The notes under the pieces: model-generated
Databases searched by the model: none
What the model was told of the DNA's origin: nothing
The model's input: only the letters and a program-made list of their open reading frames with translations
Made by a program: the position numbers and the translations under genes
Assembly: GCA_003165795.1 (NCBI GenBank)
Contig: PMWW01000146.1
Location: forward strand, 11,489-75,488
Origin: Acidobacteriaceae bacterium
Lineage (GTDB): Bacteria; Acidobacteriota; Terriglobia; Terriglobales; Acidobacteriaceae
Direction: 5' to 3'
DNA: 64,000 nucleotides
Shown here: in pieces, positions 1 to 64,000 of the stretch
How the letters are laid out: the number at the start of each line of letters is the position of its first letter
How positions within the stretch are numbered: position 1 is the first letter of the stretch

Positions 1-552
1 AGTCTTGGCTTCGGTCATGGTGACAACCGCTCGCGCCAATGCGCCCTCGGTGACCGGACAGTCAAGCAGCAGTTGTACATTGATGGTGCCAGTGCAGAGC
101 GCGGTTTCGGTCACGGACTCCGGCGTTTCGCGCCAAGTGGTGGGATCGCCTGCGCAGGCAGCGTTGCCCTGCACCCCGGCAGTCACGACCGCAGTCACCC
201 ATATGTCATCCTCACCGCGCTGGACGGCCATGGCATAGTTCATGTTGGCCGCGGTCCCCATGGTCGCGACGCACTCCGGATCGAGATCGAGCTCCCGGCA
301 AACCGCGCGATGGTACTCTTCCAGCCCCAGCTTCATCATGCAAGCGTGGCGCTCGTGATGGGCCGATCCTTCGCAACTTTGGTGGTTCACTAAGTAACGT
401 ATGCTGTCCGACTGACCGCCATTGCAAGCGGAAGTGCTGAGGACGCGATGAGGCGTCAGCAGCGCCATCACCAGGAACCGGCCCGAACGGCGGAGGGAGA
501 AGGCCGGACCTTCGAGTAGAGTTTCCCAGTGCATAGGAACCATAGAGATCAT
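1..552 (-). CDS. CbiZ-like adenosylcobinamide amidohydrolase (N-terminal part; gene runs off the window start)
   Basis: Not in the ORF track because it is edge-truncated. My own minus-strand translation gives ...RVLSTSACNGGQSDSIRYLVNHQSCEG...TMGTAANMNYAMAVQ...VTAVVTAGVQGNAACAGDP...GTINVQLLLDCPVTEGALARAVVTMTEAKT. This fits the CbiZ-family motifs I remember (S..nGG, TAGv.NA..aGD, GTIN, TEAK). ATG start candidates lie at 534-552. Same strand as, and downstream of, the acs genes. Confidence 0.5.
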   Translation of the reverse strand, partial: MISMVPMHWETLLEGPAFSLRRSGRFLVMALLTPHRVLSTSACNGGQSDSIRYLVNHQSCEGSAHHERHACMMKLGLEEYHRAVCRELDLDPECVATMGTAANMNYAMAVQRGEDDIWVTAVVTAGVQGNAACAGDPTTWRETPESVTETALCTGTINVQLLLDCPVTEGALARAVVTMTEAKT

Positions 553-712
553 AACAAGCGGTAGTCCGTTGATGGACTTGGCCGACCGCCGGGCAGCCGC
601 CGGATACTCGGGAAAAAAGGTGGCCGTCAGCGAAAAGTGGTGGCAAGAAAGTCAGCGGCCGCTCTCAACAGCCGCTGACCGGGTCAGGAGATCGAAGATC
701 AGTCGTTCAGTC

Positions 713-1618
713 TTACGCGTTCGCGTTAACCGGGAGGGCCCGCGCCACCTTAGCCATAGCCGTAATGTGGGCCGGAGTGCTCCCGCAGCAGCCACCGATA
801 ATGTTGGCGCCGGCTTGCACCAACTCGGCCACAAAGGAAGCCATGAGTTCGGGCGTCTCCTTGAATACCGTCTTGCCGTCTTCCATGACCGGCGGACCGG
901 CGTTGGCATGGATAAGAATCGGTACGTTGGGCGCGGCAGCCCGCATTTGCCGCGTGATTTCGATCATGTTGGAAATGCCATTACCGCAGTTGGCGCCTAC
1001 GATATCGGCTCCCGCCGCTGCCGCTACCTTGGCCGCGCGATCAGGCTTGACTCCCATCATGGTACGGAAACCCTTGATGCCCGGCTCGAAGGCGAAGGTG
1101 CAGATCACCGGCAGTTTGGTATTTTCCTTGGTGGCTTTGATGGCCTGCTCGGCTTCCACCACAGAGGACATAGTCTCTATGCAAATGGCGTCAGCCCCAC
1201 CTTCGGCCAGAGCAACTACCTGGGCCTTGAACGCTTCATACAACTGCTCGGCGGTGGTATCGCCGCCCTCCTCGATCACGATGTGCCCGGTTGGACCCAC
1301 CGACGCGGCTACATAGCCCTTGTCGCCCATGGCATGTTTCGCCAGCTTAGCGGCGGCAACGTTGATTTCATGGACCTTGTCGGACAGTCCATAACCCTTC
1401 AGTTTGAACGAAGTGGCGCCGAACGAATTAGTTTCCACTACGTCGGAACCGGCGGTTACGTACGCCTCGGCGATTTCTTCTACCTCTTTGGGATGGCTGA
1501 CGCACCACGATTCGGGGCATTCCCCTCCTTCCATCCCTTTGGCAAACAGGAAGGTACCCATAGCTCCATCGGAGATAAGGATCTCGCCTGCCTTGATACG
1601 TTCCAAAAGACTCTTCAC
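713..1618 (-). CDS. Stand-alone homocysteine S-methyltransferase domain protein (MetH N-terminal/BHMT-type, Zn-thiol methyltransferase)
   Basis: 301 aa. ISDGAMGT...ETNSFGA...DAICIETM...GANCGNG...IGGCCGSTPAHI match the S-methyl_trans TIM barrel with its Zn-binding Cys (C...CC). The start overlaps the RACo stop by 4 nt (1615-1618). Confidence 0.8.
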   Translation of the reverse strand: MKSLLERIKAGEILISDGAMGTFLFAKGMEGGECPESWCVSHPKEVEEIAEAYVTAGSDVVETNSFGATSFKLKGYGLSDKVHEINVAAAKLAKHAMGDKGYVAASVGPTGHIVIEEGGDTTAEQLYEAFKAQVVALAEGGADAICIETMSSVVEAEQAIKATKENTKLPVICTFAFEPGIKGFRTMMGVKPDRAAKVAAAAGADIVGANCGNGISNMIEITRQMRAAAPNVPILIHANAGPPVMEDGKTVFKETPELMASFVAELVQAGANIIGGCCGSTPAHITAMAKVARALPVNANA

Positions 1619-3483
1619 GATGCTTTCCTCCTTCGACTTTCAAATGTTTCTGCTACCGTTGGAAACTGCTCCAAGTCCGTGTGGGGAAGGAATAGAGCCT
1701 TCACATAGCTGTCCATGTATTGCGGATTGGAGCTCATATCGACATAGGTTATGCGGGCGGCAATCTCCGCCAGACGACGGCGATGCTCCCGCGACAGCAG
1801 CGCAATATACGCGCCAGTAAGAGAAGAATTCCCGATGTAACGGAACCGGTCCAGCGGCAAGTCGGGCAGCATGCCGATGAAAACCGCGTCCGCGATCCGC
1901 ATGTATCGCCCAAAGCCGCCCGCGATGTAGACGCGAGCGACAGCGTCCCAAGTGAGGCCGACGTTTTCGAGAACCAGTGAGCAGGCGGCATAGATCGCCG
2001 CTTTGGTGCGGATCAGGTTCTCCAAGTCAGCCTCGGTGATTACCAGGTCCTTGCCGGTCCGGGTTTGCTCGGCAGTGGCCAACCGGAACGCGCGGCGACT
2101 GTCTTGTTGCACGATCCGGCCCGTGCCGGGTGACTCGAAGAAGCGGCCGGAGCGGTCCACAACTTCCTGCCGAAACAGTTCGCCCACCAGCGAGATGAGA
2201 CCGGATCCGCAGATGCCTGCCGGCTTGCCGCCACCGATCACGGAGAACTCTAAGCGGGCCCCGTTGTCGCCAATAGCCACCCGCTCGATGGCGCCTTCGG
2301 CCGCCCGCATTCCGCACTTAATTCCCGCTCCCTCGAACGCCGGACCCGCCGAGCAGGCGCAAGCCACCATCCAATCCGCATTGCCGATTACGATCTCGCC
2401 ATTGGTACCAATATCCATGAAGAGAAAGACATCGTGGGCGTTGGTAGACAAGTCGGTGCATAACAGGCCGGAAGTAATGTCGCCTCCGACGTAGCTGCCC
2501 ACGCCGGGGGCACAAACCACGATGGCCTGCGGATCGATATTTAGGCCGACGTCCTGGGCGCGCAGTTCGGGAACGGAGTTCACCGTCGGGACGTAAGGCG
2601 CCTCCCGGATGTAGCGCGGAGGCAAACCGAGCAGCAGGTGAGTCATGGTCGTGTTGCCGGCAACAAAGGCCGCGCGAATGTTCTGCGGCTCAATCGAAAT
2701 TTCGCCGGCCAGCTGCCGGACCAGACCATTGATGGTTTCCAGCACCAGGCCGCGGAGTTCCTCCAGGCGTTCCGGATTGCGGGCGTAGTCGATGCGACTG
2801 ATTACGTCCGACCCCCGCCGGATCTGCAGATTGTAGGAAGTCTGCGTGGCCAGCAACGATCCGTCATCCAAGTCAATCAGTTGCACCGCCACGGTGGTGG
2901 TGCCGATATCGACGGCCAAACCGAGCGGATGCTCGGGGCTGTCCCCCGCTTGCACATGGCGGACGCGCAACCCCGATGCGGATTCCTCGACGCCAACCGT
3001 GATGTCGCCATTGGCGGCCCGAACCGCTTCCGCCAACTCGCGCAGCACCGTGAGCTCGCTAGTGATGGGAGCAGGCCCGCCATTACGGCTCAATTCGCGG
3101 GTGAGGCGTGTCCAATCGCTATAGTGCTCCTCGATGGAAGCCGGCGGCACGGCCAGCCGCTGGTTTCGGTACAGCGGCGTGAGGCGGTCCCGGTCCGGCA
3201 GCAGCTTGGGGTCGATCAGGGAATGGCTGTCGCCCAGCACCCGTAATCCCTGTTGGCTGCGATCGGGCAGCCGTACCACAATGTCTGACACGACTTTGGT
3301 CTGGCAAGCCAGAACGGAGGTCGGGCGTCCCTCCACTTCTACGGAACACAACCCGCAGGAACCTTCGCCTCCACACGGCAACTCCAAGTCGAGGATGCCG
3401 GCACGCAACGCTGCCTCGTGGATCAGCGTTCCGGCCGGCACCTCGGCCACGACGTTGGCGGGCTGGAAGCGAACCGATGGCAT
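1615..3483 (-). CDS. RACo/AcsV-type ATP-dependent reductive activator of corrinoid proteins (2Fe-2S ferredoxin domain plus ASKHA ATPase domain)
   Basis: 622 aa. N-terminal plant-type ferredoxin motif LPCGGEGSCGLCSV...LACQ. ASKHA phosphate motifs AVDIGTTTVAV and FMDIGTNGEIVIG. Lies 4 nt downstream of acsC. Confidence 0.85.
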   Translation of the reverse strand: MPSVRFQPANVVAEVPAGTLIHEAALRAGILDLELPCGGEGSCGLCSVEVEGRPTSVLACQTKVVSDIVVRLPDRSQQGLRVLGDSHSLIDPKLLPDRDRLTPLYRNQRLAVPPASIEEHYSDWTRLTRELSRNGGPAPITSELTVLRELAEAVRAANGDITVGVEESASGLRVRHVQAGDSPEHPLGLAVDIGTTTVAVQLIDLDDGSLLATQTSYNLQIRRGSDVISRIDYARNPERLEELRGLVLETINGLVRQLAGEISIEPQNIRAAFVAGNTTMTHLLLGLPPRYIREAPYVPTVNSVPELRAQDVGLNIDPQAIVVCAPGVGSYVGGDITSGLLCTDLSTNAHDVFLFMDIGTNGEIVIGNADWMVACACSAGPAFEGAGIKCGMRAAEGAIERVAIGDNGARLEFSVIGGGKPAGICGSGLISLVGELFRQEVVDRSGRFFESPGTGRIVQQDSRRAFRLATAEQTRTGKDLVITEADLENLIRTKAAIYAACSLVLENVGLTWDAVARVYIAGGFGRYMRIADAVFIGMLPDLPLDRFRYIGNSSLTGAYIALLSREHRRRLAEIAARITYVDMSSNPQYMDSYVKALFLPHTDLEQFPTVAETFESRRRKAS

Positions 3484-3487
3484 GGCT

Positions 3488-4828
3488 TTACCGTGCGTCT
3501 TGGATCTTCATGTACGAGCCGAGATCCGAGGCCTCACCCGGACCAACCAGCACCTCCCAGCCGGGCAAGCCTTCCTCGATTTCGCCGCTGATTTGCGAGA
3601 CATAGCCGGGAATGATGATGCGGTGTTTTCCCTGGTCGGCAAGGTCAGTGGCCTTCACCGCATTAGCCACCTTTTCGCCCGAGAACTTGCCCGCGGCCCA
3701 TCCCGTTAGCACGCTCATGCCTTCGGTATCCACGACGAGTAAGTTCGCCGGGATGCCCGAGTTTTCAATTTCGCCGGAGACCAGGAAGTAGGTCAGGGAG
3801 AAATTGGTGGTGACCAGCACCGGAGAGTCCTTGCCGGTCTCGCCGATGGGATAGACCTTGGGATCGACCTGAATCGGCTTCTGCGGGTCGGTGTAGATGT
3901 TCTGCCGCAGCATCATCAAAGGCAGCAGGACTTCGAGCTTGATGCGGTCGAGCACTACGATGGACCCGTATTTGCACAGGAAAGTCGAGGCATCGGCAAC
4001 CACCGACGCGTCGTCCAGCGCGGTCACGAAGTTAATGATGGGATAGCCCAGCGGCTCGAAGGAATTCTTCAGCGCCGCCTTGCGGATGAGGGTGTTGTAC
4101 TGCAAGGTGGCTGCGGGATTGTCGGCCGGCAGGTCGAGCACGATGTCCTTCAGCCCCAGAGCGGCCAACTTGGTGGTCAGGGCCACCAACTCGTCGATGG
4201 TGGCCGCGCGGGCCACAATCGGCGCATCATACTTCAACGCCAAGGCCGCGACGGCATCGGCGTTAGCCGGGGTGGCGGCGTGAATCAAGGGCCGCTGGCC
4301 TGGCAACTCTTTCAGCCCGGCTTCCAGCGCGTCCAGGTTCGAGCTCCGCAGGATAATGCCCATGCCGGTAGAACCCGCTGCGGTCTTCACCAGATCGACG
4401 AAGGGTTTGACCTCTTCGCTGAAGTTGTCGACCAGCACCAGGTTGACGCGCAGTTGCTCGCCTACCCGTTCCAGGCAATAGTCCCGCACCTCGGCGATGC
4501 CGTGGCCACAATTGGAGAGCGGCTCATTGTCGGCAAAAGCGATGGCGATGGCGGTGGGGTGAACAAAGGTTTTGTCGTGGCGGAACATGACCGTCTCGTT
4601 GCCGATCAGGACTTCGCGTTCCGGCGGTCCGATCTTCACCAGGCGGATGGGCGGCTTGCTGGCCGCCCCGACAGTTTTGATGGCTTCTTCCGAAGCGTAA
4701 GGACAAGCCGCAAGTTCGGCGTTCTTGGCGGCCAGCTTCATGGCGAAAGCCATGCAGGTGGGTACACCACACTCGCCGCAGTTGGTCTTGGGCAGCAGCT
4801 TAAAGATTTGTAAACCAGTCATTGCCAT
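3488..4828 (-). CDS. acsC: Corrinoid iron-sulfur protein large subunit (AcsC/CdhE)
   Basis: 446 aa. N-terminal 4Fe-4S motif KTNCGECGVPTCMAFAMKLA...ACPY followed by TIM-barrel and corrinoid-binding parts. Lies 12 nt downstream of the acsB-acsD ORF. Confidence 0.9.
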   Translation of the reverse strand: MAMTGLQIFKLLPKTNCGECGVPTCMAFAMKLAAKNAELAACPYASEEAIKTVGAASKPPIRLVKIGPPEREVLIGNETVMFRHDKTFVHPTAIAIAFADNEPLSNCGHGIAEVRDYCLERVGEQLRVNLVLVDNFSEEVKPFVDLVKTAAGSTGMGIILRSSNLDALEAGLKELPGQRPLIHAATPANADAVAALALKYDAPIVARAATIDELVALTTKLAALGLKDIVLDLPADNPAATLQYNTLIRKAALKNSFEPLGYPIINFVTALDDASVVADASTFLCKYGSIVVLDRIKLEVLLPLMMLRQNIYTDPQKPIQVDPKVYPIGETGKDSPVLVTTNFSLTYFLVSGEIENSGIPANLLVVDTEGMSVLTGWAAGKFSGEKVANAVKATDLADQGKHRIIIPGYVSQISGEIEEGLPGWEVLVGPGEASDLGSYMKIQDAR

Positions 4829-4840
4829 TTTGTGGTCACC

Positions 4841-7800
4841 TCACTTACCAGAGCACATCATTTCGTCAATCTTGCGCTTGAGGGTGCGAGCAGCCAGCGG
4901 GTGGTAAACCACCAGCAGGTCCGCTCCCGCATTCAGGTAACACGCCGCCGTGGCGATCTCCAGCAGGGCTTCGCGCTCGTCTTCGCTTCCCCACAGGGGG
5001 AAGTCCTTACGTGCGGCCCGGCTCTCCTTCACCTTCGACACTTCAAAGCCGGAGTTCACCATCATGGGCATGGCCAGCATCGGATCGCCGGTAAAGGCCG
5101 AGGAGCGAATGCGTTCCATCACCGAGTAGGTGTATTCCAAGCCGTAGCCCACGGAGCTGGTCAGGGGATCGACGAGAATGTGGTCGGGTTGTACGCCCAT
5201 GGTGGTAAGCAGGATGTTGAGCTGCTTGCACATGTTGACGTCGATGGGAGTCTGCGCCACTACGCAGTGGCCGTAAGCCATGACGGTGGCGGCGATGGTC
5301 TTGTAGTTGTCGGTTTCCACCCAGTTCAACAGCAGGTTTTCTCCGGCAAAGGTGGAAGCGATGTGCTTCATCACGGAGTTGTTCTTTTCGAAGTGGCTGC
5401 AACCGGTAACGATTATCGGTACCCCCACCGCGCCCAGAATGTCCTTCACGATGTCGCCGGCCGCTTCCGCAGACATGTCGCCATTGTCAGGATGGCAGGT
5501 CGCCAGGCGGACACTGATGATTTCCGCACCCAGCTTCTCCACCAGATGGCGGGCCATGGCCTTCGGGTCCTTGAGCAGGTCTCCATAAGCGTTGCGCAGG
5601 AGATCAGGATACGACTTCGGCGGGCTGTCCAACACCTCCATGGCAATCACGGGTTTGTGACCCACGTTGCCCTCATAGTGGCGGAAGGGCAATACCTCAG
5701 CCCCGCCCAGGACGACCGACGAAGTGCGGGTCCCGCTGCCGCCCAGAGTGATGGTGCGGACGGCGACATTGGCTTTGTCCGGAACCACGGTCACTGACTT
5801 CGGCAACACGATGGCCGCCGAAGTGATGGGCCGTTCCACGCCTTCTGGTGGCGGCGCGGGCTTGGACGGGCGCGGCTTAACTTCGGCCGCTTTGGTTGGG
5901 GCGGCACTGGAGGCGGTGATCTGGGCTTCCAATTCCGCTTCGGTCGGCAGGCAGCTCGGACAGCTGTCCGTGGCAGGCACGGCGGCGGCCGAGGCCGAAG
6001 CTAACATGCCGGTTTGCATCAGCAGCATGTTGGCGCCGGCGTGCAGCAAGTGCATGGCAGTCGAGGCTTGCAGGACCGCCATCTGCTGCATCGGCGTCAT
6101 TCCCGGTTGAATCTCGGTGGCGGGAGGAGCGCTGCGCAGCTGTTCCAGTAGGCTGATAAGGGCCCCCATACCGTCATTACTTGGCGGAATGGGCGGTGCC
6201 GCTTGCCCGGCGGACGGCGCCGCAGCCGGGGACTTGGCCACGGGAGGCTTGGTACCCGTTGTACTGGCGGCGATGGTCGTCGTCGGCGTCGCAGCCGGAG
6301 GTTCGGCCACCGCTACGGCGGTATCGGCGACGGTGGTGGTCGAGGCCCCTCCACCCGAGGCTGCAGCTTGTACCACGGCGCCGCGGGCAGCGTCGACGGC
6401 GGCAGCTTCCTCTGACGGAGTGGTAATGTCCCACATTGTCAGAGCAGGGTGGCTAACCTTCTCCATGAAGGCCTGCACCGAGGTGATATCGGTACCGTTG
6501 GTCTCGTCGGCGATCAGGTCGGTGAAGTTTTCGACGCCAAAGGTCTTGCCGACTTTGTCGAGATCTTCCCGCAGAAAGTCCTTGAGGTCTTTGGGCATCC
6601 AGACAATGCGCTTGTGGCCGCCCTCGGCGGAGATGAACTTACGGCTGGTGATGTAGGCCTTGCCTACGCCGACGAATCCCGGTACCTGCTGACCGCCGCC
6701 GGCCGTGTTCGCTAGGGTGGAAAACTTCATCCCAGCGGGCGTTTCGCCCAGGTATTCGCGATTCACGATCATGACCCCGTTGACTTCCGGCATCAAGGCC
6801 ACGATGGCCTCGAAGCAGCCGCAACTGGTCATGGGATCTTCCAGCAGCGAGTAAGCGTTGAAGCGGGCCAGCGTCTGCTTGGAATTGGCGTAAACGTAAT
6901 CGTTGATGTTGGCCCACTGCCCGCGCACGGGATCGATGCACTCGCCTTTGATCAGCGGCTGATTGGGGCCGGTAGGATCGATCTCGTAGGCCGCCTTGCC
7001 GTCCAGCCAGTTGTAGGCGCCGCACAATCCCAGCCGTTCCGGGGTGATGACGCAAACATGGTTGGGAGCGAAGCTCTGACAGAGCAGGCAGGAGTAGAAG
7101 GTATCGACGCTCTCGTCGGTAAGCGACTCCATGCGTTGATTGCGGGCGCGATAGGAGTGGCGGGCGACGTCGATCCGCTCGGTTACATCTTTGGCGTCGG
7201 TGAACAGTGTCACCTGCACCTTGTCCACGATGGCGGGATAGTCGTTCAGGAACTTGGCATGCAGGATCTCGCCCAGGTGACGGATCTTGAAGCCCTTGTC
7301 CTTAGCGCCCTTGCTGATACGGATCCAGTTGATGTCGCGCTGACCCATGTGCCAGATACCTTCGGCGCCATTGATCAAGTGATGGATCTGGCGTTCGAGA
7401 ATCGGCTCGAAGTCAGGCTGCATTTTGCGCCCGGCAACTTCCACCCAAATGCCGATGGGCAGTGCGGGCAGCTCTTTGCTGTCGGGGTCGACTACAACAT
7501 CGTCGATTTCGGGGCCGACCACGGTGATCTTGCCGTCTTCCACCTCGGTGATATCCAGCGTGGTGACGTACTCGAAGCCCGGCGTCTTGTTGCCGCCGAA
7601 CTCGACGTAGGTTTGCTCCTTGCGGATGCGCTCGCCTTCGAAGGCGGCGCCAAACGCCACCGGGATGGGCACCTTGGCGACTTTGATCTTGCAGCCGCGG
7701 ACTTCCAGGCACTTCTCCACGATGTGGTCGATGGGCACGTTGGAGACAACATGCTCGTAGGTACAAATGCCGGTGGGCAGGATCTGCGGAATGTCAGTAT

Positions 7801-8617
7801 CGGCAATGGTGGGAAAGCCGTAACTGATCGCGCCCGCGGCGGCGGCGTATTTCTCTTCGGTCACTTCGCCTAGCGCCATAACGAAGGCGAAAGTGCGGTT
7901 CTTATTGTATTTAAGATTGCGTGCGTAATCGCCCGGCTTGACTCCGCCGAAGCTGAGGGCCACGCGGTTGGCAAATCCCAAGGCATAGACCGCTGCCGAG
8001 ATCTCCTTACCGAAGGGCACCAGCCGGGTATCCCAACCTAGTTCAACCTCCGCCTCCGCCAACTGCTCGGAGAAAGATGTGCCGTGACTATGCCCGGCCA
8101 TGAAGACGTAAAGGTTCTTCTCTTGCAACTCGCGGGCGATGCGGACGGCGTGCTCGACCGACGGTGCGGCGCCCACGATGGCAGCGAAGCCGGGGGCGGA
8201 GCCGTCGACAAACTCGACACCGCGTTCGCGAATGATCACGTCATTGGCTGCTCCCAGCCAGATGCCGTTGACCGGATTGGGGCCGATGAGATATTTGCAA
8301 GCCTCGATAATTTCGAAGGCGAACAGAGTGGCGATACCCGAATCGAGGGTGCCACCCAGGTAAGGTAACCAGTTATTGTCGCTGGGTACGGCCGGCAGCA
8401 GCCGGTTGCACTCATCGAGAATTTTCTGCATGTCCGAGAGCCGGTCCACTCGTTCGCCCAACAGCGAGTAAATGACCGGCAGGGAGTAAGCGGTGTCTGG
8501 AAAGCCCACTTCACAATCGCTGCCTTTGGCCGCGATGGCTTTTGCCAGGTAGTCTTCCGCGTCGCGCACAATCTGGTGGGCGCCGCGGATTGCCGACGAT
8601 GCGATGATTTTGCTCAT
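4841..8617 (-). CDS. acsB: Fused acetyl-CoA synthase (AcsB) and CFeSP small subunit (AcsD) joined by a low-complexity linker
   Basis: 1258 aa uninterrupted ORF. Residues 1-735 (nt about 6412-8617) are ACS, with the A-cluster motifs SCLLCQSFAPNHVCVITPERLGLCGA and MTSCGCFEAIV. Residues about 740-930 (nt about 5820-6400) are an Ala/Pro/Thr/Met/Gln-rich linker. The last about 320 aa (nt 4841 to about 5820) look like AcsD/CdhD (...VIAMEVLD...IISVRLATCHPD...VPIIVTGCSH...VDPLTSSVGYGLEY...). Confidence 0.85.
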   Translation of the reverse strand: MSKIIASSAIRGAHQIVRDAEDYLAKAIAAKGSDCEVGFPDTAYSLPVIYSLLGERVDRLSDMQKILDECNRLLPAVPSDNNWLPYLGGTLDSGIATLFAFEIIEACKYLIGPNPVNGIWLGAANDVIIRERGVEFVDGSAPGFAAIVGAAPSVEHAVRIARELQEKNLYVFMAGHSHGTSFSEQLAEAEVELGWDTRLVPFGKEISAAVYALGFANRVALSFGGVKPGDYARNLKYNKNRTFAFVMALGEVTEEKYAAAAGAISYGFPTIADTDIPQILPTGICTYEHVVSNVPIDHIVEKCLEVRGCKIKVAKVPIPVAFGAAFEGERIRKEQTYVEFGGNKTPGFEYVTTLDITEVEDGKITVVGPEIDDVVVDPDSKELPALPIGIWVEVAGRKMQPDFEPILERQIHHLINGAEGIWHMGQRDINWIRISKGAKDKGFKIRHLGEILHAKFLNDYPAIVDKVQVTLFTDAKDVTERIDVARHSYRARNQRMESLTDESVDTFYSCLLCQSFAPNHVCVITPERLGLCGAYNWLDGKAAYEIDPTGPNQPLIKGECIDPVRGQWANINDYVYANSKQTLARFNAYSLLEDPMTSCGCFEAIVALMPEVNGVMIVNREYLGETPAGMKFSTLANTAGGGQQVPGFVGVGKAYITSRKFISAEGGHKRIVWMPKDLKDFLREDLDKVGKTFGVENFTDLIADETNGTDITSVQAFMEKVSHPALTMWDITTPSEEAAAVDAARGAVVQAAASGGGASTTTVADTAVAVAEPPAATPTTTIAASTTGTKPPVAKSPAAAPSAGQAAPPIPPSNDGMGALISLLEQLRSAPPATEIQPGMTPMQQMAVLQASTAMHLLHAGANMLLMQTGMLASASAAAVPATDSCPSCLPTEAELEAQITASSAAPTKAAEVKPRPSKPAPPPEGVERPITSAAIVLPKSVTVVPDKANVAVRTITLGGSGTRTSSVVLGGAEVLPFRHYEGNVGHKPVIAMEVLDSPPKSYPDLLRNAYGDLLKDPKAMARHLVEKLGAEIISVRLATCHPDNGDMSAEAAGDIVKDILGAVGVPIIVTGCSHFEKNNSVMKHIASTFAGENLLLNWVETDNYKTIAATVMAYGHCVVAQTPIDVNMCKQLNILLTTMGVQPDHILVDPLTSSVGYGLEYTYSVMERIRSSAFTGDPMLAMPMMVNSGFEVSKVKESRAARKDFPLWGSEDEREALLEIATAACYLNAGADLLVVYHPLAARTLKRKIDEMMCSGK

Positions 8618-10563
8618 TGCAGTTCGCGCCTCGATTTCATGTCGTACATCTTGCGTTCCTTTTGAGTATTGATGTGGAGTGCATCGCGCTTGCGCTCGAT
8701 GTGGGCTAGCATCTTGTCGGCTGCGACTACCGGATCAGGCTCCCACTCGAAGCGTCCGCCGGTAATGCTTTCCATCTCACTGCACAGCAGGTCGTGGACG
8801 TTCTTGCTGCCCTCGACGTAGAGAGGATGGCCGAGCACGACATACATTCCGCTAGCTACGAAGTAATGGCCGATAGCGACGGCCTTCTCGCTCATCCATT
8901 CCGGCGCGGCGCCGGCCACGGGCAGGTCGGCGATGTCATCGCCCAGACCGCCTTCGGCTACCAGGTTAGTGGCTGCCATCAGGATGCGGCTGTTGTCGAC
9001 GCACGAGCCCATGTGCAAGACGGGAGGAATGCCGACCGCCTCGCAGACTTCGCGCAAGCTGTCGCCGGCCTGGGCCAGCGCGGCTTCCGGTGTCAGCAGC
9101 CCCGCCTTGGCACAGGCGATGGCGGCGCACCCGGTTTGCAGCACCAGCACGTTACGCTTGATCAATTCCTGGGCCAGCCTGACGTGGCCCTGATCGGCCA
9201 CTACCTTGGGATTGCTGCATCCGATGATGCCGGCCACGCCGCGAATGCGGCCATCGATGATGGCATCGTTCAGCGGACGGAAAGTACTGCGGAAGCGGCC
9301 GCCCAGCATGTGAAAGATGGTTTCGTTGGAGAAGCCGGCCACCAGTTCCATTGACTCGTTGGGAATGTGGACGCGTTGCGGATCGCGATTTTCGAAGTTG
9401 TCGATGGCCTTGCGAATCAGCTCGCTGGCTTGCTCGTAACCGGTGTTCGAGTGGAACGTGATCTGCTCGGCTTCGGCGGTGTGGGCGATCTCCGAGGTGC
9501 TGACCAGTTGGGTGTGGAAGCACTTGGAGACTTGCGCCAGCGATGGCATCACGCACTGCACATCGATCACCATGACTTCTACTGCACCGGTAAGAATGGC
9601 CAGCTCCTGTTGCAGGAAGTTGCCCACGATGGGCAGCCCATGGCGCATCAGAACTTCGTTGGCGGTACAGCAGATGCCGGCAACATTGATTCCCTCGGCG
9701 CCCTTGGACTTCGCGTAATCGATCAACTCCTGGTCCCCGGCGGCCACGGCCAGCATCTCTGACAATGTGGGTTCGTGTCCGTGGACGATGATGTTGACTT
9801 TGTTTCCAGCCAGCACGCCCAGGTTCACCCGGCTGCGCACCGGCTTGGGAGTGCCGAAGAGAATGTCTGACACTGTGGTAGCGATGGCCGAGCCTACCCA
9901 GCCGTCAGCCAGGCTGCACTTTAATCCACCCATGATCAGATGGCGATAGTCGTGGTCAACGCCCATGTTGGTGCGATGCATCAGCTCCACCACCGCGGAG
10001 TCGATGCCATTGGGATTGATGTTTAGCTTGTTCCACACCGCCTGGCGTTTTTCCGGGGCCAGCTTCAGGGTGGCGTTGGGCTCTTCCGACCAGGCGAATT
10101 GGGTCAGAAAGAAGTCCGCCAGATCGCTGGCGATGGTCAGGTCGTCTTTGCCTTCGGTAGCAATCTCGAAGAAACGCGCCGCCTCGTGCAAGCGCAGTGG
10201 CTCGACGATTTTGTAGTCGCCGCCTTTGCCCTGCGACACCGCCTTGAGGGTGCGCACCAGCATGCGGCCATGGTCGGAGTGAGCGGCAGTACCGGCGGCA
10301 ATCTCACGCAGCAGGTTGCGCGCAGTAATAGTATCGGCGTCGGCGCCGCAAATGCCGAGGTGGGCTTTGGGGGTGATGCGGCAAGGGCCCATGTGACACA
10401 GCCGGCAGCAAACGCCGTCTGTGCCGAACTTACACTGGGGTTTTTGCAGCTCATAGCGGTCGAAGACCGTACTTATCTCGGCTGCACCCGCAATGCTTAC
10501 CATATCGATTGTTGCTGGGTCCGTCGAAACCGGTAACCCTGCTTTTCGACCGGTGGTCGCCAT
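8614..10563 (-). CDS. acsA: Ni-Fe carbon monoxide dehydrogenase catalytic subunit (CooS/AcsA)
   Basis: The track ORF 8614-10761 carries a 66-aa Arg-rich extension. The likely start is the internal ATG at 10561-10563 (MATTGRKAG...), which overlaps the cooC stop as ATGA. CODH motifs CKFGTDGVCCRLCHMGPCRI, plus IVHGHE and CTANE regions. The stop overlaps the acsB start (8614-8617). Confidence 0.9.
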   Translation of the reverse strand: MATTGRKAGLPVSTDPATIDMVSIAGAAEISTVFDRYELQKPQCKFGTDGVCCRLCHMGPCRITPKAHLGICGADADTITARNLLREIAAGTAAHSDHGRMLVRTLKAVSQGKGGDYKIVEPLRLHEAARFFEIATEGKDDLTIASDLADFFLTQFAWSEEPNATLKLAPEKRQAVWNKLNINPNGIDSAVVELMHRTNMGVDHDYRHLIMGGLKCSLADGWVGSAIATTVSDILFGTPKPVRSRVNLGVLAGNKVNIIVHGHEPTLSEMLAVAAGDQELIDYAKSKGAEGINVAGICCTANEVLMRHGLPIVGNFLQQELAILTGAVEVMVIDVQCVMPSLAQVSKCFHTQLVSTSEIAHTAEAEQITFHSNTGYEQASELIRKAIDNFENRDPQRVHIPNESMELVAGFSNETIFHMLGGRFRSTFRPLNDAIIDGRIRGVAGIIGCSNPKVVADQGHVRLAQELIKRNVLVLQTGCAAIACAKAGLLTPEAALAQAGDSLREVCEAVGIPPVLHMGSCVDNSRILMAATNLVAEGGLGDDIADLPVAGAAPEWMSEKAVAIGHYFVASGMYVVLGHPLYVEGSKNVHDLLCSEMESITGGRFEWEPDPVVAADKMLAHIERKRDALHINTQKERKMYDMKSRRELQ

Positions 10564-11330
10564 CAGTTTTTCTCCTGTTGATTGGTAAATAACTTGGCTA
10601 ATAAATCGTTCATGGCTATGCGCGCCGGGGAGCCCGGCGCAATCGTGGAAACCGGCACGCCGTCGGCATCGAGGGCGGCAACGTCCTGGTCCAGTGGAAT
10701 GCTGGCCAGCAAAGTAAGTCCTGTAGCTTTGACGGCCTCGGCAATAGCCTCGGGCAGGCATCCTCCGGGCACGCGATTGACGATCAGGCCGCGTTGTTTG
10801 GTAGGCAGGGCGACTTCATCGGCCAGCGCCGAGATACGTCCCGCGGTCCTAATTCCCCGCACCGTACAGTCGGAAACAATCAGCAGATAATCTACGGAGA
10901 GCAAGGTGCGGCGGGAGATATGCTCCAAGCCAGCTTCGCTGTCGATGACGATGTTGCGGTAGTTGCTGGCCAGGCGGTCCAGCACCTCACGCAATACATT
11001 ATTGGCAAAGCAGTAACAACCCTGGCCTTCGGGCCGGCCCATCACGATCAGGTCATAGCCCTTCTGTTCTACCAGAGCTTCCTGCACGCGCAGGTCGAGA
11101 AACTCTTGCTTGGAGACGCCTTTCAGCGCGGTTGCTTCCTTGCGGGCGCTTTCGCGAATGCCGCCCACGGTTGCGCAATAGGCAATGCCCATCGCCTCGT
11201 TCAGGTTGGCATTGGAGTCGGCATCGACCGCCAGCACCGGCGACTCGCCGTGCGTCGCCAGCCAGCTCAGGGTGAGAGCCGCCAGCGTTGTCTTCCCTAC
11301 CCCACCTTTTCCTGTCATTGCCAAAATCAT
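10563..11330 (-). CDS. cooC: CooC-type Ni-insertion ATPase (CODH maturation)
   Basis: 255 aa. Deviant Walker A GKGGVGKTT, CxC metal motif GQGCYCF, MinD/ParA fold. Confidence 0.85.
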   Translation of the reverse strand: MILAMTGKGGVGKTTLAALTLSWLATHGESPVLAVDADSNANLNEAMGIAYCATVGGIRESARKEATALKGVSKQEFLDLRVQEALVEQKGYDLIVMGRPEGQGCYCFANNVLREVLDRLASNYRNIVIDSEAGLEHISRRTLLSVDYLLIVSDCTVRGIRTAGRISALADEVALPTKQRGLIVNRVPGGCLPEAIAEAVKATGLTLLASIPLDQDVAALDADGVPVSTIAPGSPARIAMNDLLAKLFTNQQEKN

Positions 11331-11347
11331 GACTACCCATCCTCGGC

Positions 11348-11409
11348 GGTGGGTGGATGATGAAGAGAACCAGGAGCGCGCTCGGCTCCCACTCGGTCAC
11401 CCACCCACC
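11348..11409 (-). promoter_or_regulatory. Intercistronic inverted repeat (GGTGGGTGG ... CCACCCACC) in the 89-nt gap between the MetE-like gene and cooC
   Basis: 9-nt perfect arms at 11348-11356 and 11401-11409. A GAGCGCGCTC palindrome lies between them. This is the only sizeable gap inside the otherwise overlapping operon. Confidence 0.4.
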
Positions 11410-11419
11410 GCAGTTGCTC

Positions 11420-12499
11420 TTAAGCGCCCGTACCGATCAAGGCTGGGGCGCCAATTTCCTGCCGCAGCTTGGTGCTCATTTGGTGCAGCGTTTGGAAAAC
11501 CAATTCAGCGTCGGCGACCGGCAGCGATCCCGTGCCACAAGACGGCGTGATGAACGATTGCCGGCAAATGAGCTGCGTATCCAACCCCGTTATCTTGGCC
11601 AGCTTCTCGATCAGTGCGCAAAACTTGGCGACCAGCGAATCGACCGTCTGGGCATGGATTTTGGCGCTGTTCGTGGGCACGATTCCGACCGCCAGCGCCT
11701 TTCCAGCTTTAAGGTGCGCCTTGAAGTTGTCGGGATAGAGCAGAATGGTTTCGCCATAATCAAAGGCATCAAAGTTAATGATGTCCACACCCGCATCCAT
11801 CAGGATCGGCCACTCGGTATTGCCGCAGCAATGCACTCCCGACAGGGCTCCCTCGGCATGGATCGCCTCAATTACTTCACCCAGTTTGGCCACGGTGTCG
11901 TCGCGGGTCACGCTGACATAAGTGGAGGAGCCGAAGGCGGACAGGATGGGCTCGTCTACAAAGCAAATGACTTTCTCGGCGTAGGGCTGGAACTTGCGAA
12001 TCTGCCAGCGACATTTCATGGTCAATCCCTTGACCACCACGTCGACGAATTCCGGATTGTAGTAAATCGCCCGTTTTTTCTCGTCCACAATGCTGAGGCC
12101 GACGCTGAGCGGGCCCGTGGTCTGTACCTTCACGAAGGGACGCTTGATGCCGGAAGCTTTGAGGGCCGCCTCCATGGCATAAATGCCTTTCGAGAAGTCA
12201 GGGGTGATGCGAAAAGCCTCGAGGTCGTCGGCGCAGAACTTTTCGTAAAACTCCGCCAGGTCCTGGCTGGTGTCGCCGGTGGTGTCGAAGTACATGCGGC
12301 CCTTCACCGGGTCGAGGACCACCCGCGGAATGCCTTCGCTGTACTGGATTTCCATCTGTTCATGAAGCCCGAAGGCCGGCAGCTGCGGCCAGATCGGCGC
12401 GTTGGGGATGTTCTCTAGAACGACTTTGACGGCCTGCTCTGGATCTTTGTGAGGCAAGCTGCCGATTGCGGTAGCGGTACAGCAGGGCTCGAAACTCAT
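11420..12499 (-). CDS. Core-MetE-like (Meth_synt_2, single barrel) Zn-dependent methyltransferase; candidate folate-independent methionine synthase (Mes-like)
   Basis: 359 aa. MetE C-terminal-barrel motifs TAIGSLPHKD, FVDEPIL, GVHCCGN (His-x-Cys) and ITPSCGTG. No N-terminal folate-binding barrel. The start overlaps the stop of the upstream CooC-like gene (12496-12499). Confidence 0.7.
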   Translation of the reverse strand: MSFEPCCTATAIGSLPHKDPEQAVKVVLENIPNAPIWPQLPAFGLHEQMEIQYSEGIPRVVLDPVKGRMYFDTTGDTSQDLAEFYEKFCADDLEAFRITPDFSKGIYAMEAALKASGIKRPFVKVQTTGPLSVGLSIVDEKKRAIYYNPEFVDVVVKGLTMKCRWQIRKFQPYAEKVICFVDEPILSAFGSSTYVSVTRDDTVAKLGEVIEAIHAEGALSGVHCCGNTEWPILMDAGVDIINFDAFDYGETILLYPDNFKAHLKAGKALAVGIVPTNSAKIHAQTVDSLVAKFCALIEKLAKITGLDTQLICRQSFITPSCGTGSLPVADAELVFQTLHQMSTKLRQEIGAPALIGTGA

Positions 12500-13296
12500 A
12501 ACACGCTCTCTTTCTCGGTGCAGTACGACTGCAATGTTTTCTGAAGCGATCGGAATGGATTGAGTAAATCCGGATAGCCCAGGTCGACCAGCGCTACACC
12601 CTGGCGGTCAGCCCGAGCTATGCGTACATCGAGGGGAATGGTGCCGAGCAGGTGCTCGGCCCCGAACTCGGAGGCGATCCAGCGGCTATCTTCTTCCGGA
12701 TCGGCGGTCTTGTTGAGCACCACGCCGAAGCGTCCGATGCCCAGATCGGCGGACATCTGGCGGACCCGCTCGGCGGTCTCCACGCTGCGCTTGCCCGGCT
12801 CGACCACCACCATCATTAAGTCCACACCCATGGCTGTGCCGCGCCCCAGGTGCTCGATGCCGGCTTCCATGTCGAGGATCACGATCTCGCCGTGGCGCAG
12901 TACCAGATGCGAGACCAGGCTTTTCAGCAGCACGCTCTCCGGACAGGCGCAGCCGCCGAGAGCGTGCTCCACCGCGCCCAGCACCAGCAGGTCGACTCCC
13001 TTGTAATGGACGGCGTATTTCTCGGCGATATCGGCAACTTCAGGATTGATCTTGAACATCTGCCCGAACTGCTTGACTTTGGCGCCGGTGCGCTCTTCGA
13101 TCAGCTTGCGTTCGGTGGAAATGGTGTGGACTTGAGAACGGAGTTCGGAAGGTAAGCCGATGGCGGAAGCCAGATTTGCGTCGGGGTCGGCGTCAACTGC
13201 TAATACCCGGTGACCGTCGGCCGCATACAGCCTGGCCAGGGTTCCCGCCACGGTGGACTTTCCGACTCCGCCTTTGCCTGAGATTGCAAGTTTCAT
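12496..13296 (-). CDS. Second CooC/AcsF-type Ni-insertion ATPase
   Basis: 266 aa. GKGGVGKST Walker A, CxC motif LGGCACPES. The start overlaps the GntR stop (13293-13296). Confidence 0.85.
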   Translation of the reverse strand: MKLAISGKGGVGKSTVAGTLARLYAADGHRVLAVDADPDANLASAIGLPSELRSQVHTISTERKLIEERTGAKVKQFGQMFKINPEVADIAEKYAVHYKGVDLLVLGAVEHALGGCACPESVLLKSLVSHLVLRHGEIVILDMEAGIEHLGRGTAMGVDLMMVVVEPGKRSVETAERVRQMSADLGIGRFGVVLNKTADPEEDSRWIASEFGAEHLLGTIPLDVRIARADRQGVALVDLGYPDLLNPFRSLQKTLQSYCTEKESVL

Positions 13297-14129
13297 GGTT
13301 CGAGCCTCGATCGAGCAATGTGTATGCCGTACTGCTTGCGGCGGCGCCGGGACGACACCGAAGTGTTCTTCCGGGCGCTCTCCTGGTCGCGGATGACCTG
13401 TTCAACGGCCAGCATGGCGAAGCCGACGATTTCTTCGGAAGAACGCCGCGCCGCCAGTGGATTGCGCTGTTCGATGGCCTCGGTCAGCTTGCGGTACTCT
13501 TCCAGTTCGAGGGCCACGGATGCCGGCAAGAGCAAGGTGTAGGAAAGAGCCACCCGATAAGGGGCGTGGATGGTGGCATTCAATTGCCGGAACAACGGAT
13601 TGTGCGAGGCGGCAACCACCGCAGTGTGATACTGCAGGTCCGCGTCGATGGCCCCTTCCAGGTCCTGAGCTGCCAGGATCTCCAGCCGCCGCGACAGACA
13701 CTGACGAATGCAGGCAATCTCCTCCTGATCGGCGCGCAGCGCGGCGAATCCGGAAGCAATCGGTTCAATCGCCAAGCGGACTTCGCACAGGTCGCGCAGG
13801 AAGCGCGCATCCGGTTTCAGCTCCGACTGCCAGGCGAGAATGTCGGGATCGAGTTGGTTCCAGTCGGTGCGGGGCCGGGCGCGCGTCCCGGAGCGGGGAC
13901 GCACCTGCACCATGCCCTTGTTTTCTAAAACCTTGACCGCTTCGCGCAGGATGCTGCGGCTTACCCCCACCTGTTTACACAATTCCGCTTCGTTGGGGAA
14001 GGCGATCTGTTGCTCGTTCCGCTCCGCTTGGATGACCTGCAGGGCCAAGGCCCGGGTCACCCGGCTGTGCAGACTTTCGGTGGTGTCGAGCTGCGCGAAT
14101 AATGTAGCGGGTCCCTTCATCTCAGTCAT
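13293..14129 (-). CDS. GntR-family transcriptional regulator with FCD (FadR C-terminal) ligand domain
   Basis: 278 aa. Winged helix-turn-helix ...FPNEAELCKQVGVSRSILREAVKVLENKGMVQVRPRSGT... followed by an all-helical FCD-like domain. First gene of the acs operon. Confidence 0.85.
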   Translation of the reverse strand: MTEMKGPATLFAQLDTTESLHSRVTRALALQVIQAERNEQQIAFPNEAELCKQVGVSRSILREAVKVLENKGMVQVRPRSGTRARPRTDWNQLDPDILAWQSELKPDARFLRDLCEVRLAIEPIASGFAALRADQEEIACIRQCLSRRLEILAAQDLEGAIDADLQYHTAVVAASHNPLFRQLNATIHAPYRVALSYTLLLPASVALELEEYRKLTEAIEQRNPLAARRSSEEIVGFAMLAVEQVIRDQESARKNTSVSSRRRRKQYGIHIARSRLEP

Positions 14130-14171
14130 ATCATATGCTCAGTTTAGAGGTGCACAAGAGAAATCGCGGCG

Positions 14172-14235
14172 CCGACTACAAAAATTTGCCGCCTTTCCCA
14201 AAATGGGAATTAAGCTCTTGACGCCTTGTAGTCGG
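14172..14235 (-). promoter_or_regulatory. Nested inverted repeats upstream of the gntR/acs operon: outer arms CCGACTACAA / TTGTAGTCGG, inner palindrome TTCCCA-AAA-TGGGAA
   Basis: Outer 10-nt arms at 14172-14181 and 14226-14235. Inner 6-3-6 palindrome at 14195-14209, 66-80 nt upstream of the gntR ATG (14129). Confidence 0.5.
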
Positions 14236-14322
14236 GGCTTTGACTTCGCATCCCCCATCCCGACGTATTTCTGGATGGTTGTCAAGTACCAAATCAGGAA
14301 ATCGTCAGAGATGACATTCCGC

Positions 14323-17300
14323 CTAAAACGAGAAGCGCAGCGCCAGCTGTTGCACTCGCGGAGTGGTGAGAGTGGCGCCATAGACGCCGAACGAACCGCT
14401 GGTGGTCAGGTTCTGCAGCGAGTTCAGCGGATTCACGTCAAAGCGCACGGAGTTGGTAACGTTGTAAACATCCCAGGCAAATTGCATTCCCCAGCGTTCG
14501 CTTAGCTTCCAGTTCTTGGCCAGGCGAGCATCGATTCCGAAGTAGCCGTCGCCGCGGAAGTTGTTGCGCTCGCCGGCCTCGCCGGGATAGGGGTTTTGCA
14601 GGCTGGCCAATGCCTCAGCCGGATTGGAGAACACATTGGGAGCGCCGTTGGCGCCAATGTAGGTGCCGGTCTGGATGGCTCCGGTTTCAATCATGTTACT
14701 TTTTTCCAGCCAATTGGTCCCCCACCCCGCTCCGCTGATAACGCTGAACGGCAAACCGCTGGTCCAGCGGCCTACGCCCGACAGTTGCCAGCCGCCGATA
14801 ATTCGGTCCCATCCCGCACTGGAATGGCTGCCCAGCAGTTTGCCTTTGCCGAACGGCAAGTCGACAACCCAGCTGGCGGTAATCAGGTGGCGAATGTCAT
14901 AGTCAGAAGGACCATAGCTCAGCCCGGGATTCCAGGCATTCAGGATTGCGCTAAAACTGCTGCCCACCGTGCTGCCGGTGCTGGACGAGTACACGGTGCG
15001 CTCGTCGTCGGAGCCCATGTCCAACGATTTGGAGTAGGTGTAGCTGAGCTCCATTTGCATTCCGTGGCGCATGGCGTGGCGCAACACCAACTGTCCACCG
15101 TTGTAATTGCTATCGCCGATGGAGGCCCATGTGTACATGCTGGCAAACTGGGTGGGCCAGAAGCGTCCAGTCTGGCCGCCGCATCCGGGATAGCAAAGGA
15201 TATCGAGCGCGTAGAGCGCGCCGGTCTCGTTGCCCAGGTTATATTTCCAAATGCTGTTGTAGATGTTCTGGGTGGCGCTCATGCCGCCGGTCGCCGCGTC
15301 GGGGAACATGTCCTCGAAATAGGGGATGGGCGCGACGGTGGTCTGGCCGGCATAGCCGTCCTTGGAAAGTTGGGTCGCAGCCGAGAAATAATCCTGACCC
15401 GACTTGGGATCGACCAGATCGAGCGGCTGCGCCAGGTCGATCTGCTGCAGCTGATGACGGCCGAATCGCCCCAGATAAGCCGCCTCCAGAACGAATCCAT
15501 CCGGCAGTTGGCGCTGCCACGAAACATTCACCACGTGCGAATAAGGAGTTTGCATCTGGCTATCGATTCCGTGGGTGATGGCGAATCCGGTAGTCAGCGG
15601 GTCGGTGGGCGACAGCGCCGGATAGCTGACGACCTGTTCCGGAGTGCCAGTCAAGTCAGGAATATTGTGCGCGCCGGTGTAGCGGGGCGAGGTATCGGGC
15701 GTCAGCACATTGGTTGGATTGGTAATGCTGTCGCTCAGACCGTAGGAGCCGTACTGATCGAAGAGATTGACGATGCTTTCGCCGAAGTGGTCGTAATACT
15801 TGCCATAACCGGCGCGCAGCACGCTGTCGCCGGGATTGCCGAAAAGTTTGTGCCAGAACCCCTGTCCCACATTGGGGGAGTAGGCAAATGACAAGTGCGG
15901 GGCCAGATTGGCCTTCTGCATGGGCCAATACGGCTGCAGTCCGCGGGCCTGGCCGGACGGCGCGAAAGAAATGTAGGGCTGCACACTGTTGCCTAGCGCG
16001 GCTTGCGCCCCGCGGGTTTCAAACCACTGGTAGAGATCGGTGGTGGGTTGCACCTGCTGGCCATTGACTTCGTAGGGAGTCTGCAACAGGGTGTGCCGCA
16101 GTCCGTAGTTGACGGTCAGGTTGGGCGAGATGCGCCAGGAGTCCTGCGCATAGTACTCGAATTCGTTGTTCTTGAAATCGCGATCGATCATCGCGCCCGG
16201 TGGCAACAGGGTTCCCGTCTTCCCGTTGGCCGATACCTGATAGTTCGATTGCGAGGTCACATAGTCCAGCAGGCCGGCCAGGTTGGTCATCGAGAAGTTA
16301 TAGGAGCCGGCAAAACTGTTATCGACCGAGGGAAATCCAAACACGGTGGGATCGAAGCTTCCGCCCACGCCGACGATGCCGGCATCGACCAGCGCGTAGG
16401 AATTGGTGACCGCGGAATTGTAGGACAGCGCGTTGCTCTGGTTCTGATTGTGGATGAGGCGATAGTTAGCGCCGAACTGAATGGTGTGACGGGAATGCGT
16501 CCAAGTCAGGTCATCGACCAGATTTTGCACCGGCACATCGACGATGGTGGTCCGAGTCTGGGCATCAATGGTGCTCATGCCGTAGAAATTGGCGTACGAG
16601 CCTTGCCCGATGCCGTAGCTGGAATAGCCTTGGCGGATATAGCTGTAACGCAGGCTGTTCATCAGGGTGGGAGAGATCGCAGAGTTAAGCCCCACGGCCA
16701 GTCCCTTGCTGTCGCTCGAGTTGTTGGAGCTGGCCGGCTGCCCGGGAAACTGTGGTACTCCCAAGGAGCTGTCTCTTTGCAGATTGCCGCGGATGAACAA
16801 CCAGTTCCGGTTGGACAGCGCGTAGTCAACCCGGGTGATGTACGTATTCAGCGAGGCGGGGTCCGGTGCCGACCAGGTGTAGGAAGCGGTATTCAGACCA
16901 TCGCCGGCAGAATAGCCGTTAGGCAGCGGATATTGCTTAAAGGCCGCCAGCGAATAAGGGTCGGCTCCTGGTCCCCAAGGGCAAGTGCCAGTCCCAGTGC
17001 AGTTCGGGTCCATCGAGGCAATTTGCGCGGCGTTTAAGGTGACGATCTGAGTGGCCTCATTGCTGGTGCTGGGATATTTGATTTCCCCGGCGCGTAGTGA
17101 CGCGGTAGGCACAATCATCGTCATCTGCTGGTTTTCGTCGATCTTCTCGCCCTCGTAGGTGGTAAAGAAGAACAGCTTGTTTTTCTTGATGGGACCGCCG
17201 AGCGATGCGCCGTAGGCGTTGCGATCCAGCGTGCCGGGAACGTTGGGCAAGCCTTGCGCCAGCTCCGCCTGCTTGTTGAACCAATCGTTGGCGGGAGTGA

Positions 17301-18096
17301 TTAAGTTTCGGGTGCGTCCGTAGATGCTGCCGTGGAAGTCGTTGGTGCCGCTCTTAGTGGCAATGTTGATTTGCGCTCCCGACGAGCGGCCCGTGTCGGC
17401 GTTGAAGCCGGCGGTGCTCACGCGGAACTCCTGCACCGAGTCGAGGGTGGAGCGCAGCACTCCGGTGAAAGCGTAGCCGCGCACCTGGTCATTGTTGTCC
17501 AAGCCGTCCAAGGTGGAGTTGTTTTGATCGGACCGGGCCCCGGCGGCGCTGCCGCTGCGGCTGTCGTGACTTTGATCGTTGTGCAGGCCGAGATACAAAA
17601 CTCCGGGCTGCAGGCTGAGCAGGTCCGGAATGTCGCCCTCGACCGGCAGCGCCAGAATGGTGGCGCTGTCAAAGGCATTGCCCATGGTGGCGTCGGTGGA
17701 GTTCAGAGAAGGCGCCTGGCCGCTGACACTGACAGTGGTGGCCGCGGCTTCCACCGGCAGGGAAAAATTGAGGGTCAACGGCTGATTGATCAGCAGCTCA
17801 ATCGACTGCGATTGCTTAGCAAATCCCGGGGCCTCGACCGCAATGGCGTACTTCCCGGGAGGAAGCTGCTGAAACTGATACGTTCCGTTGTTGCCGGCAA
17901 CGTGAGTTTCCGTAAAACCATTTTCGCTGTTGACCAATGAAACTCTTGCCGAGGCAATCACCGCTCCTGAGGGATCGGAAATCGTTCCTCGCAAAGATGT
18001 GCTTGGGCTTTGCGCTGCGGCGAATGGTGCGGACAACAAAACAAGGACGCCCAGGATGGATGTTAATGCGAAGCGGGGCCGTGCTGTCAAAACCAA
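14323..18096 (-). CDS. Large TonB-dependent receptor with N-terminal carboxypeptidase-regulatory-like (CarboxypepD_reg) domain
   Basis: 1257 aa. Signal peptide, then SLRGTISDPSGAVIASARVSLVN...GTYQFQQLPPGKYAI (CarboxypepD_reg), a plug-like segment, a long beta-barrel and a C-terminal ...LALRFSF. Starts 3 nt after the btuD stop. Confidence 0.8.
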   Translation of the reverse strand: MVLTARPRFALTSILGVLVLLSAPFAAAQSPSTSLRGTISDPSGAVIASARVSLVNSENGFTETHVAGNNGTYQFQQLPPGKYAIAVEAPGFAKQSQSIELLINQPLTLNFSLPVEAAATTVSVSGQAPSLNSTDATMGNAFDSATILALPVEGDIPDLLSLQPGVLYLGLHNDQSHDSRSGSAAGARSDQNNSTLDGLDNNDQVRGYAFTGVLRSTLDSVQEFRVSTAGFNADTGRSSGAQINIATKSGTNDFHGSIYGRTRNLITPANDWFNKQAELAQGLPNVPGTLDRNAYGASLGGPIKKNKLFFFTTYEGEKIDENQQMTMIVPTASLRAGEIKYPSTSNEATQIVTLNAAQIASMDPNCTGTGTCPWGPGADPYSLAAFKQYPLPNGYSAGDGLNTASYTWSAPDPASLNTYITRVDYALSNRNWLFIRGNLQRDSSLGVPQFPGQPASSNNSSDSKGLAVGLNSAISPTLMNSLRYSYIRQGYSSYGIGQGSYANFYGMSTIDAQTRTTIVDVPVQNLVDDLTWTHSRHTIQFGANYRLIHNQNQSNALSYNSAVTNSYALVDAGIVGVGGSFDPTVFGFPSVDNSFAGSYNFSMTNLAGLLDYVTSQSNYQVSANGKTGTLLPPGAMIDRDFKNNEFEYYAQDSWRISPNLTVNYGLRHTLLQTPYEVNGQQVQPTTDLYQWFETRGAQAALGNSVQPYISFAPSGQARGLQPYWPMQKANLAPHLSFAYSPNVGQGFWHKLFGNPGDSVLRAGYGKYYDHFGESIVNLFDQYGSYGLSDSITNPTNVLTPDTSPRYTGAHNIPDLTGTPEQVVSYPALSPTDPLTTGFAITHGIDSQMQTPYSHVVNVSWQRQLPDGFVLEAAYLGRFGRHQLQQIDLAQPLDLVDPKSGQDYFSAATQLSKDGYAGQTTVAPIPYFEDMFPDAATGGMSATQNIYNSIWKYNLGNETGALYALDILCYPGCGGQTGRFWPTQFASMYTWASIGDSNYNGGQLVLRHAMRHGMQMELSYTYSKSLDMGSDDERTVYSSSTGSTVGSSFSAILNAWNPGLSYGPSDYDIRHLITASWVVDLPFGKGKLLGSHSSAGWDRIIGGWQLSGVGRWTSGLPFSVISGAGWGTNWLEKSNMIETGAIQTGTYIGANGAPNVFSNPAEALASLQNPYPGEAGERNNFRGDGYFGIDARLAKNWKLSERWGMQFAWDVYNVTNSVRFDVNPLNSLQNLTTSGSFGVYGATLTTPRVQQLALRFSF

Positions 18097-18099
18097 TCC

Positions 18100-18885
18100 T
18101 TACCAGACTTGCGCCAATCCATCCGAGGGTGGTGAGACACAGTATTGAGCCAGGTCTGACTGGCTGACGCAAAATGTGCGTCCCAGCAGGTCGGGCCGCA
18201 TAACCTCCGCGGTTGGACCTGCGATCCACGCCGGCTCCGGGGTGAGCATGATGACGGAGGAGAAGTTCTCGGCCACCAGATGGAGGTCGTGGACGGCGGC
18301 GATGATGGTGATCCCACGCTTATTGAGCCGCCGCAGCAGGGCGATCAACTCGATCTGGCGGCCGACGTCGAGATGCTGAGTGGGCTCGTCGAGCAGCATA
18401 AGCTTGGATTGCTGGGCCAGGCCGATGGCGATTTTCACTCGCTGGCGCTCGCCGCCCGACAGCTGCGAGAAAGGCCGATCACGCAGTCCCACGATGTCCA
18501 CCGCTTCCATCGCGCTCTCGATGGCCTCACGGTCCCGCGTCGTGCCGGCTCCGAACAGCGGCAGATAAGGCACCCGGCCTTGGGCGACGATCTCTTCCAC
18601 GCGAAAGTTGAAGGGCAGCTCAAGTTCCTGCGGGACCAGAGCAATCGAGCGCGGAAGGTGTTGCCGCGACCAGTCCGCCAGTGGCTTGCCTTGCAGCAAG
18701 ACGTTGCCGCTGGCGGGCTGCAGCAATCGCGAGGCCAGCTTCAGCATGGTGGTCTTGCCCACGCCGTTGGGGCCCAGCAGGGCAACCATCTCTTGCGTCT
18801 CGATGGCGAAAGACAGGCGGTCCAGCAGAAGCCGCGAGCCGCGCGAGAACGAAACATTTTGGAATTCGAGAATGGTGGAGATCAT
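18100..18885 (-). CDS. btuD: ABC transporter ATP-binding protein, BtuD/FecE type
   Basis: 261 aa. Walker A GPNGVGKTT, signature LSGGERQRV, Walker B MLLDEPT. Adjacent to a FecCD permease. Confidence 0.8.
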   Translation of the reverse strand: MISTILEFQNVSFSRGSRLLLDRLSFAIETQEMVALLGPNGVGKTTMLKLASRLLQPASGNVLLQGKPLADWSRQHLPRSIALVPQELELPFNFRVEEIVAQGRVPYLPLFGAGTTRDREAIESAMEAVDIVGLRDRPFSQLSGGERQRVKIAIGLAQQSKLMLLDEPTQHLDVGRQIELIALLRRLNKRGITIIAAVHDLHLVAENFSSVIMLTPEPAWIAGPTAEVMRPDLLGRTFCVSQSDLAQYCVSPPSDGLAQVW

Positions 18886-20081
18886 TAACCAGACTCCTGC
18901 GAGCGATGGTGTAAGAGATAGAGAAACGCCGGACCGCCCAAGAACGCAGTAAACACACCTACCGGGATTTCCGTCGGCGCAAAGGCAGTGCGGGCCAGGG
19001 TGTCTGCCAGGATAAGAAAGGTTGCGCCGCCCAAGGCTGCAGCCGGCAACAGCCGAACATGATTAGGTCCGATCAGGATGCGGAGAAAATGCGGCACCAG
19101 CAGTCCCACGAATCCGATCAGGCCGCCCAGCGACACCGCCGCCGCCGTCAACAAAGATCCCAAAATCACCGTGGCCACGCGGACCCGGCCCACATGCACA
19201 CCCAGTTGCGAAGCATATTCCTCGCCCAACGCGAGCGTGTTCAACCGTCCCGCCACCGGCAGGGCGAAAACGATGGCGATGATGGTGAGCGGAGCGATCA
19301 GGCCCAGCTGACTCCAGGCGGGAATGCTGAGCTGGCCATGCAGCCAGGCGGCCAGCACTCGCAGGCCCGAGCTGGACGCTTCTTCGCGCAACTCGAAGAC
19401 GACGGTGGCCGAATTCAGCATGGTGCCGATGGCGAAACCTGCCAGCAGCAAAGTTTCCATGGCGAAGGCGCCGCTGGTGCGGGCCAGATACCACACCAGG
19501 ACCATGGTCAGCACCGAACCCACAAAGGCCAACACAGCCGTAGCGCTGAATCCGGCGAAGGAGAGCGTCGGAATCAGGAAGATTCCGATCGCTCCGCCGA
19601 GAGCGGCGCCGCCTGAGGTGCCCAGCACAAAAGGATCGGCCAGGGGGTTCCGAAACAGGCCCTGAAACAAAACGCCAGTCGCCGACAGGGCCGCTCCCAC
19701 CAGGGCCGCCGCCAGCACCCGGGGAAGACGCAAGGCAAAAATGATCTCGCCCGCTTCACCCGCCTGGGACGGGTGCAGAAAAGCGTGCAGCACTTCGTTG
19801 ACCGGCAGGCGGACAGCTCCCAAGCTGGTCGCGAGAACAATGGAGAGTAACAGCGCAACCAGCAAGATGAGGTTGACCGTATTGGTGCGAGCTCGGCTTC
19901 CCCGTTTCGACTGACTCCCCAACCTTGCCTCCGGCAGCCCTTGGCTGCTCTCCTGACTGGCTTCTGTTTGCGGTAGGGCCGCTTGCCCAGCCCATCTGTC
20001 CGGCCCATGCGGTGACTTCGGCCCGCGCTTCCCGCCTAGGTCACGATATGTCTGCAGCCCGGTCAAGATATGTGTCCTCAA
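18885..20081 (-). CDS. btuC: FecCD/BtuC-family ABC permease (corrinoid/siderophore type)
   Basis: Multi-TM FecCD-like sequence (...RLPRVLAALVGAALS..GVLFQGLFRNPLADPFVLG...). The track start is a TTG and adds about 65 non-membrane residues, so the true start is probably near 19900. Confidence 0.75.
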   Translation of the reverse strand: MRTHILTGLQTYRDLGGKRGPKSPHGPDRWAGQAALPQTEASQESSQGLPEARLGSQSKRGSRARTNTVNLILLVALLLSIVLATSLGAVRLPVNEVLHAFLHPSQAGEAGEIIFALRLPRVLAAALVGAALSATGVLFQGLFRNPLADPFVLGTSGGAALGGAIGIFLIPTLSFAGFSATAVLAFVGSVLTMVLVWYLARTSGAFAMETLLLAGFAIGTMLNSATVVFELREEASSSGLRVLAAWLHGQLSIPAWSQLGLIAPLTIIAIVFALPVAGRLNTLALGEEYASQLGVHVGRVRVATVILGSLLTAAAVSLGGLIGFVGLLVPHFLRILIGPNHVRLLPAAALGGATFLILADTLARTAFAPTEIPVGVFTAFLGGPAFLYLLHHRSQESG

Positions 20082-20740
20082 TCACTCATCTGCCGTCGTC
20101 CGTCACATGACATGGCGATGGCGAAGTGGTTTTCAGTCGGCAGACTCCACTGCCCTGCTTCGCGCCAGACCTCCCAGCACGAGGTGTAGTCGCATTTGGA
20201 AAAGTCAGCCGGGCTGGGGCTGAGCTGAGCCAGATCTCCCAGAGATGTCCGTATAACGCCGGCGTGGGTTACCACCACCGCACAGCCCTCTTGCACCTGG
20301 TCGGCAATCGCGTCCATCGCGTTCTGGATGCGCTTGCGGAAGTCTTCAAAATGTTCGCCTCCGGGAGCTGGGATGGAAGGATAAAGATCCAGCCAGCGTT
20401 GCGCGTATACGGGGTCCCGCGCCATGACTTGGTCCCAATCCAGTCCCTCCCAGCTCCCGAAGGCAAGCTCGCGGAGAGAAACGAGCCACTTTGGCTGCAG
20501 GCCGCAGCGTTGCGCGATCGGCTCCGCCGTCTGCCGCGTGCGTTGCAGATCGCTGCAAAAAATGTGGGTCAATGGAACAGATCTGAGCCGCTGGCTCAGA
20601 TCGGCCAGCTGCGCCAGTCCCTGTGGGCTGAGCGGAGGATCGCTGTGGCCACAGAAACTTCCGGCCAGATCGGTATGCGCGTGGCGCACCAGGATCAGGG
20701 TGCTGCGTGCTGCCGGAACTGGCGTGTTGATGCGGCTCAT
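20078..20740 (-). CDS. cobC: Alpha-ribazole phosphatase (histidine phosphatase family, CobC)
   Basis: The internal ATG (MSRINTP...) gives 220 aa with LILVRHAHTD and ...VVVTHAGVIR motifs. The ATG overlaps the cobS stop. The longer track ORF (to 21127) is a reading-frame extension through cobS. Confidence 0.75.
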   Translation of the reverse strand: MSRINTPVPAARSTLILVRHAHTDLAGSFCGHSDPPLSPQGLAQLADLSQRLRSVPLTHIFCSDLQRTRQTAEPIAQRCGLQPKWLVSLRELAFGSWEGLDWDQVMARDPVYAQRWLDLYPSIPAPGGEHFEDFRKRIQNAMDAIADQVQEGCAVVVTHAGVIRTSLGDLAQLSPSPADFSKCDYTSCWEVWREAGQWSLPTENHFAIAMSCDGRRQMSD

Positions 20741-21474
20741 GCCCACACCCCGCAGACGTAAACCGCGATTTCGGCCAACTGGTTGGTGGCGCCAAAACAA
20801 TCTCCCGTGATGCCGCCAATCTGCGAGCGGTAGTACAAGCCGCTGAGCAGCGTGATCAGGCTGACTACCGCGATTGGAACCAGAGCTTGCATGCGCAGCG
20901 CCCAGCCCACAATGAGAAATGCCAGCAGCGTACCGATGGCGGCCGACGATAGCGGAACCTTGTGGGCCAGCTTGGCTCCCAGGCCGTCGCTGCGCGCCGA
21001 GATCATGAAAGCGCCCATGGGCAACGTGGTCCAGCGGCACAGCACATGGGCGGTCAGCAGGTAGAACGGAAATCGCGCCACCGGCATGGCAGACAGCAGC
21101 GCCCAACGCGCCAGCAACGACAGACAAATGGCCAGCGTGCCGAAGCTACCGATGCGGCTGTCGTGCATGATCTCTAACATGCGCGGCTTGGTCCATCCCC
21201 CGCCCAGAGCGTCGGCCGTATCGGCGAGTCCATCTTCGTGAAAGCCGCCGGTGACGGTGACAAGATAGATGAGCACCGCCAAGGCAATCACGGCCGCGGG
21301 CAAGTGCGAGCGCAAACCGCGCTCGATGCCGATCCCTCCCAGTGCGACCACGGCTCCTATCAGCGGAAAAAACTTGGCTCCGCCCAACACCATGTCGGGC
21401 TCAAAGCGGAAGGCGGGCAGAGGAATGCGGGTCATGAACTGCACCGCCGCCGCCAGCTGCCGTAAGGTCTTCAC
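20737..21474 (-). CDS. cobS: Adenosylcobinamide-GDP ribazoletransferase (cobalamin synthase)
   Basis: 245 aa polytopic membrane protein. N-terminus AVQFMTRIPLP, then ...GLADTADALGGGW... Confidence 0.85.
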   Translation of the reverse strand: MKTLRQLAAAVQFMTRIPLPAFRFEPDMVLGGAKFFPLIGAVVALGGIGIERGLRSHLPAAVIALAVLIYLVTVTGGFHEDGLADTADALGGGWTKPRMLEIMHDSRIGSFGTLAICLSLLARWALLSAMPVARFPFYLLTAHVLCRWTTLPMGAFMISARSDGLGAKLAHKVPLSSAAIGTLLAFLIVGWALRMQALVPIAVVSLITLLSGLYYRSQIGGITGDCFGATNQLAEIAVYVCGVWA

Positions 21475-22577
21475 GCTTCGCTCGCCTCGCTGATGCCAGC
21501 CGAGCTGAAGGTCGCCATTTCGTTGTAAATCCGCACCGCCGACTCGATCAGCGGGAAGGTCAACACCGCGCCAGTGCCTTCGCCCAGCCGCATATCAAGC
21601 TGCACCAGAGGCCGCAGTTGCATGTGATCGAGCAGGGCACCGTGCCCCGGCTCCTGCGAGAGGTGGGCCGCGAAGATGGCATGCCGGGCGTTAGGTGCAA
21701 TGGCACAAGCAACCGCCGCGCCGGCGGTGCAGATGAAGCCGTCGATGACGATCGCGATACGCCGCGCCGCCGCGCCCAGAATCATGCCGGCGATGGCCGC
21801 GATTTCCAAACCGCCGACGCACGCCAGCACATCGAGCGCATCCGGTTTCGTGGTGGGGAAATCTCCGAAGTGAAAGCGCAATGCTTTATCGATGATCTGC
21901 GACTTCAGCAAGCGGCGCTGATCGTCTACCCCAGTACCCCGGCCGGTCAACTCGGCTACCGGCCTGCCGGTGAGAGCGGCGGTGATGGCGGTGGCTGCGC
22001 TGGTGTTGCCGATGCCCATCTCGCCCAAGGCGATCAGGGTGCGGCCTTGGGCGCTGGCGTCGGCGGCGAGATCGATGCCCACTTGCAGCGCGGCGTTGAG
22101 TTCAGCTTCCGACATCGCCGCTTCGCGGGCGAAGTTGCGGGTCCCGCGGCGCACCTTGCGATGCAGCAGGCCGGGGACGCCGTCGAAGTCAGCATCTACT
22201 CCCACATCGACTACCACAACGTCAGACTGCGTCTGCCGCGCCAGAACGTTAATCGCGGCTCCGCCATTCAGGAAGTTTCGCACCATCTGCTGCGTCACTT
22301 CGCGCGGATAAGCGCTGACGCCCTCGTCGGTGATGCCATGATCGGCGGCAAAGACGTAGACCGCCTTATGCGCAATCCGCGGAGGTTCTTCTTCCCGCCA
22401 GGCCACGTACTGCGCGGCCACTTCTTCCAGCTGACCCAGGCTGCCCAACGGCTTGGTCAGACAGTCCAGGTGTTGCTGCGCTTTTTTTCTGCGCTCGTGG
22501 TCAATCCCGCGAATGCAGGACACCACACTCTGCACCGCTGGGTTCAGCTTGATAACAGTTCTTAGTTCAGCTTCCAT
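21471..22577 (-). CDS. cobT: Nicotinate-nucleotide:dimethylbenzimidazole phosphoribosyltransferase
   Basis: 368 aa. LTKPLGSLGQLEE, GEMGIGNTSAATAI, LRLGEGTGA motifs. Confidence 0.85.
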   Translation of the reverse strand: MEAELRTVIKLNPAVQSVVSCIRGIDHERRKKAQQHLDCLTKPLGSLGQLEEVAAQYVAWREEEPPRIAHKAVYVFAADHGITDEGVSAYPREVTQQMVRNFLNGGAAINVLARQTQSDVVVVDVGVDADFDGVPGLLHRKVRRGTRNFAREAAMSEAELNAALQVGIDLAADASAQGRTLIALGEMGIGNTSAATAITAALTGRPVAELTGRGTGVDDQRRLLKSQIIDKALRFHFGDFPTTKPDALDVLACVGGLEIAAIAGMILGAAARRIAIVIDGFICTAGAAVACAIAPNARHAIFAAHLSQEPGHGALLDHMQLRPLVQLDMRLGEGTGAVLTFPLIESAVRIYNEMATFSSAGISEASEA

Positions 22578-25042
22578 GACTCGCCTCCGAAGGTCAGCTT
22601 AATGCCGGCCCTGATGGTGAACGGCAGGGACGGATATCCGTACACTTCCTGATAGTGCTGGTTCAAAATATTGGACAGCGAGGTATAGGCGCTGAGGAAT
22701 TTCTTGATCTGGTAGCTGCCGTACAAATCGACTTTCTGATAGCTCGAGTCGAGATTGCGGTTAGGCAGCAGCAAGGTGTTGCCGAAGTCAGTGTCCAGCA
22801 AGAAGGTGCTGTCGTCGCGGCGGGAAACGAAGGTCCCCATGGCCGAAACGAACAAGCGGCGATAGGTCCAATCCACCCCGGCAAATCCGGTGTTAGGTGC
22901 GATGCGGAACGGCCTGGCTCCTACCAGCGGGGAGTAGGCCCCGATCGGGATGTTGGGGAACAACGGATTGATGGCCGGGGCCAGGGCACTGCTGGCGAAT
23001 GACTGCTGTACCACTGCGTCGGTATAAGTCCAGCCGCTGCGCACCATGAGCTTAGGGCCCACCTGATATTGGAAGGCCACTTCGGCGCCTTGGGCGCGAT
23101 AGTCCAGGGTATTTACCGCCGCCCCAAAGACGCCTTCCGCCATGGCCACGGCCTCGGGCACTCCCAACTGCACCAGGTATTGCGAGTCGACGAATTCGGC
23201 TTGATTGGTAAATTCGTTATGGAAGTAGGTGACCGAGAGCCGCGCCTTGCCGTCAAACAATTGCTGCTGCACTCCGCCATCATAGGTACGCGAGTTCTCC
23301 GACAGAAAAGGATGAATGTGATACTGCGCGATCAATTGCGGACCGTTGGGGACCACCGCGGTGTTTTCCAACAGGCCATACAGCGAGTTGTTCTGGTAGT
23401 AGATGCTGGGCTCTTTAATACCCTTGGCGAAGTTGAAGGTAACCCGGGTCCCGGTGAAGACGCCGCTGCTGCCGGGGCGCACCAGGTAATAGGCCAGCGA
23501 GGCGCGCGGGGTGCCGGCGACGCCGAATACCGCGTTGTTCTCGATTCCTCCACCTAGCGTGTAAAACAGCCGGTTCCATAGCCCGCCCTGGATCTCCATC
23601 AGATAGCTGAAATTGTTGCGGTCGGTAGATTCGATTCCCACGAACGGGTTGTAGGTGAAACCGGTTTCGTTGGTATAACGAAAGCCAAACAGCGCAGTCA
23701 ACTTTTCATTCACCCGGTAGTCGGTTTGCGCATAGACGGTATTGGTGTTGGTCAAGTACGACGACAGCTGCGGGTAGACTCCGGCATATTGAAAGATGGC
23801 CTGGCCCGGGTAGGGCAAACCGGGGTCAACCTGCGCCACCGCTGCTGGGGTAATAACATACCCATTGGCACCTTGCTGGGTGACCGGAGCTCCCAGATAA
23901 ACGCCCGCCAGCGGGTAAGGAATTCCGGTAGGCGCCCAGTCGTTGAATTGGGAACGCAGCCGCAGTCCGCCATAGCTGAACAGGTTGTGCCAGCGCGAAG
24001 TGGCATGATTGTCCAGAGTGACGCCAAAAAGCAGGTTTTGCTGGTCGTTGGCCGCATCGTCGGGAATGCCATACGCGGCAATCTCGTTGGCGGCATTGTA
24101 GCCGGCTACGACTCGTTCCGCCGTCGCCCGCAAGCTGGTGTTCGGGGTTATCTGAAACCCCAGGTTGGCCATATAAGCGTCCCGGTGAAACTGGCTGTCG
24201 GGAGCGCTGTTCTGCGTGCCGTATCCCGAATAATCGGAGAAATAGTCCAGTCGTTTCCAATAGCCGCCAACGCTGCCATTCTCGTGATAGGTGCCAAATG
24301 TCCCGCCATCGGAGGCAAAGGTGAACAGCGGCAAGGGAGTGTCGCCATGTTGCATGGTGATGCTGACTACACTGGCCAGAGCGTCGGAGCCATACAGCGC
24401 GCTGTTAGGTCCGCGCTGGAATTCCACCCGGTCAAAACCGTCGGCCTGCAGATAAGAAAAATCCACCAGGCCGCCAACGTCGTTGACGGGAATACCGTCG
24501 ACCAACACTTTGTTGGCATCGTTGGGGCCGCCGCGGACATTGAGCGCAGTCAGGGCCCCCATCTGTCCGGTCTGCGATGTCTGCCCACCCACCTGATCGC
24601 GCAGCGACCCTTGCAGATCGATCCGCGTACTTAGGTCAGTGCTGGTAATGACGCTGATCGACGTCCCCGTCTGCGCCTCCGGCGTCTCCAGTCCGGTAGC
24701 CGTGACCACAATATTTTGCGCGACGACGGAGGGCGAAAGGATGAGGGTGACGTCCACCCCGTGCCCTGGCTCGGCAAACGTCTCCTGGCTGGTAGAGGGA
24801 GCGAAGGTCTTGGCCTCTGCCCGCACTGCGTAGCGGCCGGCTTGCTCAATCTTGAATCGGAACTTGCCGGTGGAGTCCGTGGTGGCGGTGTGAATGTCTT
24901 GGCCGCCCTGGGTCAAGACTACGGTTGCTCCGGTGATGACGGCGCCTAACGAATCGGTGACGGTGCCGGAGATGCCCGGCTCAGCCGACCAGGCTGGAAC
25001 TGAAATTGCCAGCAGCAGAAGAGCAGTAAGAATGCGTTGCAT
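22562..25042 (-). CDS. btuB: TonB-dependent outer-membrane receptor, BtuB-like by context (CarboxypepD_reg N-terminal domain)
   Basis: 826 aa. Signal peptide, CarboxypepD_reg segment, plug (...NVRGGPNDANKVLVDGIPVND...), barrel, C-terminal aromatic end. Directly preceded by a cobalamin riboswitch. Confidence 0.7.
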   Translation of the reverse strand: MQRILTALLLLAISVPAWSAEPGISGTVTDSLGAVITGATVVLTQGGQDIHTATTDSTGKFRFKIEQAGRYAVRAEAKTFAPSTSQETFAEPGHGVDVTLILSPSVVAQNIVVTATGLETPEAQTGTSISVITSTDLSTRIDLQGSLRDQVGGQTSQTGQMGALTALNVRGGPNDANKVLVDGIPVNDVGGLVDFSYLQADGFDRVEFQRGPNSALYGSDALASVVSITMQHGDTPLPLFTFASDGGTFGTYHENGSVGGYWKRLDYFSDYSGYGTQNSAPDSQFHRDAYMANLGFQITPNTSLRATAERVVAGYNAANEIAAYGIPDDAANDQQNLLFGVTLDNHATSRWHNLFSYGGLRLRSQFNDWAPTGIPYPLAGVYLGAPVTQQGANGYVITPAAVAQVDPGLPYPGQAIFQYAGVYPQLSSYLTNTNTVYAQTDYRVNEKLTALFGFRYTNETGFTYNPFVGIESTDRNNFSYLMEIQGGLWNRLFYTLGGGIENNAVFGVAGTPRASLAYYLVRPGSSGVFTGTRVTFNFAKGIKEPSIYYQNNSLYGLLENTAVVPNGPQLIAQYHIHPFLSENSRTYDGGVQQQLFDGKARLSVTYFHNEFTNQAEFVDSQYLVQLGVPEAVAMAEGVFGAAVNTLDYRAQGAEVAFQYQVGPKLMVRSGWTYTDAVVQQSFASSALAPAINPLFPNIPIGAYSPLVGARPFRIAPNTGFAGVDWTYRRLFVSAMGTFVSRRDDSTFLLDTDFGNTLLLPNRNLDSSYQKVDLYGSYQIKKFLSAYTSLSNILNQHYQEVYGYPSLPFTIRAGIKLTFGGESWKLN

Positions 25043-25225
25043 AACTTCCCCCTCGGAAGTTCGTTAGGTTTTTCACCGGGCCGGTCTCCTGACTCAGGAC
25101 CCAACCTGTCACCTTCCCGCTGGGCGCAGTGGTTGTCGACAGTTGGTGCTTCGTCCTTTACAGTTGCGGGGCAGTGGCGGATTCTTACCGCGCTTCCCAT
25201 ACACCCTGTGAATTCAGTGGTTGTC
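25043..25225 (-). promoter_or_regulatory. Cobalamin riboswitch 1 with an RBS-sequestering helix, upstream of the btuB-like receptor
   Basis: The minus strand reads ...GGGAAGCGCGGTAAGAATCCGCCACTGCCCCGCAACTGTAAAGG...CCACTGCGCCCAGCGGGAAGGTGAC...AGTCAGGAGACCGGCC (B12 box). It is followed by AACTTCC-GAGGG-GGAAGTT abutting the ATG (25043-25061). Confidence 0.85.
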
Positions 25226-25237
25226 TTCCATGCCATC

Positions 25238-26113
25238 TCACCGAGATTGCACGGCATGTATTTGCCGGGCCAAATCCTCCAATCCATCGAACGCTACCGG
25301 GGCGGCGATCTGGATACGGTCGTCGGCGACAATCACTCGGCCGCGGCGCACCGCCTCCAGCGAACTCCAGCCCGCCCGTTGTTGCAGGTCCTTTAAGGTG
25401 ACGGGACCGGTATGCATGAACATGATGTAATCCGGCTTTCTGGGCAGAATGGATTCGATGTTCATGTGCAGCCAGTCTTGCGCCAGATCGTCGGTCACCG
25501 ATTTCCCCCCGGCCGCCGAGATCATTTCGGTGATGAAGGCATTGCGCCCCGCAGTAATCAGCGGGTCAATCGACAGGACCAACAGCACCGTCGGTTTGTC
25601 CTTGCTGGTGGACTGGGCGCGGACCTTGCTTTCTCGCATCCGCAGGCTGGCGATCAACGCAGTGGCTTCGCGTTCCCGCCCCATGATCCGGCCCACCAGC
25701 TCGACCGTGTGATAAATATTGGAAAGATTGCCGGTATTGAACAGAAAAACCGGAATGCCGAGCCGCTGCAGGGCTTCAATGGTTTCCGCGCCGTTGAAAT
25801 CGGGCAGCGCCAGCACCATGTCGGGATGCAAGGCCACGATCTTTTCCAGCGAAGGCCCCACCACGGCCCCCACGCTGGGCTTCTCGCGGGCCGCCTCATG
25901 GGGATAGACGGTGTAATTGGTGATGCCAACCAGATCGGATTGGGCCCCCAGCGCATAAACCGTATTGGTGAGGCTGGGCGAAAGACTGACCACGCGATGG
26001 ACTTGATCGGGCACGGCCACCGACCGCCCGGCATCGTCGCGCTCTAAGTGGGACGCCCAGGCGCACGAGGTCAGCGCCAGCAAAATGGGGATGCACCGCC
26101 AGAGCTTTCTCAT
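25238..26113 (-). CDS. btuF: Periplasmic corrinoid/siderophore-binding protein (BtuF-like, ABC substrate-binding)
   Basis: 291 aa. Signal/lipoprotein-like N-terminus, then RVVSLSPSLTNTVYALGAQSDLVGITNY..., typical of the class III PBP (Peripla_BP_2). Confidence 0.75.
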   Translation of the reverse strand: MRKLWRCIPILLALTSCAWASHLERDDAGRSVAVPDQVHRVVSLSPSLTNTVYALGAQSDLVGITNYTVYPHEAAREKPSVGAVVGPSLEKIVALHPDMVLALPDFNGAETIEALQRLGIPVFLFNTGNLSNIYHTVELVGRIMGREREATALIASLRMRESKVRAQSTSKDKPTVLLVLSIDPLITAGRNAFITEMISAAGGKSVTDDLAQDWLHMNIESILPRKPDYIMFMHTGPVTLKDLQQRAGWSSLEAVRRGRVIVADDRIQIAAPVAFDGLEDLARQIHAVQSR

Positions 26114-27489
26114 AGCGCCACCCTAGCTTGCCGGCAGCGCCGCGTGAAGTGGGCCGCCGCTTCCGGATGGGCGGCAAAGCTCACGTGGATGTAGCTGGCG
26201 AGAACACTGCCGGCGCAGTAGCCTTCGGGCTCTTCCGTTCCCGCCAGCACTCGCCGAGTATGGTATTGCCGCCTGACGTCCGCCTTAGGAGTCACGCACG
26301 AGTATTGAAAACTATGCCCCCGCAGGCGAGTTCCCCGTGACGCTATTGGACAATCGTCGAGCACCTGGACCTCGGTGTAGCCGAATCCCTCCAGCCGATC
26401 CTGCATCTCGACCGAAAGCGGCAATACGGAGGCCATGGCATGACAGCGTCCGTCCAGGGTCTGCAAGTTGTCGGCGAGGTACATCAAGCCGCCGCATTCG
26501 CCGTAAACCGGATGGCCAGTTCGGGCAAACTTGCGGACCGATTCCAGGAACGAATGGTTTTCCGCCAGTTCCGCCGCGTAGACTTCAGGATGGCCGCCCC
26601 CCAGGTAAAGGCCGTCGAGCGTGGCGGGCAACGACCTATCCGCTAGCGGACTGACTTCCACCAGCTCCGCCCCGGCCCGGCGCAACGCATCGAGCGAGGA
26701 CTGGTAATAGAAGGAAAACGCGCGGTCCCTGGCGATGCCGATGTGTACCCGGCGGTTTCGCCCAGCGGAGCGCTGGGGAGAAATTGTCTCCGGCTCTTCG
26801 CCCGGGGCAATGACGTCGCAACTTGCCAGCAAGCGATCCAGTTCGACGTGGCTCTCGACGGCCCGGATCACGAGCTTGACTTGCTCGGAGTTCCAGGTCC
26901 TCTCGGCGGCCGTGACCAATCCCAGATGCCGCTCCCGCAGGCCCAACTCGGGCAAATTGGGGAACCAGCCCAGGACTGGCACGCCGATGGGAGGGCTGGC
27001 CTCGCGCAGTAGGTCCACCTGAAGCGGCCCCGCGGCACCGTTCAAAATGACGCCCAGCAGCCGCACTGTGGGACCGAACTCGGCGAAGCCTTTCACCATC
27101 GCGGCGACGCTGCGCGCCGCATTGGAAGCATCTACCACCAGCACAATCGGTAATCCCAAGAGCTTGGCGATCTCGGCGGTGCTGCCTTCGTCCGAGCTTC
27201 CATTCACGCCGTCGAACAGTCCCGTGACGCCTTCCACTACGCCAACGTCGGCGTCACGCATGGCTTGGCGGAAGATGGAGAGGTTGGTCGCAACGGGCAA
27301 CATCCAAGTGTCCAGGTTGTACGAAGGACGTCCGGCGAGCGCGGCCTGGTGGGACGGGTCGATGTAGTCGGGGCCGCACTTGAACGGCTGCACGGTGTGC
27401 CTCCGTGCTCGTAATGCGGCCAGCAGCGCCGCGGTGATGGTGGTCTTACCAACTCCAGGGCCGGTCCCGGCGACCACGAAGCCCTTCAT
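26110..27489 (-). CDS. cbiA: Cobyrinate a,c-diamide synthase (CbiA/CobB family amidotransferase)
   Basis: 459 aa. AGTGPGVGKTTITAAL...FKCGPDYIDPSH...NLDTWM N-terminal ATPase domain and C-terminal GATase (...YGECGGLMYL...). Confidence 0.8.
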   Translation of the reverse strand: MKGFVVAGTGPGVGKTTITAALLAALRARRHTVQPFKCGPDYIDPSHQAALAGRPSYNLDTWMLPVATNLSIFRQAMRDADVGVVEGVTGLFDGVNGSSDEGSTAEIAKLLGLPIVLVVDASNAARSVAAMVKGFAEFGPTVRLLGVILNGAAGPLQVDLLREASPPIGVPVLGWFPNLPELGLRERHLGLVTAAERTWNSEQVKLVIRAVESHVELDRLLASCDVIAPGEEPETISPQRSAGRNRRVHIGIARDRAFSFYYQSSLDALRRAGAELVEVSPLADRSLPATLDGLYLGGGHPEVYAAELAENHSFLESVRKFARTGHPVYGECGGLMYLADNLQTLDGRCHAMASVLPLSVEMQDRLEGFGYTEVQVLDDCPIASRGTRLRGHSFQYSCVTPKADVRRQYHTRRVLAGTEEPEGYCAGSVLASYIHVSFAAHPEAAAHFTRRCRQARVAL

Positions 27490-28040
27490 GCCGGCACCGC
27501 CATTGCCTGCTTGATAACGAGGGGGCAGCCGGCGACTAGCAGAATGACTTCGTCCGCGGCGGCGGCGATACGCTGGTTCACGCCGCCCAGCAGATCGCGG
27601 TAGGTGCGGGCCATCTCATTAGCGGGGACGATCCCGCTGCCCACCTCATTGGAAACCAGCACCACGGAGCCGGAGACGCCCAGCAGCACCTGGGCCAGGC
27701 GATCGGCGTGGGCCAGAACGCGGGCCCTGTCCGACGCCTCGTGCTCCATCAGGTTCGCGGTCCATACCGTGAGGCAGTCGATCACGATGGTGTCGAACTG
27801 GCCGCCGCACTGCAGCAGAGCGTCTTCCAGCAAAATTGGGGCTTCGATGGTCGTCCACCCGGCCGGCCGCTCGGCACGATGCTTGGCGATACGATCGCGC
27901 ATCTCGTCATCGCCGGCTTGGGCCGTAGCCAGAAAGGCCACGCGCCGGCCGCGGGTGGCGAATTCCTGCGCGTACTGGCTCTTCCCGCTGCGAACACCAC
28001 CCAGCACCAGAACGATTCTTCGGCCCACGTCTTCAGCCAT
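27486..28040 (-). CDS. cobU: Bifunctional adenosylcobinamide kinase / cobinamide-phosphate guanylyltransferase
   Basis: 184 aa. P-loop LGGVRSGKSQYAQ, then ...VIDCLTVW..., ...VLVSNEVGSGIVP... Confidence 0.85.
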   Translation of the reverse strand: MAEDVGRRIVLVLGGVRSGKSQYAQEFATRGRRVAFLATAQAGDDEMRDRIAKHRAERPAGWTTIEAPILLEDALLQCGGQFDTIVIDCLTVWTANLMEHEASDRARVLAHADRLAQVLLGVSGSVVLVSNEVGSGIVPANEMARTYRDLLGGVNQRIAAAADEVILLVAGCPLVIKQAMAVPA

Positions 28041-28164
28041 ACTTCATCCCGCGCACAAGTCACGTCTCGGACGGGAAAGCTCGTGCCGCAAATCTTCCAG
28101 AAGACCCTAGCGAGCAGGTCGTCAAGATGCCGATTGACCCTCCCATCGAGACCAAATCGGACAA

Positions 28165-28317
28165 TAGGTAAGTGCCTGGCCGGAATCCTGACTTGCGCCT
28201 CAGCGATCCGGAACCGCCTTCCTAGAACCTTTAGCTCCAGTGGCTTGCTGGTCGGACCTCCGCGCTTACAGTTGCGGGGCAGTGGCGGATTTTCACCGCG
28301 CTTCTCAACTGCCAGAC
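28165..28317 (-). promoter_or_regulatory. Cobalamin riboswitch 2, leader of the cobU-cbiA-btuF operon
   Basis: The minus strand reads ...GAGAAGCGCGGTGAAAATCCGCCACTGCCCCGCAACTGTAAGCG...GCCACTGGAGCTAAAGGTTCTAGGAAGGCGG...AAGTCAGGATTCCGGCC (B12 box). The core is near-identical to riboswitch 1. Confidence 0.85.
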
Positions 28318-28323
28318 ATTCCG

Positions 28324-28352
28324 GTTATAGCTCCCGGAAAATGCGGTGTCAA
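28324..28352 (-). promoter_or_regulatory. Sigma70-like promoter P1 (TTGACA-17-TATAAC) just upstream of riboswitch 2
   Basis: The minus strand reads TTGACA ccgcattttccgggagc TATAAC. The -35 is at 28347-28352 and the -10 at 28324-28329. Confidence 0.6.
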
Positions 28353-28390
28353 TCTTCGTCATATGATCGGCGTACAACTTGAGGGTAGCT

Positions 28391-28405
28391 TTCCCATATT
28401 GGGAA
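28391..28405. promoter_or_regulatory. Palindrome TTCCCA-TAT-TGGGAA between tandem promoters P2 and P1
   Basis: Perfect 6-3-6 inverted repeat with half-sites identical to the palindrome at 14195-14209 upstream of the acs operon. Confidence 0.5.
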
Positions 28406-28421
28406 GGCAGCCAGGTTTCAA

Positions 28422-28450
28422 AGTATAGCTCTCGGAAAAGCGGCGTTCAA
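28422..28450 (-). promoter_or_regulatory. Sigma70-like promoter P2 (TTGAAC-17-TATACT), a duplicated copy about 98 nt upstream of P1
   Basis: The minus strand reads TTGAAC gccgcttttccgagagc TATACT. The spacer is homologous to the P1 spacer. The surrounding unit of about 100 nt is an imperfect tandem duplication. Confidence 0.5.
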
Positions 28451-28487
28451 CTATCGTCGTAGGATTGTCGCTGCAAGCCGCAAGATG

Positions 28488-28520
28488 GGAAGTTCCGCTT
28501 TCTGCAAAGTAGGAAGTTCC
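28488..28520. promoter_or_regulatory. Two copies of the palindromic GGAAGTTCC box (within the repeated GGAAGTTCCGCTTT), 24 nt apart, upstream of P2
   Basis: GGAAGTTCC at 28488-28496 and 28512-28520. Each is a 4-1-4 inverted repeat. Confidence 0.4.
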
Positions 28521-28668
28521 GCTTTGCTAAGACAATACAACTGCTAACATCGCGCAGACCGCCCAAGGAGAACTTGCTCCAATGGAAGCGCACTTTTTCT
28601 GCCTTCGCAAGGCTAACGAGCAGAAATTAAGATCTGCCGGTCCCACGCTCCCCTTTCTTTGTTTTGTC

Positions 28669-30966
28669 TCACTTGCCAAAGTAGTACGTGAAACTCGCGC
28701 TAATGTAGGACTTCAAGGGAACGCCAACGACTTGCTCGACCGGAGCGACATTGGGCGGATAAGAGAACACCTCGGTTGTCTGGCCGGTGTAACCGTTGGC
28801 GATCAGGAAGTTGGCCGCAATGGACATGCGGTTTTCCAGAAACGGCCGGAGCACGGCGCCGCGAAACTCGGTAACCGGAGTTCCGATAAATCCGTCGCCG
28901 AGCGGCTTGGCTCGAACGTATTCGTACTCGCCGCGAAGCTGCAGACGCAGCGGCAGCTTGGTCAGAGAGCCGACCGTGTCCCAAATGAAGCGGGGCGCTT
29001 CCGGAATAGGCTGGCCGGTTTGCACGTCGCGGGCATCGGCTTGAGCGTAGGAAACATAGATCGACCCTACCGGGAAGTTTCTTTGCGCGGAGACGGAAAT
29101 GACCTTGTTGGTGGACGGGCCAACGATTTCCTGCAGTCCGGTGTCGGGATCGATCTTCGCCAGCTCTTGCGAGTTCGAGGTGCGTCGCAGAGTGACATAG
29201 AACTGCGTCTGCTTGAGCATTTTGGAAAGTACAAGTTGCTCGGCCCGCGAGGGGTCCAGAAGCGTTGGTATACCCGTGCCATTGCCGATTCGAGGATCTT
29301 CCGTGTGGAAGCCAAAGCCGTAGCTGAAAGCCACGGTTGGCAAGTACCAGCGGTCCGGCGGGAGGATGGTGAACGTTCCCTTGGGCAGCGTCAGCGTCGC
29401 CAGTTTGTCGAAGGAGTTTTGTGGATTGAGAAAGTCCTGGTTGTCCATCCAGACTTCTTCCTGACGAACACCCAGGTTGTAATGGAAATACTTCGCGACA
29501 GGACCGTCGACGGAGATGAAGGGCTCGACGAACGACAACGTCAGGTTATTGCTGGTCGTCAGTTGGTACTGGCCCTCGTCGCTGATGTGGTACAGGTCCA
29601 GATTGCGTGGTGCGTCGCGGCGAAGATCGACGCCGGCGAGCACGGCAAGCCACGGACGCAGGCTCTGAATGTAGGTAGCCTCGCCGCCGATAACGTTGCG
29701 CTTCTCGCTCTGCTGGATCAAGCCATCGCCGAAATCTGACCGTAGCGTAAGAGCGTAGTTGCGGAAGAAGCCCGAGAAGGAGAATTGCCGCTGTTCGTCC
29801 AACTTCCAGTTGTCGCTGGCGACCACCAGAGCGTTATGGGTGTAGTCGAGCTGACGGCTGTCGATGGTATCGCCCGCGACCGGGACGGTGATGGGAATCA
29901 ATCCTGGAACGTAAGAGGAACCGTAATAGCCGATGCCGAACAGGGTCAATTGGTGACGCCCGAAGTTGAATTGGCGCAGCCCGTTCAGCTTGTACTGCTG
30001 GCGATGCTCCAGGCGCTCCAGAAATCCGTTGCCGAAAGAAACTTCCATCGCGATCCATTCGTTGACCTGGGGCTTCGGCGAACTCCAACCGGCCATAAGG
30101 TCTCCGTCGCGATAGTCGCCGGTGAGCTGAACAAAGCTGATGAGATGCGACCGGGGAATGTAGTTAGCGGCCAGATCGACAGCATTGTTACCCTCGCGAA
30201 CGTTGAAAGCGCCGCCATCAATCGTCACCGCTTCAATGATCGGCGGGATGAGCACGTTGGGATCGGAATAGCCGTTGCCATGAGCATTGGCGGGAAGGTT
30301 GTTGGGAAAAAGGAAGGCCCCGATTTGAAAATATTGCGCGATGGGCTCGCCATGATCTCCGGCCACGCCGGGCGCAAAATACTGCGGCGCTTTAATTCCG
30401 CCCGACGCGGTTTCAATCGGCAGGCCGGGTATGGAAATGGGCGCTCCGGGGCGGCCGGGATTGGCGTCGAGCACCTGATCGTGAATGACCACCGTCTGCG
30501 AGGGATCGGGCGTCTCCAGCGCCGGAACGGAAGCGACGACCGTAACTTGCTGCTGGGCCGAAACTAGTTGCTGGAATTGCACGGTGACCTGCTGCGGCTG
30601 GCCAGAAGCCACGGAAACGCTCGCGACCACGGTGACATAGGACGGGTCCTCCGCCGTGATTTGATAGACCCCAGGGTCTACCGCGGCAAGCAGAAAGTTC
30701 CCCGCTTGGTCGCTGGCTGTCTCGACGACCTTGGTTCCGGCGGCGTTCAGCAACTTGATCTTGACCCCGGCAACGGAAGCGCCCTGGGGATCGAGGATTC
30801 GTCCGTGAATAGTTTCGGTGTCAGCCAAGGCGTTCGTGCCAAGACAGACCATGCAGACTGCAATCTGTAACACTTGACAGACTGACCGCAGCCGCCGTAG
30901 GCGAACGTGCGCAGTGAATAAGGAATGAGTGCGGGATGAAACGCCTCTCGTAATATCTTCCATCAT
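28669..30966 (-). CDS. TonB-dependent-receptor-like outer-membrane beta-barrel with CarboxypepD_reg domain
   Basis: 765 aa. Signal-like ...VCMVCLGTNALA, then IHGRILDPQGASVAGVKIKLLNAAGT...GNFLLAAVDPGVYQI, a long barrel, and a C-terminal ...FTYYFGK. The exact start is uncertain. Confidence 0.65.
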   Translation of the reverse strand: MMEDITRGVSSRTHSLFTAHVRLRRLRSVCQVLQIAVCMVCLGTNALADTETIHGRILDPQGASVAGVKIKLLNAAGTKVVETASDQAGNFLLAAVDPGVYQITAEDPSYVTVVASVSVASGQPQQVTVQFQQLVSAQQQVTVVASVPALETPDPSQTVVIHDQVLDANPGRPGAPISIPGLPIETASGGIKAPQYFAPGVAGDHGEPIAQYFQIGAFLFPNNLPANAHGNGYSDPNVLIPPIIEAVTIDGGAFNVREGNNAVDLAANYIPRSHLISFVQLTGDYRDGDLMAGWSSPKPQVNEWIAMEVSFGNGFLERLEHRQQYKLNGLRQFNFGRHQLTLFGIGYYGSSYVPGLIPITVPVAGDTIDSRQLDYTHNALVVASDNWKLDEQRQFSFSGFFRNYALTLRSDFGDGLIQQSEKRNVIGGEATYIQSLRPWLAVLAGVDLRRDAPRNLDLYHISDEGQYQLTTSNNLTLSFVEPFISVDGPVAKYFHYNLGVRQEEVWMDNQDFLNPQNSFDKLATLTLPKGTFTILPPDRWYLPTVAFSYGFGFHTEDPRIGNGTGIPTLLDPSRAEQLVLSKMLKQTQFYVTLRRTSNSQELAKIDPDTGLQEIVGPSTNKVISVSAQRNFPVGSIYVSYAQADARDVQTGQPIPEAPRFIWDTVGSLTKLPLRLQLRGEYEYVRAKPLGDGFIGTPVTEFRGAVLRPFLENRMSIAANFLIANGYTGQTTEVFSYPPNVAPVEQVVGVPLKSYISASFTYYFGK

Positions 30967-31349
30967 TTCGTGCTACTTCATGTCAAAGCAGTGCCCTGAT
31001 TTGTCATGGCCTTCGCTTCGGATTAAGCAATCAGACCGCTTCAAGCGATCGGAATCGAGAGCAACGCCGGTTCGGCCTAGTCCCATTGGATTCGCCTCTC
31101 AACACTGAAAAGTAGCACACAACTTGAGAAAGTAACACCAAGAAAATGTCCCGAGCGGTGCCAGCTCGCCCGTTATGGTAATACGTCGGCTATTTCGAGT
31201 CTTGGATTCAATGGAGCGGCCCGGTAACGCCAGGCGGCCCGGTGCCGGAAATGTGGATGCAACTGAAACAGCGGAACTGTAGATACAAGCAAGACGGTAT
31301 GCTACTGATAGCGCGCTATTGGGTTATGCAAGGGACAAGCAAGGGTCAA

Positions 31350-32120
31350 ATGCGGATCGCTTTCCTTCACCTGGCGCCCCTCCCCGGAGAGGTCGAGCAC
31401 AATCAGCGACTGATCGAAACGGGCATTACCATGGCTGCCGAGGCGGGTGCGCATTTGGTGCTGACTCCGGAGCTGGCAACTACCGGCTACGGGTTTAGTG
31501 ATCGCATTGGTACAGATTGGATTGCGACTCAGCCCGACGCTTGGGTACGCGGTATTTGCGATCTGGCCCGTCGCCACGGAACTGCCGTTCTCCTTGGCCA
31601 TGTGGAGCGAGATGAAACTCAAGGCACCCTGCACAATAGCCTATTCGCGATCTCCGCCGCTGGAGAGCTCCTGGGTCGGCACCGGAAGATAAATACGCTC
31701 CGGGTCGGCTCAGAGGCTTGGTCTGTCCCAGATAGTAAAGCCACAGTCCTCGACTTGTGTCCCAACGTGAAGGCGGGCATCCTGATTTGCGCGGACGCGT
31801 GTACGACTGAGATTGCTCGGCAGATGAAAGCATCAGGCGCTACGCTCCTGCTTTCCGCCGCAGCCTGGGCGCCCGGTCTGCATGGTCCGAATGGCGAGTG
31901 GGAGCAAATTACCCAAGCGACGGGATTGCCGCTATTCGTCTGCAATCGTACTGGGCAAGACGTCATGCTGAACTTTGGCGGCGCCGCGAGCGCTGTCGTT
32001 TATCGAGGATCTCGTCTCCTGTCCATGACATCGGCCCAGTCGGCGCTCTTTGTGGTTGATTGGAATGTTGAAGAAGAAAAATTGGAAACTAGCCAGCCCT
32101 TTAGGTTCGACATTCCCTAG
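31350..32120 (+). CDS. Carbon-nitrogen hydrolase (nitrilase superfamily) protein
   Basis: Starting at the internal ATG (MRIAFLHLAP...). Glu-Lys-Cys triad contexts LTPELATTGY, HRKINT, GILICADA. Confidence 0.75.
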   Translation: MRIAFLHLAPLPGEVEHNQRLIETGITMAAEAGAHLVLTPELATTGYGFSDRIGTDWIATQPDAWVRGICDLARRHGTAVLLGHVERDETQGTLHNSLFAISAAGELLGRHRKINTLRVGSEAWSVPDSKATVLDLCPNVKAGILICADACTTEIARQMKASGATLLLSAAAWAPGLHGPNGEWEQITQATGLPLFVCNRTGQDVMLNFGGAASAVVYRGSRLLSMTSAQSALFVVDWNVEEEKLETSQPFRFDIP

Positions 32121-32542
32121 AACGCATATCAACTTAGTTTGCCGTGGATCTCATCAGCGCAGGCGGTGATTTCCTGGATCCAACGATTGAGATCGTGAGC
32201 GCCGTAGCCATGCAATCGCTGCCGCTACAGGGCGGGAAATTTGTCGGTATTGTCATAATCATCGAATGGCGGTCTTCCAAGATCCTGATGGCGGGGAAAT
32301 TTGCTCATCAAACGTAAGGATCGGAATGAAGATCACATGCACGATGTCTAACCGTCACAGACAGGCGGGAAACTTCCTATTATAGCCCACGACAGTTCTT
32401 CGATTTGGATTTGCAGTATCTCGCGCAGGCGCAGGGAACGCCGTGAGAATCGGCGACAGTGGCGCTGCTGTAACTGGCTACGAAACCTCAAGTAACCACT
32501 CGGCCGTCCGGGGAAGGCGAGGCGTAGGTCCGAAGCCAGAAG

Positions 32543-32887
32543 TCAGAACAACGGTCGGCGCGACCAACTTGGAAACTTCGCTCCAAAGGAGACCGCTTTT
32601 GTGTATTTCCCCTGCGTATTCCCCTCGATCCGGGATACCCACGAGTTTAGCAAGGGGCCGGAGCAACTCCGGCCGCCACGCAATTCGGACACTACCTGTC
32701 TTCGACACTCGACGCGCCGCTTTACTTTGATGGCTGGCACCGGTCTTTCGACGAAAGTCGAGATGACGATTATCGCGTCGGAATCAACCGCAATTGCGGC
32801 CACAACTTCGTCTCTCTCAACGGATCGTAGCAAGCGGCCGAACAGGTCGCCCCGTATCAGCGGATTAGTAGTTTCACTAATGAGCAT
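32543..32887 (-). pseudogene. Degenerate PIN-domain (VapC-like) toxin remnant
   Basis: The N-terminus LISETTNPLIRGD resembles the PIN motif llDTNvli, and ...DEVVAAIAVDSDAIIVISTFVERPVPAIKV resembles the PIN C-terminus. About 70 central residues are missing and the tail is unrelated. Confidence 0.3.
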
Positions 32888-32950
32888 GATGAGCCGGCGC
32901 CTGGATACGCCGCTTGGTCGCGGAATGCATCCGGAGGCTTAAGGGATGAC

Positions 32951-33547
32951 ATGGTGACGCCTTACTTTTATGCTCTGTGCCTGCTCAGCGTTGTTGCAGC
33001 CGTGATTCTTGCGGCTGTCTCAGCTGGGCACGGGCCGGTATGGATTTCCGCATTGTCTCTGGTGACAGGGTTTGCCGCAAGCGCTGCATGGTTCCGTCCG
33101 GAGCGGCTCCACGAACCGGTATGGGTGCCCGGCCTGTGCGCGGCGGTGGCAGCGCTCCATCTGGTGAGGCCAAAGTACGCCCCCCTCACCGCGTTATTCG
33201 CAGGAGTGATGGCAGGTCTGTCCGCGTCGCTGCTGTCGGCATATGGACTGCCGTTTGCCACGTCCCTGACCGCGGCGGCAATGCCTCCGGCAATTGCGGT
33301 TCTGCTGGCGGCAACGCGGCCTGAGTTCGTTCCGGCTGATCTTCGGGAAGAAGCCCTTCTTGGATTGCTCACTCTGAGTCTTCTGGTGGCTTTGGCGCCG
33401 GGGCTGATCGGAGGCTGGCAGTCGGCTCTGGCGCTGAACGTGGAGGAAAAGGGTCGCGCGACTCTGGCTATTCCCGTTTGGACATTTTCTTTAGGGCTGG
33501 CGTCTATGGCCTTGGGCGGGGCCTACGCCGCATGGAGGCGCCGGTGA
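32951..33547 (+). CDS. Hypothetical polytopic membrane protein
   Basis: 198 aa with about 6 hydrophobic helices rich in Ala/Leu. No recognisable motif. Confidence 0.5.
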   Translation: MVTPYFYALCLLSVVAAVILAAVSAGHGPVWISALSLVTGFAASAAWFRPERLHEPVWVPGLCAAVAALHLVRPKYAPLTALFAGVMAGLSASLLSAYGLPFATSLTAAAMPPAIAVLLAATRPEFVPADLREEALLGLLTLSLLVALAPGLIGGWQSALALNVEEKGRATLAIPVWTFSLGLASMALGGAYAAWRRR

Positions 33548-34589
33548 ATCTGCAACAAGTGCTTGAAAACGGTCTGTTTGCCCTGGGACATGTCCTGCGC
33601 TTCCCCGTAATGGTGTTGTTGTGGGTGTGCGTCGTGGCCGCTTTGTTCATGGCGGGAAGCTGCATGGTCGATTTTGTGGCTAGCGAGCGGCACGGAAAGA
33701 GTCCGGAAGTGGTCATCACCAACACGCGCGATCCCGGCAAGCCGGAGATGACCTCCATGGACAAGTTCCTCGGACCGAGTTTCGCACGCGCTACATAAAC
33801 CCCACCTGGATTGAAGGCATGAAGAAAGAGGGTTATGCCGGCGCCGGTGAGATGCGTCAGTTCGTCGAATATTTGTGGGGTTGGAATGCTACCGTTACCG
33901 GGCTGGTCGACGCCAAAATGTGGCAAGAGACCTTCGAAGTTTACGTGCAGGACAAGCACAAGCTCGGCATGAAGGAATTCTTCGAGAAGAACTCGCCATT
34001 CGCCTACCAGGATATGACCGCACGCATGGTCGAGACGGTTCGCAAGGGCTACTGGAAGGCCGATGCCGCGACCGAAAAGAAGCTTTTGTCGGAATACATG
34101 CTGAGCGTCAATCAGCATGGCGTTGGTTGCGCCGCGCACACCTGCGGCAATCCCCGCCTGTCGAAGTACGTTATGGACCGTGCCAAAGCCATGGGCATTC
34201 CGGTTCCCAGCATCGAAGGTTTCCAGCGGGCCATGGAAAAGGCGATGGGGACGCAGATATCGAAAGCCGCCGGCTCCGCGGAGAATTTCGTGGCCCACAA
34301 CGAGGCCGCAAAAGAGCCTGCAAAAAAGCCCGCCAAAGACTCCGCTCCCACGCAGATCAGCAAACGCCAGGCGCCTGCCGCGAACCAGGCCCCCTCACCT
34401 CAGCAACTCCACGGTTATTTGATGGAAGCCAAAGATCAAGCTTCTCGCGCGGTGGCCAAAACCACCCAGAACGTCACGCGAAAACAGGGCTGGGAAGCGT
34501 TCTGGATTTTCGCGCCGGTGCTGCTTGCTCTGTTCGTCTGGCAACGGCATCGGAGAACAAGCATCCTAGGACGAGGTTCGTCCGGATAG
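33520..34589 (+). pseudogene. Chimeric, frameshifted remnant: N-terminus of a MotA/ExbB-like membrane protein joined to the C-terminal ~300 aa of a CobN/Mg-chelatase-H-like protein
   Basis: Frame 1 (ORF 33478-33798) reads ...LRFPVMVLLWVCVVAALFMAG then CobN-like ...GKSPEVVITNTRDPGKPEMTSMDKFLG. After a 1-nt frame change near 33770 it continues ...TEFRTRYINPTWIEGMKKEGYAGAGEMRQFVEYLWGWNATV... (ORF 33819-34589). That is the conserved CobN C-terminus (NPkWieGm..hGYkGa.Em). The ~1000 N-terminal CobN residues are absent. Confidence 0.55.
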
Positions 34590-34812
34590 ATTGGTCAGTA
34601 CTCGTCTTGAATTTGCCACTACGCCGCGGTTGATAATTTTTCGCGTCGCGCGGCGCGCGATCAACCTTGCCAGCCTCGACTCTTTAAAATACATTTACCT
34701 CCATCACCAGCGCAGCGATTTTGCGCCCGAGGAACTCCAAGAGCCAACTTTGCTCAGGGTCAGGGACATCTTCTCTTCGCAGCGTCAGCCTATGTGACTG
34801 GCGGACCATCGC

Positions 34813-36189
34813 ATGCCGGCGAACCACCAAGCGCTAACCCGCCTCCGTCTCCAGCGCAAGCTGAAGGTCACGGATGGGACCGCGCTGATTATCTCCAACG
34901 TGATCGGGGTGGGCATCTTTACCACGCCGGCGGTGATTGCCAAGTTGGTGCCACACCCCGGAGCGATGTTGCTACTGTGGGTGGCCGGCGGGCTGCTCTC
35001 GCTGGCGGGGGCCTTCACCTACGCCGAACTTGCGCGGCTTTGCCCCGAGGCGGGCGGTGAGTACAACTATCTGTCACACGCTTTCGGTCCGCTGGCTGGT
35101 TTCCTCTCCGGCTGGGTTTCCTTGATTGCAGGCTTTTCCGGTGCCGTGGCCGCGAACGCGGTTGCGCTGATGGGCTATCTGGGACCTTACCTGCCTAAGC
35201 AGATCTCGACTTCTCCTTTGGCCATCATTCCGTTGGGCCTTGCCCGCATCAGCATCTCCCGGCAAAGCCTGCTGGCGTCAGCCATCATTCTGCTGTTCGC
35301 CCTGATTCATTTGTTGGGACTCGGCCCCGGCAAGCTTGTCCAGCGAGCGCTGGCGGCCTTCGTCCTCGGTGCGATCGCGGTCTTCGTAGTGGCAGGGTTC
35401 TATTTCGGCCGTGGGTCCTGGTCGCACTTCCATGCCAGTGGCGCTACGTTTCGCACTCGCGACTGGCTGCTGGCGCTGATCCCGGTCATGTTCACTTACA
35501 GTGGATGGAACGCGGCGGCCTACGTCTCCGAAGAGATGCACGACTCGGAGCGCTCGGTGGGAACCGCACTGGCCCTCGGCACCAGCATCGTTGTCCTGGT
35601 TTACCTCGCTCTAAATACTCTCTACGTGCTGGCGATAAGCATGCCGGAGATGGGCGCGAGCATTAACGTAGCTGCCGTCGCTATGCAGCGGCTGGTTGGG
35701 GCGGGGGGAAATTACCTGGTCCCGGTGCTGGTGATCGCGCTGCTCGGGGCCATAAGCGCCATGACCATCGCCGGCCCGCGCGTGTATTTCGCCATGGCGC
35801 GCGATGGCGTGTTCCTTCCGGTATTCGCGCGGATCAACCCAAGATTTCACACCCCGGACCTCGCCATTCTCTTGCAGGCCGCGTGCAGCGTTGGGCTGGT
35901 CCTGCTGGGCAGCTTCGAACAGATCCTCATCTATACCGGTTTCGCCATCACTTTGTCCGTCGGCGCGACAGCTACGGCTCTGTATGTTATTCGGCGGCGG
36001 CGGAAAGTCCATGGACCCACCCTGGCCATGCTCGCCATCCCCGGCACTTTCGCGGCGGTGAGCTTTCTTATGGTGGCTAACGCTATTTACAATGCGCCCC
36101 GCCTGAGCCTGTTCGGACTGGCGCTGATTGCCGCCGGGGTCCCAGTTTTCCTGTTCTCGCGGCGCCGGCTTGCGCGAACCAGTAGTTAG
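34813..36189 (+). CDS. APC-superfamily amino acid/polyamine permease
   Basis: 458 aa, 12 TM. N-terminal GTALIISNVIGVGIFTTPA and AELARLCPEAGGEYNYL motifs. Confidence 0.8.
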   Translation: MPANHQALTRLRLQRKLKVTDGTALIISNVIGVGIFTTPAVIAKLVPHPGAMLLLWVAGGLLSLAGAFTYAELARLCPEAGGEYNYLSHAFGPLAGFLSGWVSLIAGFSGAVAANAVALMGYLGPYLPKQISTSPLAIIPLGLARISISRQSLLASAIILLFALIHLLGLGPGKLVQRALAAFVLGAIAVFVVAGFYFGRGSWSHFHASGATFRTRDWLLALIPVMFTYSGWNAAAYVSEEMHDSERSVGTALALGTSIVVLVYLALNTLYVLAISMPEMGASINVAAVAMQRLVGAGGNYLVPVLVIALLGAISAMTIAGPRVYFAMARDGVFLPVFARINPRFHTPDLAILLQAACSVGLVLLGSFEQILIYTGFAITLSVGATATALYVIRRRRKVHGPTLAMLAIPGTFAAVSFLMVANAIYNAPRLSLFGLALIAAGVPVFLFSRRRLARTSS

Positions 36190-36206
36190 GCACGAGACTA
36201 TCGGCA

Positions 36207-37679
36207 ATGATCCTGACTGCGAGCACGCTGCCAGCGAGCAAACGTTCACCCTTGGCCTGCCCTGAGCGAAGCCTAAGGAAGGCTTTGTTCACCGGCAAAC
36301 AAAAGCTGTCGCTTTACTTGGTTCTGTTGGTCCTGTCTTCTTCTCCACTGGCTTTCGGCCAGAGCGCTCCAAAGACCGAGTTCATCCCCTACCAGTCAGC
36401 CAAGCCGATTGTCGAAGCTATGGGCGACTCACTGCCGCAGGAGTTGAAGGCAGCGGGCAACCTCGACGCCACCAAGTGGTCAGCCTGGGTGCAGAGCCGG
36501 GACCAGGAAATCCGCGACCGGCTCGACCGCGGCGAGGAGGACACGCTTACCAACCTCCTGCGCTTTGGCGTCACCTACACTAAGGAATACCGCATCGACG
36601 ACGATTATCTCGTGCGCTACGGCAACAGTTCGCTGGTGAATGCTTTCGCCCAGAGTCGCGCCGACGATTTGGTTCGCGCCCTGGCGGCGTCCAACCCGCC
36701 GGCTGGGCTGGCCGAGATGAAGAGCTTCCTTTTGAACAAGGGCTTTTCGTTCAACACCCCGCAGCAGCGCGCCGTGGTAAAGAAATACCTGCTCGACAAT
36801 CTGGCGCGCCTGCGCGATGAATTCCTGAAGTACCGCGCCCAACCCAAAGACGAGAAACGCTTCCAGCTCTTCCAGGACCGCGGCATTTCGCTGGACACTA
36901 ACTTGTGGCCTGACTATCAGCTCGACGCGGCCTTCCGCGAGATGGTCAGCCAGGGCCTGTTGAAGCCGGGCAGTATTCGCCGCGTGGCCATCATCGGTCC
37001 GGGGCTGGACTTCGTTAATAAGGAATCGGGCAACGACTTCTATCCGCCGCAGACCATCCAGCCATTCGCCGTCCTGGATTCGCTGTTCCAGCTTGGCTTG
37101 GCCGATCCGGCAACGGTCGAGCTCTTCACCTTCGACATCAGCCCAAGCGTGAATGCGCATGTTGAGCGCATCCGCAAGAACGCGCTCCAGGGCACTCCCT
37201 ACATTGTCCAACTGCCATGGAACACGCAACGGCCCATGAGTGATGAGTATCGCCACGCATTCGTGGCTTACTGGGAGAAGCTAGGCAACCAAATCGGGGC
37301 GCCAGTGCCGGCGATTTCCGTCCCAGCGGGCGCAACCGGGACGAGCACCCGTGCCGTCAAGATCAGGGCGCAGGTGGTGCAAAGAATCGCCAGCCCCGTC
37401 GACATGAACATCGTTTATCAGCGGCTGACGCTGCCGCCGGAGCAGGCCTTCGACCTGCTAATCGGTACCAACATCTTTCTTTACTACGGAAACTTCGAAC
37501 AGGAATTGGCCCGCGCCAACGCGGCTTCCATGCTCCGGCCCGGCGGCTTTCTGCTGTCCAACGGCAAACTACCCGACACCGTCGCCAGCGGTCTCAAGGA
37601 TGTGCTGGACGCCCCGATCACCAGTTCTGTCAACCCGCTGATAACCGACACCATTTTCTGCTATCAGCGCGTGAAGTAA
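36207..37679 (+). CDS. Exported hypothetical protein with C-terminal CheR-like/class I methyltransferase-like fold
   Basis: 490 aa. Signal-like LSLYLVLLVLSSSPLAFGQ. The C-terminal part has VAIIGPGLDF (GxGxG-like) and DLLIGTNIFLYYGNFEQ...MLRPGGFLLSNG (CheR-like). Confidence 0.5.
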   Translation: MILTASTLPASKRSPLACPERSLRKALFTGKQKLSLYLVLLVLSSSPLAFGQSAPKTEFIPYQSAKPIVEAMGDSLPQELKAAGNLDATKWSAWVQSRDQEIRDRLDRGEEDTLTNLLRFGVTYTKEYRIDDDYLVRYGNSSLVNAFAQSRADDLVRALAASNPPAGLAEMKSFLLNKGFSFNTPQQRAVVKKYLLDNLARLRDEFLKYRAQPKDEKRFQLFQDRGISLDTNLWPDYQLDAAFREMVSQGLLKPGSIRRVAIIGPGLDFVNKESGNDFYPPQTIQPFAVLDSLFQLGLADPATVELFTFDISPSVNAHVERIRKNALQGTPYIVQLPWNTQRPMSDEYRHAFVAYWEKLGNQIGAPVPAISVPAGATGTSTRAVKIRAQVVQRIASPVDMNIVYQRLTLPPEQAFDLLIGTNIFLYYGNFEQELARANAASMLRPGGFLLSNGKLPDTVASGLKDVLDAPITSSVNPLITDTIFCYQRVK

Positions 37680-37769
37680 GGGAAAGGTTTCTCTCTACTC
37701 TTCAGAAACCGCCTGCGCGGCCGGGTAGGTGATCGTGGGCCGATTGCGTTATGGAGATACGAACGTTAA

Positions 37770-37815
37770 GAAGTCAAGTCGCTTTCGCCGGAGGTTCGGT
37801 TTGTAATCGCTAAGC
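37770..37815. repeat. Copy A of a ~46-nt conserved element (partner at 45570-45615)
   Basis: gaagtcaagTCGCTTTCGCCGGAGGTTCGGtttgtaatcgcTaagc versus gaagtcaagGCGGATTCGCCCTACGTCGGGtttgtaatcgcCaagc. Both lie just 3' of a plus-strand gene. Both encode ...DYKPxxxRxRLDFL on the minus strand. Confidence 0.5.
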
Positions 37816-38082
37816 ATTCGCTTGAACCGGTTCTTGAAATCGGACCACCAATGGAGGCCCCGAAGAAAAACCGCTGCAACGGGAGCGAAGCCGCTCGCTC
37901 GAGAAGTGTCTTCGAGATGGGCCGTTTGGCCCCTGACTATCACGTGATTCTTCCCGACTTTTTCAGCAGCCTGTTAGGGCTCGTGGCGAGTTCCTCTTTA
38001 ATCCCGTTGGCTTTTTCCAAGCCTTTTGTCAACGGCTTGTATTATCTATTATCCAAGTTGAGCAGTCGGGAAAGGAGAGGTC

Positions 38083-38574
38083 ATGTCATCCAGGTTGGCT
38101 CTGAGGTACTTCGCTGTCCTGATGTTCGCAACTGGCGCTTGGCAAGTGGCGGGCGGGCAGATGCCGAATCCCTATGGCTCGTCGATTACCGTTGACGATG
38201 CCAAGAAAGCGGCGGCTCCGGCGCTGGCGGAAGCGACGAAAAACCACTGGGCAGTTGCGGTAGCGATCGTAGATCCCGCCGGAACGCTCGTCTATTACGA
38301 GAAGATGGACAACACGCAATTGGGCAGCGCCATCGTCGCGGTTGATAAGGCGCGTTCTGCCGCTCGATTCAAGCGGCCTACCAAAGCCTTTCAAGATGCT
38401 CTGGCTGCGGGCGGCGAAGGACTGCGTATTCTGGGCATCGAGGGGGCTGTACCCGTCGAGGGTGGCTTTCCGCTGATCGTCGAGGGAAAAATTGTGGGTG
38501 CAATCGGCGTTTCGGGCGCGACCAGCGCACAGGACGCACAATGCTCCAAGGCAGGGGCAGACACTCTGAAATAG
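38083..38574 (+). CDS. GlcG/HbpS-like (DUF336) heme-binding family protein, exported
   Basis: 163 aa. Signal peptide, then ...AVAIVDPAGTLVYYEKMDNTQLGSAIVAVDKARSAARF...GGFPLIVEGKIVGAIGVSG... Confidence 0.7.
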   Translation: MSSRLALRYFAVLMFATGAWQVAGGQMPNPYGSSITVDDAKKAAAPALAEATKNHWAVAVAIVDPAGTLVYYEKMDNTQLGSAIVAVDKARSAARFKRPTKAFQDALAAGGEGLRILGIEGAVPVEGGFPLIVEGKIVGAIGVSGATSAQDAQCSKAGADTLK

Positions 38575-38597
38575 GGACGAGCAACGAGCCACGGGCG

Positions 38598-39479
38598 TCA
38601 GGCGGGATGGGCGGCGGCCAATTCTTGAATAGTGGCCGCTAGCTTCTCGGTAATCGGGACAGCGACTCGGTGTTGTGTCCCGCCACGAAGAATGGGGCCT
38701 ACGATGCCATCCAGCTCCAGTTGCCGCCCGGCGGCCAGGTCTTTGGCCATGGAGCTGCGCATGGTTGCCGGCAACGTATCGAAGATGGCCTGCGTCTTCG
38801 CCACGTCCACCTCCGCCCCGGACGCATTGGCGACGTCGCAGGCTTCGGCAACGGCGGAGTGCAGCGTGGCCTTCCATGCCGGGTCGGCGGAGATCTCACC
38901 CAGGTCCTTGCCGGAAGCGGAAGTCACCAAAGCGAAGGGCGCCAGGAAACACACTTTGCCCCACAGCAGGCTAAGCTCGTTCGCAACAAACTGGCAGACG
39001 AAGCCTATCTCGCCCAAGCGCTGCACGGTCCCTCCCAACACGGGCTCGCCGCTGGCCGCAATGTTCAAGCGAACAGGCGAACGCTGCACAAAGCGACCCG
39101 GCGCCAGCTGTTCGGCCTCCACTGCAATGGTTGCCGAGACCACGCGATCGCTCCCATAGCGCACCCGTAATGTCGCAACATGGTCCACCCCATTGAGCAG
39201 CGGAACGATGATCCCAGGTGTCGCTTCCACCCTCGCCAGTGCGGCTTCCAACTGATAGGTCTTGGTTGCTACCCACAGCACGCCCACCGGCTTGGTCAGT
39301 TTGTCCACGGCCCTCGCCTTTGCGGTGAGTGTACCTGAGGGCTGCTCCAGCGACAGGGTTCCAGGATAGGCAGACAGCTTCTCGGGGCGCACAATCAGCG
39401 TGACGTCTTCGCCGAGCGATGCCAAAGCCGTACCGACGAGGCCGCCAATTGCTCCCGCTCCTAAGATTGCGTGATCCAT
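38598..39479 (-). CDS. Ketopantoate reductase (PanE/ApbA) family oxidoreductase
   Basis: Starts at the internal ATG (MDHAILGAGAIGGLVG..., Rossmann GxGxxG). The C-terminal ApbA_C-like helical domain includes ...SSMAKDLAAGRQLELD... Confidence 0.7.
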   Translation of the reverse strand: MDHAILGAGAIGGLVGTALASLGEDVTLIVRPEKLSAYPGTLSLEQPSGTLTAKARAVDKLTKPVGVLWVATKTYQLEAALARVEATPGIIVPLLNGVDHVATLRVRYGSDRVVSATIAVEAEQLAPGRFVQRSPVRLNIAASGEPVLGGTVQRLGEIGFVCQFVANELSLLWGKVCFLAPFALVTSASGKDLGEISADPAWKATLHSAVAEACDVANASGAEVDVAKTQAIFDTLPATMRSSMAKDLAAGRQLELDGIVGPILRGGTQHRVAVPITEKLAATIQELAAAHPA

Positions 39480-39807
39480 CCTGGGTTCCTTCATCAGTAT
39501 CGTTAGTATCGTTTCGATACCACGACAAGTCAAAGGGCACACCCAAACCGCACGGGGCGATGACCCTTTTCAGATTCTGCGCGCCGACGCCACCCTGAAA
39601 CCGATCGTGAGCGCACCCCCTACCGCAACTTCTTGATTTACAATGTGTTTTCTGCTGGCATGGGTTAGCGCTCGTCTGCGAAGGGCCCTTGCCGGCGGCA
39701 GGGATGCCTGGCTCAGGGGGACGGCGTGGGTGCGTGGTAGCCTCGGGGAAGTTCATGCCCCGACCGTCGCTTCGCAGTCCAAGGCCCGGTGCTTTAGATT
39801 GAGTCTT

Positions 39808-41082
39808 ATGCGTCCACCGCGCTTTCGGATGAACGTTGTGGCGGCTGTGAGTTGGCTGCTACTACTCGCGCCGGCGGTTCACGCGCAAAGCACGGCCATG
39901 ATCACTCTTGATCAGGCAATTGACTTGGCGCTCGTGCATAATCACGCGCTCAAGGCGACCCGCACCCTCATTCTTCAGAACCAGGCGCAGGAGATTACCG
40001 CGAACCTCCGCCCCAACCCTACTCTCAATTTTGATTCCCAGTTCTTGCCGATTTTTTCTCCGTCCAACTTCTCGTCCGATAATCTGAGTGAAGTTCAGCA
40101 GTTCGATGCCGGAATCGGATACCTCTTTGAGCGCGGGCGTAAACGGCAACATCGCTTGCTGGCCGCCCAGGACCAAACCGCCGTCACCCGCGCCCAGGTT
40201 ACGGACGCCGAGCGTACCCTGGCCTTCAACGTTGGCCAGCAATTCATCAGTGTCTTGCTGGCGGAGTCGACCTTGCGCTTTGCTCTGCAGGACTTGCAGA
40301 GCTTCCAGCAGACGGTTGATATCGGCCAAGCGCAATATGAAGCGGGCTACATCAGTGAGGGCGATTACCTCAAGATCAAGTTGCAGCTGCTGCAGTTTCA
40401 AACCGATGTCTCTTCCGCCCGTTTGGCGAGAGTACAGGCCCTCATCGATCTACGGACATTGCTCGGCTATGATGCTGTTCCTGCCAATTACGACGTGGTG
40501 GGCGATTTATCGTATCAGGCCGTGCCGGCGAAGGTGGAAGACTTGCAAGCCAAGGCGCTCCAGGATCGTCCCGATTATCGTGCTGCCGAACTGGGGACGA
40601 CTGCTGCTCAAAGCCAGATTCTGCTGGCCAAGGCGAACGGCAAACAGGACGTGACCGCTTCCGCTGATTACTCTCACACTGCGGACCAGAACAGCGCTTC
40701 GTTTTTTGTAAGTTTCCCTATAGCAATCTTCAACCGGAACCAAGGTGAGATCGCGCGCACTCAGTATGCTCTGACCCAGGCCCAGGAGACACAGGCATCG
40801 ACCAGCGACGTCGTGCTGTCCGATGTTAGCGATGCCTATGAAGCGCTACGCAGCAACGACGAAGTGGTGCAGCTATATACTTCGGGCTACCTGAAAGAGG
40901 CCCAGGATTCGCGCGACATCAGTGAGTACGCTTACAAACGCGGAGCGGCAAGCCTGTTGGATTTTCTGGACGCCGAACGCAGCTACCGCGCGGTTCAACT
41001 GGCCTATCGCCAGGCTTTGTCCTCTTACATGACTGCGCTTGAGCAGCTCAAGGAAGCCGTAGGAACGAGGAACCTTCCGTGA
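39808..41082 (+). CDS. TolC/CzcC-family outer membrane efflux protein
   Basis: Signal peptide MRPPRFRMNVVAAVSWLLLLAPAVHAQ, then ITLDQAIDLALVHNHALKA and two OEP repeats. The stop overlaps the adaptor start (41079-41082). Confidence 0.8.
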   Translation: MRPPRFRMNVVAAVSWLLLLAPAVHAQSTAMITLDQAIDLALVHNHALKATRTLILQNQAQEITANLRPNPTLNFDSQFLPIFSPSNFSSDNLSEVQQFDAGIGYLFERGRKRQHRLLAAQDQTAVTRAQVTDAERTLAFNVGQQFISVLLAESTLRFALQDLQSFQQTVDIGQAQYEAGYISEGDYLKIKLQLLQFQTDVSSARLARVQALIDLRTLLGYDAVPANYDVVGDLSYQAVPAKVEDLQAKALQDRPDYRAAELGTTAAQSQILLAKANGKQDVTASADYSHTADQNSASFFVSFPIAIFNRNQGEIARTQYALTQAQETQASTSDVVLSDVSDAYEALRSNDEVVQLYTSGYLKEAQDSRDISEYAYKRGAASLLDFLDAERSYRAVQLAYRQALSSYMTALEQLKEAVGTRNLP

Positions 41083-42245
41083 AGAAGTTTCATGATCGCT
41101 GGCAATATCGGGCTGCGCTAACCGTCCTGTCCGCGGTCGTGCTGGCGCTTGCCGGCTGCAGCGGCGCAGGTTCGGACAACGCCGCCAAGAATGAAGCGAA
41201 CAACGCCAACACGGCCGAGTTGTTCTCCATCCCGGCGGACCAGATGGCTCACGTGCAGGTGCTGCAGGTCCAGCCCACAAGCCTGACGCGCACCCTTCGG
41301 CTAACCGGAGCCGTCGCCTACAACAGCTTTCATACCACGCCGGTCATCACCCAGGTGAGCGGCCCGGTAAGCCGCATCGTAGTTGTTCCCGGCCAGCGAG
41401 TGGAGCGCAGTCAGCCCATGCTGTACGTCGCAAGTCCTGACTACTCCCAGAGCCGCACCAATTATCTGAAGGCCAAGGATGCGTATGCGCTGGCGCAAAA
41501 GGCTTACGCGCGAGCCAAAGATCTTTATCAGCATCATGCTATTGCGGAGCAGAATCTGGAGCAGGCTGAATCTGCCGAGGTGCAAGCCGGCGGCGACTTG
41601 GTAGCGGCAGAGGCCGCTCTCAAGGTGCTGGGAATCACCGATCCGGAAGCGCTGGTGAAGGCGCCACCTTCTTTCGAGGTCCCGGTGCGGGCTCCTATTA
41701 GCGGCGAAGTGGTCGAGCAGGACGTTGCGGCGGGACAACTGCTCCAGCTTAGCGCCACCCAGTGTTTCATGATTTCCGATATCAGCACCGTCTGGGTGTT
41801 AGTGAATGTTTATCAAAAGGATTTGCCCTACGTGAAGGTGGGCGATCCTGTCACCATTCAGACCGAGGCCTATCCCGATGTTTTTCAGGGCCACATTGCC
41901 TATGTGGCGGCGTCGCTGGATCCGAACACGCGCACTCTGCAGGCGCGTATCGAAACCAGCAACCCCGGAGAAAAGTTGAAGAAGGACATGTTCGTAGCGG
42001 CGACGGTGAATGCGGGCACCATTCAGAACGCGATTGCCGTACCCGATTCCGCGGTGTTGCGCGACAGCGAAAATCAGCCTTTCGTGTATGTCGAAGCGTC
42101 TGCCAATCAGTTTGCCAAGCGCCCGGTCACGCTTGGCGAAAGCTTGAAGGGACAAACGCAAGTTACCGGTGGATTAAAAGCTGGCGATCGCGTCATTGGC
42201 GACGGTAGCCTGTTCTTGCAGTTTGCCAACTCATTGCAGCGTTAG
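41079..42245 (+). CDS. RND efflux periplasmic adaptor (HlyD/CzcB family)
   Basis: 388 aa. Lipoprotein-like LALAGCSG, coiled-coil hairpin, and beta-barrel domain (...RAPISGEVVEQDVAAGQ...). Confidence 0.8.
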   Translation: MKKFHDRWQYRAALTVLSAVVLALAGCSGAGSDNAAKNEANNANTAELFSIPADQMAHVQVLQVQPTSLTRTLRLTGAVAYNSFHTTPVITQVSGPVSRIVVVPGQRVERSQPMLYVASPDYSQSRTNYLKAKDAYALAQKAYARAKDLYQHHAIAEQNLEQAESAEVQAGGDLVAAEAALKVLGITDPEALVKAPPSFEVPVRAPISGEVVEQDVAAGQLLQLSATQCFMISDISTVWVLVNVYQKDLPYVKVGDPVTIQTEAYPDVFQGHIAYVAASLDPNTRTLQARIETSNPGEKLKKDMFVAATVNAGTIQNAIAVPDSAVLRDSENQPFVYVEASANQFAKRPVTLGESLKGQTQVTGGLKAGDRVIGDGSLFLQFANSLQR

Positions 42246-42455
42246 AACGGTAGATCTGGCCTACAGGCCGGCGTCTAGCGGATGTAACACCCAGGGAGTT
42301 TACGAAGCTGCCGCAAAGGTCGGGTGTCAAGTGTTTTGAAGGGGCGCACCTTTAGAGGTGCGCTGTATAAGGACTTATTCTTATTTTTCCGAGTGGGCTT
42401 CAGCCCGCGAGGATTGCAAACGGACCGTGATAAGGACCGTGGCGTCCACCTCCGA

Positions 42456-45400
42456 ATGATCCATCGAATCGTACAAGCCGCCCTTCGTCAACGGTTCCTG
42501 GTCTTGATGCTGACCGCCTTCATGATGACCGCTGGAATTATCTCCTTCCAGCGCATGCCGGTTGACGCTTATCCCGACCTTGCTCCTCCGCAGGTCGAAC
42601 TGATTACGCAATGGCCTGATCACGCCGCCGAAGAAGTAGAACGCCTGGTCACGCTGCCTCTCGAACTGGAGATGAATGGGGTGCCGCACATGGTGGTGAT
42701 GCGGTCCATCTCGCTCTACGGCCTGTCCGATGTGATCCTCACCTTCGACGACAAGACGGAGGACTATTTCGCGCGGCAAATCGTCTTCCAGCGAATCGCG
42801 CAAGCCACTCTGCCGGCGGGAGTGACGCCGTCCATGGCTCCTCTGTTCAGCCCCAGTGGCCTGGTGTACCGCTATGTTCTGGAGAGTCCCGATCGCAGTC
42901 CGCAGGAATTGAAGACCTTCGAGGATTGGGTGGTGGAGCGCGCGTACCGCTCGGTCCCGGGTGTTGCCGACGACTCCGGTTTCGGCGGCACGGTCATGCA
43001 GTACCAGGTGTTGCTCGATCCTGCCCGCATCTACGGCTACCACTTGACCGTTCCGCAGGTCGAAGCAGCTTTGGCCGCCAACAACGCCAACGCCGGAGGC
43101 GGCTTCTTTTCCCAGGGTGGCCAGTTCTATTACGTTCGCGGTATCGGGTTGGTGCGCGACACCAGCGATATCGGCAACGTTGTGGTTGGCAGCAATAACG
43201 GGGTACCGATCCGAATCAAGGATGTCGGTGATGTCGCTATCGGGCACGCGCCCCGGCTGGGCGAATTCGGTTACGAGAAGAATGACGATGCCGTCGAGGG
43301 CGTCATTCTGATGTTGCGCGGTGAGCAGACCCAGAACGTCTTAAAGGGCGTGGAAGCAAAAACGGATGAATTGAACCGCACGATCCTGCCGCCGGACGTC
43401 AAAATCCATCCTTATTACGATCGCAGCGAACTGGTAACGCTGACCACGGGTACGGTGGAAGACAATCTGCTGCGCGGCATGATACTGGTGCTGATCGTTC
43501 TGATGTTCTTCCTGGTCAGCTTTCGTGCAGCCATTATCGTGGCGCTTACGATTCCGCTCTCGCTCTTGTTCGCGTTTATCGTGCTCCATGCCCACGATGG
43601 GGCCGCCAACTTGCTTTCGATTGGCGCCATCGATTTCGGCATCATTATCGACGGCACCGTAGTGATGGTGGAGAATATCTACCGCGAACTTGCACTGCGG
43701 GAAGGACAAAGCTACCAACTGCACGAAGTCATCCTTGCGGCCGCGAAAGATGTCGATCGGCCAATTTTTTACTCGGTCGCAGTTATCCTCGCTGGATATC
43801 TTCCTATTTACGCTCTCAGCGGCCCTTCGGGAAAGTTGTTTCATCCCATGGCCGAGACCATGTCGTTTGCCCTGGTGGGCGCGCTGATCCTGACCCTCAC
43901 CCTGGTTCCAGTTCTGGCTTCTTATTGGTTCAAGAGCGGCATCCGAGAGCACCGGAATCGTGCCTACGAATGGATGAAGCGCGTATACGCGACCCAGTTA
44001 GACTGGGCCCTGGCGCGCCCTAAGCTCACTCTATTGATCGCGGCGCTGATTTTCGGTGCCACCCTGCTGCTCGTTCCCTTTATCGGCGGCGAATTCATGC
44101 CCCACCTTGACGAGGGCGCACTCTGGGTGCGGGCAACCATGCCCTACACCATTTCCTTCGAGGAAGCGAGCAGCATCGCTCCTCAGATCCGCGCAATTCT
44201 AGCGTCGTATCCGCAAGTCACTACGGTGGCCTCAGAGTTGGGACGACCGGATGACGGCACCGATCCCACCGGGTTTTTTAACTGCGAGTTTTATGTCGGG
44301 CTGAAACCTTACAAAGACAAAGCGTGGCGCGGCGATTTCGATACCAAGGACAAGTTAATCGAAGCGATTAATAAGAAGCTAACCGCGTTTCCCGGAATTA
44401 TCTTTAACTATACTCAGCCGGCGGAAGATGCCGTGGACGAGGCGTTGACTGGACTGAAGAGTTCGCTGGCGGTGAAGGTTTATGGTGACGATTTAAACAT
44501 TCTTCAGGACAAAGCCGTGCAGATCAAGAATGCATTGGCCAAAATACCTGGCTTTACTGACTTGACCGTGGTGCGCGAGTTAGGCCAGCCCAGCCTACTG
44601 ATCGATGTAGATCGTGACAAGATTGCCCGCTATGGCATCAACGTCGCCGATGTGGAAGCCGTAATTTCCGCGGCGGTAGGCGGACAGGCCGTGACCCAGG
44701 TCATTCAAGGCGAGAAGTTGTTTGACCTGGTCGTCCGCATGCAGCCTCAATTCCGCAGTAGCGCGCATGAGATCGGTAACCTACTGGTAGGAACACCAGA
44801 TGGAAAGCAGGTCCCGCTCAGTCAGCTGGCCGACATCCGGCAGGGAAATGGCGCAGCGTTTATCTACCGCGAAAATAATTCCCGCTACATTGGGGTTCAA
44901 TACAGTATTGAAGGAAGAGATTTGGAGCGCGCCGTAAGAGATGGCCAAAAGGCAGTCGATCAAGCTGTCACCTTACCTCAGGGGTACTGGCTCAATTGGG
45001 GCGGCGAGTACAGCCAATTTCTGGAAGCGAAGTCGCAGCTGATATTAATTGGTCCACTCGCGGTAGTACTCATTTTCATGATCTTGTTCGCGCTCTATGG
45101 AAATTTTAAGTTCCCCGTCACCATTGCCTTGGGCGTCATCATGACCGAGCCCGTGGGTGCATTGATAGCTTTAAAGCTCACGCATACGCCCTTCAGTGTG
45201 TCATCGGTTCTAGGCTTGCTGGCGCTACTAGGTGTCTCGGTGGAAACGGCAGTGATTCTGGTCTCCTATATCAACAAGCTTCGCCTGGAAGGCATGGACA
45301 TTCCTACGGCAACGCGAGAGGCCTCGTTGCTGCGGCTTCGTCCCATCATGATGACGGCGCTGGTAGCCTGTCTGGGGCTGCTCCCGGCCGCGCTCTCTAC

Positions 45401-45539
45401 CGGAATTGGCTCGGACACCCAGAAACCCTTCGCCATCGTCATCGTGGCCGGGCTGATCTCGCGTCTCTTTATCGGCTTCTTCGTCAATCCTGTGTTATAT
45501 CAGTTGGTCGCCCGTGAAGGGGATGTACTGCAGGTATAG
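42456..45539 (+). CDS. RND inner-membrane efflux pump, CzcA/CusA (heavy-metal efflux) family
   Basis: Starts at the internal ATG (MIHRIVQAALRQRFLVLML...PVDAYPDLAPPQVELITQWPDHAAEEVERLVTLPLE). 12-TM ACR_tran architecture of about 1027 aa. Confidence 0.8.
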   Translation: MIHRIVQAALRQRFLVLMLTAFMMTAGIISFQRMPVDAYPDLAPPQVELITQWPDHAAEEVERLVTLPLELEMNGVPHMVVMRSISLYGLSDVILTFDDKTEDYFARQIVFQRIAQATLPAGVTPSMAPLFSPSGLVYRYVLESPDRSPQELKTFEDWVVERAYRSVPGVADDSGFGGTVMQYQVLLDPARIYGYHLTVPQVEAALAANNANAGGGFFSQGGQFYYVRGIGLVRDTSDIGNVVVGSNNGVPIRIKDVGDVAIGHAPRLGEFGYEKNDDAVEGVILMLRGEQTQNVLKGVEAKTDELNRTILPPDVKIHPYYDRSELVTLTTGTVEDNLLRGMILVLIVLMFFLVSFRAAIIVALTIPLSLLFAFIVLHAHDGAANLLSIGAIDFGIIIDGTVVMVENIYRELALREGQSYQLHEVILAAAKDVDRPIFYSVAVILAGYLPIYALSGPSGKLFHPMAETMSFALVGALILTLTLVPVLASYWFKSGIREHRNRAYEWMKRVYATQLDWALARPKLTLLIAALIFGATLLLVPFIGGEFMPHLDEGALWVRATMPYTISFEEASSIAPQIRAILASYPQVTTVASELGRPDDGTDPTGFFNCEFYVGLKPYKDKAWRGDFDTKDKLIEAINKKLTAFPGIIFNYTQPAEDAVDEALTGLKSSLAVKVYGDDLNILQDKAVQIKNALAKIPGFTDLTVVRELGQPSLLIDVDRDKIARYGINVADVEAVISAAVGGQAVTQVIQGEKLFDLVVRMQPQFRSSAHEIGNLLVGTPDGKQVPLSQLADIRQGNGAAFIYRENNSRYIGVQYSIEGRDLERAVRDGQKAVDQAVTLPQGYWLNWGGEYSQFLEAKSQLILIGPLAVVLIFMILFALYGNFKFPVTIALGVIMTEPVGALIALKLTHTPFSVSSVLGLLALLGVSVETAVILVSYINKLRLEGMDIPTATREASLLRLRPIMMTALVACLGLLPAALSTGIGSDTQKPFAIVIVAGLISRLFIGFFVNPVLYQLVAREGDVLQV

Positions 45540-45569
45540 CGGTATAGCATCGGAAACTCAAACCGCCAG

Positions 45570-45615
45570 GAAGTCAAGGCGGATTCGCCCTACGTCGGGT
45601 TTGTAATCGCCAAGC
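45570..45615. repeat. Copy B of the ~46-nt conserved element (partner at 37770-37815)
   Basis: See copy A. Lies 31 nt downstream of the RND pump stop, within the small minus ORF 45558-45743. Confidence 0.5.
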
Positions 45616-45929
45616 CGAAGAGGCGGCTCTAAAAGCCTTAAACCGAACAGGGAATTATCACGAGGCATATCAAGGAATTCAAAGTCGCTTATCAGGGAAT
45701 TAAGTTCCCCCCGCAAGGGCCCGGTGAGAAGGATAGAGAACAAGGGATTGCGTGGCCTTGCCTGGTTGGAGCAAACTTGTGGGCCCGGAGATTCGGACAG
45801 CGTTTCGCGCGTGGTATCTTCATAAATATTTCTGCTAAGAGTAAGGCGATTCTTAAGCAGGCCTCGGCGGAGCTGCGACAGTCACTTTTCCGCCTGAGGA
45901 TTTCGTATCTTGAGCCAAGGAGAGTAGCT

Positions 45930-46250
45930 ATGAAGGCAATGTTGATCGCAGTGGTTGCAGCCACCCTGGCAGTCGGGACCGCCGTCTGCGCGCAGGACCT
46001 GACCCAGGACACCAAGAAAGCAGCCGACAAAACTGCCGACGCCACCAAAGACACCAGCAAGGATGTCGCCCACGGAACCAAGAAGGCCGCCGTCAAGACT
46101 GCGGACGTGACCAAAGACACCAGCAAAGATGTTGCTCACGGAACCACGAAGGCCGCCACGAAGACGGGCAATGCCGTGGGCACGGCCGCCAAGGACACCG
46201 GCAAGACCGTCAAAACAGGCGCCGACAAAACCGCTGATGCCGTGAAGTAA
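45930..46250 (+). CDS. Small exported Lys/Thr/Ala-rich repeat protein
   Basis: The internal ATG is preceded by AAGGAGAG. MKAMLIAVVAATLAVGTAVCAQ signal, then the tandem repeat KTADATKDTSKDVAHGTKKAA / KTADVTKDTSKDVAHGTTKAA. Confidence 0.6.
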   Translation: MKAMLIAVVAATLAVGTAVCAQDLTQDTKKAADKTADATKDTSKDVAHGTKKAAVKTADVTKDTSKDVAHGTTKAATKTGNAVGTAAKDTGKTVKTGADKTADAVK

Positions 46251-46494
46251 GCTCAGCGCTTGTCAGGTTTTCACGGTTAGGTTGGCCTTCGTGAAACCTT
46301 CAGATTGCAGGCCGGCGCCGGACAGTCGTAGACCGGCGCGAGGCCTCCGTTTGCCGCGATAAACGGCAGACCCGCAGTTCCGTTGGAGAAAATCCCGAAG
46401 ACTCCGTTAGCGCCCCAAGCGCACGGCGCTGCCCGCCCGAAGTGGTGAGGGTGAAGATCGGGCGACCTAAAGGCCGGGAGTGCGTCCAATTACT

Positions 46495-47316
46495 ATGGTC
46501 TTTTTATGGCGACGGAGTATAGCAGCGCTCGCGGTGTGTGCGTTGCTGGCATTCGCCGGGATCTCATACGCGCAGTTGCCCGCAGGGCCGCACGTTAAGG
46601 TTGAGTTGATCTCCGAGCAGGCGGCGGCACCTCCAGGTCAACCTTTGTGGGTCGGTCTGTTGTTTCGGCTAGAGCCGGGTTGGCACATCTATTGGCAAAA
46701 CCCGGGAGATTCAGGCGAGCCTCCCAATATCCAATGGGAGCTGCCGAAGGGATTTACGGCTGGCTCGATTCGCTGGCCGCAGCCAATACGTCTGGGGAGT
46801 GGATCGGTTGTAGATTACGGCTACGAACAACCGGTCCTACTGATGGCTCCCATTGAGGGGCCATCAAGGCGCAACGCGACTTCGATTCCACCCCTCTCCG
46901 CCGACGTGAAATACATCGTTTGTCGCGAGGTGTGCATACCCGGGAAAATTCATCTTATGCTCTCAGCCCCAGCGGGCGCAGACTGGGCTGCTTGGCGCAA
47001 GATCTTCGAGCAAACACGGGCACAGCTTCCAAAGCTTACGCCCACTGGTTGGAAAGTGAGGGCAGTATCGGACAAGCAACATTTCACATTGTCAGTGCGA
47101 GCCAGGCCGCAAGTAGCAAGCGCGAGCTTTTTTCCGCTCGAGCCGAGCCAGATCGACAACTCAAGCCCGCAGGATTTTGCACCAACTCACAATGGATTTC
47201 GCCTCACCCTGAAGAAGTCGGAGCAGCTAACAGAGCCGATTACCACCTTGAGAGGCGTCATCATTCTCGGGCCGGGCCGTGTATTCGAAATTGCGGCTCC
47301 CGTCGTTGCGCAATAG
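46495..47316 (+). CDS. DsbD N-terminal-domain-like (DsbC/ScsB-type) thiol-disulfide protein
   Basis: Signal peptide MVFLWRRSIAALAVCALLAFAGISYAQ. WHIYWQNPGDSGEPP...W..P and VKYIVCREVCIPG motifs typical of the DsbD-alpha fold. Confidence 0.65.
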   Translation: MVFLWRRSIAALAVCALLAFAGISYAQLPAGPHVKVELISEQAAAPPGQPLWVGLLFRLEPGWHIYWQNPGDSGEPPNIQWELPKGFTAGSIRWPQPIRLGSGSVVDYGYEQPVLLMAPIEGPSRRNATSIPPLSADVKYIVCREVCIPGKIHLMLSAPAGADWAAWRKIFEQTRAQLPKLTPTGWKVRAVSDKQHFTLSVRARPQVASASFFPLEPSQIDNSSPQDFAPTHNGFRLTLKKSEQLTEPITTLRGVIILGPGRVFEIAAPVVAQ

Positions 47317-47397
47317 GGGGAAGCAACCAGGTGTAAAATTTTGCATGAAACATTGGGTGAGAGCTCCTAACGAGGAAGGTCGGGAGGCCGAAGAAGA

Positions 47398-48009
47398 ATG
47401 AGAAAATGGCTTGCTGCATCGACGGTGATAGGGTTCGCTTTGATCGCGTTTTCGGTAGGATGGGCAGCGCGAGTGGGCGAACCTGCCCCTGACTTCACCG
47501 CAACAGACAGCAATGGTAAAGTCCATAAGCTTTCCGAATATCAGGGCAAGTACGTGGCCCTGGAATGGACAAATCGGGGCTGCCCTTATACGCAGAAGCA
47601 ATATAACAGCGGAAACATGCAACGCCTGCAGCGTGAATGGACTGGCCGGGGGGTCATCTGGCTAACTGTAGTTTCGTCTGCGCCGGGGAAGCAGGGTTAC
47701 GTCACCGCATCCGAAGAGAACGCCTATCTTAAGCAGGCTAACGCCGCCCCCACCGCTGTTTTGCTGGATTCCGCCGGCACTCTGGGTCACCTCTACGACG
47801 CCAAGACCACGCCACATATCTTCATCATCAGCCCCAAGGGGACCCTGATTTACAACGGGGCAATTGACGACCGGCCGACCACTGATCCTGCCGATGTGAA
47901 CGGGGCGAAAAACTATGTATCGCTTGCGCTCGAGGAGGCCACATCAGGCAAGGCCATTAGCATCCCGACAACCCGCCCCTACGGGTGCTCGGTCAAGTAT
48001 GCAGATTAG
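47398..48009 (+). CDS. Thioredoxin-fold (redoxin/TlpA-like) protein
   Basis: 203 aa. Signal anchor, APDFTATDSNGKVHKLSEYQGKYVALEWTNRGCPYT..., thioredoxin-like fold. Confidence 0.65.
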   Translation: MRKWLAASTVIGFALIAFSVGWAARVGEPAPDFTATDSNGKVHKLSEYQGKYVALEWTNRGCPYTQKQYNSGNMQRLQREWTGRGVIWLTVVSSAPGKQGYVTASEENAYLKQANAAPTAVLLDSAGTLGHLYDAKTTPHIFIISPKGTLIYNGAIDDRPTTDPADVNGAKNYVSLALEEATSGKAISIPTTRPYGCSVKYAD

Positions 48010-48036
48010 ACCTTCAATCCAAAAAGGAGAGACCGA

Positions 48037-48729
48037 ATGAAATGGGTCAGCAGATTTTCGAGGCGGACCGCGATTCCGTTTGTAGCGTGTTGTCTGCTGG
48101 CGTTCGTGGGCGTGGCGCGGGCGGGAGACAAGGCGCAATTAAGTGGTGACTGGAACTTCAACCTGGACCAGAGTGACGATGCGCAGCAAAAGGTGCAACA
48201 GGCGCAGCAGAGTAGCCAGCGCGGAAGCGGCGGCGGGGGTTACCCGGGAAGCGGGAATTACCCGGCCGGAGGTGGTTATCCGGGAGGCGGATCATACCCG
48301 GGAGGCGGGGGAATGGGGCGCGGTGGCATGGGTGGCGGGATGGGCCGTAGCGGCATGGGGAATCCGGGCGGAGGGGTAAGCAGTCAGGAGTGGAATCAAT
48401 TAGCTGCGAATCCGAAATACCTCAAGATCATCCAGGGTGCCGATCAGATCGTGATCAGTGATGATTCCGACTACACTCACACCCTTTATCCCGACGGCAA
48501 GAAGCACCAAGAAAAAGATGCGAATGGGAGGAAGATCTCAACCAAGACCGCGTGGCAGGGTGACGAGCTAATCGCCGAGACTAACATGGGGTCCGGGAAG
48601 CTCACGGAAACCTACCAAGTCAGCTCTGACGGCAAGCAACTCATCGTGGTTTCGCGCTATGAGAATTCCTCGCTTTCGGTACCGCTAAGTATCCGGCGGG
48701 AGTACGACCTGGGCAACGCGACGCGCTAG
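48037..48729 (+). CDS. Exported hypothetical protein with Gly/Tyr/Pro-rich low-complexity region
   Basis: 230 aa. Signal peptide, (GGYPG/GNYPAGG/GMGRGGMGGG) repeats, then a beta-rich C-terminal domain. Confidence 0.5.
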   Translation: MKWVSRFSRRTAIPFVACCLLAFVGVARAGDKAQLSGDWNFNLDQSDDAQQKVQQAQQSSQRGSGGGGYPGSGNYPAGGGYPGGGSYPGGGGMGRGGMGGGMGRSGMGNPGGGVSSQEWNQLAANPKYLKIIQGADQIVISDDSDYTHTLYPDGKKHQEKDANGRKISTKTAWQGDELIAETNMGSGKLTETYQVSSDGKQLIVVSRYENSSLSVPLSIRREYDLGNATR

Positions 48730-49061
48730 CAGGTTCCGGGTACGGATGCTATGTGCTCCTCTACCTCTGGCATGGTGGCTTGCACGTTATCGCTGGCGGC
48801 CGAGCGTTTGCTGCCTCGCATTGTCAGAAGGTGGCGTTCGACCGTCAGACCTGGCGGAAGAAGCCGGCGCGCAGCAAGCCGGGCAAGTCTCTGCGGTCGA
48901 CGGACTGAGTCGGACGGGAACTGGAGAAGTCGTAGTGTCGGCCGCTCACCGCACCACGCACTCGGATACGCGAGTTCCTGAGGTAGTGGAGGGTAACGGG
49001 CGTGCTCAACGCCGGTGGCGGCGCAGGACTGCGCCGGGGAGCAACGGGAACCTGTGCCGCA

Positions 49062-49511
49062 TTAAGGTTGCCCGTTACGCTCGTCGGGTGGATGGCCGGC
49101 GGCCTCACTGGAACCGAGGGCCTCGCTGGCATTGAGAGGCTCCGCAGAGCCGATCGTTTCTGACCGCAGCACATGGCTGGAATCTCCTTCCGAGGGTTCT
49201 AAAATCGGTTGAATCTCGACAGGCTGTTGGCCCAGGCGCTCCAGCAAACACGCGGCGCCGGAGAGCGCCAGCCACGTGAACAGCCAGTCGAGAAGACTTG
49301 GAGCTACAAAAAGCGCCGCCGGAGCCGCGATCCAGAGGCTGAGGCAGTGGAAGCAATCCATCAATTTGCCAACCAGACCGGGGCCCAGACGGGAGCGGAG
49401 CCGCACGATCAGGTCTGCCGGACCGTCTTCGCTGGCAAGCAAATGTGTCACACGCCAGGTGGCGAGCGAGGCGAGCACGAACCTGGCCCAGAAATCGAGT
49501 GCACCCATCAC
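49062..49511 (-). CDS. DUF1360-family membrane protein
   Basis: 149 aa. RFVLASLATWRVTHLLASEDGP...KLMDCFHCLSLWIAAP matches the DUF1360 pattern as I recall it. Confidence 0.6.
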   Translation of the reverse strand: MMGALDFWARFVLASLATWRVTHLLASEDGPADLIVRLRSRLGPGLVGKLMDCFHCLSLWIAAPAALFVAPSLLDWLFTWLALSGAACLLERLGQQPVEIQPILEPSEGDSSHVLRSETIGSAEPLNASEALGSSEAAGHPPDERNGQP

Positions 49512-49721
49512 GGCAACGATGCGAAGCGGCGGGAATTTGCGTAACGTCCCTTTTTCAAGTTGAGCGCGATCAATGCCATTGGATTCTTCCTCCCTTTTGA
49601 ATCAGCAGAACGGCACACAAGTTTCCATCGAGCCGCTTCCTACGGAAGGACCGCCCAGCTCGACCCCGAGCCGGACGGTCCTTCCGTCACGCGGCACAGT
49701 ACCGTATCCCTGCCCGCACCG

Positions 49722-51857
49722 TCACCCGTTCTCTGGAGCTGTTCGGCAAGGTGGACAAGGTGGGCAGGGAGCGATCAGGGCAAACGCGATGGTACCCGAA
49801 CTATCATATTCGCTTTGCCTGCTCCAGCCGTCGGTGCACCGGGAGGCGCAATACAGATTCACGGCAAACGCCGCCCGGGTACAGGGTCCGAGCAGGGTTG
49901 CAACCGTATTATCGAAATCCACGGGAGTACCCGGAGTACCCGCGCTTACGTTATCTGCAATAGCGGCAACCGAGCCCGTGAGCCCACGAACGACATCCAG
50001 GTCCCAGTCCAGGAAGTTACCAGGCTGATAGGCAACATATTCAATCTCCACCACGTCGCTCGGATTCGAGTAATCGAGCATCCCGCAGGCATCGGCCGCA
50101 AGTGAGTCGACTAACACGCCGGGCAACTGGGCTACCGTTGGCCGGTTGTCTACGAAAATGCTCATGATGAAGCTGTTGCCAGACACCAAGCCCAGAGTGG
50201 AGGCAGGCGCCGTGTCAATCGTTCCATCCGGCTCTGTGGTCGTCGGCACATAATAGGTGATGCCGGCCGTCGCGATATCGACGACATTTCCCGAGGAATC
50301 GAAGAGGTCCAGCTTAAGCTGATAAAGCCCGCTCGTTCCCCCGGTCACCGCGCTGGGCAGAACCGTGGTCGGAAATTGCGCGTTGGCCAAATCGTAGGGC
50401 GGATTGGGGTACGCCCAATCACCCACTGGAGGCAAAGCGGACGGAATCGCGAAAAGATTGGTCGTGGTCCCGACGGTTTGCGGCCCAAGGGACAAGGCCG
50501 TCGTGACCAATTCGGTGCCCACGAATTGGTTATAGTGGCGATAGATGTCGCCGGTGAGTGGTGTCCATGATCCGGTGGTGCCAAACCGATACGAGATTTG
50601 GTAGAAACTTGCCAACCCCATTTCAAGCAGAGAACTGTCGAATTCCACGCGGGGCAGGAGAAGACTGCCGAATGGAGAATCTTCCCCGGCCACAACCGCA
50701 CCGGCAGCGAGGCCCAGGTTGCTCGGCGTAGTTGTCAGCAGAGTGCTGGTCCCATAAATGTCGCTGAGCGGGACGTTGCCGATCGCGCGGAACAGTACGT
50801 AATTCTGCGCCGCGTTCACCGGTGCGCAGGGCGAGCAGCACGGCGCGAAAAAGTTGTCGGTGTAGAGCGTGACGGTTGTCCCGCACTCGTATCCCCAGTA
50901 CGTGTAGCAGGCAATCGGCGCCGGATCGTAAATGTAGATGGGGAAAAACAGGAAATTGGTGGTGGCCGTAAAGTACAGGTTCGGACTCGGGGAAAAGCAG
51001 CTTAGGAAGATAAACTCGCTGAAATTGCCGCACTGGTCCGTGGTGGTCGTAGCCACCAGGGTCTTTGTAACCCAAAGCGGTATCAACTCGCAAAGCCAGA
51101 ATCGAATGGAATCCAGGTTGGCGATCAACGCTTGCCGGAGAGTAGCTGCATCGGCAGTTTGCGCGATGACTTGCAAGTTCACGAGATCGGAAGCCGGAGC
51201 GGGGGCCAGCGTGGAAACAGGCTTAGCGTATTCGACTTGCACAGAGCGCGACGTCAAGCCCTGAGACCGAGACGGATTCGGGTTGATGGATGAGAGTCCG
51301 GATTTCGTTGTCGTGGGAGGGTTCAAAATCACCTGCCGCAGCTTCTCGATGATCGAGACCGGCACCTTCCCCAGGATGATCTCGAGCGGTTCGACCTCCC
51401 AGACCTGGACTTGTGCGTTGCAAACCGGCAAGTCCAACGGCAGGCCACCCGAAATGGCGCTCTTGAGCAGCGTTCCTTTCACCAGGCAAATACGTATCCA
51501 ACAACGCCAGATTTCCGAGGGGATATCGAAAGCCACGGTAGAGATCACAGCCCCGGGATCGACGCGCACAAACTGTTCCTGCGCGCCCCGGCGGGTAAGA
51601 TCGGACAACGCGGGCTGTTTCTCGCCCGTCAACTCCGGGCCCACGACGACGCGGACGTTCCGCGCAGATGAAACAGACGGTACAGTCAAAGTGACGGACC
51701 CATTATTGTCGATCGCAGCTTTGGTAACGAAGTGGCCAGTGTCCGTAAAGGCGTAGGCGACAGACTGGGGCGGCTTTTCGCTGGTCTGGGATTGCTGCAG
51801 AGTTACGCTTAACGGAATCGAAACTCCGGCTGAGGTGTCTTTCTTCGATTGCGGCAT
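49722..51857 (-). CDS. Orphan 711-aa Cys-rich hypothetical protein
   Basis: Long ORF with GGAGGAACACC before the ATG. No signal peptide or recognisable domain. Cys clusters (ACYTYWGYECG, APCCSPCAP, C-terminal APCPPCPPC). Confidence 0.6.
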   Translation of the reverse strand: MPQSKKDTSAGVSIPLSVTLQQSQTSEKPPQSVAYAFTDTGHFVTKAAIDNNGSVTLTVPSVSSARNVRVVVGPELTGEKQPALSDLTRRGAQEQFVRVDPGAVISTVAFDIPSEIWRCWIRICLVKGTLLKSAISGGLPLDLPVCNAQVQVWEVEPLEIILGKVPVSIIEKLRQVILNPPTTTKSGLSSINPNPSRSQGLTSRSVQVEYAKPVSTLAPAPASDLVNLQVIAQTADAATLRQALIANLDSIRFWLCELIPLWVTKTLVATTTTDQCGNFSEFIFLSCFSPSPNLYFTATTNFLFFPIYIYDPAPIACYTYWGYECGTTVTLYTDNFFAPCCSPCAPVNAAQNYVLFRAIGNVPLSDIYGTSTLLTTTPSNLGLAAGAVVAGEDSPFGSLLLPRVEFDSSLLEMGLASFYQISYRFGTTGSWTPLTGDIYRHYNQFVGTELVTTALSLGPQTVGTTTNLFAIPSALPPVGDWAYPNPPYDLANAQFPTTVLPSAVTGGTSGLYQLKLDLFDSSGNVVDIATAGITYYVPTTTEPDGTIDTAPASTLGLVSGNSFIMSIFVDNRPTVAQLPGVLVDSLAADACGMLDYSNPSDVVEIEYVAYQPGNFLDWDLDVVRGLTGSVAAIADNVSAGTPGTPVDFDNTVATLLGPCTRAAFAVNLYCASRCTDGWSRQSEYDSSGTIAFALIAPCPPCPPCRTAPENG

Positions 51858-52229
51858 GGTGTTCCTCCAGATTGAATTTGGGATGCAAAATATTCGCCGA
51901 AGCCTACGGCATTCGCTCGAGATCTGCAGCTGAGAGATAGTGAAGAACGAGGCGCTTCCGTTTCAAATTGTCGAGTCTCTTTTTAGTTTCTTGCGGCGTT
52001 CATCCCAGACCGGTTCTTCCGCACGGTTTGCGAAAGAGAGAGCAGACAGCGATTGGGCGGTGCCAGCACGGTTAGTTCGCGAATGGCGGAGTACCAACAA
52101 GTGTGCCAGTTGCTTCAGTCCACAAATCCCGCACAATCCTTCATCCGAAGTCGACGAAATGTGCTTGGCCGCAGCTCAGGCGCGGGGGACGGTTAGCTGC
52201 CTGGCGAGCGGTCGGCAATGCGGAAGTTA

Positions 52230-52662
52230 TCCAGGAATGGGCTTCTGAGAAATGTGCAGGGCTGCTCAATGTCCGAAGCCACAATCGGGCCACGGCAGCT
52301 CCATGGTGGCGGCTTCGCTTTTCGCAACCATCAAGGGTTCTACCATATCGGTAGCTTCCCGGTGAAGTCCTCGGTAGTAAAGGCCGTGAAGGGCTTGGTG
52401 CGGTAGACTCCGGCGTTATTCACCAGAACATCGATGGTCCCGAAGTGCTTGATCGCTGCTTCGACAGCTTTAGCAGCGGTCTCTGCTTACCTATATCGCC
52501 ATCCATTGGAACTAGGTTGGATGAGACAGTCAACGATTCACTGGCATCAAGCGCCGTCGCGACGACGGTATAACCCTGCTTCAGGAAGGCCTCGACCAAC
52601 CCCGCGCGCCAATACCGTGCGGTACTCACGTGATGATCGCTGTTTTCTTGTCGGACATACAT
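52230..52662 (-). pseudogene. Short-chain dehydrogenase/reductase pseudogene (multiple frameshifts, internal deletion)
   Basis: The minus strand reads MSDKKTAIIT* in one frame, then GLVEAFLKQGYTVVATALDAS...GDIGKQ in a second frame. A third frame gives AETAAKAVEAAIKHFGTIDVLVNNAGVYRTKPFTAFTTEDFTG. The catalytic YxxxK region is not found. Confidence 0.65.
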
Positions 52663-52804
52663 ACCTTAGTAGCCGGCGTTCTCATAGCGGCGCCAGCCAA
52701 TGTGCCGCTCGCAGGACCCTCAAGGTGAAGACCCGAGAAAGCCGCGGACCGCTGATGCGACTCTCGTCGAACCAGGCTCGCAGTGTTTCTCATCCTCGCC
52801 AACC

Positions 52805-53839
52805 TCACATGGTCAGAACGACGCGAAATTGTGCCTTGCCGCTCATCATGCGCGCGTAAGCCTCGACCGCCTTTTCGAGCGGATAGGTTTCAATCATGGG
52901 ACGCACGCCGGTTAGTTCGGCGAAGAGCAGGGTGTCCTCGGAGTCGGCTGGTGTTCCCGCGGCCCAACCCTGAATCGTTCGACTTCCACTAATCAGCTGT
53001 ATCGGTGTGACCTCGATGGGATCGAATGTCGCACCGATCACCATGAGCTTGCCGTTCGGCGCCAGACCGTCGATCAGTTCGGACATCGCTTTCGAACTTG
53101 GGGCCGTCGCCAGAATCACCCGTGCGCCGCCCAACTTTTGCAATTCTTCGGCTGCGTTTGTCGATTGGCTGTCGATGTACACGCTTGCTCCAAGTTTCTT
53201 CGCAAGCGAAGCGTTTTCCGACCCGCGCCCGATGGCCGCTACTTTATAACCAAACTTGTTCGCGAATTGAATTCCGAGATGACCCAGGCCGCCGATGCCC
53301 TGCACTGCGACCAGGTCGCCCGGCAATGCACCACTGTGCCGCAGCGCATTGTAGGTAGTGATTCCCGCGCAGAGAAGTGGTGCGGCGTCGACATCACTTA
53401 AACTGTCGGGTATAGGTACCAGCGCCTCCACGGGAGCCAACATATATTGCTGGTATCCGCCGTCATAGCTGATGCCGCAAATTTTCAGATTGCGGCAGTT
53501 GCGAAAATCTCCGCGCCGACACTCGCCACACGTGTTGTCCTGGCCGCCATGCCAGCCGACACCGACGCGCTGCCCCTTCTTCCACGCGGAAACGCCGGCT
53601 CCTATTTCATCGATGATGCCTGCGACTTCGTGCCCGGGAACGCGGGGATACTGAATTCCAGGCCAGGAACCTTCTTTCGTGAGCACGTCACTGTGGCAAA
53701 CACCACAAGCCTGTACCTTGATCCGCACCTGTCCTGCACCCGGCTTAGGAATCTCGCGCTCGACGATCTGGAAATCCGCTCCGGGCCTGGAAACCTGCGC
53801 CGCTTTCATTGTTGCTACTGCGACTGTTGTCGTTGCCAT
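52805..53839 (-). CDS. Zinc-dependent alcohol dehydrogenase (MDR family)
   Basis: 344 aa. GVCHSDV, GHEVAGII, structural-Zn CGECRRGDFRNC, GIGGLGHLGIQFA Rossmann motif. Confidence 0.85.
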   Translation of the reverse strand: MATTTVAVATMKAAQVSRPGADFQIVEREIPKPGAGQVRIKVQACGVCHSDVLTKEGSWPGIQYPRVPGHEVAGIIDEIGAGVSAWKKGQRVGVGWHGGQDNTCGECRRGDFRNCRNLKICGISYDGGYQQYMLAPVEALVPIPDSLSDVDAAPLLCAGITTYNALRHSGALPGDLVAVQGIGGLGHLGIQFANKFGYKVAAIGRGSENASLAKKLGASVYIDSQSTNAAEELQKLGGARVILATAPSSKAMSELIDGLAPNGKLMVIGATFDPIEVTPIQLISGSRTIQGWAAGTPADSEDTLLFAELTGVRPMIETYPLEKAVEAYARMMSGKAQFRVVLTM

Positions 53840-54214
53840 AAAATCCTCCTATGAATTCTCAGCCATCGTTGAAAAGTCTTTACCTGCGACTGGGTTGAGG
53901 CGACAGGAACTGCTCGCCCGTGCCTTTGGCCTGCTACTACCTGGAAAATGAGTTCCAGTTCGACTGGGTCGCCGAGTGGAGGGCTTGCAATGCCATACAC
54001 CAGCGACAAGGGCTCTTGTCTTCTCCGAAGACCTCTCGCAGCAATACCGACGCGGCCTCAGCGACTTTCGTCCGGTATTGAAGACGTAAAGCCCGCAAGT
54101 GCTCAATCCGTCACACCTACGAAGCCTCTACCTGGTGCCCCCCTCACGTGTGGGGATCCGTGAAGTTGAAAGATCCCAGCCTGGATCGGCTCGAAATGGG
54201 TCCGACCCTGCATG

Positions 54215-55405
54215 TCACTTCGGCGCCGGCGCCTCCGCTGGTTTCACGAATTTCGCGTCGTCAATCGGCACGTTCTGCTCTACCTGATCGATTTGGATAG
54301 TGAAGCTGCCGCTCGGCCGGGCAATCGTCCAGCGATACGGCGTCGTCACTCCGCCGGCGGCGCGATAGTCGGCAAAATCCAACTGGGTCGGATTCAGTCC
54401 CAGCGGCGTGTCCGCATAGTGCACTATGCGTAACAGCAAGCCTGAGGTCTGGTCGAAGTAGAACTTCACCGGCGGCTGGCCCCTGGTTAGGCCAATCACA
54501 ACACTCGCCTCATGCTGGCCAACCTTCTCGGGGTGCTCCTGCAACTTCAGTTCAGCAAACTCATGTTCCAACTGCGTGGGATAAAACGCTTCGGCGTCGA
54601 GCTTCGCGGCCTCCTGATCGGGAGCCGACATCTCCCGCAGCGGACGCCCGGGAAATGCAATCCAGCCCGCTTGACCGTTATAAGCAGTGACGCTGTCTCC
54701 TTTCGGCGTATGCATTACGGACACGCGCTCGTCGGGAGCCTTGGTGTAGATATCGATGGGAATCGGTTGTCCCTCAGGCATCAGAGCGTTGCCCTTTTCC
54801 ACGCGACTGGAAACCTTGTCGAGAGCGGCCTGCCCTCCAAGGGCTTGAATGTACTTTGTGAAGAGCGGCGCGCCGGAAGGAAGCTTGGCGGGATCCATAT
54901 CGTGTTCGTGGTCGTGCATGGCTTCCATCGCCGGCGGCTTGGCAGCTTCCGCCATGATCGCAGGAATAGCCTGCGGATGCGGCGATCCCCGGTGACAGGT
55001 ATTGCAGGTGACCCCGCGTTTGCCGTCGAAGTTGTTCTGGTTGATGGCGAACATCATCTGCATCATCTCGCGGGCTGTCTTCTTCTCATCCTTGTCGTCC
55101 TTGTCGAACTCGAGCTTGCCCGCCGGGCTGGCGACGTGGCAAAACTCGCATTCCACTCCCAGCGCCGCGGTGATGAACTGCATCGACGGGATCAATTGAT
55201 CCGCCGGTATGTCCTTCAACACCTGAATGTTCTTGTACTTCTGCGCTGCGGTCTGGACTGCCGTCCCGACGTTTGCCGGCTGCAACTGCGCCGGTCGTGC
55301 GTGGGCGCCGATCATTGCTCCAGCAACAATAAATGCGAGAACGCCAACCACCACCGACGCGAGATTCTTCCCCGGACGGCCCGGTCCTTTGACTTGTTTT
55401 TCCAC
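54215..55405 (-). CDS. Membrane-anchored di-heme c-type cytochrome (photosynthetic-reaction-centre cytochrome-c-like domain) with a beta-rich C-terminal domain
   Basis: 396 aa. N-terminal TM, YKNIQVLKDIP...MQFITAALGVECEFCH and ...GVTCNTCHRG (two CxxCH) as in the CytoC_RC family. About 230 aa of unknown C-terminal domain. Confidence 0.65.
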   Translation of the reverse strand: MEKQVKGPGRPGKNLASVVVGVLAFIVAGAMIGAHARPAQLQPANVGTAVQTAAQKYKNIQVLKDIPADQLIPSMQFITAALGVECEFCHVASPAGKLEFDKDDKDEKKTAREMMQMMFAINQNNFDGKRGVTCNTCHRGSPHPQAIPAIMAEAAKPPAMEAMHDHEHDMDPAKLPSGAPLFTKYIQALGGQAALDKVSSRVEKGNALMPEGQPIPIDIYTKAPDERVSVMHTPKGDSVTAYNGQAGWIAFPGRPLREMSAPDQEAAKLDAEAFYPTQLEHEFAELKLQEHPEKVGQHEASVVIGLTRGQPPVKFYFDQTSGLLLRIVHYADTPLGLNPTQLDFADYRAAGGVTTPYRWTIARPSGSFTIQIDQVEQNVPIDDAKFVKPAEAPAPK

Positions 55406-55453
55406 GTGTCCTCATCCCTCGATAAACCGAGTATTGGAAGTCTAACAAACGGC

Positions 55454-55504
55454 GACCGCCGGGCGGTCACTCGATCCTCCGACGGCCCTCACAGGTGCCT
55501 GTGA
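55454..55504. promoter_or_regulatory. Two palindromes in the divergent cytochrome/accC intergenic region: GACCGCC-G-GGCGGTC and TCACAGG-TG-CCTGTGA
   Basis: 7-1-7 palindrome at 55454-55468 and 7-2-7 palindrome at 55489-55504, both read directly from the sequence. Confidence 0.4.
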
Positions 55505-55658
55505 CGTTTCCCCTCCCGCGCGGTGACCCATGCAGTACAATCCAATCTTCTGTGGATGCGTGCGTTAGCCGCCCGCCTTCCGCCCTCTGCTTCCGCAGAA
55601 CATCTCTCGAGTTGCGCTCTGCCACGCAAGCCAGGCAAACGCCTCCGAGGCACAAGTC

Positions 55659-57188
55659 ATGTTCAAACGAGTGCTGGTCGCCAATCGTGGCGAAATTGCC
55701 GTGCGCATCATCCGGGCCTGTCGCGAGATGGGCATCGAGTCGGTGGCCGTCTTCTCCGACGTGGACCGCAAGGCGCTGCACGTCCGCAAAGCCGACTATG
55801 CCTATCACATCGGCCCGGCCACGGCGAGTGAGTCCTATCTTAACGTCGACAAGATTCTCGACGTGGCGCGGCGCAGCCAGGCCGAGGCGATTCATCCCGG
55901 CTACGGATTTCTCTCGGAGAATGCGCGCTTCGCGCGGGCCTGTGCCGATGCGGGAGTGAAGTTCATCGGGCCATCTCCCGAGTCGATGGAGATGATGGGC
56001 TCCAAGACACGGGCCCGCCAGAACATGAAGCGCGCCGGCGTGCCCTTTGTTCCCGGTTCCGAGCACGGCCTGGACATTGACGCCGCCGAGCGACTGGCGG
56101 AGCAGATCGGCTATCCCGTGATGCTGAAGGCCGCGGCCGGCGGCGGCGGTAAGGGCATGCGCATGGTGGCGTCGCCCGCGGATTTGCATTCCGCCTATGA
56201 GAATGCCCGCAGCGAGGCCCAACGCTCCTTCGGTGACAATGAGGTTTATCTGGAGAAGTTCATCGTCAACCCGCGCCACGTCGAGATGCAGATCTTCGGT
56301 GACCAGCACGGCAACGTAGTCTATCTCGGCGAGCGCGAGTGTTCCGTGCAGCGACGCCACCAGAAGGTGATGGAAGAATCGCCCTCGCCGATCGTCGACG
56401 AAGACATGCGCCGCCGCATGGGCGAGATCGCGGTCAGGGTTGCGAAGGCGGCTAATTATTACAATGCCGGTACGATTGAGTTTCTGGTCGACGAGCAACG
56501 CAACTTTTACTTCCTCGAAATGAACACCCGCCTTCAGGTGGAGCATCCCGTCACCGAGTTCGTGACCGGGCTCGATCTGGTGCACCTGCAAATGCACGTT
56601 GCCTCAGGCGAGAAGCTGCCGTTCAAGCAAGAAGACATCAAGTTGCGCGGCCACGCCATCGAGTGCCGTATCTACGCCGAAGATCCGGACAACAATTACT
56701 TTCCGTCGCCGGGGCAGATCACGCGCCTGATTTCGCCTTCGGGACCGGGCATCCGCCGCGACAGCGGCATGTATGAAGGCTGGACCGTGCCCATCGAGTA
56801 CGATCCCTTGCTGGCCAAGCTGGTCGGCTATGGTGAGGACCGCGAACAAGCCATTAATCGCCTGCTGCGGGCGCTGTACGAGTATTTCGTCGGCGGCATC
56901 AAGACCAACACCTCGCTGTTTCGCCGAATCCTGAAGGACCCGGATTTTCGCGCGGGCAATCTTGACACCGGCTTTCTTGATCGTCTGCTGGCCAAGCCGA
57001 GCAACGAAACCGACGTGCGCCGTCCCATCATGGCTGCTGTCGGTGCGGCCATCTTCGCCACGATGGAAGCCAAGGCGACATTGCCGGGCGTGACCGGCGC
57101 GCTACCGATGAATGGCAATTCGGCTTCGCCGCCGCCGATTTCGAACTGGCGGCGCACCGCCCGTGCCGAGGCGCTGCGCCAGCGTTAA
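55659..57188 (+). CDS. accC: Biotin carboxylase (acetyl/acyl-CoA carboxylase subunit)
   Basis: 509 aa. MFKRVLVANRGEIAVRIIRACREMGI..., ATP-grasp, ...EMNTRLQVEHPVTE... Confidence 0.9.
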   Translation: MFKRVLVANRGEIAVRIIRACREMGIESVAVFSDVDRKALHVRKADYAYHIGPATASESYLNVDKILDVARRSQAEAIHPGYGFLSENARFARACADAGVKFIGPSPESMEMMGSKTRARQNMKRAGVPFVPGSEHGLDIDAAERLAEQIGYPVMLKAAAGGGGKGMRMVASPADLHSAYENARSEAQRSFGDNEVYLEKFIVNPRHVEMQIFGDQHGNVVYLGERECSVQRRHQKVMEESPSPIVDEDMRRRMGEIAVRVAKAANYYNAGTIEFLVDEQRNFYFLEMNTRLQVEHPVTEFVTGLDLVHLQMHVASGEKLPFKQEDIKLRGHAIECRIYAEDPDNNYFPSPGQITRLISPSGPGIRRDSGMYEGWTVPIEYDPLLAKLVGYGEDREQAINRLLRALYEYFVGGIKTNTSLFRRILKDPDFRAGNLDTGFLDRLLAKPSNETDVRRPIMAAVGAAIFATMEAKATLPGVTGALPMNGNSASPPPISNWRRTARAEALRQR

Positions 57189-57284
57189 GTTTGTTCGGAA
57201 GCGTTTGACTGCTAAGAGCTGAAAGCCAAGGGCAAAACGCGAAGAGTTGAGAGCGAAAGGCGACAAGCGAATAGCGAGACTTTC

Positions 57285-57785
57285 ATGACCTATGACGTTG
57301 TAGTGGACGGCAAGACCCATCAAGTTGAACTGGCGCGCGGCGATAAGACCTGGCTGTGCAAGATCGATGGCCAGGAGATGGAAGTCGACGCCGTGCTGAC
57401 GGCGCGTGATGTGCTTTCGGTCTTAGTCGAAGGGAAGGCCTACGAGATCAAGCGCGAACGCTCGCTGCAAGGCGAGCTGCACATGGTCATCGGGAGCGCC
57501 CGCTACGCGGTGGAAGTGCAAGATCCGCGGTCGCTACGCACGCGCCGCGCGGTCGCAGGGTCCGAAGCCGGTCCGCAAAAGGTAAAAGCCCCCATGCCGG
57601 GCAAGATCGTTCGCATCCTGGTCAATGAACAAGACGAAGTCAAAGCCGGGCAGAGCCTCATCGTGATGGAAGCGATGAAGATGCAGAACGAGATGAAATC
57701 GCCCAAGGACGGCAGGGTGCAGAAGATCCTCACCGCGGAAGGCTCAACCGTCAACGCCGGCGACACCCTGGCCATCGTGGAATAG
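57285..57785 (+). CDS. Biotin carboxyl carrier (biotinyl/lipoyl domain) protein
   Basis: 166 aa. C-terminal KAPMPGKIVRILV...LIVMEAMKMQNEMKSP (AMKM biotinylation motif). Confidence 0.8.
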   Translation: MTYDVVVDGKTHQVELARGDKTWLCKIDGQEMEVDAVLTARDVLSVLVEGKAYEIKRERSLQGELHMVIGSARYAVEVQDPRSLRTRRAVAGSEAGPQKVKAPMPGKIVRILVNEQDEVKAGQSLIVMEAMKMQNEMKSPKDGRVQKILTAEGSTVNAGDTLAIVE

Positions 57786-57844
57786 CCGTTCGTTATCCGC
57801 CGCCAGCCGTCAGCAACCCTCTTCCTTCCACCTATAATGTCTCG

Positions 57845-59014
57845 ATGGCAAAGCACTGGAAGACCAAGCTGATTCACTCGGACGTAAAGGTTCCGCAAGG
57901 ATTTCGGTCTTTGACCGTACCGATTTATCGCGGCTCGACCACGCTTTTTCCCGACGCCGCCGCGGTCACGGACGATTGGGACCAGTACGAAGCCGGTTAC
58001 ACCTACGGGCTCTACGGCACACCCACGACGCTTGAGTTGGCCAGCCGCATCTGCGAGTTGGAGCAGGGCTATCGCACCATCATCACACCGGGTGGGCAAG
58101 GAGCAATTTCCCTGATCAAACTTGCGCTTCTCCGGGCCGGCGATCACGTGTTGGTTCCCGAGAGCATCTACGGTCCCAATAGAAAGTTTGCCAACGATGT
58201 GCTACGCCGCTTTGGCGTGGAGACCTCGTTCTACTCGCCAGACATCGGAAATGGAATCGCCGAAGTGATCCAGGCGAATACCCGTCTGATCTGGTGCGAG
58301 AGTCCAGGGTCAATCACCATGGAAGTGCAAGATGTTCCCGCCATCGCCCAGGCGGCGCACAGGGCTGGGGTGTTGCTGGTCATCGATAACACGTGGTCAG
58401 CCGGTGTGTACTTCGACGCCTTCGCTCACGGCGCTGACGTAACTATGCAGGCGCTGACCAAGTATGTCGGCGGGCACAGCGACCTGCTGTTGGGGTCGGC
58501 CACGACCAAGGACAAGGCCATTTATGAGCGCTTGGGAGCTACTCATCAATTGCTAGGCTGCGCTGCCTCGCCCGATGACTGTAGTTTGGCGCTGCGCGGG
58601 ATGAAAACCCTGGCGGTGCGACTGGAGAAAATCGAGGCGTCGGCGTTGTCGATTGCCCGCTGGTTGGCGGAACGGGCTGAGGTGGAAAATGTCCTTCATC
58701 CCGCATTGCCGTCTTGCCCGGGACACGAGTTGTGGAAGCGCGACTTCACCGGCTCGGCTGGAGTGTTCTCGATAGTTCTGAAGCCAAAGTTTAGTAAGCA
58801 GCAGGTCTATGCTTTCGTGAACTCCCTTGAGCTGTTCAAGATTGGCCATAGTTGGGGAGGCGTGACTAGTCTTGCCGTAGCTTACGACTTCACCCACTAC
58901 AAAGGGCGGCCGGAATACCAGCATCGCATTGTCCGGTTAAACATTGGCCTGGAAGAAGGGGACGATCTGATCAGCGATCTTGCACAAGCTTTCGATCTTA
59001 TGAAGAATGCGTGA
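57845..59014 (+). CDS. metC: Cystathionine beta-lyase (Cys/Met-metabolism PLP enzyme)
   Basis: 389 aa. TKLIHSD...PIYRGSTTLF..., TKYVGGHSDLLLG (PLP-Lys context). Confidence 0.75.
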   Translation: MAKHWKTKLIHSDVKVPQGFRSLTVPIYRGSTTLFPDAAAVTDDWDQYEAGYTYGLYGTPTTLELASRICELEQGYRTIITPGGQGAISLIKLALLRAGDHVLVPESIYGPNRKFANDVLRRFGVETSFYSPDIGNGIAEVIQANTRLIWCESPGSITMEVQDVPAIAQAAHRAGVLLVIDNTWSAGVYFDAFAHGADVTMQALTKYVGGHSDLLLGSATTKDKAIYERLGATHQLLGCAASPDDCSLALRGMKTLAVRLEKIEASALSIARWLAERAEVENVLHPALPSCPGHELWKRDFTGSAGVFSIVLKPKFSKQQVYAFVNSLELFKIGHSWGGVTSLAVAYDFTHYKGRPEYQHRIVRLNIGLEEGDDLISDLAQAFDLMKNA

Positions 59015-59066
59015 GGATACGGGCTACAACAGGCCCCCTGCAACCGCGTTTGCCGACAAAGGCAGA

Positions 59067-60218
59067 CTACTTCATGGTGCCGGCCTGCTTCAGTATGTCT
59101 TCGGCGAAATAGTTCTCCACCGTGGCCTTGTCGCGGATGGACTCATAGTAGGCAGCCTTCAACAGCTGTTCGCGGCGGTCGCGGAGCTGTTCGCGTATGG
59201 CCTGCTGCACGCGAGGGTCTTTGAGTTCGCGTTGCCCCGAAACTTCCCTGCTGATCAGCTTTACGATGCGGAAACCGAAAAGCTGACGGCTATTGGGATC
59301 GAACACTGGCAGCACTACCGTGTACTGCCCGGGCTTGAGCTTTCCGATGGCTTCATAGGCGGCTTTGTCGCCCTTCAGTGACGATTCCGGGACAAATCCG
59401 AGGTCGCCACCGTTTTGCGCGGTCTCCGGCTGCTCCGAATAACTCATGGCGACGGTAGCAAAGTCTTCTCCACTATCGAGCCGGTTATCGATCATCTGGA
59501 TTTTCTTGCGGGCATCGGCCTCGTTTTGCGCCTTCATGTTTTTCACTTGGGGATTGGGCTGCGTGGTCACGAGGATTTGGGCAAGATGGTATTGCGGTTC
59601 GATCAGGTTGAACTCGGCTTTGTGCTGGTTGTAGTAGTTGGTGATGTCGTCATCGGAAATATTGATTTTGGAGGTGACTTCCTTGTTCAGCACCTTGTCG
59701 ATGGTGAGGGAGCGGCGCAAGTCGCGCTTAAAATCGTCGAGCGTCAACTGGCGGCCCTTTAGCCGGTTGTCGAATTCTTCCTGAGTATAGGGCGCTTTGA
59801 TCTCCGCCAGTTTGGTGTTGACCTCCTCGTCGGTGGCCAGCAGCCCCAGCTTTTCCGCCCGCTGCATCAGGATCTCATTATCGACAAGCTCGCGGAGGAT
59901 GTTCAGCCGTAGCGTATCAGCCTGCTCCAGGCTGGGTTTCTGCGGTGAATCGGCGGTCGTATTGTCGTAATATTTTTGGACTTCTGTCCGGGTGATCTTG
60001 CGGCCATTGACGCTGGCCATCACGTCGGCACCGTCCTGTTTGCCCGCACAGCCAAGGCTGGGGAGCAATAGACCGACGGCCATCGCCATGAGGGTCGTGG
60101 CGGCCAGACCATATATTCGCTTGCGTTTCAATTCCAAACTCCGCCCCTCCTGAGAGGCAAACTGTGTCGGCTGGTCGAACCAAGCTCGCCGATTACGCTG
60201 CGGACGGTCCTGTTCCAA
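59067..60218 (-). CDS. SurA-like periplasmic chaperone/peptidyl-prolyl isomerase (lipoprotein)
   Basis: Lipobox LLPSLGCAG. SurA_N-like region (VNGRKITRTEVQ...) and parvulin-like NGGDLGFVPES. The start codon is uncertain. Confidence 0.7.
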   Translation of the reverse strand: MEQDRPQRNRRAWFDQPTQFASQEGRSLELKRKRIYGLAATTLMAMAVGLLLPSLGCAGKQDGADVMASVNGRKITRTEVQKYYDNTTADSPQKPSLEQADTLRLNILRELVDNEILMQRAEKLGLLATDEEVNTKLAEIKAPYTQEEFDNRLKGRQLTLDDFKRDLRRSLTIDKVLNKEVTSKINISDDDITNYYNQHKAEFNLIEPQYHLAQILVTTQPNPQVKNMKAQNEADARKKIQMIDNRLDSGEDFATVAMSYSEQPETAQNGGDLGFVPESSLKGDKAAYEAIGKLKPGQYTVVLPVFDPNSRQLFGFRIVKLISREVSGQRELKDPRVQQAIREQLRDRREQLLKAAYYESIRDKATVENYFAEDILKQAGTMK

Positions 60219-61187
60219 CTACTTGCTGGGCGTTACCGGGTTTGGCGGCGTGATCGGCGGCGGCGGCTGGACACCCACAGCCAAAAGCTGCCGGTTCAGC
60301 GCAACCCTCACCGCGTCAGCGTCCACCGCTCCTTCCAGGCGTTCCCCGTTAATAAACACGGTCGGCGTAGCACTGACGTTCAGCGTGTCACCCTCGGCCA
60401 TGGATGCCTTGACGACGGCATCGGACTGCGCCTTGATGCACGCCTGCAACTGGGTCAAGTCGGCCCCATTTTTTTTCCCGAAGTCCATGGTAAGCCGGTC
60501 TAACTCGGTGAACGACGCTTGCACGTTTTGTTGCGGTCCGCTGATCGCACGCTGATTAGCGTGCAGGTAGTCCGCCAGTCCCCAGTACCCCGGGCTGCTT
60601 TCCTTGGCCAGACAGTTAGCGTCGTTGGCAGCATGCTGCGCCCACGGGTGTATCGAAATCAGCGGATAATCCTTGTAGATAATTCTTATCTTGTCTTGGT
60701 ATTGCGGCAGGATCTCGCTCATCAGGGTGGTGTGCATGCGAGCGCAGAATGGGCATTCGAAGTCGTCATAGTTGACGATCGTGACTTTGGCTTCGGGATT
60801 ACCGCGTACGGGCCGGTCCGCCAGCTTGATCTTGTTCATGGTTTCGGCGTACACGTCCTTGGTTAAATCCAGCTTCATCATCCGGACCAGCGTTTTGCCA
60901 TCCGCGGAAATCAGGAAGTCCAGCGTTTGAGTCTTGTCCTTCAGGCTCATGGTGACTGGCAAGGTCTGGTAGTTGGGAAACTCGCTGGCAGCCGGCTTGC
61001 CCAGCGTTATGGTCACGTCGGGGGGCATATTGAAGTAGGCCCGAACCTGCCGCTGAACCCGCACCGCCACCTCGGGAGAGATAGGAGGTACGCTAGATTG
61101 CGCCACGGCCACGGCGCACAAGAATAGACACAAGACAGCCGATCGTCTCAAGAGCAAAGTCAAGAACCACCTTTTAGGGAAAACCAT
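60219..61187 (-). CDS. DsbA-family thiol:disulfide oxidoreductase with N-terminal extension
   Basis: 322 aa. Signal peptide, VTIVNYDDFECPFCARMH (CxxC), thioredoxin fold. Confidence 0.75.
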   Translation of the reverse strand: MVFPKRWFLTLLLRRSAVLCLFLCAVAVAQSSVPPISPEVAVRVQRQVRAYFNMPPDVTITLGKPAASEFPNYQTLPVTMSLKDKTQTLDFLISADGKTLVRMMKLDLTKDVYAETMNKIKLADRPVRGNPEAKVTIVNYDDFECPFCARMHTTLMSEILPQYQDKIRIIYKDYPLISIHPWAQHAANDANCLAKESSPGYWGLADYLHANQRAISGPQQNVQASFTELDRLTMDFGKKNGADLTQLQACIKAQSDAVVKASMAEGDTLNVSATPTVFINGERLEGAVDADAVRVALNRQLLAVGVQPPPPITPPNPVTPSK

Positions 61188-61230
61188 TGACCTCTGATTA
61201 TCTCATGAGGGTTGGTTTTTCTGCCCGCGT

Positions 61231-62109
61231 TCAGCGGGTCGAACCTGGGCCCTTAAGCAAAGAGTCAATCGGCAGTATGGCGTTCATCGAACCCGAGCGA
61301 AACCCTTCGAGATCGAGGGTGACATATAAGAACCCCAGCGCCTTAAAGGTCCGCGTGAACTCGGCGGCCATTTCCACGGTCAGGGCGTGAGCCAGTTCTT
61401 CGCGAGCAATCTCAAGGCGGACAATCTGCCCATGGTGACGCACCCGGAACTGCCGAAATCCAAGTCGGCGGATTGCCTCTTCTCCCAGTTCCACCGCGGA
61501 AAGCGCTTCGCGCGTCACCGGGCGACCGTACTCAATCCGCGAGGAGAGGCAAGCCGAAGCCGGCTTGTTCCAAATACGCAAGCCTGCTTCCCGGGCCAGT
61601 TCACGGATGTCATGCTTGGTCAAGCCCACATCGAGCAAAGGCGCTGCCACCTGGTGTTGCCGGGCAGCCTGCTGGCCGGGACGGTAATCGCCCTGGTCGT
61701 CGAGGTTGACCCCATAGGCAATAGCATCAAACCCGACTTTCCGGCGATGCTGCTCCATCACGGTGAAAAGTTCGTCCTTGCAATGGAAGCAGCGCGCACC
61801 ATCGTTGCGGAGGTACTCAGGACGCGCCATCTCGTCGGTGTCGATGATCGTCAGGGGCATACCCTGTTCTTCGGCGAAGGCAGTTGCGTCGCGCATCTGC
61901 GAGCGTGCCAGGCTGGGGGAATCGGCCAGCACTGCCATCATGCCATTGCCTAACTCACGATGTGCGACCCAGGCAAGGAAGCCCGAATCCACACCACCGG
62001 AATAGGCAACCAGCAAGCGTCCCAGCGAACCCAGGCGGTGGCACAGAGAACGCATCTTGCCCTGGATATCTTCCCCTTCGGCAGGCAGGTTAGAACGGAG
62101 AGCCGACAT
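61231..62109 (-). CDS. larE: LarE-like PP-loop ATP pyrophosphatase (TIGR00268-type sulfur transferase)
   Basis: 292 aa. VAYSGGVDSGFLAW PP-loop, ...RCFHCKDELF..., C-terminal ...VRHHGQIVRLEI... Confidence 0.65.
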   Translation of the reverse strand: MSALRSNLPAEGEDIQGKMRSLCHRLGSLGRLLVAYSGGVDSGFLAWVAHRELGNGMMAVLADSPSLARSQMRDATAFAEEQGMPLTIIDTDEMARPEYLRNDGARCFHCKDELFTVMEQHRRKVGFDAIAYGVNLDDQGDYRPGQQAARQHQVAAPLLDVGLTKHDIRELAREAGLRIWNKPASACLSSRIEYGRPVTREALSAVELGEEAIRRLGFRQFRVRHHGQIVRLEIAREELAHALTVEMAAEFTRTFKALGFLYVTLDLEGFRSGSMNAILPIDSLLKGPGSTR

Positions 62110-62151
62110 GGTTCAATTGTAAGACACAACGTCGGATGCAGGGGGTTGTTC

Positions 62152-64000
62152 CTAGTACAACCTTTGCAAGCGCCTGAGGGTCCCGAAGCTCCCCACATTG
62201 GTGAGACTGAAAGTGAAGCGATAGGAATTTTCGGCGCTCACCACGGAGAGGTCGTAGCGCTGATACTGAAAGACAAACCCGCAGCAGTCCCAGTTGTAAT
62301 TCGTCTGAATGGTGGCCGCCTGAATGTAGGAGAGCCGTGCGTCCGCCGCTACGCTTACCCCGCCGCTAAAGCCCATCTTGTTCATGTTCCCGTATATCAC
62401 GCCGATGCGGTATTGATTGTAAACGTCAGGCGTGGCGACCCCGTTGACAATAGAGACTTCACCGGGGGCATCCAGATAAGCTTGTCCGCCATTTAAGTAC
62501 CAACTTCCCCAACGATGTCCGGCAAAAATGGTGCTGGCATTTATCTGATGTAACACCGGGTCGTAATCCAGAGACCACTGAAAGTCGGTAGCTCCGGACT
62601 GCACCTGCAGACGCGAAATGATAGGCGAGAATATCCGGGGTTCGGTGAGGAAGGCAATTCCCGTGAAATCGACGGTGCTGTCGAACACGTTGCGTTGGCC
62701 CGGCGCCAGCGCGCCGCCAAAGGTCGGGTTGGCAAAGTATTTTTGAGCGATCTCCCAGGTCACGATGTTGCTGGCGGGGCCCGAGCTGTCATCGCAGTTT
62801 GGGTGGTCCTTTGCGGCACTGCCTTCGGTGGCTTTTCCCGTAGCCGGCGAAAGGAAGTTGTATTGCGGATGGTGAAAGCATTGCGCGGTCGAGCGCGTTT
62901 TCTTGGAGTAGAGCCGATTGATGACGCCGTACTCCACTTCGTTGGTGTCGGCCAAAATGTCGCGATAGTCGAAGCGGATAATCTGACTAAAATCGTTGAT
63001 TCCGGTCTGATAACGGTAGATGGCAAAGGGCTCAATCGTATGCTTGAGCACCCGGCCAAAGGGCTTGTGGTCGAAGATCCGGGAGAGGGTGGGAGGCCGT
63101 ACCTCCAGCGATGCACTGGCAACATTGCGGTTGATAGGATTACTGACTGCCACTCCCAGGTCCTGTGTCGCACTGGGCTCCAGCCGCTGGGTGTAATAGG
63201 TTTCGCGCGCGCCGACCTCGGGGCGGAATGTCCAGCCATGAAGGAACTTGGGCAAGGCAATGTAAGGACTAGCGTCGATCCGTCCGACGATAGGAGCAGT
63301 GGAGAACCCGATTTCATTTCGTGAAACGCCAGCGGTATTTAGGTCATAGGCATACACCAAGTCAGTCCGGCTGAAAGTTCGCTCAACTGTCGAGAACTCA
63401 ACGCTGGGCGCATGGTTAATCGCGATGAAGTCGCCGGGCGCCGTGCTCTGATAGTCTTGATAGCGCGCCGCCAGGAAGCCGAGGCCGTAACCATTCCAGT
63501 TCTTGCTCACGAACCCAAACGTGTGCACTTCGGAATTGATGGCCTCGGTAAAGCCTTGGGCAAAAGCCAAACGGAAGAGGTAGGAGCTGAGATAGTCCAC
63601 CGAGATTACGCCACGAAAGCCGTCGGGCAGGTCCTTCCAGCCGTTTACCCTGAGGTCCTCACCACCTTGGTTCTGATGAGTAACTGGCGCACCTTTCTCA
63701 TCGATGACCCCGTAATAGGCGGCTTGCAAACCGTAGTTGTACCCAAGGGAGCGGAAGTCCCCCAACTGGGCCCAGCCGCGCGCCGCGTAGAGCGTCGCCC
63801 CCAGCGTGACGTCTGTGTTTCGGCTCAGCGCCCAAAAGAAGGCGTCTCCCAGGATGAAGCCCTTGATGCTGGAATCCCCGACCTCCGGGATCAGAAAGCC
63901 GCTCTTTCGCCCGAAGTCCACCGGATGTTCCGCATACGGAAGGTACAAGACCGCAATGCCATGCAACTTCAAGGTGGCATGGTGCATTTTAACTTCGTTG
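62152..64000 (-). CDS. lptD: LPS-assembly protein LptD (C-terminal barrel; gene continues beyond the window end)
   Basis: The ORF is open to the window edge. ...LYLPYAEHPVDFGRKSGFLIPEVGDSSIKGF... and the long beta-barrel are typical of the LptD/OstA C-terminal domain. Confidence 0.7.
   Translation of the reverse strand, partial: NEVKMHHATLKLHGIAVLYLPYAEHPVDFGRKSGFLIPEVGDSSIKGFILGDAFFWALSRNTDVTLGATLYAARGWAQLGDFRSLGYNYGLQAAYYGVIDEKGAPVTHQNQGGEDLRVNGWKDLPDGFRGVISVDYLSSYLFRLAFAQGFTEAINSEVHTFGFVSKNWNGYGLGFLAARYQDYQSTAPGDFIAINHAPSVEFSTVERTFSRTDLVYAYDLNTAGVSRNEIGFSTAPIVGRIDASPYIALPKFLHGWTFRPEVGARETYYTQRLEPSATQDLGVAVSNPINRNVASASLEVRPPTLSRIFDHKPFGRVLKHTIEPFAIYRYQTGINDFSQIIRFDYRDILADTNEVEYGVINRLYSKKTRSTAQCFHHPQYNFLSPATGKATEGSAAKDHPNCDDSSGPASNIVTWEIAQKYFANPTFGGALAPGQRNVFDSTVDFTGIAFLTEPRIFSPIISRLQVQSGATDFQWSLDYDPVLHQINASTIFAGHRWGSWYLNGGQAYLDAPGEVSIVNGVATPDVYNQYRIGVIYGNMNKMGFSGGVSVAADARLSYIQAATIQTNYNWDCCGFVFQYQRYDLSVVSAENSYRFTFSLTNVGSFGTLRRLQRLY

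Follow-up and report, generated by a model that had tools for sequence, protein, structure and literature searches.

The DNA analyzed here, a stretch of 64,000 nucleotides from an Acidobacteriaceae contig (hereafter the window), opens with a CODH/ACS operon that carries two candidate homocysteine methyltransferase genes and no acsE. Where, then, does its CFeSP obtain and deliver methyl groups?

A tightly packed acs operon with fused ACS and AcsD

ORF and family searches placed ten minus-strand genes, all in one direction and mostly overlapping, at positions 1-14129. This bears out the co-directional, tightly joined set described in an earlier sequence-only reading, except that the first gene encodes a regulator. 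This GntR/FCD-family transcription regulator (13293..14129; PF00392 and PF07729) is LldR/PdhR-like, its top NCBIfam matches being LldR and PdhR, both below cut-off, and it is kept as first gene in Acidobacteriota loci. It is followed by a CooC-type P-loop ATPase of the Ni-insertion maturase family (CooC1, 12496..13296; PF01656 and related families), M359, a 359-aa MetE-like candidate Zn-dependent homocysteine methyltransferase recognized by fold and motifs (11420..12499), a second CooC-type ATPase (CooC2, 10563..11330; PF01656, PF13614) and the 649-aa CooS/AcsA Ni-CODH catalytic subunit (8614..10563; PF03063, 571 bits; TIGR01702, 684 bits), for which we used the start called on public contigs, 10563.

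Both CFeSP subunits had been listed among the products of the operon. AcsD, however, has no gene of its own and makes up the C-terminal end of the ACS ORF (4841-8617, 1258 aa), which comprises an ACS (AcsB) part (6398..8617; PF18537, PF03598, PF19436; NF040764, 1047 bits), an Ala/Pro/Thr-rich linker of about 200 aa seen in the translation (5798..6397) and the AcsD domain, or CFeSP small subunit (4841..5797; PF03599; NF003376, 363 bits). In 37 related loci, too, one ORF encodes both ACS and AcsD, and the linker shows no more than 37-75% conservation where detectable. Downstream lie AcsC, the corrinoid- and 4Fe-4S-binding large CFeSP subunit (3488..4828; PF04060 and PF03599; NF003195, 530 bits), and RACo/AcsV, the ATP-dependent reductive activator of the corrinoid (1615..3483), with three RACo Pfam domains (PF17650, PF17651, PF14574) and Fer2 (PF00111) and an NF040756 score of 598 bits, under the cut-off of 800. 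The last two genes encode HcyMT, a predicted stand-alone MetH-type homocysteine-binding Zn methyltransferase domain of 301 aa (713..1618; PF02574), and the 5' part of CbiZ, an adenosylcobinamide amidohydrolase cut by the window edge (1..552; PF01955, 117 bits; 381 aa in full on public contigs). The predicted carbonyl-branch machinery is thus complete: CooS, ACS-AcsD, AcsC, two CooC maturases and RACo.

Three of the ATGA overlaps listed earlier were found as described, at regulator/CooC1 (13293-13296), CooC1/M359 (12496-12499) and CooS/ACS (8614-8617). The fourth, RACo/HcyMT (1615-1618), is a GTGA overlap, since HcyMT starts with GTG; an AGGAGG ribosome-binding site precedes it. CooC2 and CooS share one nucleotide at 10563 (TGATG), and AcsC is flanked by gaps of 12 and 4 nt. 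Longer gaps follow M359 on its 3' side (89 nt) and precede cbiZ (160 nt). CbiZ had been drawn into the methyl-transfer logic; as a B12-remodelling gene behind that gap, it has no part in it. In most lineages HcyMT is the last gene of the operon, and what follows is encoded in the opposite direction.

The canonical acs clusters of Moorella thermoacetica and Carboxydothermus hydrogenoformans share AcsA/CooS, AcsB, AcsC, AcsD, CooC/AcsF and RACo with this operon, which differs in lacking acsE, in the long low-complexity linker between AcsB and AcsD, and in including two putative homocysteine methyltransferases and a GntR regulator. The archaeal ACDS (CdhABCDE) likewise has no separate AcsE, and its corrinoid module is tied to ACS by disordered regions, here by a covalent linker. 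However, the ACS of this operon has the bacterial N-terminal A1/prismane domain, there is no CdhB, and the CFeSP is closer to bacterial proteins than to 9fzy; judged by sequence likeness, it is of the bacterial and not the ACDS type.

AcsE is absent from the neighbourhood of the operon in several phyla

Pfam searches of about 50 ORFs chosen as window genes found no PF00809, PF02219, PF01268 or FolD domains. Six-frame phmmer searches with the E. coli MetH pterin domain, MetF, FolD, MetE and an Fhs gave no match to any of the five queries within the 64-kb window, whereas in a positive control the MetH pterin query matched genuine AcsE (2e7f, 2yci) at 50-54 bits. The claim that the 64 kb hold no AcsE or MetH pterin domain, Fhs, FolD or MetF therefore stands, and none of AcsE, MetF, FolD and Fhs occurs within 10 kb past either end. 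In particular, acsE, which might have lain just downstream of cbiZ, is not there: public contigs continue with cbiB, pduO, mtaC, mtaB, ramA and DUF1638.

The operon was found in 80 AcsC-anchored loci from at least seven phyla, with carriers in Acidobacteriota, Armatimonadota, NC10, Fibrobacterota, Aminicenantes, Syntrophales and others. Of the 50 related acs loci that could be evaluated for M359, 49 have it, and at least 44 of the 67 loci evaluable for the position after RACo carry a PF02574 gene there. The conservation of an AcsE-less layout with both genes in several phyla argues for a functional link to CFeSP.

These genes could nevertheless belong to an ordinary Wood-Ljungdahl pathway used for acetyl-CoA synthesis or oxidation, with acsE and the folate methyl branch elsewhere in the genome; M359 and HcyMT would then be the cell's methionine synthases placed beside corrinoid machinery, a branch point with no folate bypass. 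The CFeSP itself is consistent with this. The nearest solved structures are 4djd_D, the Moorella CFeSP small subunit, for AcsD (281 bits) and 2h9a_A and 4djd_C for AcsC, and the subunits, which score 233-403 bits against solved bacterial proteins, most resemble the AcsE-dependent CFeSPs from Moorella and Carboxydothermus. Fhs adjoins M359 in a Syntrophales locus (L091), so at least some carriers do possess a folate branch and probably encode AcsE elsewhere. The regulator, being LldR/PdhR-like, points to control linked to central carbon, and peat Acidobacteriota MAGs have been reported as positive for the pathway (PMC12296737). However, acsE usually clusters with acsABCD in bacteria (PMC12827605), yet a PF00809-like AcsE was found within 10 kb in none of the 80 loci, and neither MetF nor FolD near any of them. 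The operon also looks self-contained and is common to phyla not known for this pathway; one would expect any essential partner to have moved along with it. On balance, we consider this explanation possible but somewhat unlikely.

M359 and HcyMT carry the residues of homocysteine methyltransferases

M359 has no Pfam match at E<=1, PF01717 included, and matches NF002119 "methionine synthase" weakly. The top PDB matches in Foldseek of its AF2 model (pTM 0.81) are the MetE structures 1xpg, 4l6h and 1t7l. Its invariant motifs IGSxP, KxQTTGP, DEP, HCC and SCG align with MetE S433, D599, H641, C643 and C726, so that the Ser and Asp binding the amino-acid part of homocysteine are conserved and the His-Cys-Cys...Cys metal site is invariant. 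In HcyMT, a 230-bit PF02574 match spans the whole profile, and the Cys triad equivalent to MetH C247, C310 and C311 is kept. The earlier identification of two embedded Zn-thiol methyltransferase candidates was upheld, both having predicted Zn ligands and homocysteine-binding residues.

By fold, motifs and gene association, M359 resembles MesB/core-MetE (Dehalococcoides mccartyi cbdbA481/Q3Z939). Both are single MetE catalytic domains of some 350 aa that lack the folate-binding half; they share the homocysteine-binding Ser and Asp, the spacing of the His/Cys/Cys Zn ligands (within 9-10 residues of the published MesB positions), a strict association with AcsC/AcsD and an AcsE-less cluster. They differ in several respects. 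M359 has no PF01717 match, and an invariant Asp stands where the third Zn ligand, a Glu, is expected. At the position of MetE E484 it has Gln, as do MesA and MesC, in a region that is highly conserved in M359 but variable in MesB. Its gene sits between two cooC genes in a bacterial acs operon, whereas the published operon link is limited to methanogens; CODH is present here and missing from D. mccartyi; and the operon holds a second, unrelated homocysteine methyltransferase candidate.

A possible tap from methyl-CFeSP to methionine

Our best reading, to which we give about an even chance, is that methyl groups are tapped from CFeSP into methionine. The operon, here in a Korobacteraceae-like acidobacterium, would represent a self-contained bacterial type of CODH/ACS operon that has spread laterally and in which AcsE is replaced by two modules, a MesB-like core MetE (M359) and a stand-alone MetH homocysteine domain (HcyMT). 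The CFeSP cobalt would be methylated by ACS cleaving acetyl-CoA, or by an AcsE encoded elsewhere, if one exists. A Zn-activated homocysteine thiolate in M359, and perhaps also in HcyMT, would then attack methyl-Co(III) to yield methionine and Co(I), CooS would oxidize the released CO, and RACo would re-reduce any Co(II) formed. Three of the four MetH modules would thus exist as separate proteins, CFeSP for B12, RACo for reactivation and M359/HcyMT for homocysteine, the pterin module being the missing one.

The gene content with its translational coupling, the MetE fold and motifs of M359 and the Zn Cys triad of HcyMT count for the tap, as do the Armatimonadota, Bryobacteraceae and Solibacteraceae loci, where CFeSP is the sole corrinoid protein within 10 kb. 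Labelling of D. mccartyi is reportedly the work of Zhuang, in 2014. In this organism, which lacks AcsE and MetF, the methionine methyl derives from acetate C2; MesB occurs solely alongside AcsC/AcsD, with a mesB-acsCD operon in some methanogens (PMC7857596, PMC7005905). The idea is not new: direct transfer from CoFeSP to homocysteine by core MetE (MesB) has already been published as a hypothesis (Deobald 2020, Price 2021; PMC7005905, PMC7857596).

Several observations disfavour the tap. It does not explain why a single operon should encode two enzymes for the same reaction, and a whole Ni-Fe-S operon is costly for one methyl group. No methionine-type regulation is visible, neither a SAM riboswitch nor a methionine-type regulator, the regulator present being LldR/PdhR-like. 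Genes for close homologues of HcyMT are found far away from acs genes too. The likeness of AcsC/AcsD to AcsE-dependent CFeSPs and the Fhs beside M359 weigh against it as well. The coupling of methyl-CFeSP to homocysteine proposed from the sequence is thus strengthened by the motifs and the phyla-wide AcsE-less layout, and weakened by these two points and by an alternative corrinoid partner, MtaC.

The mta genes could offer HcyMT another partner

The genes mtaC, mtaB, ramA and DUF1638 lie on the same strand 3.4 kb downstream of HcyMT, just outside the window, and the block is also kept in Korobacteraceae loci. HcyMT could serve as homocysteine module in a split system resembling MetH, with the 231-aa MtaC-like corrinoid protein as B12 module and MtaB as donor: a methanol-dependent methionine synthase, leaving CFeSP to be tapped by M359 only. 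This would account for the coexistence of two homocysteine methyltransferases. A corrinoid protein, a RamA-like protein, DUF1638 and a PF02574 protein match exactly the accessory set that goes with split MetH in Phaeobacter (PMC5764234), and in Ruegeria this same core works with another donor methyltransferase (PMC12478193). Small MetH-B12-like proteins also occur near the "Eubacteriales" and Aminicenantes operons. On the other hand, no small corrinoid protein lies within 10 kb of the Armatimonadota, Bryobacteraceae, Solibacteraceae and unclassified RACo-HcyMT loci, HcyMT overlaps the RACo gene of the acs operon, and three B12-remodelling genes stand between it and mtaC. We regard a split MetH as unlikely, though worth weighing.

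As in the split MetH of Phaeobacter inhibens and MtgBCD of Ruegeria pomeroyi, the PF02574 module stands alone here and the corrinoid protein is separate from it, the MetH activation domain gives way to an ATP-dependent reactivator of RamA/RACo type and DUF1638, and the choice of methyl-donor enzyme is modular. Unlike in those systems, a pterin-binding (PF00809) module is missing from the vicinity, the corrinoid protein and activator next to HcyMT belong to the acs operon (CFeSP and RACo), and the donor module close by is MtaB, for methanol, in place of a pterin or glycine-betaine methyltransferase. Those hosts are aerobic marine alphaproteobacteria, whereas the lineage studied here has anaerobic, oxygen-sensitive enzymes. 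Compared with the MtaABC methanol:corrinoid system, MtaB (PF12176), the MtaC-like protein and a RamA-like activator are present, but they have no neighbouring MtaA, be it of the URO-D or the pterin type; HcyMT and M359 are the only nearby candidates for a second methyltransferase.

Other roles considered for M359

M359 might instead replace AcsE, with a non-folate donor (a methyl thioether or methionine, in the manner of Zn enzymes of the MtsA/MtaA type), or CFeSP might handle the pterin itself like CdhDE. Archaeal CoFeSP transfers methyl to pterin without AcsE (PMC13370988), although the CFeSP here is bacterial, not ACDS-like, and methyl-THF is not used by core MetE (PMC7005905). M359 is in the operon of every lineage lacking AcsE, the MtaA-like methyltransferase 4ay7 is a further structure that its model resembles (TM 0.52), and distant relatives show marginal URO-D matches. 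However, moving a methyl group from a thioether onto Co(I) is an uphill step. We consider such a replacement quite improbable.

Even less probable, to the point of being hardly credible, is that M359 is no methyltransferase but a metal-binding maturation factor for the Ni centres of CODH/ACS, acting alongside the neighbouring CooC ATPases. The two genes adjoin in all 47 loci with both; in 46 of them CooC1 directly precedes M359 in the same orientation, and its stop codon often overlaps the start codon of M359, whereas in L091 it is divergent. The invariant metal site would fit this role too. Against it, no CooC1-M359 fusion occurs in the 47 loci, the MetE substrate-binding motifs are conserved beyond the metal ligands, and distant members of the family occur by themselves, a long way from CODH genes. 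A 616-aa database protein, P0176, in which CooC domains are linked to an M359 homologue, speaks for the role, but it is a single sequence and may reflect a frameshift.

Upstream of the tight operon, and outside it, Pfam searches identified a B12 uptake/remodelling cluster on the minus strand (14323..27489), with OMP/TonB receptors, a BtuCDF-like ABC transporter, CobC, CobT and CobQ. Cobalamin riboswitches are located at 25062-25223 and 28161-28331.

Gene content and organization of the acs operon

ORF calls, Pfam and NCBIfam bore out that ten co-directional genes lie on the minus strand between positions 1 and 14129. The first encodes an LldR/PdhR-like GntR/FCD regulator (13293-14129). It is followed, all on the minus strand, by a CooC-type ATPase (CooC1, 12496-13296), a 359-aa protein without a Pfam match (M359, 11420-12499), a second CooC-type ATPase (CooC2, 10563-11330), CooS (8614-10563), a complete bacterial ACS joined to AcsD (4841-8617), AcsC (3488-4828), the RACo/AcsV activator (1615-3483), a 301-aa protein consisting of a complete PF02574 domain and no other domain (HcyMT, 713-1618) and the start of CbiZ, which runs from 552 down to 1 and reaches the window edge. 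AcsA/CooS, AcsB, AcsC and AcsD are all clustered here, every match scoring above its curated cut-off, together with the maturation and activation genes of an acs cluster, namely the two CooC-type ATPases and RACo. The latter carries all three RACo Pfam domains plus Fer2, and scores 598 bits with NF040756, below the cut-off of 800.

The gene junctions are broadly as the sequence-only reading had described them, except that RACo and HcyMT overlap by GTGA rather than ATGA. Three junctions are ATGA overlaps, and CooC2 and CooS share a 1-nt overlap (TGATG). Gaps of 4-12 nt lie on either side of AcsC, and longer ones of 89 and 160 nt come after M359 and before cbiZ, respectively. A consensus scan for promoters and terminators scored no better than shuffled sequences.

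ACS (AcsB) and AcsD form a single 1258-aa ORF, in which a low-complexity linker of about 200 aa, rich in Ala, Pro and Thr, joins the two parts. The same arrangement was seen in 37 of 65 evaluable related loci, from Acidobacteriota, Armatimonadota, Fibrobacterota, NC10 and a deltaproteobacterium. In a group made up of Aminicenantes and MAGs labelled Eubacteriales, cooC2 separates the two genes.

Conservation of the operon in other bacteria

A scan for AcsC restricted to one genome per species yielded 80 loci. They belong to Acidobacteriota (Korobacteraceae, Terracidiphilus, Bryobacteraceae, Solibacteraceae), Armatimonadota, NC10, Fibrobacterota/Chitinivibrionales and Aminicenantes, and to MAGs labelled Eubacteriales, KSB1 and a deltaproteobacterium; the Korobacteraceae proteins are 94-96% identical to AcsC of the window, which places the window in an organism of this kind. 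A single operon type recurs across these loci, CooC1-M359-CooC2-CooS-ACS(~)AcsD-AcsC-RACo, with HcyMT as a variable last member. M359 (52-93% identity) lies inside the acs operon in 49 of the 50 loci that reach far enough to be evaluated, so that the close M359 clade shares the occurrence with AcsC/AcsD only that marks MesB, the published core-MetE family of Dehalococcoides mccartyi type. In at least 44 of 67 evaluable loci, the gene after RACo belongs to PF02574. Its product is 70-93% identical to HcyMT in Acidobacteriota and Armatimonadota, and the counterpart in the Eubacteriales-labelled and Aminicenantes loci is 35-37% identical and still a full-length PF02574 protein. In six further lineages for which downstream ORFs were listed, HcyMT is the last gene and the next genes lie on the other strand; the operon thus behaves as a self-contained unit.

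CooC1 adjoins M359 in all 47 loci that carry both, directly before it on the same strand in 46 and divergently in one (L091). None of the 47 encodes a CooC1-M359 fusion; an apparent long ORF in L051 proved to be an antisense artefact, and the fusion was rejected. A single 616-aa ENA protein (P0176) combines CooC-type ATPase domains with an M359 homologue of 74% identity. It may be a frameshift or gene-calling artefact, since none of the 47 genomic loci shows such a fusion.

Some loci carry additional genes. In six loci of the Eubacteriales/Aminicenantes version (L063, L068, L070, L071, L078, L089), the first operon gene encodes a second RACo, a paralogue of about 30% identity. The one scanned, in L078, has 557 aa and no Fer2 domain match, and a small corrinoid protein resembling the MetH B12 domain often stands beside this paralogue. 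At L083 (14300-20240), in a MAG labelled Eubacteriales, the genes after the acs operon with its RACo-HcyMT end encode a SAM-type methyltransferase, a pair of MtaC-like corrinoid proteins, a methyltransferase of the MttB family, a 281-aa class-II tRNA-synthetase-like protein (possibly PylS-like) and a radical SAM protein.

Absence of AcsE and of folate genes

Among the approximately 50 ORFs selected as genes across the 64 kb, Pfam detected no pterin-binding domain (PF00809), MTHFR, FTHFS or FolD, and six-frame phmmer searches gave no match in the window to the pterin domain of E. coli MetH, to MetF, FolD or MetE, or to an Fhs. For AcsE, the six-frame search was blank throughout the window and its extensions (about 84 kb) and in the 80 related loci, none of which contains an AcsE-like, MetF-like or FolD-like ORF. 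The pterin query matched the genuine AcsE of Moorella and Carboxydothermus at 50-54 bits and was therefore sensitive enough. The AcsE member of a bacterial acs cluster is thus missing here over about 84 kb. We also looked for acsE directly downstream of cbiZ on public contigs, a finding that would have told against the sequence-only reading; it was not there, the genes beyond position 1 having other functions. The 10 kb past the right end of the window hold envelope and transport genes only. The earlier claim that AcsE is lacking from the operon and the 64 kb therefore stands, and its interpretation as a folate bypass is supported in part only.

An ordinary pathway served by an acsE elsewhere in the genome is a tentative alternative that we place on the unlikely side. 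It would fit the regulator, which is LldR/PdhR-like and not of a methionine type, the lack of a SAM riboswitch, the CFeSP subunits, which are closest to AcsE-dependent bacterial proteins, and the presence of Fhs next to M359 in one lineage, at a Syntrophales-like locus. However, the usual place of acsE is within the acs cluster (PMC12827605), and it is missing from 80 of 80 loci. In positions 1-15000, a search for SAM, THF and other riboswitches that would tie the operon to methionine gave no match. The same closeness of AcsC and AcsD to AcsE-dependent bacterial proteins led us to reject an archaeal-like, self-sufficient CFeSP; that CFeSP is self-sufficient, or that M359 replaces AcsE, is in our view most unlikely.

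M359 resembles core-MetE proteins

M359 had no Pfam match even at E<=1, PF01717 (Meth_synt_2) included, and its only NCBIfam match was a 22-bit hit to an archaeal 'methionine synthase' model. Profile searches against PDB returned no sequence relative, and the fold search alone was informative. With an AlphaFold (AF2) model (pLDDT 76, pTM 0.81) as the query, the top Foldseek matches were the MetE structures 1xpg, 4l6h and 1t7l (E 1e-5 to 1e-4); the model is also similar to the MtaA-like methyltransferase 4ay7. In size (359 aa) and predicted fold, M359 therefore agrees with the core-MetE type of MesB, for which Price et al. set a limit of 130 bits against the D. mccartyi protein; it may be a MesB or represent a fifth core-MetE family. 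Aligning M359 with the C-terminal half of E. coli MetE by hhalign gave a probability of only 1.4%, with the KxxxTGP, DEP and HxC motifs aligned, and for this reason the alignment was kept for residue mapping alone.

The invariant motifs of the M359 family match the catalytic signatures of MetE: TAIGSxP corresponds to S433, xDEP to D599, HCCGNTEW to H641 and C643, and TPSCGTG to C726, while KxQTTGP has no assigned MetE residue. Counting the initial Met, the homocysteine-binding Ser (S14, in IGSxP) and Asp (D182, in DEP) are conserved in the family, and H223, C225 and C321, the predicted equivalents of MetE H641, C643 and C726, are kept in 130-132 of 132 family representatives. The third Zn-ligand position (MetE E665) would be taken by the invariant D244, placed by its spacing to MesB E235, with E229 nearby. 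From a reading of the motif, Q52 appears to occupy the position of MetE E484, where Gln has been reported for MesA and MesC (PMC7857596). The spacing of the M359 residues falls within 9-10 residues of the published D. mccartyi MesB positions (PMC7857596). Next to such conserved residues, we find it scarcely credible that M359 acts as a maturation factor.

The family comprises 1946 clusters at 50% identity, mostly named 'hypothetical protein', and its members are probably methionine synthases. Neither MesB nor a cultured organism was found among the database names and cluster members. Two of ten distant relatives scanned gave sub-threshold PF01717 matches (20.3 and 15.7 bits, cut-off 21), and some distant relatives gave sub-threshold URO-D matches. 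Three relatives with 35-40% identity stand alone in their local contexts, which were uninformative.

HcyMT is a stand-alone MetH-type homocysteine domain

HcyMT matches positions 1-282 of the 283 in the PF02574 profile, with 230 bits. It can be aligned from end to end with the E. coli MetH homocysteine domain, and retains the DGxMGT, ETN and IET motifs. The Zn-binding Cys triad (MetH C247, C310 and C311) is conserved in HcyMT and six relatives. The proposal that two unrelated Zn-thiol methyltransferases are embedded in the operon thus appears to be correct, M359 having MetE-type motifs and HcyMT the MetH triad, and on their residues both appear to be built for homocysteine. The best NCBIfam matches of HcyMT are the homocysteine-methyltransferase halves of larger enzymes; no pterin-binding partner module (PF00809) was found within about 84 kb or in the related loci. 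Homologues are very numerous (>7800 matches), and close ones also occur alone. In a Bryobacteraceae MAG (L006), a 57-aa ORF matching the RACo C-terminal domain (9717-9890) precedes a stand-alone HcyMT (10001-10900) that is 73% identical to that of the window, with no acs genes around. This looks like the remains of a RACo-HcyMT junction that decayed and retained HcyMT alone.

Possible methyl transfer from CFeSP to homocysteine

Transfer of a methyl group from methyl-CFeSP to homocysteine is the most economical reading of the operon, and we give it about an even chance. Compared with MetH, CFeSP would take the place of the B12 module, RACo that of the reactivation module, and M359 and/or HcyMT that of the homocysteine module, the pterin module being absent. 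To the observed gene content, conservation, catalytic residues and local absence of AcsE, this reading adds a methyl donor, a direction for ACS and a partner for each enzyme, all of which we infer. A Zn-bound homocysteine thiolate would attack methyl-Co(III)-CFeSP, giving methionine. The methyl group would come from acetyl-CoA cleavage by ACS, or from an AcsE encoded elsewhere if one exists; CO would be removed by CooS and oxidised cobalt repaired by RACo. The same mechanism has been proposed for core-MetE/MesB in Dehalococcoides, which is without AcsE and MetF and derives the methionine methyl from acetate C2 (PMC7005905, PMC7857596).

This is not a new kind of system, because the CoFeSP-to-methionine interpretation is a published hypothesis. 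For Acidobacteriota or Armatimonadota, the literature searched gave nothing specific on acs operons that contain PF02574 or MesB. With respect to that literature, several features are new. A bacterial acs operon type without AcsE is widespread; a MesB-like gene holds a fixed place between its cooC genes, and its last gene encodes a stand-alone homocysteine domain of MetH type. Two homocysteine methyltransferases of unrelated families coexist in it, ACS and AcsD are fused, an arrangement of which we found no description, and the operon occurs in abundant soil Acidobacteriota beside B12 salvage genes and a methanol methyltransferase set. Until now, the case for the direct route consisted of a single labelling study, experiments in vitro with free methylcobalamin, and phylogenetic co-occurrence. 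The operon provides the strongest genomic link yet in bacteria: its candidate methionine synthases are coupled in translation to CFeSP, ACS and RACo, the unit lacks AcsE, and it is common to at least seven phyla, with abundant Acidobacteriota of soil and peat among them. It also offers a compact, clonable gene set for an in vitro test of methyl transfer, and leads one to ask why two homocysteine methyltransferases of unrelated families stay together. When soil MAGs of carriers are scored as 'Wood-Ljungdahl positive' or 'MetH present', these pathway calls may be wrong.

Flanking B12 and methanol genes

Public contigs of up to 155 kb that extend past position 1 encode a protein identical to HcyMT. 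Beyond that position, the gene order is CbiZ, CbiB, a PduO-type adenosyltransferase, an MtaC-like protein, MtaB, a RamA-like protein, DUF1638, two Pfam-less genes and DnaG. On the contig extension (L001), cbiZ to DUF1638 span 11067-19124, all on the operon strand. The MtaC-like corrinoid protein (231 aa, 14330-15025) carries PF02607 and PF02310 and scores 94 bits against the B12 domain of E. coli MetH; MtaB (472 aa, PF12176) lies outside the window, and the RamA-like activator (517 aa) and DUF1638 occupy 16825-18378 and 18381-19124, respectively. No MtaA, of URO-D or pterin type, was found near mtaB and mtaC.

Three partners of a split MetH, a B12-binding protein, a RamA-like protein and DUF1638, are thus all present on the extension, and they may work with HcyMT. 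It is conceivable, if doubtful, that HcyMT pairs with the MtaC-like protein and not with CFeSP, which would be compatible with the main explanation for M359. The corrinoid protein, RamA-like protein, DUF1638 and PF02574 correspond exactly to the accessory proteins of the split MetH in Phaeobacter (PMC5764234), and Ruegeria shares this core with another donor methyltransferase (PMC12478193); here the donor enzyme would be MtaB, making a methanol-fed methionine synthase. Many lineages, however, keep RACo-HcyMT without a small corrinoid protein nearby. A folate-free Wood-Ljungdahl carbonyl module is a reading that we regard as highly improbable. M359 would then replace AcsE and couple homocysteine/methionine, as the methyl carrier, to CFeSP and ACS, HcyMT would take methyls from the methanol system (MtaBC) or from further small corrinoid proteins, and methanol or acetyl-CoA methyls would be exchanged without any pterin.

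Upstream of the operon, a co-directional B12 uptake and remodelling cluster extends from 14323 to 27489. Cobalamin riboswitches were found at 28161-28331 (-), 25062-25223 (-) and 32376-32570 (+), with 82, 79 and 52 bits. Those on the operon strand sit only upstream, in the B12 cluster, where they control the cobQ/btuF and TonB-receptor/cobT/cobC/btuCD genes, co-directional into the acs operon. The plus-strand riboswitch precedes a 198-aa membrane protein (32951-33547). Further downstream is a 256-aa ORF (33819-34589, +) with a hydrophobic segment at its end, whose N-terminal sequence we take to resemble the C-terminal part of CobN-type chelatases. Among the ORFs picked for the Pfam scans, this place is represented by the antisense ORF 33504-34298. 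Two large ORFs, of 711 aa (49722-51857, -) and 490 aa (36207-37679, +), matched no Pfam family at the thresholds used. A PLP enzyme of Cys/Met metabolism (57845-59014, +; PF01053, 347 bits), located 44 kb from the operon, could function in homocysteine supply or methionine breakdown.

Follow-up and report, generated by a model that had tools for sequence, protein, structure and literature searches.

Organization of the locus

The window analysed here, a 64-kb stretch of a contig from an Acidobacteriaceae bacterium, carries near its start nine minus-strand genes (14129 to 713) whose junctions overlap or nearly abut. They are arranged in the order GntR, CooC, MesB-like, CooC, CODH, AcsB~AcsD fusion, AcsC, RACo and, in last position, a homocysteine methyltransferase gene, hereafter HcyMT. 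These genes and the two features lying beyond them are as follows:

1..552, minus strand: cbiZ, cut by the window start (PF01955, E 1.2e-33)
651..679, minus strand: terminator-like hairpin, 34 nt past the HcyMT stop, read directly from the sequence
713..1618, minus strand: HcyMT, stand-alone MetH-type homocysteine-binding/Zn methyltransferase barrel (301 aa, GTG start; PF02574, AF2/Foldseek)
1615..3483, minus strand: RACo/AcsV-type ATP-dependent corrinoid reductive activase (622 aa)
3488..4828, minus strand: AcsC, CFeSP large subunit with Fe-S domain and CdhD/corrinoid-binding part (446 aa; PF04060, PF03599)
4841..8617, minus strand: AcsB~AcsD fusion (1258 aa; Pfam CODH_A_N, CdhC, ACS_CODH_B_C, CdhD)
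8614..10563, minus strand: CODH, Ni-CO dehydrogenase catalytic subunit (PF03063 Prismane, E 2.7e-171)
10563..11330, minus strand: CooC-type Ni-insertion ATPase (CbiA/AAA_31/ParA P-loop family matches)
11420..12499, minus strand: MesB-like 'core-MetE' fold protein (359 aa; MetE-like fold, ligand pattern)
12496..13296, minus strand: second CooC/AcsF-like ATPase (CbiA/ParA/Fer4_NifH matches), its stop overlapping the MesB-like start
13293..14129, minus strand: GntR/FCD regulator heading the operon (PF00392, PF07729)

The activase comprises a 2Fe-2S ferredoxin domain (Fer2), RACo_linker, Raco_middle and, as its ASKHA C-terminal part, RACo_C_ter (E 6e-101), all assigned by Pfam; as it scores 597.6 bits against the NCBIfam AcsV model, below the cut-off of 800, the name AcsV is not formally earned. 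AcsC exceeds the cut-off of PRK04165 (530 bits versus 306; NCBIfam). The fusion protein consists of acetyl-CoA synthase (residues 10–731), an Ala/Pro-rich linker and the CFeSP small subunit (about residues 945–1255), with NCBIfam matches to CODH_ACS_al_bet (1047 bits) and to the delta subunit (363 bits). The CODH ORF reaches 10761 at its longest, but the likely form of 649 aa starts at 10563, and the gene is called at 649 aa in the identical locus L081. The regulator has the same position in L085, and in P0176/L085 the second CooC/AcsF-like ATPase and the MesB-like protein form a single fusion.

The initial annotation had reported that the HcyMT start overlaps the RACo stop and that RACo follows acsC by 4 nt. 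Both statements are correct: the GTG of HcyMT lies over the TGA of RACo (GTGA), and the RACo ATG is found 4 nt past the acsC stop. The RACo/HcyMT junction reads GGAGGAAAGCATCGTGAAG on the minus strand, GGAGG being located 8 nt upstream of the GTG, and 21 of 22 related Acidobacteriota loci retain the (G/A)TGA overlap. The hairpin at 651..679 (GTCAGCGGC, an 11-nt loop, GCCGCTGAC, then TTTCTT) is, from its sequence, the probable end of the operon. The terminator scan does not list it because its loop exceeds 8 nt; the match counts of the promoter/terminator scan were not above those of shuffled sequences. In an Rfam scan, neither a SAM nor a methionine riboswitch precedes the operon, the sole riboswitch matches being three cobalamin riboswitches located farther upstream. 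The next gene after HcyMT, cbiZ, starts 161 nt downstream and opens a corrinoid-salvage run that continues outside the window to MtaC/MtaB/RamA/DUF1638, as seen in L081.

Comparison with the canonical acs cluster of acetogens (acsA-acsB-acsC-acsV-cooC-acsD-acsE; bioRxiv 10.1101/2024.06.21.600036) reveals that both encode CODH, ACS, AcsC, RACo/AcsV and CooC, and that acsV follows acsC in both. The operon differs from this cluster by the lack of AcsE, the fusion of AcsD to AcsB, the insertion of the MesB-like gene between two cooC genes and the presence of HcyMT at the 3' end, in the place of acsD-acsE. The 64-kb window contains no gene for AcsE, PF00809 proteins, MTHFR, MetH or MetE, nor any for a small corrinoid protein (PF02607 plus PF02310). 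No PF00809 pterin-binding methyltransferase is encoded within 10 kb on either side in L081, and AcsE is also missing from seven Pfam-annotated operons of the same type.

HcyMT is a stand-alone MetH-type homocysteine module

As initially proposed, the 301-aa protein corresponds to the S-methyl_trans barrel alone: PF02574 covers residues 14–291 (E 5.4e-68, 230 bits for a Pfam cut-off of 22) and there is no second domain. Its zinc motifs, GANCG (Cys211) and GGCCG (Cys277/278), and its homocysteine-pocket motifs, D17-GAMGT and IE148TM, align with their counterparts in T. maritima MetH (GINCS and GGCCG for zinc). Cysteines 211, 277 and 278 are invariant in an alignment of 160 homologues; Cys34, Trp38 and Cys146 are also invariant family-wide and are missing from T. 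maritima MetH. In Foldseek searches with the AF2 model (pLDDT 92.7), the 14 best matches are all MetH homocysteine domains (TM at most 0.89), including 3bol (TM 0.89, rmsd 1.5 Å, 33% identity), versus TM scores of 0.80 for BHMT and 0.76 for MmuM. The best match of a PDB sequence search is the homocysteine domain of T. maritima MetH (E 3.5e-43), compared with 2e-20 for BHMT and 1e-13 for MmuM. Sequence and model thus support the assignment of HcyMT to the MetH type of homocysteine module rather than to the BHMT or MmuM type.

A protein identical to HcyMT occurs in 98 indexed blocks of the public assembly collection and hundreds of homologues show 72–96% identity; together with the confident AF2 model, this indicates that HcyMT is a real gene and not a chance ORF. 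The YitJ-type HcyMT/MTHFR model NF006396 is matched over positions 2–287 of 611 only (279 bits, cut-off 453), the MTHFR C-terminal domain being absent from this profile match. A truncated YitJ is unlikely, as the homologues keep a full length of 295–301 aa.

HcyMT has in common with the homocysteine module of T. maritima MetH (residues 1–566; PDB 1Q7M, 3BOL, 3BOF) the (beta/alpha)8 barrel, the Cys3 zinc site, with one cysteine behind strand 6 and a Cys-Cys pair behind strand 8, and the DGAxGT and ET(F/M)S pocket motifs. By analogy, it presumably also shares the chemistry of MetH, in which a zinc-homocysteine thiolate attacks methyl-Co(III). Unlike MetH, it is a separate protein devoid of pterin-binding, cap, B12 and activation domains.

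The MesB-like neighbour

The MesB-like protein has no Pfam match and only a weak NCBIfam match to the methionine synthase PRK00957 (E 6e-5). Membership of the MesB family was defined by a score of 130 bits or more against D. mccartyi MesB and by His-x-Cys, Asp and Cys zinc ligands. The ligand pattern H223-x-C225, D244, C321 has spacings of 2/19/77, close to the 2/19/76 of MesB (PMC7857596), the comparison being made on the published ligand description. The best folds for its AF2 model (pLDDT 79) are MetE (TM 0.50–0.58), and the protein is a putative second methylcorrinoid:thiol methyltransferase. It had been suggested that HcyMT is either redundant with this core-MetE-like enzyme or its directional opposite. 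Since the MesB family is predicted to take methyl groups from CoFeSP, HcyMT does look redundant if it uses CFeSP, but the co-conservation of the two genes in more than 50 loci argues against mere redundancy.

Conservation of the linkage with ACS genes

The MesB-like/CooC/CODH/AcsB~D/AcsC/RACo/HcyMT set is kept in 22 Acidobacteriota species genomes, six of which (L010, L012, L022, L023, L025 and L034) have no MtaC/MtaB within 10 kb. The linkage of HcyMT with ACS genes is also found, with varying gene order, in Planctomycetes, Lentisphaeria and other lineages. Full Pfam-annotated operons of one Planctomycete and one member of the Lentisphaeria read HcyMT-MesBlike-CooC-CooC-CODH-AcsB~D-AcsC-RACo-DUF3786 and include neither a small corrinoid protein nor AcsE; in a third gene order, HcyMT follows RACo-DUF3786. 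Among metagenome loci encoding relatives of a Lentisphaeria-type HcyMT, the gene is followed by the MesB-like gene in 28 of the 44 with enough downstream DNA, and CODH is present in 14 of the 21 longer ones. The 21/22 overlap and the recurrence in other gene orders speak against a chance adjacency of HcyMT and ACS genes. One counter-case, L170, has an operon of the same type with no HcyMT within 10 kb.

In UBA7540-type Terriglobia, the HcyMT orthologue lies 1.5–5 kb from an FTHFS-MTHFR-AcsE-type-FolD cluster, whose AcsE-type gene scores 291–300 bits against PRK07535 (cut-off 259); one such genome, SPRUCE 586, was described as encoding the Wood-Ljungdahl pathway (PMC12296737). Our literature search found no paper on a PF02574 gene in acs operons or on the AcsE-less operon type; mentions of a 'homocysteine S-methyltransferase' with acs genes were all YitJ annotations, unrelated to the arrangement described here.

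Relatives associated with small corrinoid proteins

HcyMT orthologues from other Acidobacteriota (72–73% identity) have as neighbours the genes for a RamA-like activase, a small corrinoid protein, a URO-D methyltransferase and DUF1638, whereas ACS genes are missing from their vicinity. Many other homologues belong to clusters of the type found in Phaeobacter inhibens and Ruegeria pomeroyi. The three-part split MetH of these bacteria, which includes PGA1_c13370 (MtgE), MtbC/MtgC, the pterin-binding MtgD, a RamA-like protein and DUF1638, has genetic support as a combination of a stand-alone PF02574 protein with RamA-like reactivation (PMC5764234, PMC12478193). A 'MetH in pieces' is thus not a new idea, having been described before for systems built on small corrinoid proteins (PMC5764234, PMC12478193). 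HcyMT shares with the Phaeobacter/Ruegeria system the stand-alone PF02574 protein and the RACo/RamA-family activase; unlike it, HcyMT is part of a CODH/ACS operon with the two-subunit Fe-S protein CFeSP and a long RACo-type activase. As no pterin-binding partner is encoded in this operon, the methyl group would come from acetyl-CoA instead of methyl-folate.

The association of close homologues with small corrinoid proteins and RamA-type activases points to a generic 'split MetH' homocysteine module. The 160 sequences were ordered by average linkage on p-distances, and a search of their alignment found no column separating ACS-linked from small-corrinoid-linked copies; there is thus no sign of an adaptation of HcyMT to CFeSP. 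The initial annotation considered that common adjacency to RACo in organisms lacking CFeSP would speak against a coupling of HcyMT with CFeSP. A RACo/RamA-family neighbour occurs in about 10 loci that have no CFeSP gene, which comes near to a refutation, but these activases belong to a different, shorter subfamily (29–35% identical) and accompany small corrinoid proteins.

A similar methyl flow without AcsE, from acetyl-CoA through CoFeSP to homocysteine, was proposed for Dehalococcoides on the basis of labelling and of in vitro activity with methylcobalamin (PMC7005905, PMC7857596). Like D. mccartyi, which has the core-MetE MesB, the HcyMT operon holds a MesB-like gene. HcyMT differs from MesB by its MetH-type rather than MetE-type fold, both types being encoded together here, and CODH, absent from Dehalococcoides, is present in the operon.

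Proposed mechanism and alternatives

The domain assignment, the fold, the zinc and homocysteine motifs and the conserved operon architecture are observations, while the identity of the corrinoid partner, the sense of the methyl transfer and the origin of the methyl group in acetyl-CoA are deductions. We estimate at about 55% the probability that methyl-CFeSP, made from acetyl-CoA, methylates homocysteine via HcyMT, with RACo repairing the cobalt. The following model can be drawn. HcyMT would serve as the homocysteine module in a split methionine synthase that depends on a corrinoid protein. Its zinc site (Cys211, Cys277, Cys278) would turn homocysteine into a thiolate that accepts a methyl cation from the methyl-Co(III) of a corrinoid protein, yielding methionine and Co(I). 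The corrinoid carrier would most likely be CFeSP, made of AcsC and the AcsD domain fused to AcsB. As the operon lacks AcsE, CFeSP would receive its methyl group when acetyl-CoA synthase splits acetyl-CoA, and CODH, encoded in the same operon, would oxidize the CO set free. Cobalt that occasionally lapses to Co(II) would be reduced again by RACo, which uses ATP and is translationally coupled to HcyMT. The whole system would therefore be a MetH whose folate module is replaced by ACS. HcyMT is probably not exclusive to one partner and may also unload the MtaC-like protein encoded 3.4 kb downstream, which MtaB methylates from methanol. The membership of HcyMT in an AcsE-less CODH/ACS-CFeSP-RACo operon, conserved across phyla and in three gene orders, is as expected if CFeSP and RACo supply the corrinoid and reactivation modules, a part of the original proposal that this conserved arrangement supports in part.

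It is less likely, while still deserving serious consideration, that HcyMT partners a small MtaC-like corrinoid protein instead of CFeSP, within a methanol-fed (MtaB) split methionine synthase in which a short RamA-like protein and DUF1638 ensure reactivation; that the gene follows RACo would then reflect only shared regulation of a corrinoid island. MtaC-like, MtaB, RamA-like and DUF1638 genes are indeed found in the source genome 3.4–8 kb downstream, beyond the window start. In L081, whose HcyMT is identical, they encode a 231-aa B12-binding_2+B12-binding protein, MtaB, a 517-aa RamA-like protein and DUF1638, and this mtaC/mtaB cluster has no other methyl-acceptor methyltransferase. Fifteen of the 22 related loci show this arrangement, the end of mtaB and the start of HcyMT overlap in the MtaC/URO-D/MtaB cluster of L044 and L046, mtaB is expressed by peat Acidobacteriota (PMC10805028), and RamA-like, DUF1638, small corrinoid and PF02574 proteins form the genetically validated Phaeobacter set (PMC5764234). 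However, HcyMT is translationally coupled to the CFeSP-type RACo and not to mtaCB, from which the hairpin and three corrinoid-salvage genes separate it. Moreover, the six ACS-type Acidobacteriota loci listed above and all examined Planctomycete and Lentisphaeria operons keep HcyMT with no small corrinoid protein within 10 kb.

The remaining readings appear improbable. In one of them, HcyMT or the MesB-like protein would demethylate methionine or a methyl-thio compound and load Co(I)-CFeSP in replacement of AcsE, ACS then building acetyl-CoA from this methyl and CO. This would fit the retention of a complete CODH/ACS with its maturation factors despite the missing AcsE, and the co-conservation of two thiol methyltransferases, for which simple redundancy is no explanation. 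Thioether demethylation is carried out by corrinoid enzymes such as MtsA. However, in MetH chemistry the transfer from methylcobalamin to the homocysteine thiolate is strongly favoured, so that the reverse reaction would need a hard pull, and the operon encodes neither transporters nor catabolic enzymes for methylated sulfur compounds. The earlier suggestion that methionine, SMM or methylthiols feed ACS found no support, the conserved zinc-thiolate ligands pointing to a thiol acceptor. Slightly less probable still is a corrinoid-independent homocysteine S-methyltransferase (MmuM/YagD or BHMT-like, with SMM, SAM or betaine as donor) that is merely co-located with the operon. PF02574 also holds MmuM/BHMT-type enzymes, and HcyMT matches PRK07534 'betaine--homocysteine S-methyltransferase' (244.6 bits, cut-off 338) and PRK09485 (101.3 bits, cut-off 215; both NCBIfam) below threshold. 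By contrast, HcyMT is far closer to MetH in sequence and fold, the rhizobial 'BHMT' type was reinterpreted as the split-MetH homocysteine module MtgE (PMC12478193), corrinoid-system genes lie within 10 kb of HcyMT in about 62 of 80 genome loci, and the ACS/CFeSP linkage recurs across gene orders. Similarity and genomic context thus led us to reject an MmuM/BHMT-type enzyme as the main reading. Finally, it is conceivable, at long odds, that the operon and mtaCB make up a C1 pathway independent of folate, with homocysteine/methionine as a soluble shuttle for methyl groups from one corrinoid protein to the other. It is equally speculative that HcyMT unloads methanol-derived methyl-MtaC onto homocysteine while the MesB-like protein reloads the methyl of methionine onto Co(I)-CFeSP. 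No better odds attach to ACS/CODH then yielding acetyl-CoA, in a tetrahydrofolate-independent methylotrophic pathway whose carrier would be analogous to coenzyme M in methanogens. Such a route would explain both the joint retention of two thiol methyltransferases and the missing AcsE.

Implications

The recurrence of the linkage in several phyla suggests that bacteria harbouring the HcyMT-ACS operon take the methyl group of methionine from acetyl-CoA and not from folate. If HcyMT unloads CFeSP, the widespread AcsE-less, AcsB~AcsD operon type, found in abundant peat and soil Acidobacteriota, Planctomycetes, Lentisphaeria, Bacteroidota and other anaerobes, is probably a methionine synthase with acetyl-CoA as methyl donor. 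It would then be neither a carbon-fixing nor an acetogenic Wood-Ljungdahl pathway, and the 'acetogenesis potential' deduced from acsB/cdh in metagenomes, such as the SPRUCE peat MAGs (PMC12296737), would need rereading. Folate-independent methionine synthesis, hitherto a matter of the MetE fold (PMC7857596), would extend to the MetH fold, and the operon would offer a testable system for the docking of a TIM-barrel methyltransferase on CFeSP.

The HcyMT gene and its product

The stand-alone PF02574 homocysteine methyltransferase (HcyMT) is encoded by an ORF at 713–1618 on the minus strand. As the initial annotation had stated, the 301-aa protein consists of the S-methyl_trans barrel alone (a single PF02574 domain, residues 14–291, E 5.4e-68), its start overlaps the stop of the gene encoding RACo, the ATP-dependent corrinoid reductive activase (1615–3483), and the latter gene follows acsC (3488–4828) by 4 nt. 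The minus-strand RACo/HcyMT junction reads GGAGGAAAGCATCGTGAAG and therefore the GTG of HcyMT overlaps the TGA of RACo by 4 nt; a Shine-Dalgarno-like GGAGG is located 8 nt upstream of this GTG. The gene is real; an identical protein occurs in 98 indexed blocks of the public assembly collection and homologues sharing 72–96% identity are very numerous.

HcyMT carries the zinc motifs GANCG (Cys211) and GGCCG (Cys277/278) together with D17-GAMGT and IE148TM, all of which align with those of the homocysteine module of Thermotoga maritima MetH. Beyond the zinc ligands, the residues of GxC34PExW38 and AIC146IETM are invariant in the stand-alone family, whereas Cys34, Trp38 and Cys146 are lacking from T. 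maritima MetH; they may be a partner-docking or a second metal/redox feature.

Among PDB sequences, the homocysteine domain of T. maritima MetH (E 3.5e-43) is much closer than BHMT (2e-20) or MmuM (1e-13). The AF2 model of HcyMT (pLDDT 92.7), used as Foldseek query, gives the same order, with TM-scores of 0.89 for the MetH homocysteine domain (3bol, rmsd 1.5 Å), 0.80 for BHMT and 0.76 for MmuM. Every NCBIfam match falls under its cut-off; the top one is the N-terminal half of YitJ-type homocysteine methyltransferase/MTHFR fusions and the second is a rhizobial 'BHMT' model, a type that, in the reinterpretation of Mausz et al. (PMC12478193), is the split-MetH homocysteine module MtgE. Because of these E-values, fold scores and NCBIfam pattern, HcyMT is a MetH-type homocysteine methyltransferase that presumably depends on a methylcorrinoid. 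In the broad sense, a methylcorrinoid:homocysteine methyltransferase activity is very probable.

The CODH/ACS operon and its surroundings

Operon on the minus strand, in order of transcription
13293–14129, minus strand: GntR/FCD regulator, head of the operon
minus strand: CooC
11420–12499, minus strand: MesB-like protein of the MetE fold (359 aa)
minus strand: CooC
minus strand: CODH
4841–8617, minus strand: AcsB~AcsD, acetyl-CoA synthase fused to the CFeSP small subunit (1258 aa)
3488–4828, minus strand: AcsC
1615–3483, minus strand: RACo
713–1618, minus strand: HcyMT

RACo displays the complete architecture of its family (Fer2, RACo_linker, Raco_middle and RACo_C_ter; E 6e-101). In AcsB~AcsD, the two parts are joined by an Ala/Pro/Thr-rich linker of about 200 aa, and the fusion would tether the corrinoid Fe-S protein (CFeSP, AcsC plus AcsD) to ACS. 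A hairpin with a 9-bp stem, followed by TTTCTT, lies 34 nt past the HcyMT stop, and cbiZ is found 161 nt downstream of this stop. The 64-kb window does not encode any pterin-binding protein (AcsE, the methyl-H4folate:CFeSP methyltransferase), MTHFR, MetH or MetE. In this genome, as in those of the related loci, genes for AcsE, MetH or MetE may be located outside the DNA covered. In the acs clusters of acetogens, the 3' end is occupied by acsD-acsE (order according to bioRxiv 10.1101/2024.06.21.600036), whereas this place is taken by HcyMT in the Acidobacteriota operon.

The region upstream of the operon encodes corrinoid uptake and salvage functions and contains three cobalamin riboswitches; no SAM riboswitch was found ahead of the operon.

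Cobalamin riboswitches
25062–25223, minus strand
28161–28331, minus strand
32376–32570, plus strand

The first two precede TonB-dependent receptor, ABC-transport, CobT, CobC-like and CobQ/CbiA-like genes (14.3–27.5 kb), and the third controls an ORF (32951–33547) without Pfam match. Thus, the riboswitches and the uptake and salvage genes place the ACS operon within a corrinoid uptake/salvage island. A 224-aa ORF (27708–28382, plus strand), which has no Pfam match and overlaps a cobalamin riboswitch of the other strand, is probably spurious. A PLP enzyme of Cys/Met metabolism (57845–59014, plus strand; PF01053, E 1e-103), unlinked and 44 kb from the operon, is possibly involved in homocysteine formation.

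The MesB-like neighbour

The MesB-like protein has no Pfam match, and in NCBIfam it reaches no more than a weak match to 'methionine synthase'. By structure, MetE and MesD are its closest matches, ahead of URO-D. Since its H223-x-C225/D244/C321 pattern shows nearly the ligand spacing reported for MesB and the Ser and Asp positions binding the amino-acid moiety are conserved, this protein too should bind homocysteine or methionine. Its family is the one predicted to use CoFeSP. It is highly conserved (>69% identity among the best 120 matches, mostly annotated as hypothetical), its gene was recorded as always flanked by cooC on both sides, and in P0176/L085 the protein is joined to CooC in a single 616-aa chain. 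More than 50 loci conserve the MesB-like gene together with HcyMT. The two proteins are unlikely to be simply redundant; they could use different corrinoid partners, work in opposite directions or form a complex.

Conservation of the neighbourhood

Two sets of loci were surveyed. Gene calls came from ORF picking, in which high-GC antisense ORFs sometimes displaced true genes, and key architectures were confirmed in Pfam-annotated gene tables. The first set comprises 80 species-representative genome loci with homologues 52–93% identical to HcyMT. The same operon is kept in 22 Acidobacteriota loci, 21 of which conserve the (G/A)TGA overlap between the RACo stop and the HcyMT start, and in three truncated loci. 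Four Lentisphaeria-type loci show the order HcyMT-MesBlike-CooC-CODH-ACS. In about 22 others, the homologue lies beside small corrinoid proteins (PF02607 + PF02310), short RamA-like activases (29–35% identity to the RACo of the window), URO-D-family or MtaB methyltransferases, DUF1638, CobW or a Met_synt_B12-like protein. In ten Terriglobia loci, it is found 1.5–5 kb from FTHFS, MTHFR, FolD and an AcsE-type methyltransferase (NCBIfam PRK07535, 291–300 bits vs a cut-off of 259). An eleventh FTHFS/MTHFR locus, L052, has both genes near its HcyMT orthologue without the AcsE-type gene, and 18 of the 80 loci have no relevant neighbours. In L052, a divergent GntR gene (9096–9854; product 53% identical to that of the window) adjoins the orthologue, which suggests that methionine-methyl supply modules may have a regulator in common.

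The second set comprises 80 metagenome loci related to the Lentisphaeria-type copy. Where the downstream sequence reaches 1.3 kb or more, the MesB-like gene directly follows HcyMT in 28 of 44 loci; where it reaches 5 kb or more, CODH is present in 14 of 21. Full operons were found through AcsC homologues and Pfam-annotated.

Gene orders in related operons
L166, Planctomycete: HcyMT-MesBlike-CooC-(small ORF)-CooC-CODH-AcsB~AcsD-AcsC-RACo-DUF3786, then unrelated genes
L167, Lentisphaeria: as L166
L171, 2.5-Mb contig: CooC-MesBlike-CooC-CODH-AcsB~D-AcsC-RACo-DUF3786-HcyMT
L168, Bacteroidota: MesBlike-CooC-CooC-Fer4-oxidoreductase-CODH-AcsB~AcsD-AcsC-RACo (locus ends upstream of the MesB-like gene, HcyMT presence not assessable)
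L170, Raymondbacteria: same core, no HcyMT within 10 kb
L085, related Acidobacteriota type: CooC and MesB-like fused, AcsD separate

None of these six loci encodes AcsE or a small corrinoid protein, and HcyMT occupies the 5' end or follows either RACo or RACo-DUF3786. HcyMT is thus a recurrent, position-variable member of a distinct AcsE-less CODH/ACS operon of the AcsB~AcsD type. That this linkage outlasts rearrangements argues more strongly than anything else here for HcyMT being functionally tied to CFeSP and RACo. The DUF3786 protein (about 200 aa, no NCBIfam match; L166:13255–13854, L167:13413–14012, L171:13270–13893) directly follows RACo and is absent from the Acidobacteriota operon.

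The AcsB~AcsD fusion (1142–1392 aa) is also found in Acidobacteriota, Planctomycetes, Lentisphaeria, Bacteroidota and Raymondbacteria operons, AcsB and AcsD being split in L085. It is common to the Acidobacteriota and PVC-type (Planctomycetes/Lentisphaeria) operons, which are connected through common ancestry or transfer and did not arise entirely independently.

Split MetH (PMC5764234, PMC12478193) and core methionine synthases fed by CoFeSP (PMC7005905, PMC7857596) are already known. No description was found in the literature of AcsE-less CODH/ACS operons in which a MetH-type homocysteine module is conserved, nor of an operon type combining AcsB~AcsD, a MesB-like gene, two CooC genes and RACo with or without DUF3786.

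Origin of the methyl group

MetH catalyses the attack of a zinc-bound homocysteine thiolate on methyl-Co(III), yielding methionine and Co(I), and a homocysteine module on its own can work with exogenous methylcobalamin. AcsE is a TIM barrel, like the homocysteine module, and docks on the corrinoid domain of CFeSP. Combined with the fold, the zinc and homocysteine motifs, and the operon structure and conservation demonstrated here, the proposed process can be drawn as follows: ACS would cleave acetyl-CoA and thereby methylate CFeSP, HcyMT would move this methyl to homocysteine, CODH would dispose of the CO, and RACo would repair Co(II). We give this mechanism as a whole a probability of about 0.55. 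A route from acetyl-CoA cleavage to methyl-CoFeSP has been put forward for Dehalococcoides, on the basis of labelling data and because AcsE and MetF are missing there (PMC7005905, PMC7857596).

Another donor is suggested by L081, a locus that carries an identical HcyMT and continues the source contig beyond window position 1 (L081:11067–19124). There, HcyMT is followed by CbiZ, CbiB, an ATP:cob(I)alamin adenosyltransferase, a 231-aa MtaC-like protein matching NCBIfam corrinoid-protein models, MtaB, a short RamA-like activase of 517 aa and DUF1638; this methanol-type set lacks an acceptor methyltransferase of its own. The MtaC-like/MtaB/RamA-like/DUF1638 arrangement occurs in 15 of the 22 ACS-type Acidobacteriota loci but is missing from six informative ones (L010, L012, L022, L023, L025, L034). 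In two loci, L044 and L046, mtaB overlaps at its end with HcyMT. In Phaeobacter, a split-MetH set validated by genetics consists of a RamA-like protein, DUF1638, a small corrinoid protein and a PF02574 protein (PMC5764234), and mtaB is expressed by peat Acidobacteriota (PMC10805028). Because of the L081 arrangement, the Phaeobacter set, the L044/L046 overlap and this expression, a methanol-fed donor is a serious rival or additional partner; that the MtaC-like protein, methylated from methanol via MtaB, would be the exclusive donor is unlikely.

A proposed homocysteine exit module

In UBA7540-type Terriglobia (L027–L033, L039–L042, L045; for example L040:3377–9422), the HcyMT orthologue lies 1.5–5 kb from FTHFS, MTHFR with an added C-terminal domain, the AcsE-type gene and FolD. 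These genes constitute the Wood-Ljungdahl methyl branch, and together with CFeSP and RACo they would make a complete 'MetH in pieces'.

In the first set, each genome contributed one HcyMT copy, the context classes interleave along taxonomic lines when the sequences are ordered by identity, and no alignment column was found that separates ACS-linked from small-corrinoid-linked copies. Because of these single copies, interleaved classes and the lack of a class-separating column, the family looks, from its sequences, like one generic homocysteine 'exit' module set beside whatever methyl-supplying system the organism has.

Follow-up and report, generated by a model that had tools for sequence, protein, structure and literature searches.

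Genes and features of the acsBD locus

The stretch of DNA analysed here (64,000 nucleotides, henceforth the window) belongs to a soil/peat Acidobacteriota genome that is 99% complete and carries the genes acsA, acsBD, acsC and acsV on its minus strand, followed by a stand-alone homocysteine S-methyltransferase gene (Table 1). acsBD is a single unbroken open reading frame of 1258 amino acids plus a stop codon, and the plus strand across the same interval contains many stops. An earlier note, made from the sequence alone, had described one uninterrupted ORF with a complete acetyl-CoA synthase (ACS) and a complete barrel resembling the small subunit of CFeSP (CoFeSP); our analysis bears this out and places the frame on the minus strand. 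acsA lies directly upstream with its stop codon overlapping the acsBD start, and its real start is probably near 10566, as judged from homologues, which like the shortened product are 650 aa long. acsC, with a GAGGTG ribosome-binding site of its own, starts 12 nt past the acsBD stop.

Table 1. Positions in the window of acsBD, its parts and the neighbouring genes.
Feature	Residues of acsBD	Position	Strand	Basis or remark
359-aa gene between two cooC-like genes		11420..12499	-	no Pfam match
acsA (Ni-CODH catalytic subunit)		8614..10761	-	TIGR01702, 684 bits
acsBD	1-1258	4841..8617	-	start overlaps acsA stop (ATGA)
AcsB part	1-731	6425..8617	-	Pfam, NCBIfam, PDB alignment 11-729
AcsB domains	A1 1-317, A2 318-488, A3 489-731		-	Pfam, NCBIfam
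A-cluster ligand region	C510, C513, C522, C532, C599-G600-C601	6815..7090	-	invariant in 107 fused proteins
Conserved segment right after AcsB (TPSpEAAAVDAAR), predicted helical	733-754	6356..6421	-	conservation, AF2
Arm L1, Ala/Pro/Thr/Ser-rich, variable length and sequence, predicted disordered	755-814	6176..6355	-	
Helix H1 (DGMGALISLLEQLRS)	815-829	6131..6175	-	homologous to AcsD 1156-1173
Helix H2 (MTPMQQMAVLQASTAMHLLHAGANMLLMQTGML), core at least 90% invariant	840-872	6002..6100	-	homologous to AcsD 1210-1241
Arm L2, Pro/Ala-rich, least conserved part, predicted disordered	873-927	5837..6001	-	
AcsD (CFeSP small subunit) TIM barrel	928-1258	4844..5836	-	profile and PDB match
AcsD barrel helix (VGYGLEYTYSVMERIRSS), source or paralogue of H1	1156-1173	5099..5152	-	hhalign
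AcsD barrel helix and strand (SEDEREALLEIATAACYLNAGADLLVVYHPL), source or paralogue of H2	1210-1241	4895..4990	-	hhalign, shuffle tests
acsC (CFeSP large subunit)		3488..4828	-	NF003195, 530 bits
acsV/RACo, corrinoid reductive activase		1615..3483	-	
Stand-alone homocysteine S-methyltransferase domain (PF02574), last gene of the operon		713..1618	-	

The N-terminal half of acsBD matches the Pfam families CODH_A_N (residues 22-110), CdhC (318-478) and ACS_CODH_B_C (489-729), and the AcsB model NF040764 (PRK09529 family) covers residues 10-731 with 1046.9 bits (cut-off 800). The match to solved ACS chains spans residues 11-729 and runs to the C-termini of those chains, with a score of 713 bits for Carboxydothermus hydrogenoformans ACS (7zkj_B). 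From the Moorella enzyme we take the roles of the A-cluster ligands to be four Cys for the [4Fe-4S] cluster and Cys-Gly-Cys for the Ni-Ni site. By these alignments the AcsB half is a complete, normal three-domain bacterial acetyl-CoA synthase, for which acetyl-CoA synthesis or cleavage is predicted. In the C-terminal half, the delta-subunit model NF003376 matches residues 945-1254 with 363 bits (cut-off 280), the acetogen-specific model NF040759 scores 261, under its cut-off of 430, and residues 3-320 of Moorella AcsD (4djd_D) align to residues 942-1256 with 277 bits. Since the ACS alignment runs to the C-termini of the solved chains and that of AcsD begins at residue 3, both partners are complete. 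The only other CdhD-family match in the genome is AcsC; the fused AcsD is thus the sole AcsD and must pair with AcsC as the corrinoid protein. To our knowledge, AcsD is a separate polypeptide in all characterised systems, whereas here it is fused to AcsB.

The fusion is conserved in Acidobacteriota and Armatimonadota

We considered whether the single frame could be an artefact of assembly or of a frameshift, or whether AcsD could arise as a separate product by initiation within the linker. Among 848 homologues, 106 other full-length four-domain proteins (about 1120-1283 aa) could be aligned end to end with acsBD, giving an alignment of 107 proteins from independent assemblies in which the frame is kept through ~200 highly variable, indel-rich linker residues. 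The fusion, which the earlier note had suggested looking for in related genomes, recurs in more than 100 sequences from Acidobacteriota and Armatimonadota, the named genomes being those of Acidobacteriaceae, Korobacteraceae, Terracidiphilus, Bryobacteraceae, Solibacteraceae and Armatimonadota. Across the linker of acsBD, where about 195-210 residues separate the two halves, the coding frame is the only open one (4 and 3 stops in the other two frames), and GC3 is continuous, at 0.68-0.78 in the linker versus 0.77-0.79 in the domains. No Shine-Dalgarno-like motif was found upstream of any in-frame ATG, GTG or TTG codon between residues 760 and 960, in contrast to acsC, which has one; the internal start for AcsD, which the earlier note had raised against its own reading, was rejected on this basis.

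With regard to a frameshift in the linker, which the same note had also raised, the frame holds in all 106 relatives, but in one genome of the same genus (G008) a +1 insertion in arm L2 splits the gene into ORFs of 907 aa and 357 aa, with a GTG start. This split at the linker speaks for an artefact or separate synthesis, and shows that a split form is at least tolerated in an assembly. However, five of the eight copies in the genus are intact, and broken copies occur in long-read MAGs, several of which also have breaks within catalytic domains, which points to indel errors. In view of the frame kept in independent assemblies, the continuous GC3, the closed alternative frames and the lack of Shine-Dalgarno-like motifs at internal start codons, an artefact or an internal start is very improbable. 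We conclude from these comparisons that the AcsB-AcsD fusion is genuine, and we infer that acsBD is translated as one chain of ~135 kDa.

The linker contains a module derived from the AcsD barrel

The linker (residues 732-926, 195 in all) contains 47 Ala, 26 Pro, 21 Thr and 17 Ser and did not match known families in NCBIfam, Pfam or PDB sequences. The mean frequency of the commonest residue, 0.80-0.87 in the domains, is 0.39 in L1, 0.60 in H1, 0.77 in H2 and 0.25 in L2. AF2 predicts both arms to be disordered (pLDDT about 27-45) and H1 and H2 to be helical (about 60-86); the whole-chain model, in which pTM was 0.44 and A1 was poorly modelled, was used for secondary structure and disorder only. 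The Met/Gln-rich stretch quoted in the earlier note corresponds to residues 815-829 and 840-872. Its picture of a low-complexity tether does not cover the whole linker, whose helical part is a strongly conserved module with its origin in the AcsD barrel. Its proposal of an insulated methyl channel is not supported, since long arms of no fixed length that are predicted to be disordered can increase the local concentration but cannot close off a channel.

Comparison of H1-H2 with the acsBD protein's own AcsD by hhalign gave 59 co-linear columns with an E-value of 6.3e-5, comparison with 23 unfused AcsD proteins gave a probability of 91% (E 9.1e-7), and shuffle tests for H2 against AcsD gave z = 5.5 and 9.5. 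By these profile comparisons, H1-H2 arose by duplication and shortening of two helices of the AcsD barrel, alpha7 and alpha8, together with the strand that follows alpha8. A Foldseek search with the model of the module returned nothing below E = 3.6. H2 has a low hydrophobic moment, with conserved residues on every face, and H1-H2 is under strong purifying selection, from which it follows that the module most likely lies buried where two proteins meet, either docking on a partner or associating with itself. In one nested clade, H1-H2 has been deleted and everything else kept, indicating that the module is dispensable for the core function.

The conservation of H1-H2 also bears on whether the fusion could serve equimolar co-translation only, with the linker cleaved after folding to free AcsB and AcsD. 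Long disordered arms would be accessible to proteases, and the split form in G008 suggests that separate chains could work. However, neither L1 nor L2 showed a conserved cleavage motif, genes throughout the operon are translationally coupled (overlaps or gaps of at most 12 nt), so that a fusion is unnecessary for stoichiometry, and strong conservation of H1-H2 within the linker argues that the linker acts in the mature protein. We therefore consider cleavage of the linker to be very unlikely, though slightly less so than an artefact.

The operon and the direction of methyl flow

The 359-aa gene is presumably a MesB-type methionine synthase. No AcsE was found in the genome, where the pterin-binding matches were FolP, the sole stand-alone gene of this kind, and MetH. 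The lack of AcsE, together with MesB and the homocysteine methyltransferase in the operon, suggests that ACS acts as methyl donor to CFeSP and that methyl groups probably pass from acetyl-CoA to methionine. The earlier note had proposed that the fusion holds the methyl donor on its acceptor; a covalent tether is still the simplest reading, but the direction of transfer may be the reverse of the one assumed.

Candidate roles of the H1-H2 module

We considered three roles for H1-H2. In the first, the module would be a dock for the operon's stand-alone homocysteine methyltransferase, passing CH3-CFeSP to methionine synthesis. An orthologous PF02574 gene adjoins RACo in about 25 H2-bearing loci and is absent from all testable H2-less fused loci (L045, L088, L092, which has a 44-aa remnant, L094, L050 and L095). 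However, the domain tree puts loss of the methyltransferase first, in a clade of 17 members, and deletion of H1-H2 in only one subclade; three loci with H2 and no methyltransferase (L023, P0013 and L021) keep H1-H2 as conserved as the others, and an unfused Aminicenantes operon has the methyltransferase but no H1-H2. Because the methyltransferase was lost earlier and more widely than the module, which is not relaxed in its absence, this role was downgraded and is improbable.

The second role is that of a pseudo-AcsD surface, which would mimic alpha7/alpha8 and occupy, within or between chains, a site that otherwise binds this face of AcsD, as a latch or second docking point; candidate sites are on AcsC, ACS domain A1 or RACo. 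[quoted passage not shown] We hold this role to be possible but doubtful.

In the third role, H1-H2 would be a self-association element through which (AcsA)2(AcsBD)2(AcsC)2 units join in a higher-order assembly, by functional analogy with the N-terminal coiled coil of CdhD in archaeal ACDS. The layout is that of CdhD, a helix set in disordered Ala/Pro sequence ahead of the small-subunit barrel; a non-amphipathic H2 conserved all round is as expected of a fully buried helix, and helices taken out of the barrel would expose hydrophobic faces. On the other hand, the clade without H1/H2 manages without the module, and CdhD N-termini have no sequence homology to it: hhalign gave probabilities of 0.04% against 8 archaeal-type CdhD N-termini and 0.2% against the published Methanosarcina acetivorans CdhD peptide, and homology to the archaeal oligomerisation helix was rejected (probability <1%). 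Functional analogy, and with it self-association, is accordingly no more than a tentative suggestion that we think rather unlikely.

Discussion

Overall, we propose that acsBD is a genuine one-chain fusion in which CFeSP is leashed to ACS, with a linker module derived from AcsD and a flow of methyl groups to methionine, an explanation that as a whole we regard as likely. From the data above we infer what the tether does, in which direction methyl groups flow and what part the module plays. In free systems, the encounter between ACS and CFeSP is weak and transient, and the function of the fusion is most likely that of a covalent leash keeping CFeSP at ACS. The ACS part would sit on the CODH encoded just upstream and the fused AcsD would form the corrinoid protein with AcsC, so that ACS and CFeSP would be held permanently at 1:1, and the arms of about 60 and 55 residues would leave the corrinoid domain free to move back and forth from the A-cluster to its other partners. 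The leash would free methyl transfer from its dependence on protein concentration, a benefit that would suit a low-flux anabolic system. Methyl groups would pass from acetyl-CoA via CH3-Co(CFeSP) to methionine, with CODH oxidising CO. A bolder view, to which we give little credence as it stands, is that the fused clade has a distinct bacterial CODH/ACS machine, in which the corrinoid protein is leashed and the pseudo-AcsD module docks or self-associates to give an ACDS-like assembly, and which works mainly in cleavage, feeding folate-independent methionine synthases in otherwise heterotrophic soil/peat bacteria.

A full-text literature search found no description of an AcsB-AcsD fusion, and acsBD is thus a variant of the known CODH/ACS system that we did not find described. 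The encounter between CFeSP and ACS during methyl transfer is hard to trap, and a natural fusion offers a ready 1:1 complex for structural and kinetic work and a template when tethers are to be engineered into synthetic C1 pathways. The H1-H2 module, in turn, is a clear case in which part of an enzyme fold has been put to new use within a linker. Ecologically, the fusion is of relevance because it occurs in abundant peat/soil Acidobacteriota and Armatimonadota, whose operons contain methionine-synthase genes but lack AcsE; genomes of this kind may be counted as acetogens while perhaps only making methionine methyl groups.

Comparison with known systems

The bacterial CODH/ACS systems with free CFeSP are those of Moorella thermoacetica, Carboxydothermus hydrogenoformans and Clostridium autoethanogenum (PDB 1MJG, 1OAO, 7ZKJ, 4DJD, 2H9A and 9FZY). 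The present system has in common with them a three-domain ACS with A1, all A-cluster ligands, the AcsD barrel and adjacent acsA, acsC and RACo genes. Unlike in those systems, AcsB and AcsD form a single polypeptide with ~195 residues between them, AcsE is absent genome-wide and the operon contains methionine-synthase-type genes. In cryo-EM work on CODH-ACS, binding of CFeSP required very high (crowding) concentrations (PMC12289521).

Two further types of fusion from metagenomes (P0136/L050 and P0151/L096) share the four-domain architecture and the acsA-acsBD-acsC-acsV core, but their linker helices, unlike H1-H2, bear no relation to the AcsD barrel (z = 0.4 and -0.6). Neither a MesB nor a homocysteine methyltransferase gene was found at L095, the sole such locus extending past RACo; L096 ends at RACo. 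In the AcsD tree, the P0151 type stands apart from the acsBD clade with a support of 0.996, which indicates an independent fusion, whereas the acsBD clade and the P0136 type are sisters without support (0.12). A single origin of all AcsB-AcsD fusions was rejected on the placement of the P0151 type, and the tree indicates that the fusion arose at least twice.

In the E2 component of 2-oxoacid dehydrogenase complexes, Ala/Pro-rich swinging arms flank a small helical peripheral-subunit-binding domain. The layout of acsBD, with a small helical module between two Ala/Pro-rich arms linking catalytic and carrier domains, resembles it by analogy only: there is no sequence or fold match, and the chemistry and cofactor carrier differ.

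In archaeal ACDS, CdhD has a disordered N-terminal region with an oligomerising helix and CdhC has a disordered C-terminal tail (bioRxiv 10.64898/2026.07.07.736967). Common to both systems are disordered Ala/Pro-rich tethers, with a conserved helix that precedes the small-subunit barrel, by which ACS and CFeSP would be concentrated locally. Unlike in ACDS, the tether in acsBD is covalent, ACS retains A1, the helices come from the AcsD barrel with no detectable homology to the CdhD N-terminus, and oligomerisation is hypothetical. Bacteria would thus have reached the principle of archaeal ACDS, local concentration by disordered tethers and a helix, by a different route.

Results

The acsBD gene is read from the minus strand as one ORF, and the plus strand of the same interval carries stops throughout. 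Residues 1-731 match a complete bacterial acetyl-CoA synthase (ACS) in Pfam and NCBIfam, with CODH_A_N, CdhC and ACS_CODH_B_C all present and NF040764 scoring 1047 bits (cut-off 800) against the AcsB part, and residues ~928-1258 correspond to a complete small subunit of the corrinoid methyl carrier CFeSP (NF003376, 363 bits; cut-off 280). The A-cluster cysteines C510, C513, C522, C532 and C599-G-C601 are all present and are invariant across the family. Solved ACS chains match residues 11 to 729, reaching their own C-termini, and Moorella AcsD (4djd_D) matches 942-1256, starting at its residue 3; the end of AcsB is therefore joined to the start of AcsD, and about 195-210 additional residues separate the two. 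The ORF, the Pfam/NCBIfam matches and the PDB alignments thus confirm the earlier note's description of a single uninterrupted frame holding both complete proteins. Since AcsC and the fused AcsD domain are the only CdhD-family matches in the 99% complete source genome, the CFeSP must use the fused chain.

Features of the acsBD gene and its product (gene in window coordinates, other rows in residues; conservation is the mean frequency of the commonest residue in 107 sequences)
Feature	Position	Strand	Description	Conservation
acsBD	4841-8617	minus	one ORF, 1258 aa	
AcsB domains and AcsD	1-731, 928-1258			0.80-0.87
Arm L1	732-814			0.39
H1	815-829			0.60
H2	840-872			0.77
Arm L2	873-927			0.25

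Is the fusion genuine? A search with residues 700-1258 returned 848 homologues. Nearly all of the best 120, which come from JGI, ENA, NCBI and Logan assemblies, have the four domains and a length of about 1120-1283 aa. The same fusion, which the earlier note had proposed seeking in related genomes, was thereby found: 106 of these 120 align with the window protein end to end. Named genomes with the fusion belong to Acidobacteriaceae, Korobacteraceae, Terracidiphilus, Bryobacteraceae, Solibacteraceae and Armatimonadota, and come mostly from peat, bog and soil. For peat, the SPRUCE study has reported peptides of ACS from depths of 20-70 cm (PMC12296737). In the window, GC3 is 0.68-0.78 in the linker versus 0.77-0.79 in the domains, and the two non-coding frames of the linker contain 4 and 3 stops. 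Separate production of AcsD from an internal start, named in the earlier note as an outcome that would count against one polypeptide, is not borne out, as no Shine-Dalgarno-like motif was seen before any of the 18 in-frame ATG/GTG/TTG codons at residues 760-960; GAGGTG precedes the true start of acsC, which lies 12 nt beyond the acsBD stop. Five of eight same-genus copies are intact. Of the others, one is broken within the catalytic part of AcsB, one is broken many times, and the third (G008; locus L012, G008:C11, 3560-4060, equivalent to about window 5900-6000) carries one additional G within a CCCGG run of arm L2, giving a 907-aa ORF (AcsB, L1 and H1-H2) and a 357-aa ORF (AcsD, with a GTG start); this is a homopolymer error or else a natural split of very recent date. 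Broken copies in the named-genome set come from long-read MAGs whose breaks also fall within the AcsD barrel, which makes indel error their likelier cause. Overall, the cross-genome evidence that the acsBD fusion is not an artefact is strong.

The operon runs GntR/FCD, cooC, a 359-aa gene, cooC, acsA, acsBD, acsC, RACo (the corrinoid reductive activase gene acsV) and a stand-alone homocysteine S-methyltransferase domain, and the same order recurs in Armatimonadota and in an 8.2-Mb genome. From its first ATG the CODH ORF (8614-10761, minus; 715 aa) shares about 200 nt with the cooC-like gene upstream of it (10563-11330); CODH homologues are 649-658 aa long, so the real start probably lies near 10566, which would cut the overlap at the cooC stop to 4 nt. 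After the operon, on the same strand, lies a gene with a CbiZ (adenosylcobinamide amidohydrolase) domain (1-552, minus; PF01955, E 1e-33). The only pterin-binding genes in the 99% complete source genome are FolP (DHPS; 289 bits, cut-off 163) and MetH, the loci concerned being C84:6704-7483 and C44:31813-32481, and the genome has no AcsE-type methyl-folate:CFeSP methyltransferase. The most economical reading is that ACS would cleave acetyl-CoA and methylate CFeSP, the methyl group then passing to homocysteine. In operons of the P0136 type, a more distant AcsB-AcsD fusion, RACo is followed by a DUF3786 protein, not a homocysteine methyltransferase (L095, 15873-16499), or by a 245-aa ORF with only a weak zinc-ribbon match (L050, 10500-11237).

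The linker is a composite. The low-complexity tether of the earlier note stands for the Ala/Pro-rich arms, predicted to be disordered, and falls short for the conserved helix-loop-helix module H1-H2 between them, which corresponds to the Met/Gln-rich, helical-looking stretch that the note had pointed out. Ala and Pro make up about 45-50% of the arms; across the family L1 has 33 to 79 residues and L2 has 8 to 79. An AlphaFold2 run on residues 60-1258 with the family alignment predicted H1 and H2 to be helical (pLDDT about 60-80) and the arms disordered (about 27-45), with an extra helix at 736-754, just after AcsB; folded alone, the module is again predicted as a helix-loop-helix (pLDDT 74-86). 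The H2 core is at least 90% invariant at Q845, L849, Q850, S852, T853, A854, L857, L858, A860, G861, N863, M864, L865, L866 and M867. Its hydrophobic moment is low (0.12-0.17) and every face has conserved residues, a pattern that a fully buried helix fits better than a surface amphipathic one. Arm L2 also contains a Cys-Pro-x-Cys motif (CPSC, residues 886-889; window 5951-5962, minus), present as CPSC, CPTC or CPRC in the window protein and its closest relatives and in only about 21% of the family.

Searches with H1-H2 gave no match in Pfam, NCBIfam, PDB sequences or Foldseek. Homology to the archaeal CdhD N-terminus, including the published M. acetivorans oligomerisation peptide, was considered and rejected, as none was detected. 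With a profile built from 28 modules, hhalign matched H1 to window AcsD 1156-1173 (VGYGLEYTYSVMERIRSS) and H2 to 1210-1241 (SEDEREALLEIATAACYLNAGADLLVVYHPL), co-linearly over 59 columns (E = 6.3e-5) with a 27-residue gap between the matches, and against an independently built profile (23 unfused AcsD proteins) the probability was 91% (E = 9.1e-7). Smith-Waterman shuffles gave z = 5.5 (window) and 9.5 (P0071, a library protein) for H2, and 2.3 and 5.4, respectively, for H1. In the AlphaFold2 model each of the two source segments is a barrel helix, with a strand after the second; we take these helices to be alpha7 and alpha8 of the AcsD barrel. H1-H2 is thus a truncated copy, within the same protein, of the barrel's C-terminal portion.

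In a catalytic-domain tree built with the linker excluded, the fused proteins without H1-H2 (six or more, 1123-1139 aa, including L088, L092, L094 and L045) group as a single clade (support 0.99) that lies within the H2-bearing family. The module was therefore lost secondarily, and the core enzyme does not need it. In L045 about 1 kb (6840-7897) interrupts the AcsD part, the frame ending ...YSVMERMSSRVMALNGLRMMPLSP*; an insertion may be responsible, and this copy may be a pseudogene. The more distant P0136/L050 and P0151/L096 fusion types also have a helix between disordered arms, and their helices are unrelated to the barrel. In the AcsD-domain tree the window clade is monophyletic (support 1.0) and the P0151 type groups elsewhere (0.996), with many unfused AcsD proteins in between; the ACS-AcsD fusion therefore has at least two origins. 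Among the unfused relatives examined, the closest (L048, from Aminicenantes) has the order acsA-acsB-cooC-acsD-acsC-RACo. Other AcsD fusions (P0167, P0180, P0164) are MTHFR-(TPR)-AcsD proteins of 1038 and 845 aa, with or without TPR repeats, and an AcsD-CODH protein of 1122 aa; AcsD proteins of about 525 aa with an uncharacterised C-terminal extension also occur in the representative library.

We considered whether H1-H2 function is tied to the homocysteine methyltransferase. This enzyme adjoins RACo in nearly all H2-bearing operons and is absent from all testable H2-less fused operons, and in one of the latter (L092) a 44-aa methyltransferase remnant (MKHLLKRIKAGEVFISNGGMEP...) directly follows RACo. 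The tie was nevertheless downgraded, as the tree places loss of the methyltransferase earlier, at the base of a 17-member clade in which L023, P0013 and L021 keep H2 with normal conservation. The methyltransferase is also encoded in the unfused Aminicenantes operon, which lacks H1-H2. As judged from these gene distributions, therefore, the module cannot depend for its function only on that enzyme. In the P0013 operon (L097, 15351-17875), which keeps H2 and has no methyltransferase, the genes after RACo are those of a thymidine kinase, a DEAD-box fragment and a phage-type integrase, an arrangement which suggests that the operon end was replaced by a mobile-element insertion.

Discussion

Under the best-supported reading, the fusion would work as a flexible covalent leash, holding CFeSP to ACS in a 1:1 ratio and keeping the local concentration high; the CoFeSP-ACS complex requires very high CoFeSP concentrations (PMC12289521). 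By our own estimate, the ~115 disordered residues could, fully extended, reach up to roughly 400 Å. The insulated methyl channel suggested in the earlier note is abandoned, since such a flexible leash cannot insulate; it would instead let the B12 domain visit other partners. For H1-H2, with its barrel origin, the most likely role is that of a buried interaction element, which could self-associate or act as a pseudo-AcsD surface docking a candidate partner.

A full-text literature search found no description of an AcsB-AcsD fusion, and public annotation calls the fused proteins merely 'subunit alpha/beta'. For this clade, the present analysis adds a quantitative linker anatomy, an independent test of the barrel origin, a secondary-loss clade, and negative tests of CdhD homology and of methyltransferase dependence. 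In archaeal ACDS, modules are kept together by disordered tethers and an oligomerising helix (bioRxiv 10.64898/2026.07.07.736967). The acsBD system is a variation on the known CODH/ACS, not a separate kind of system.
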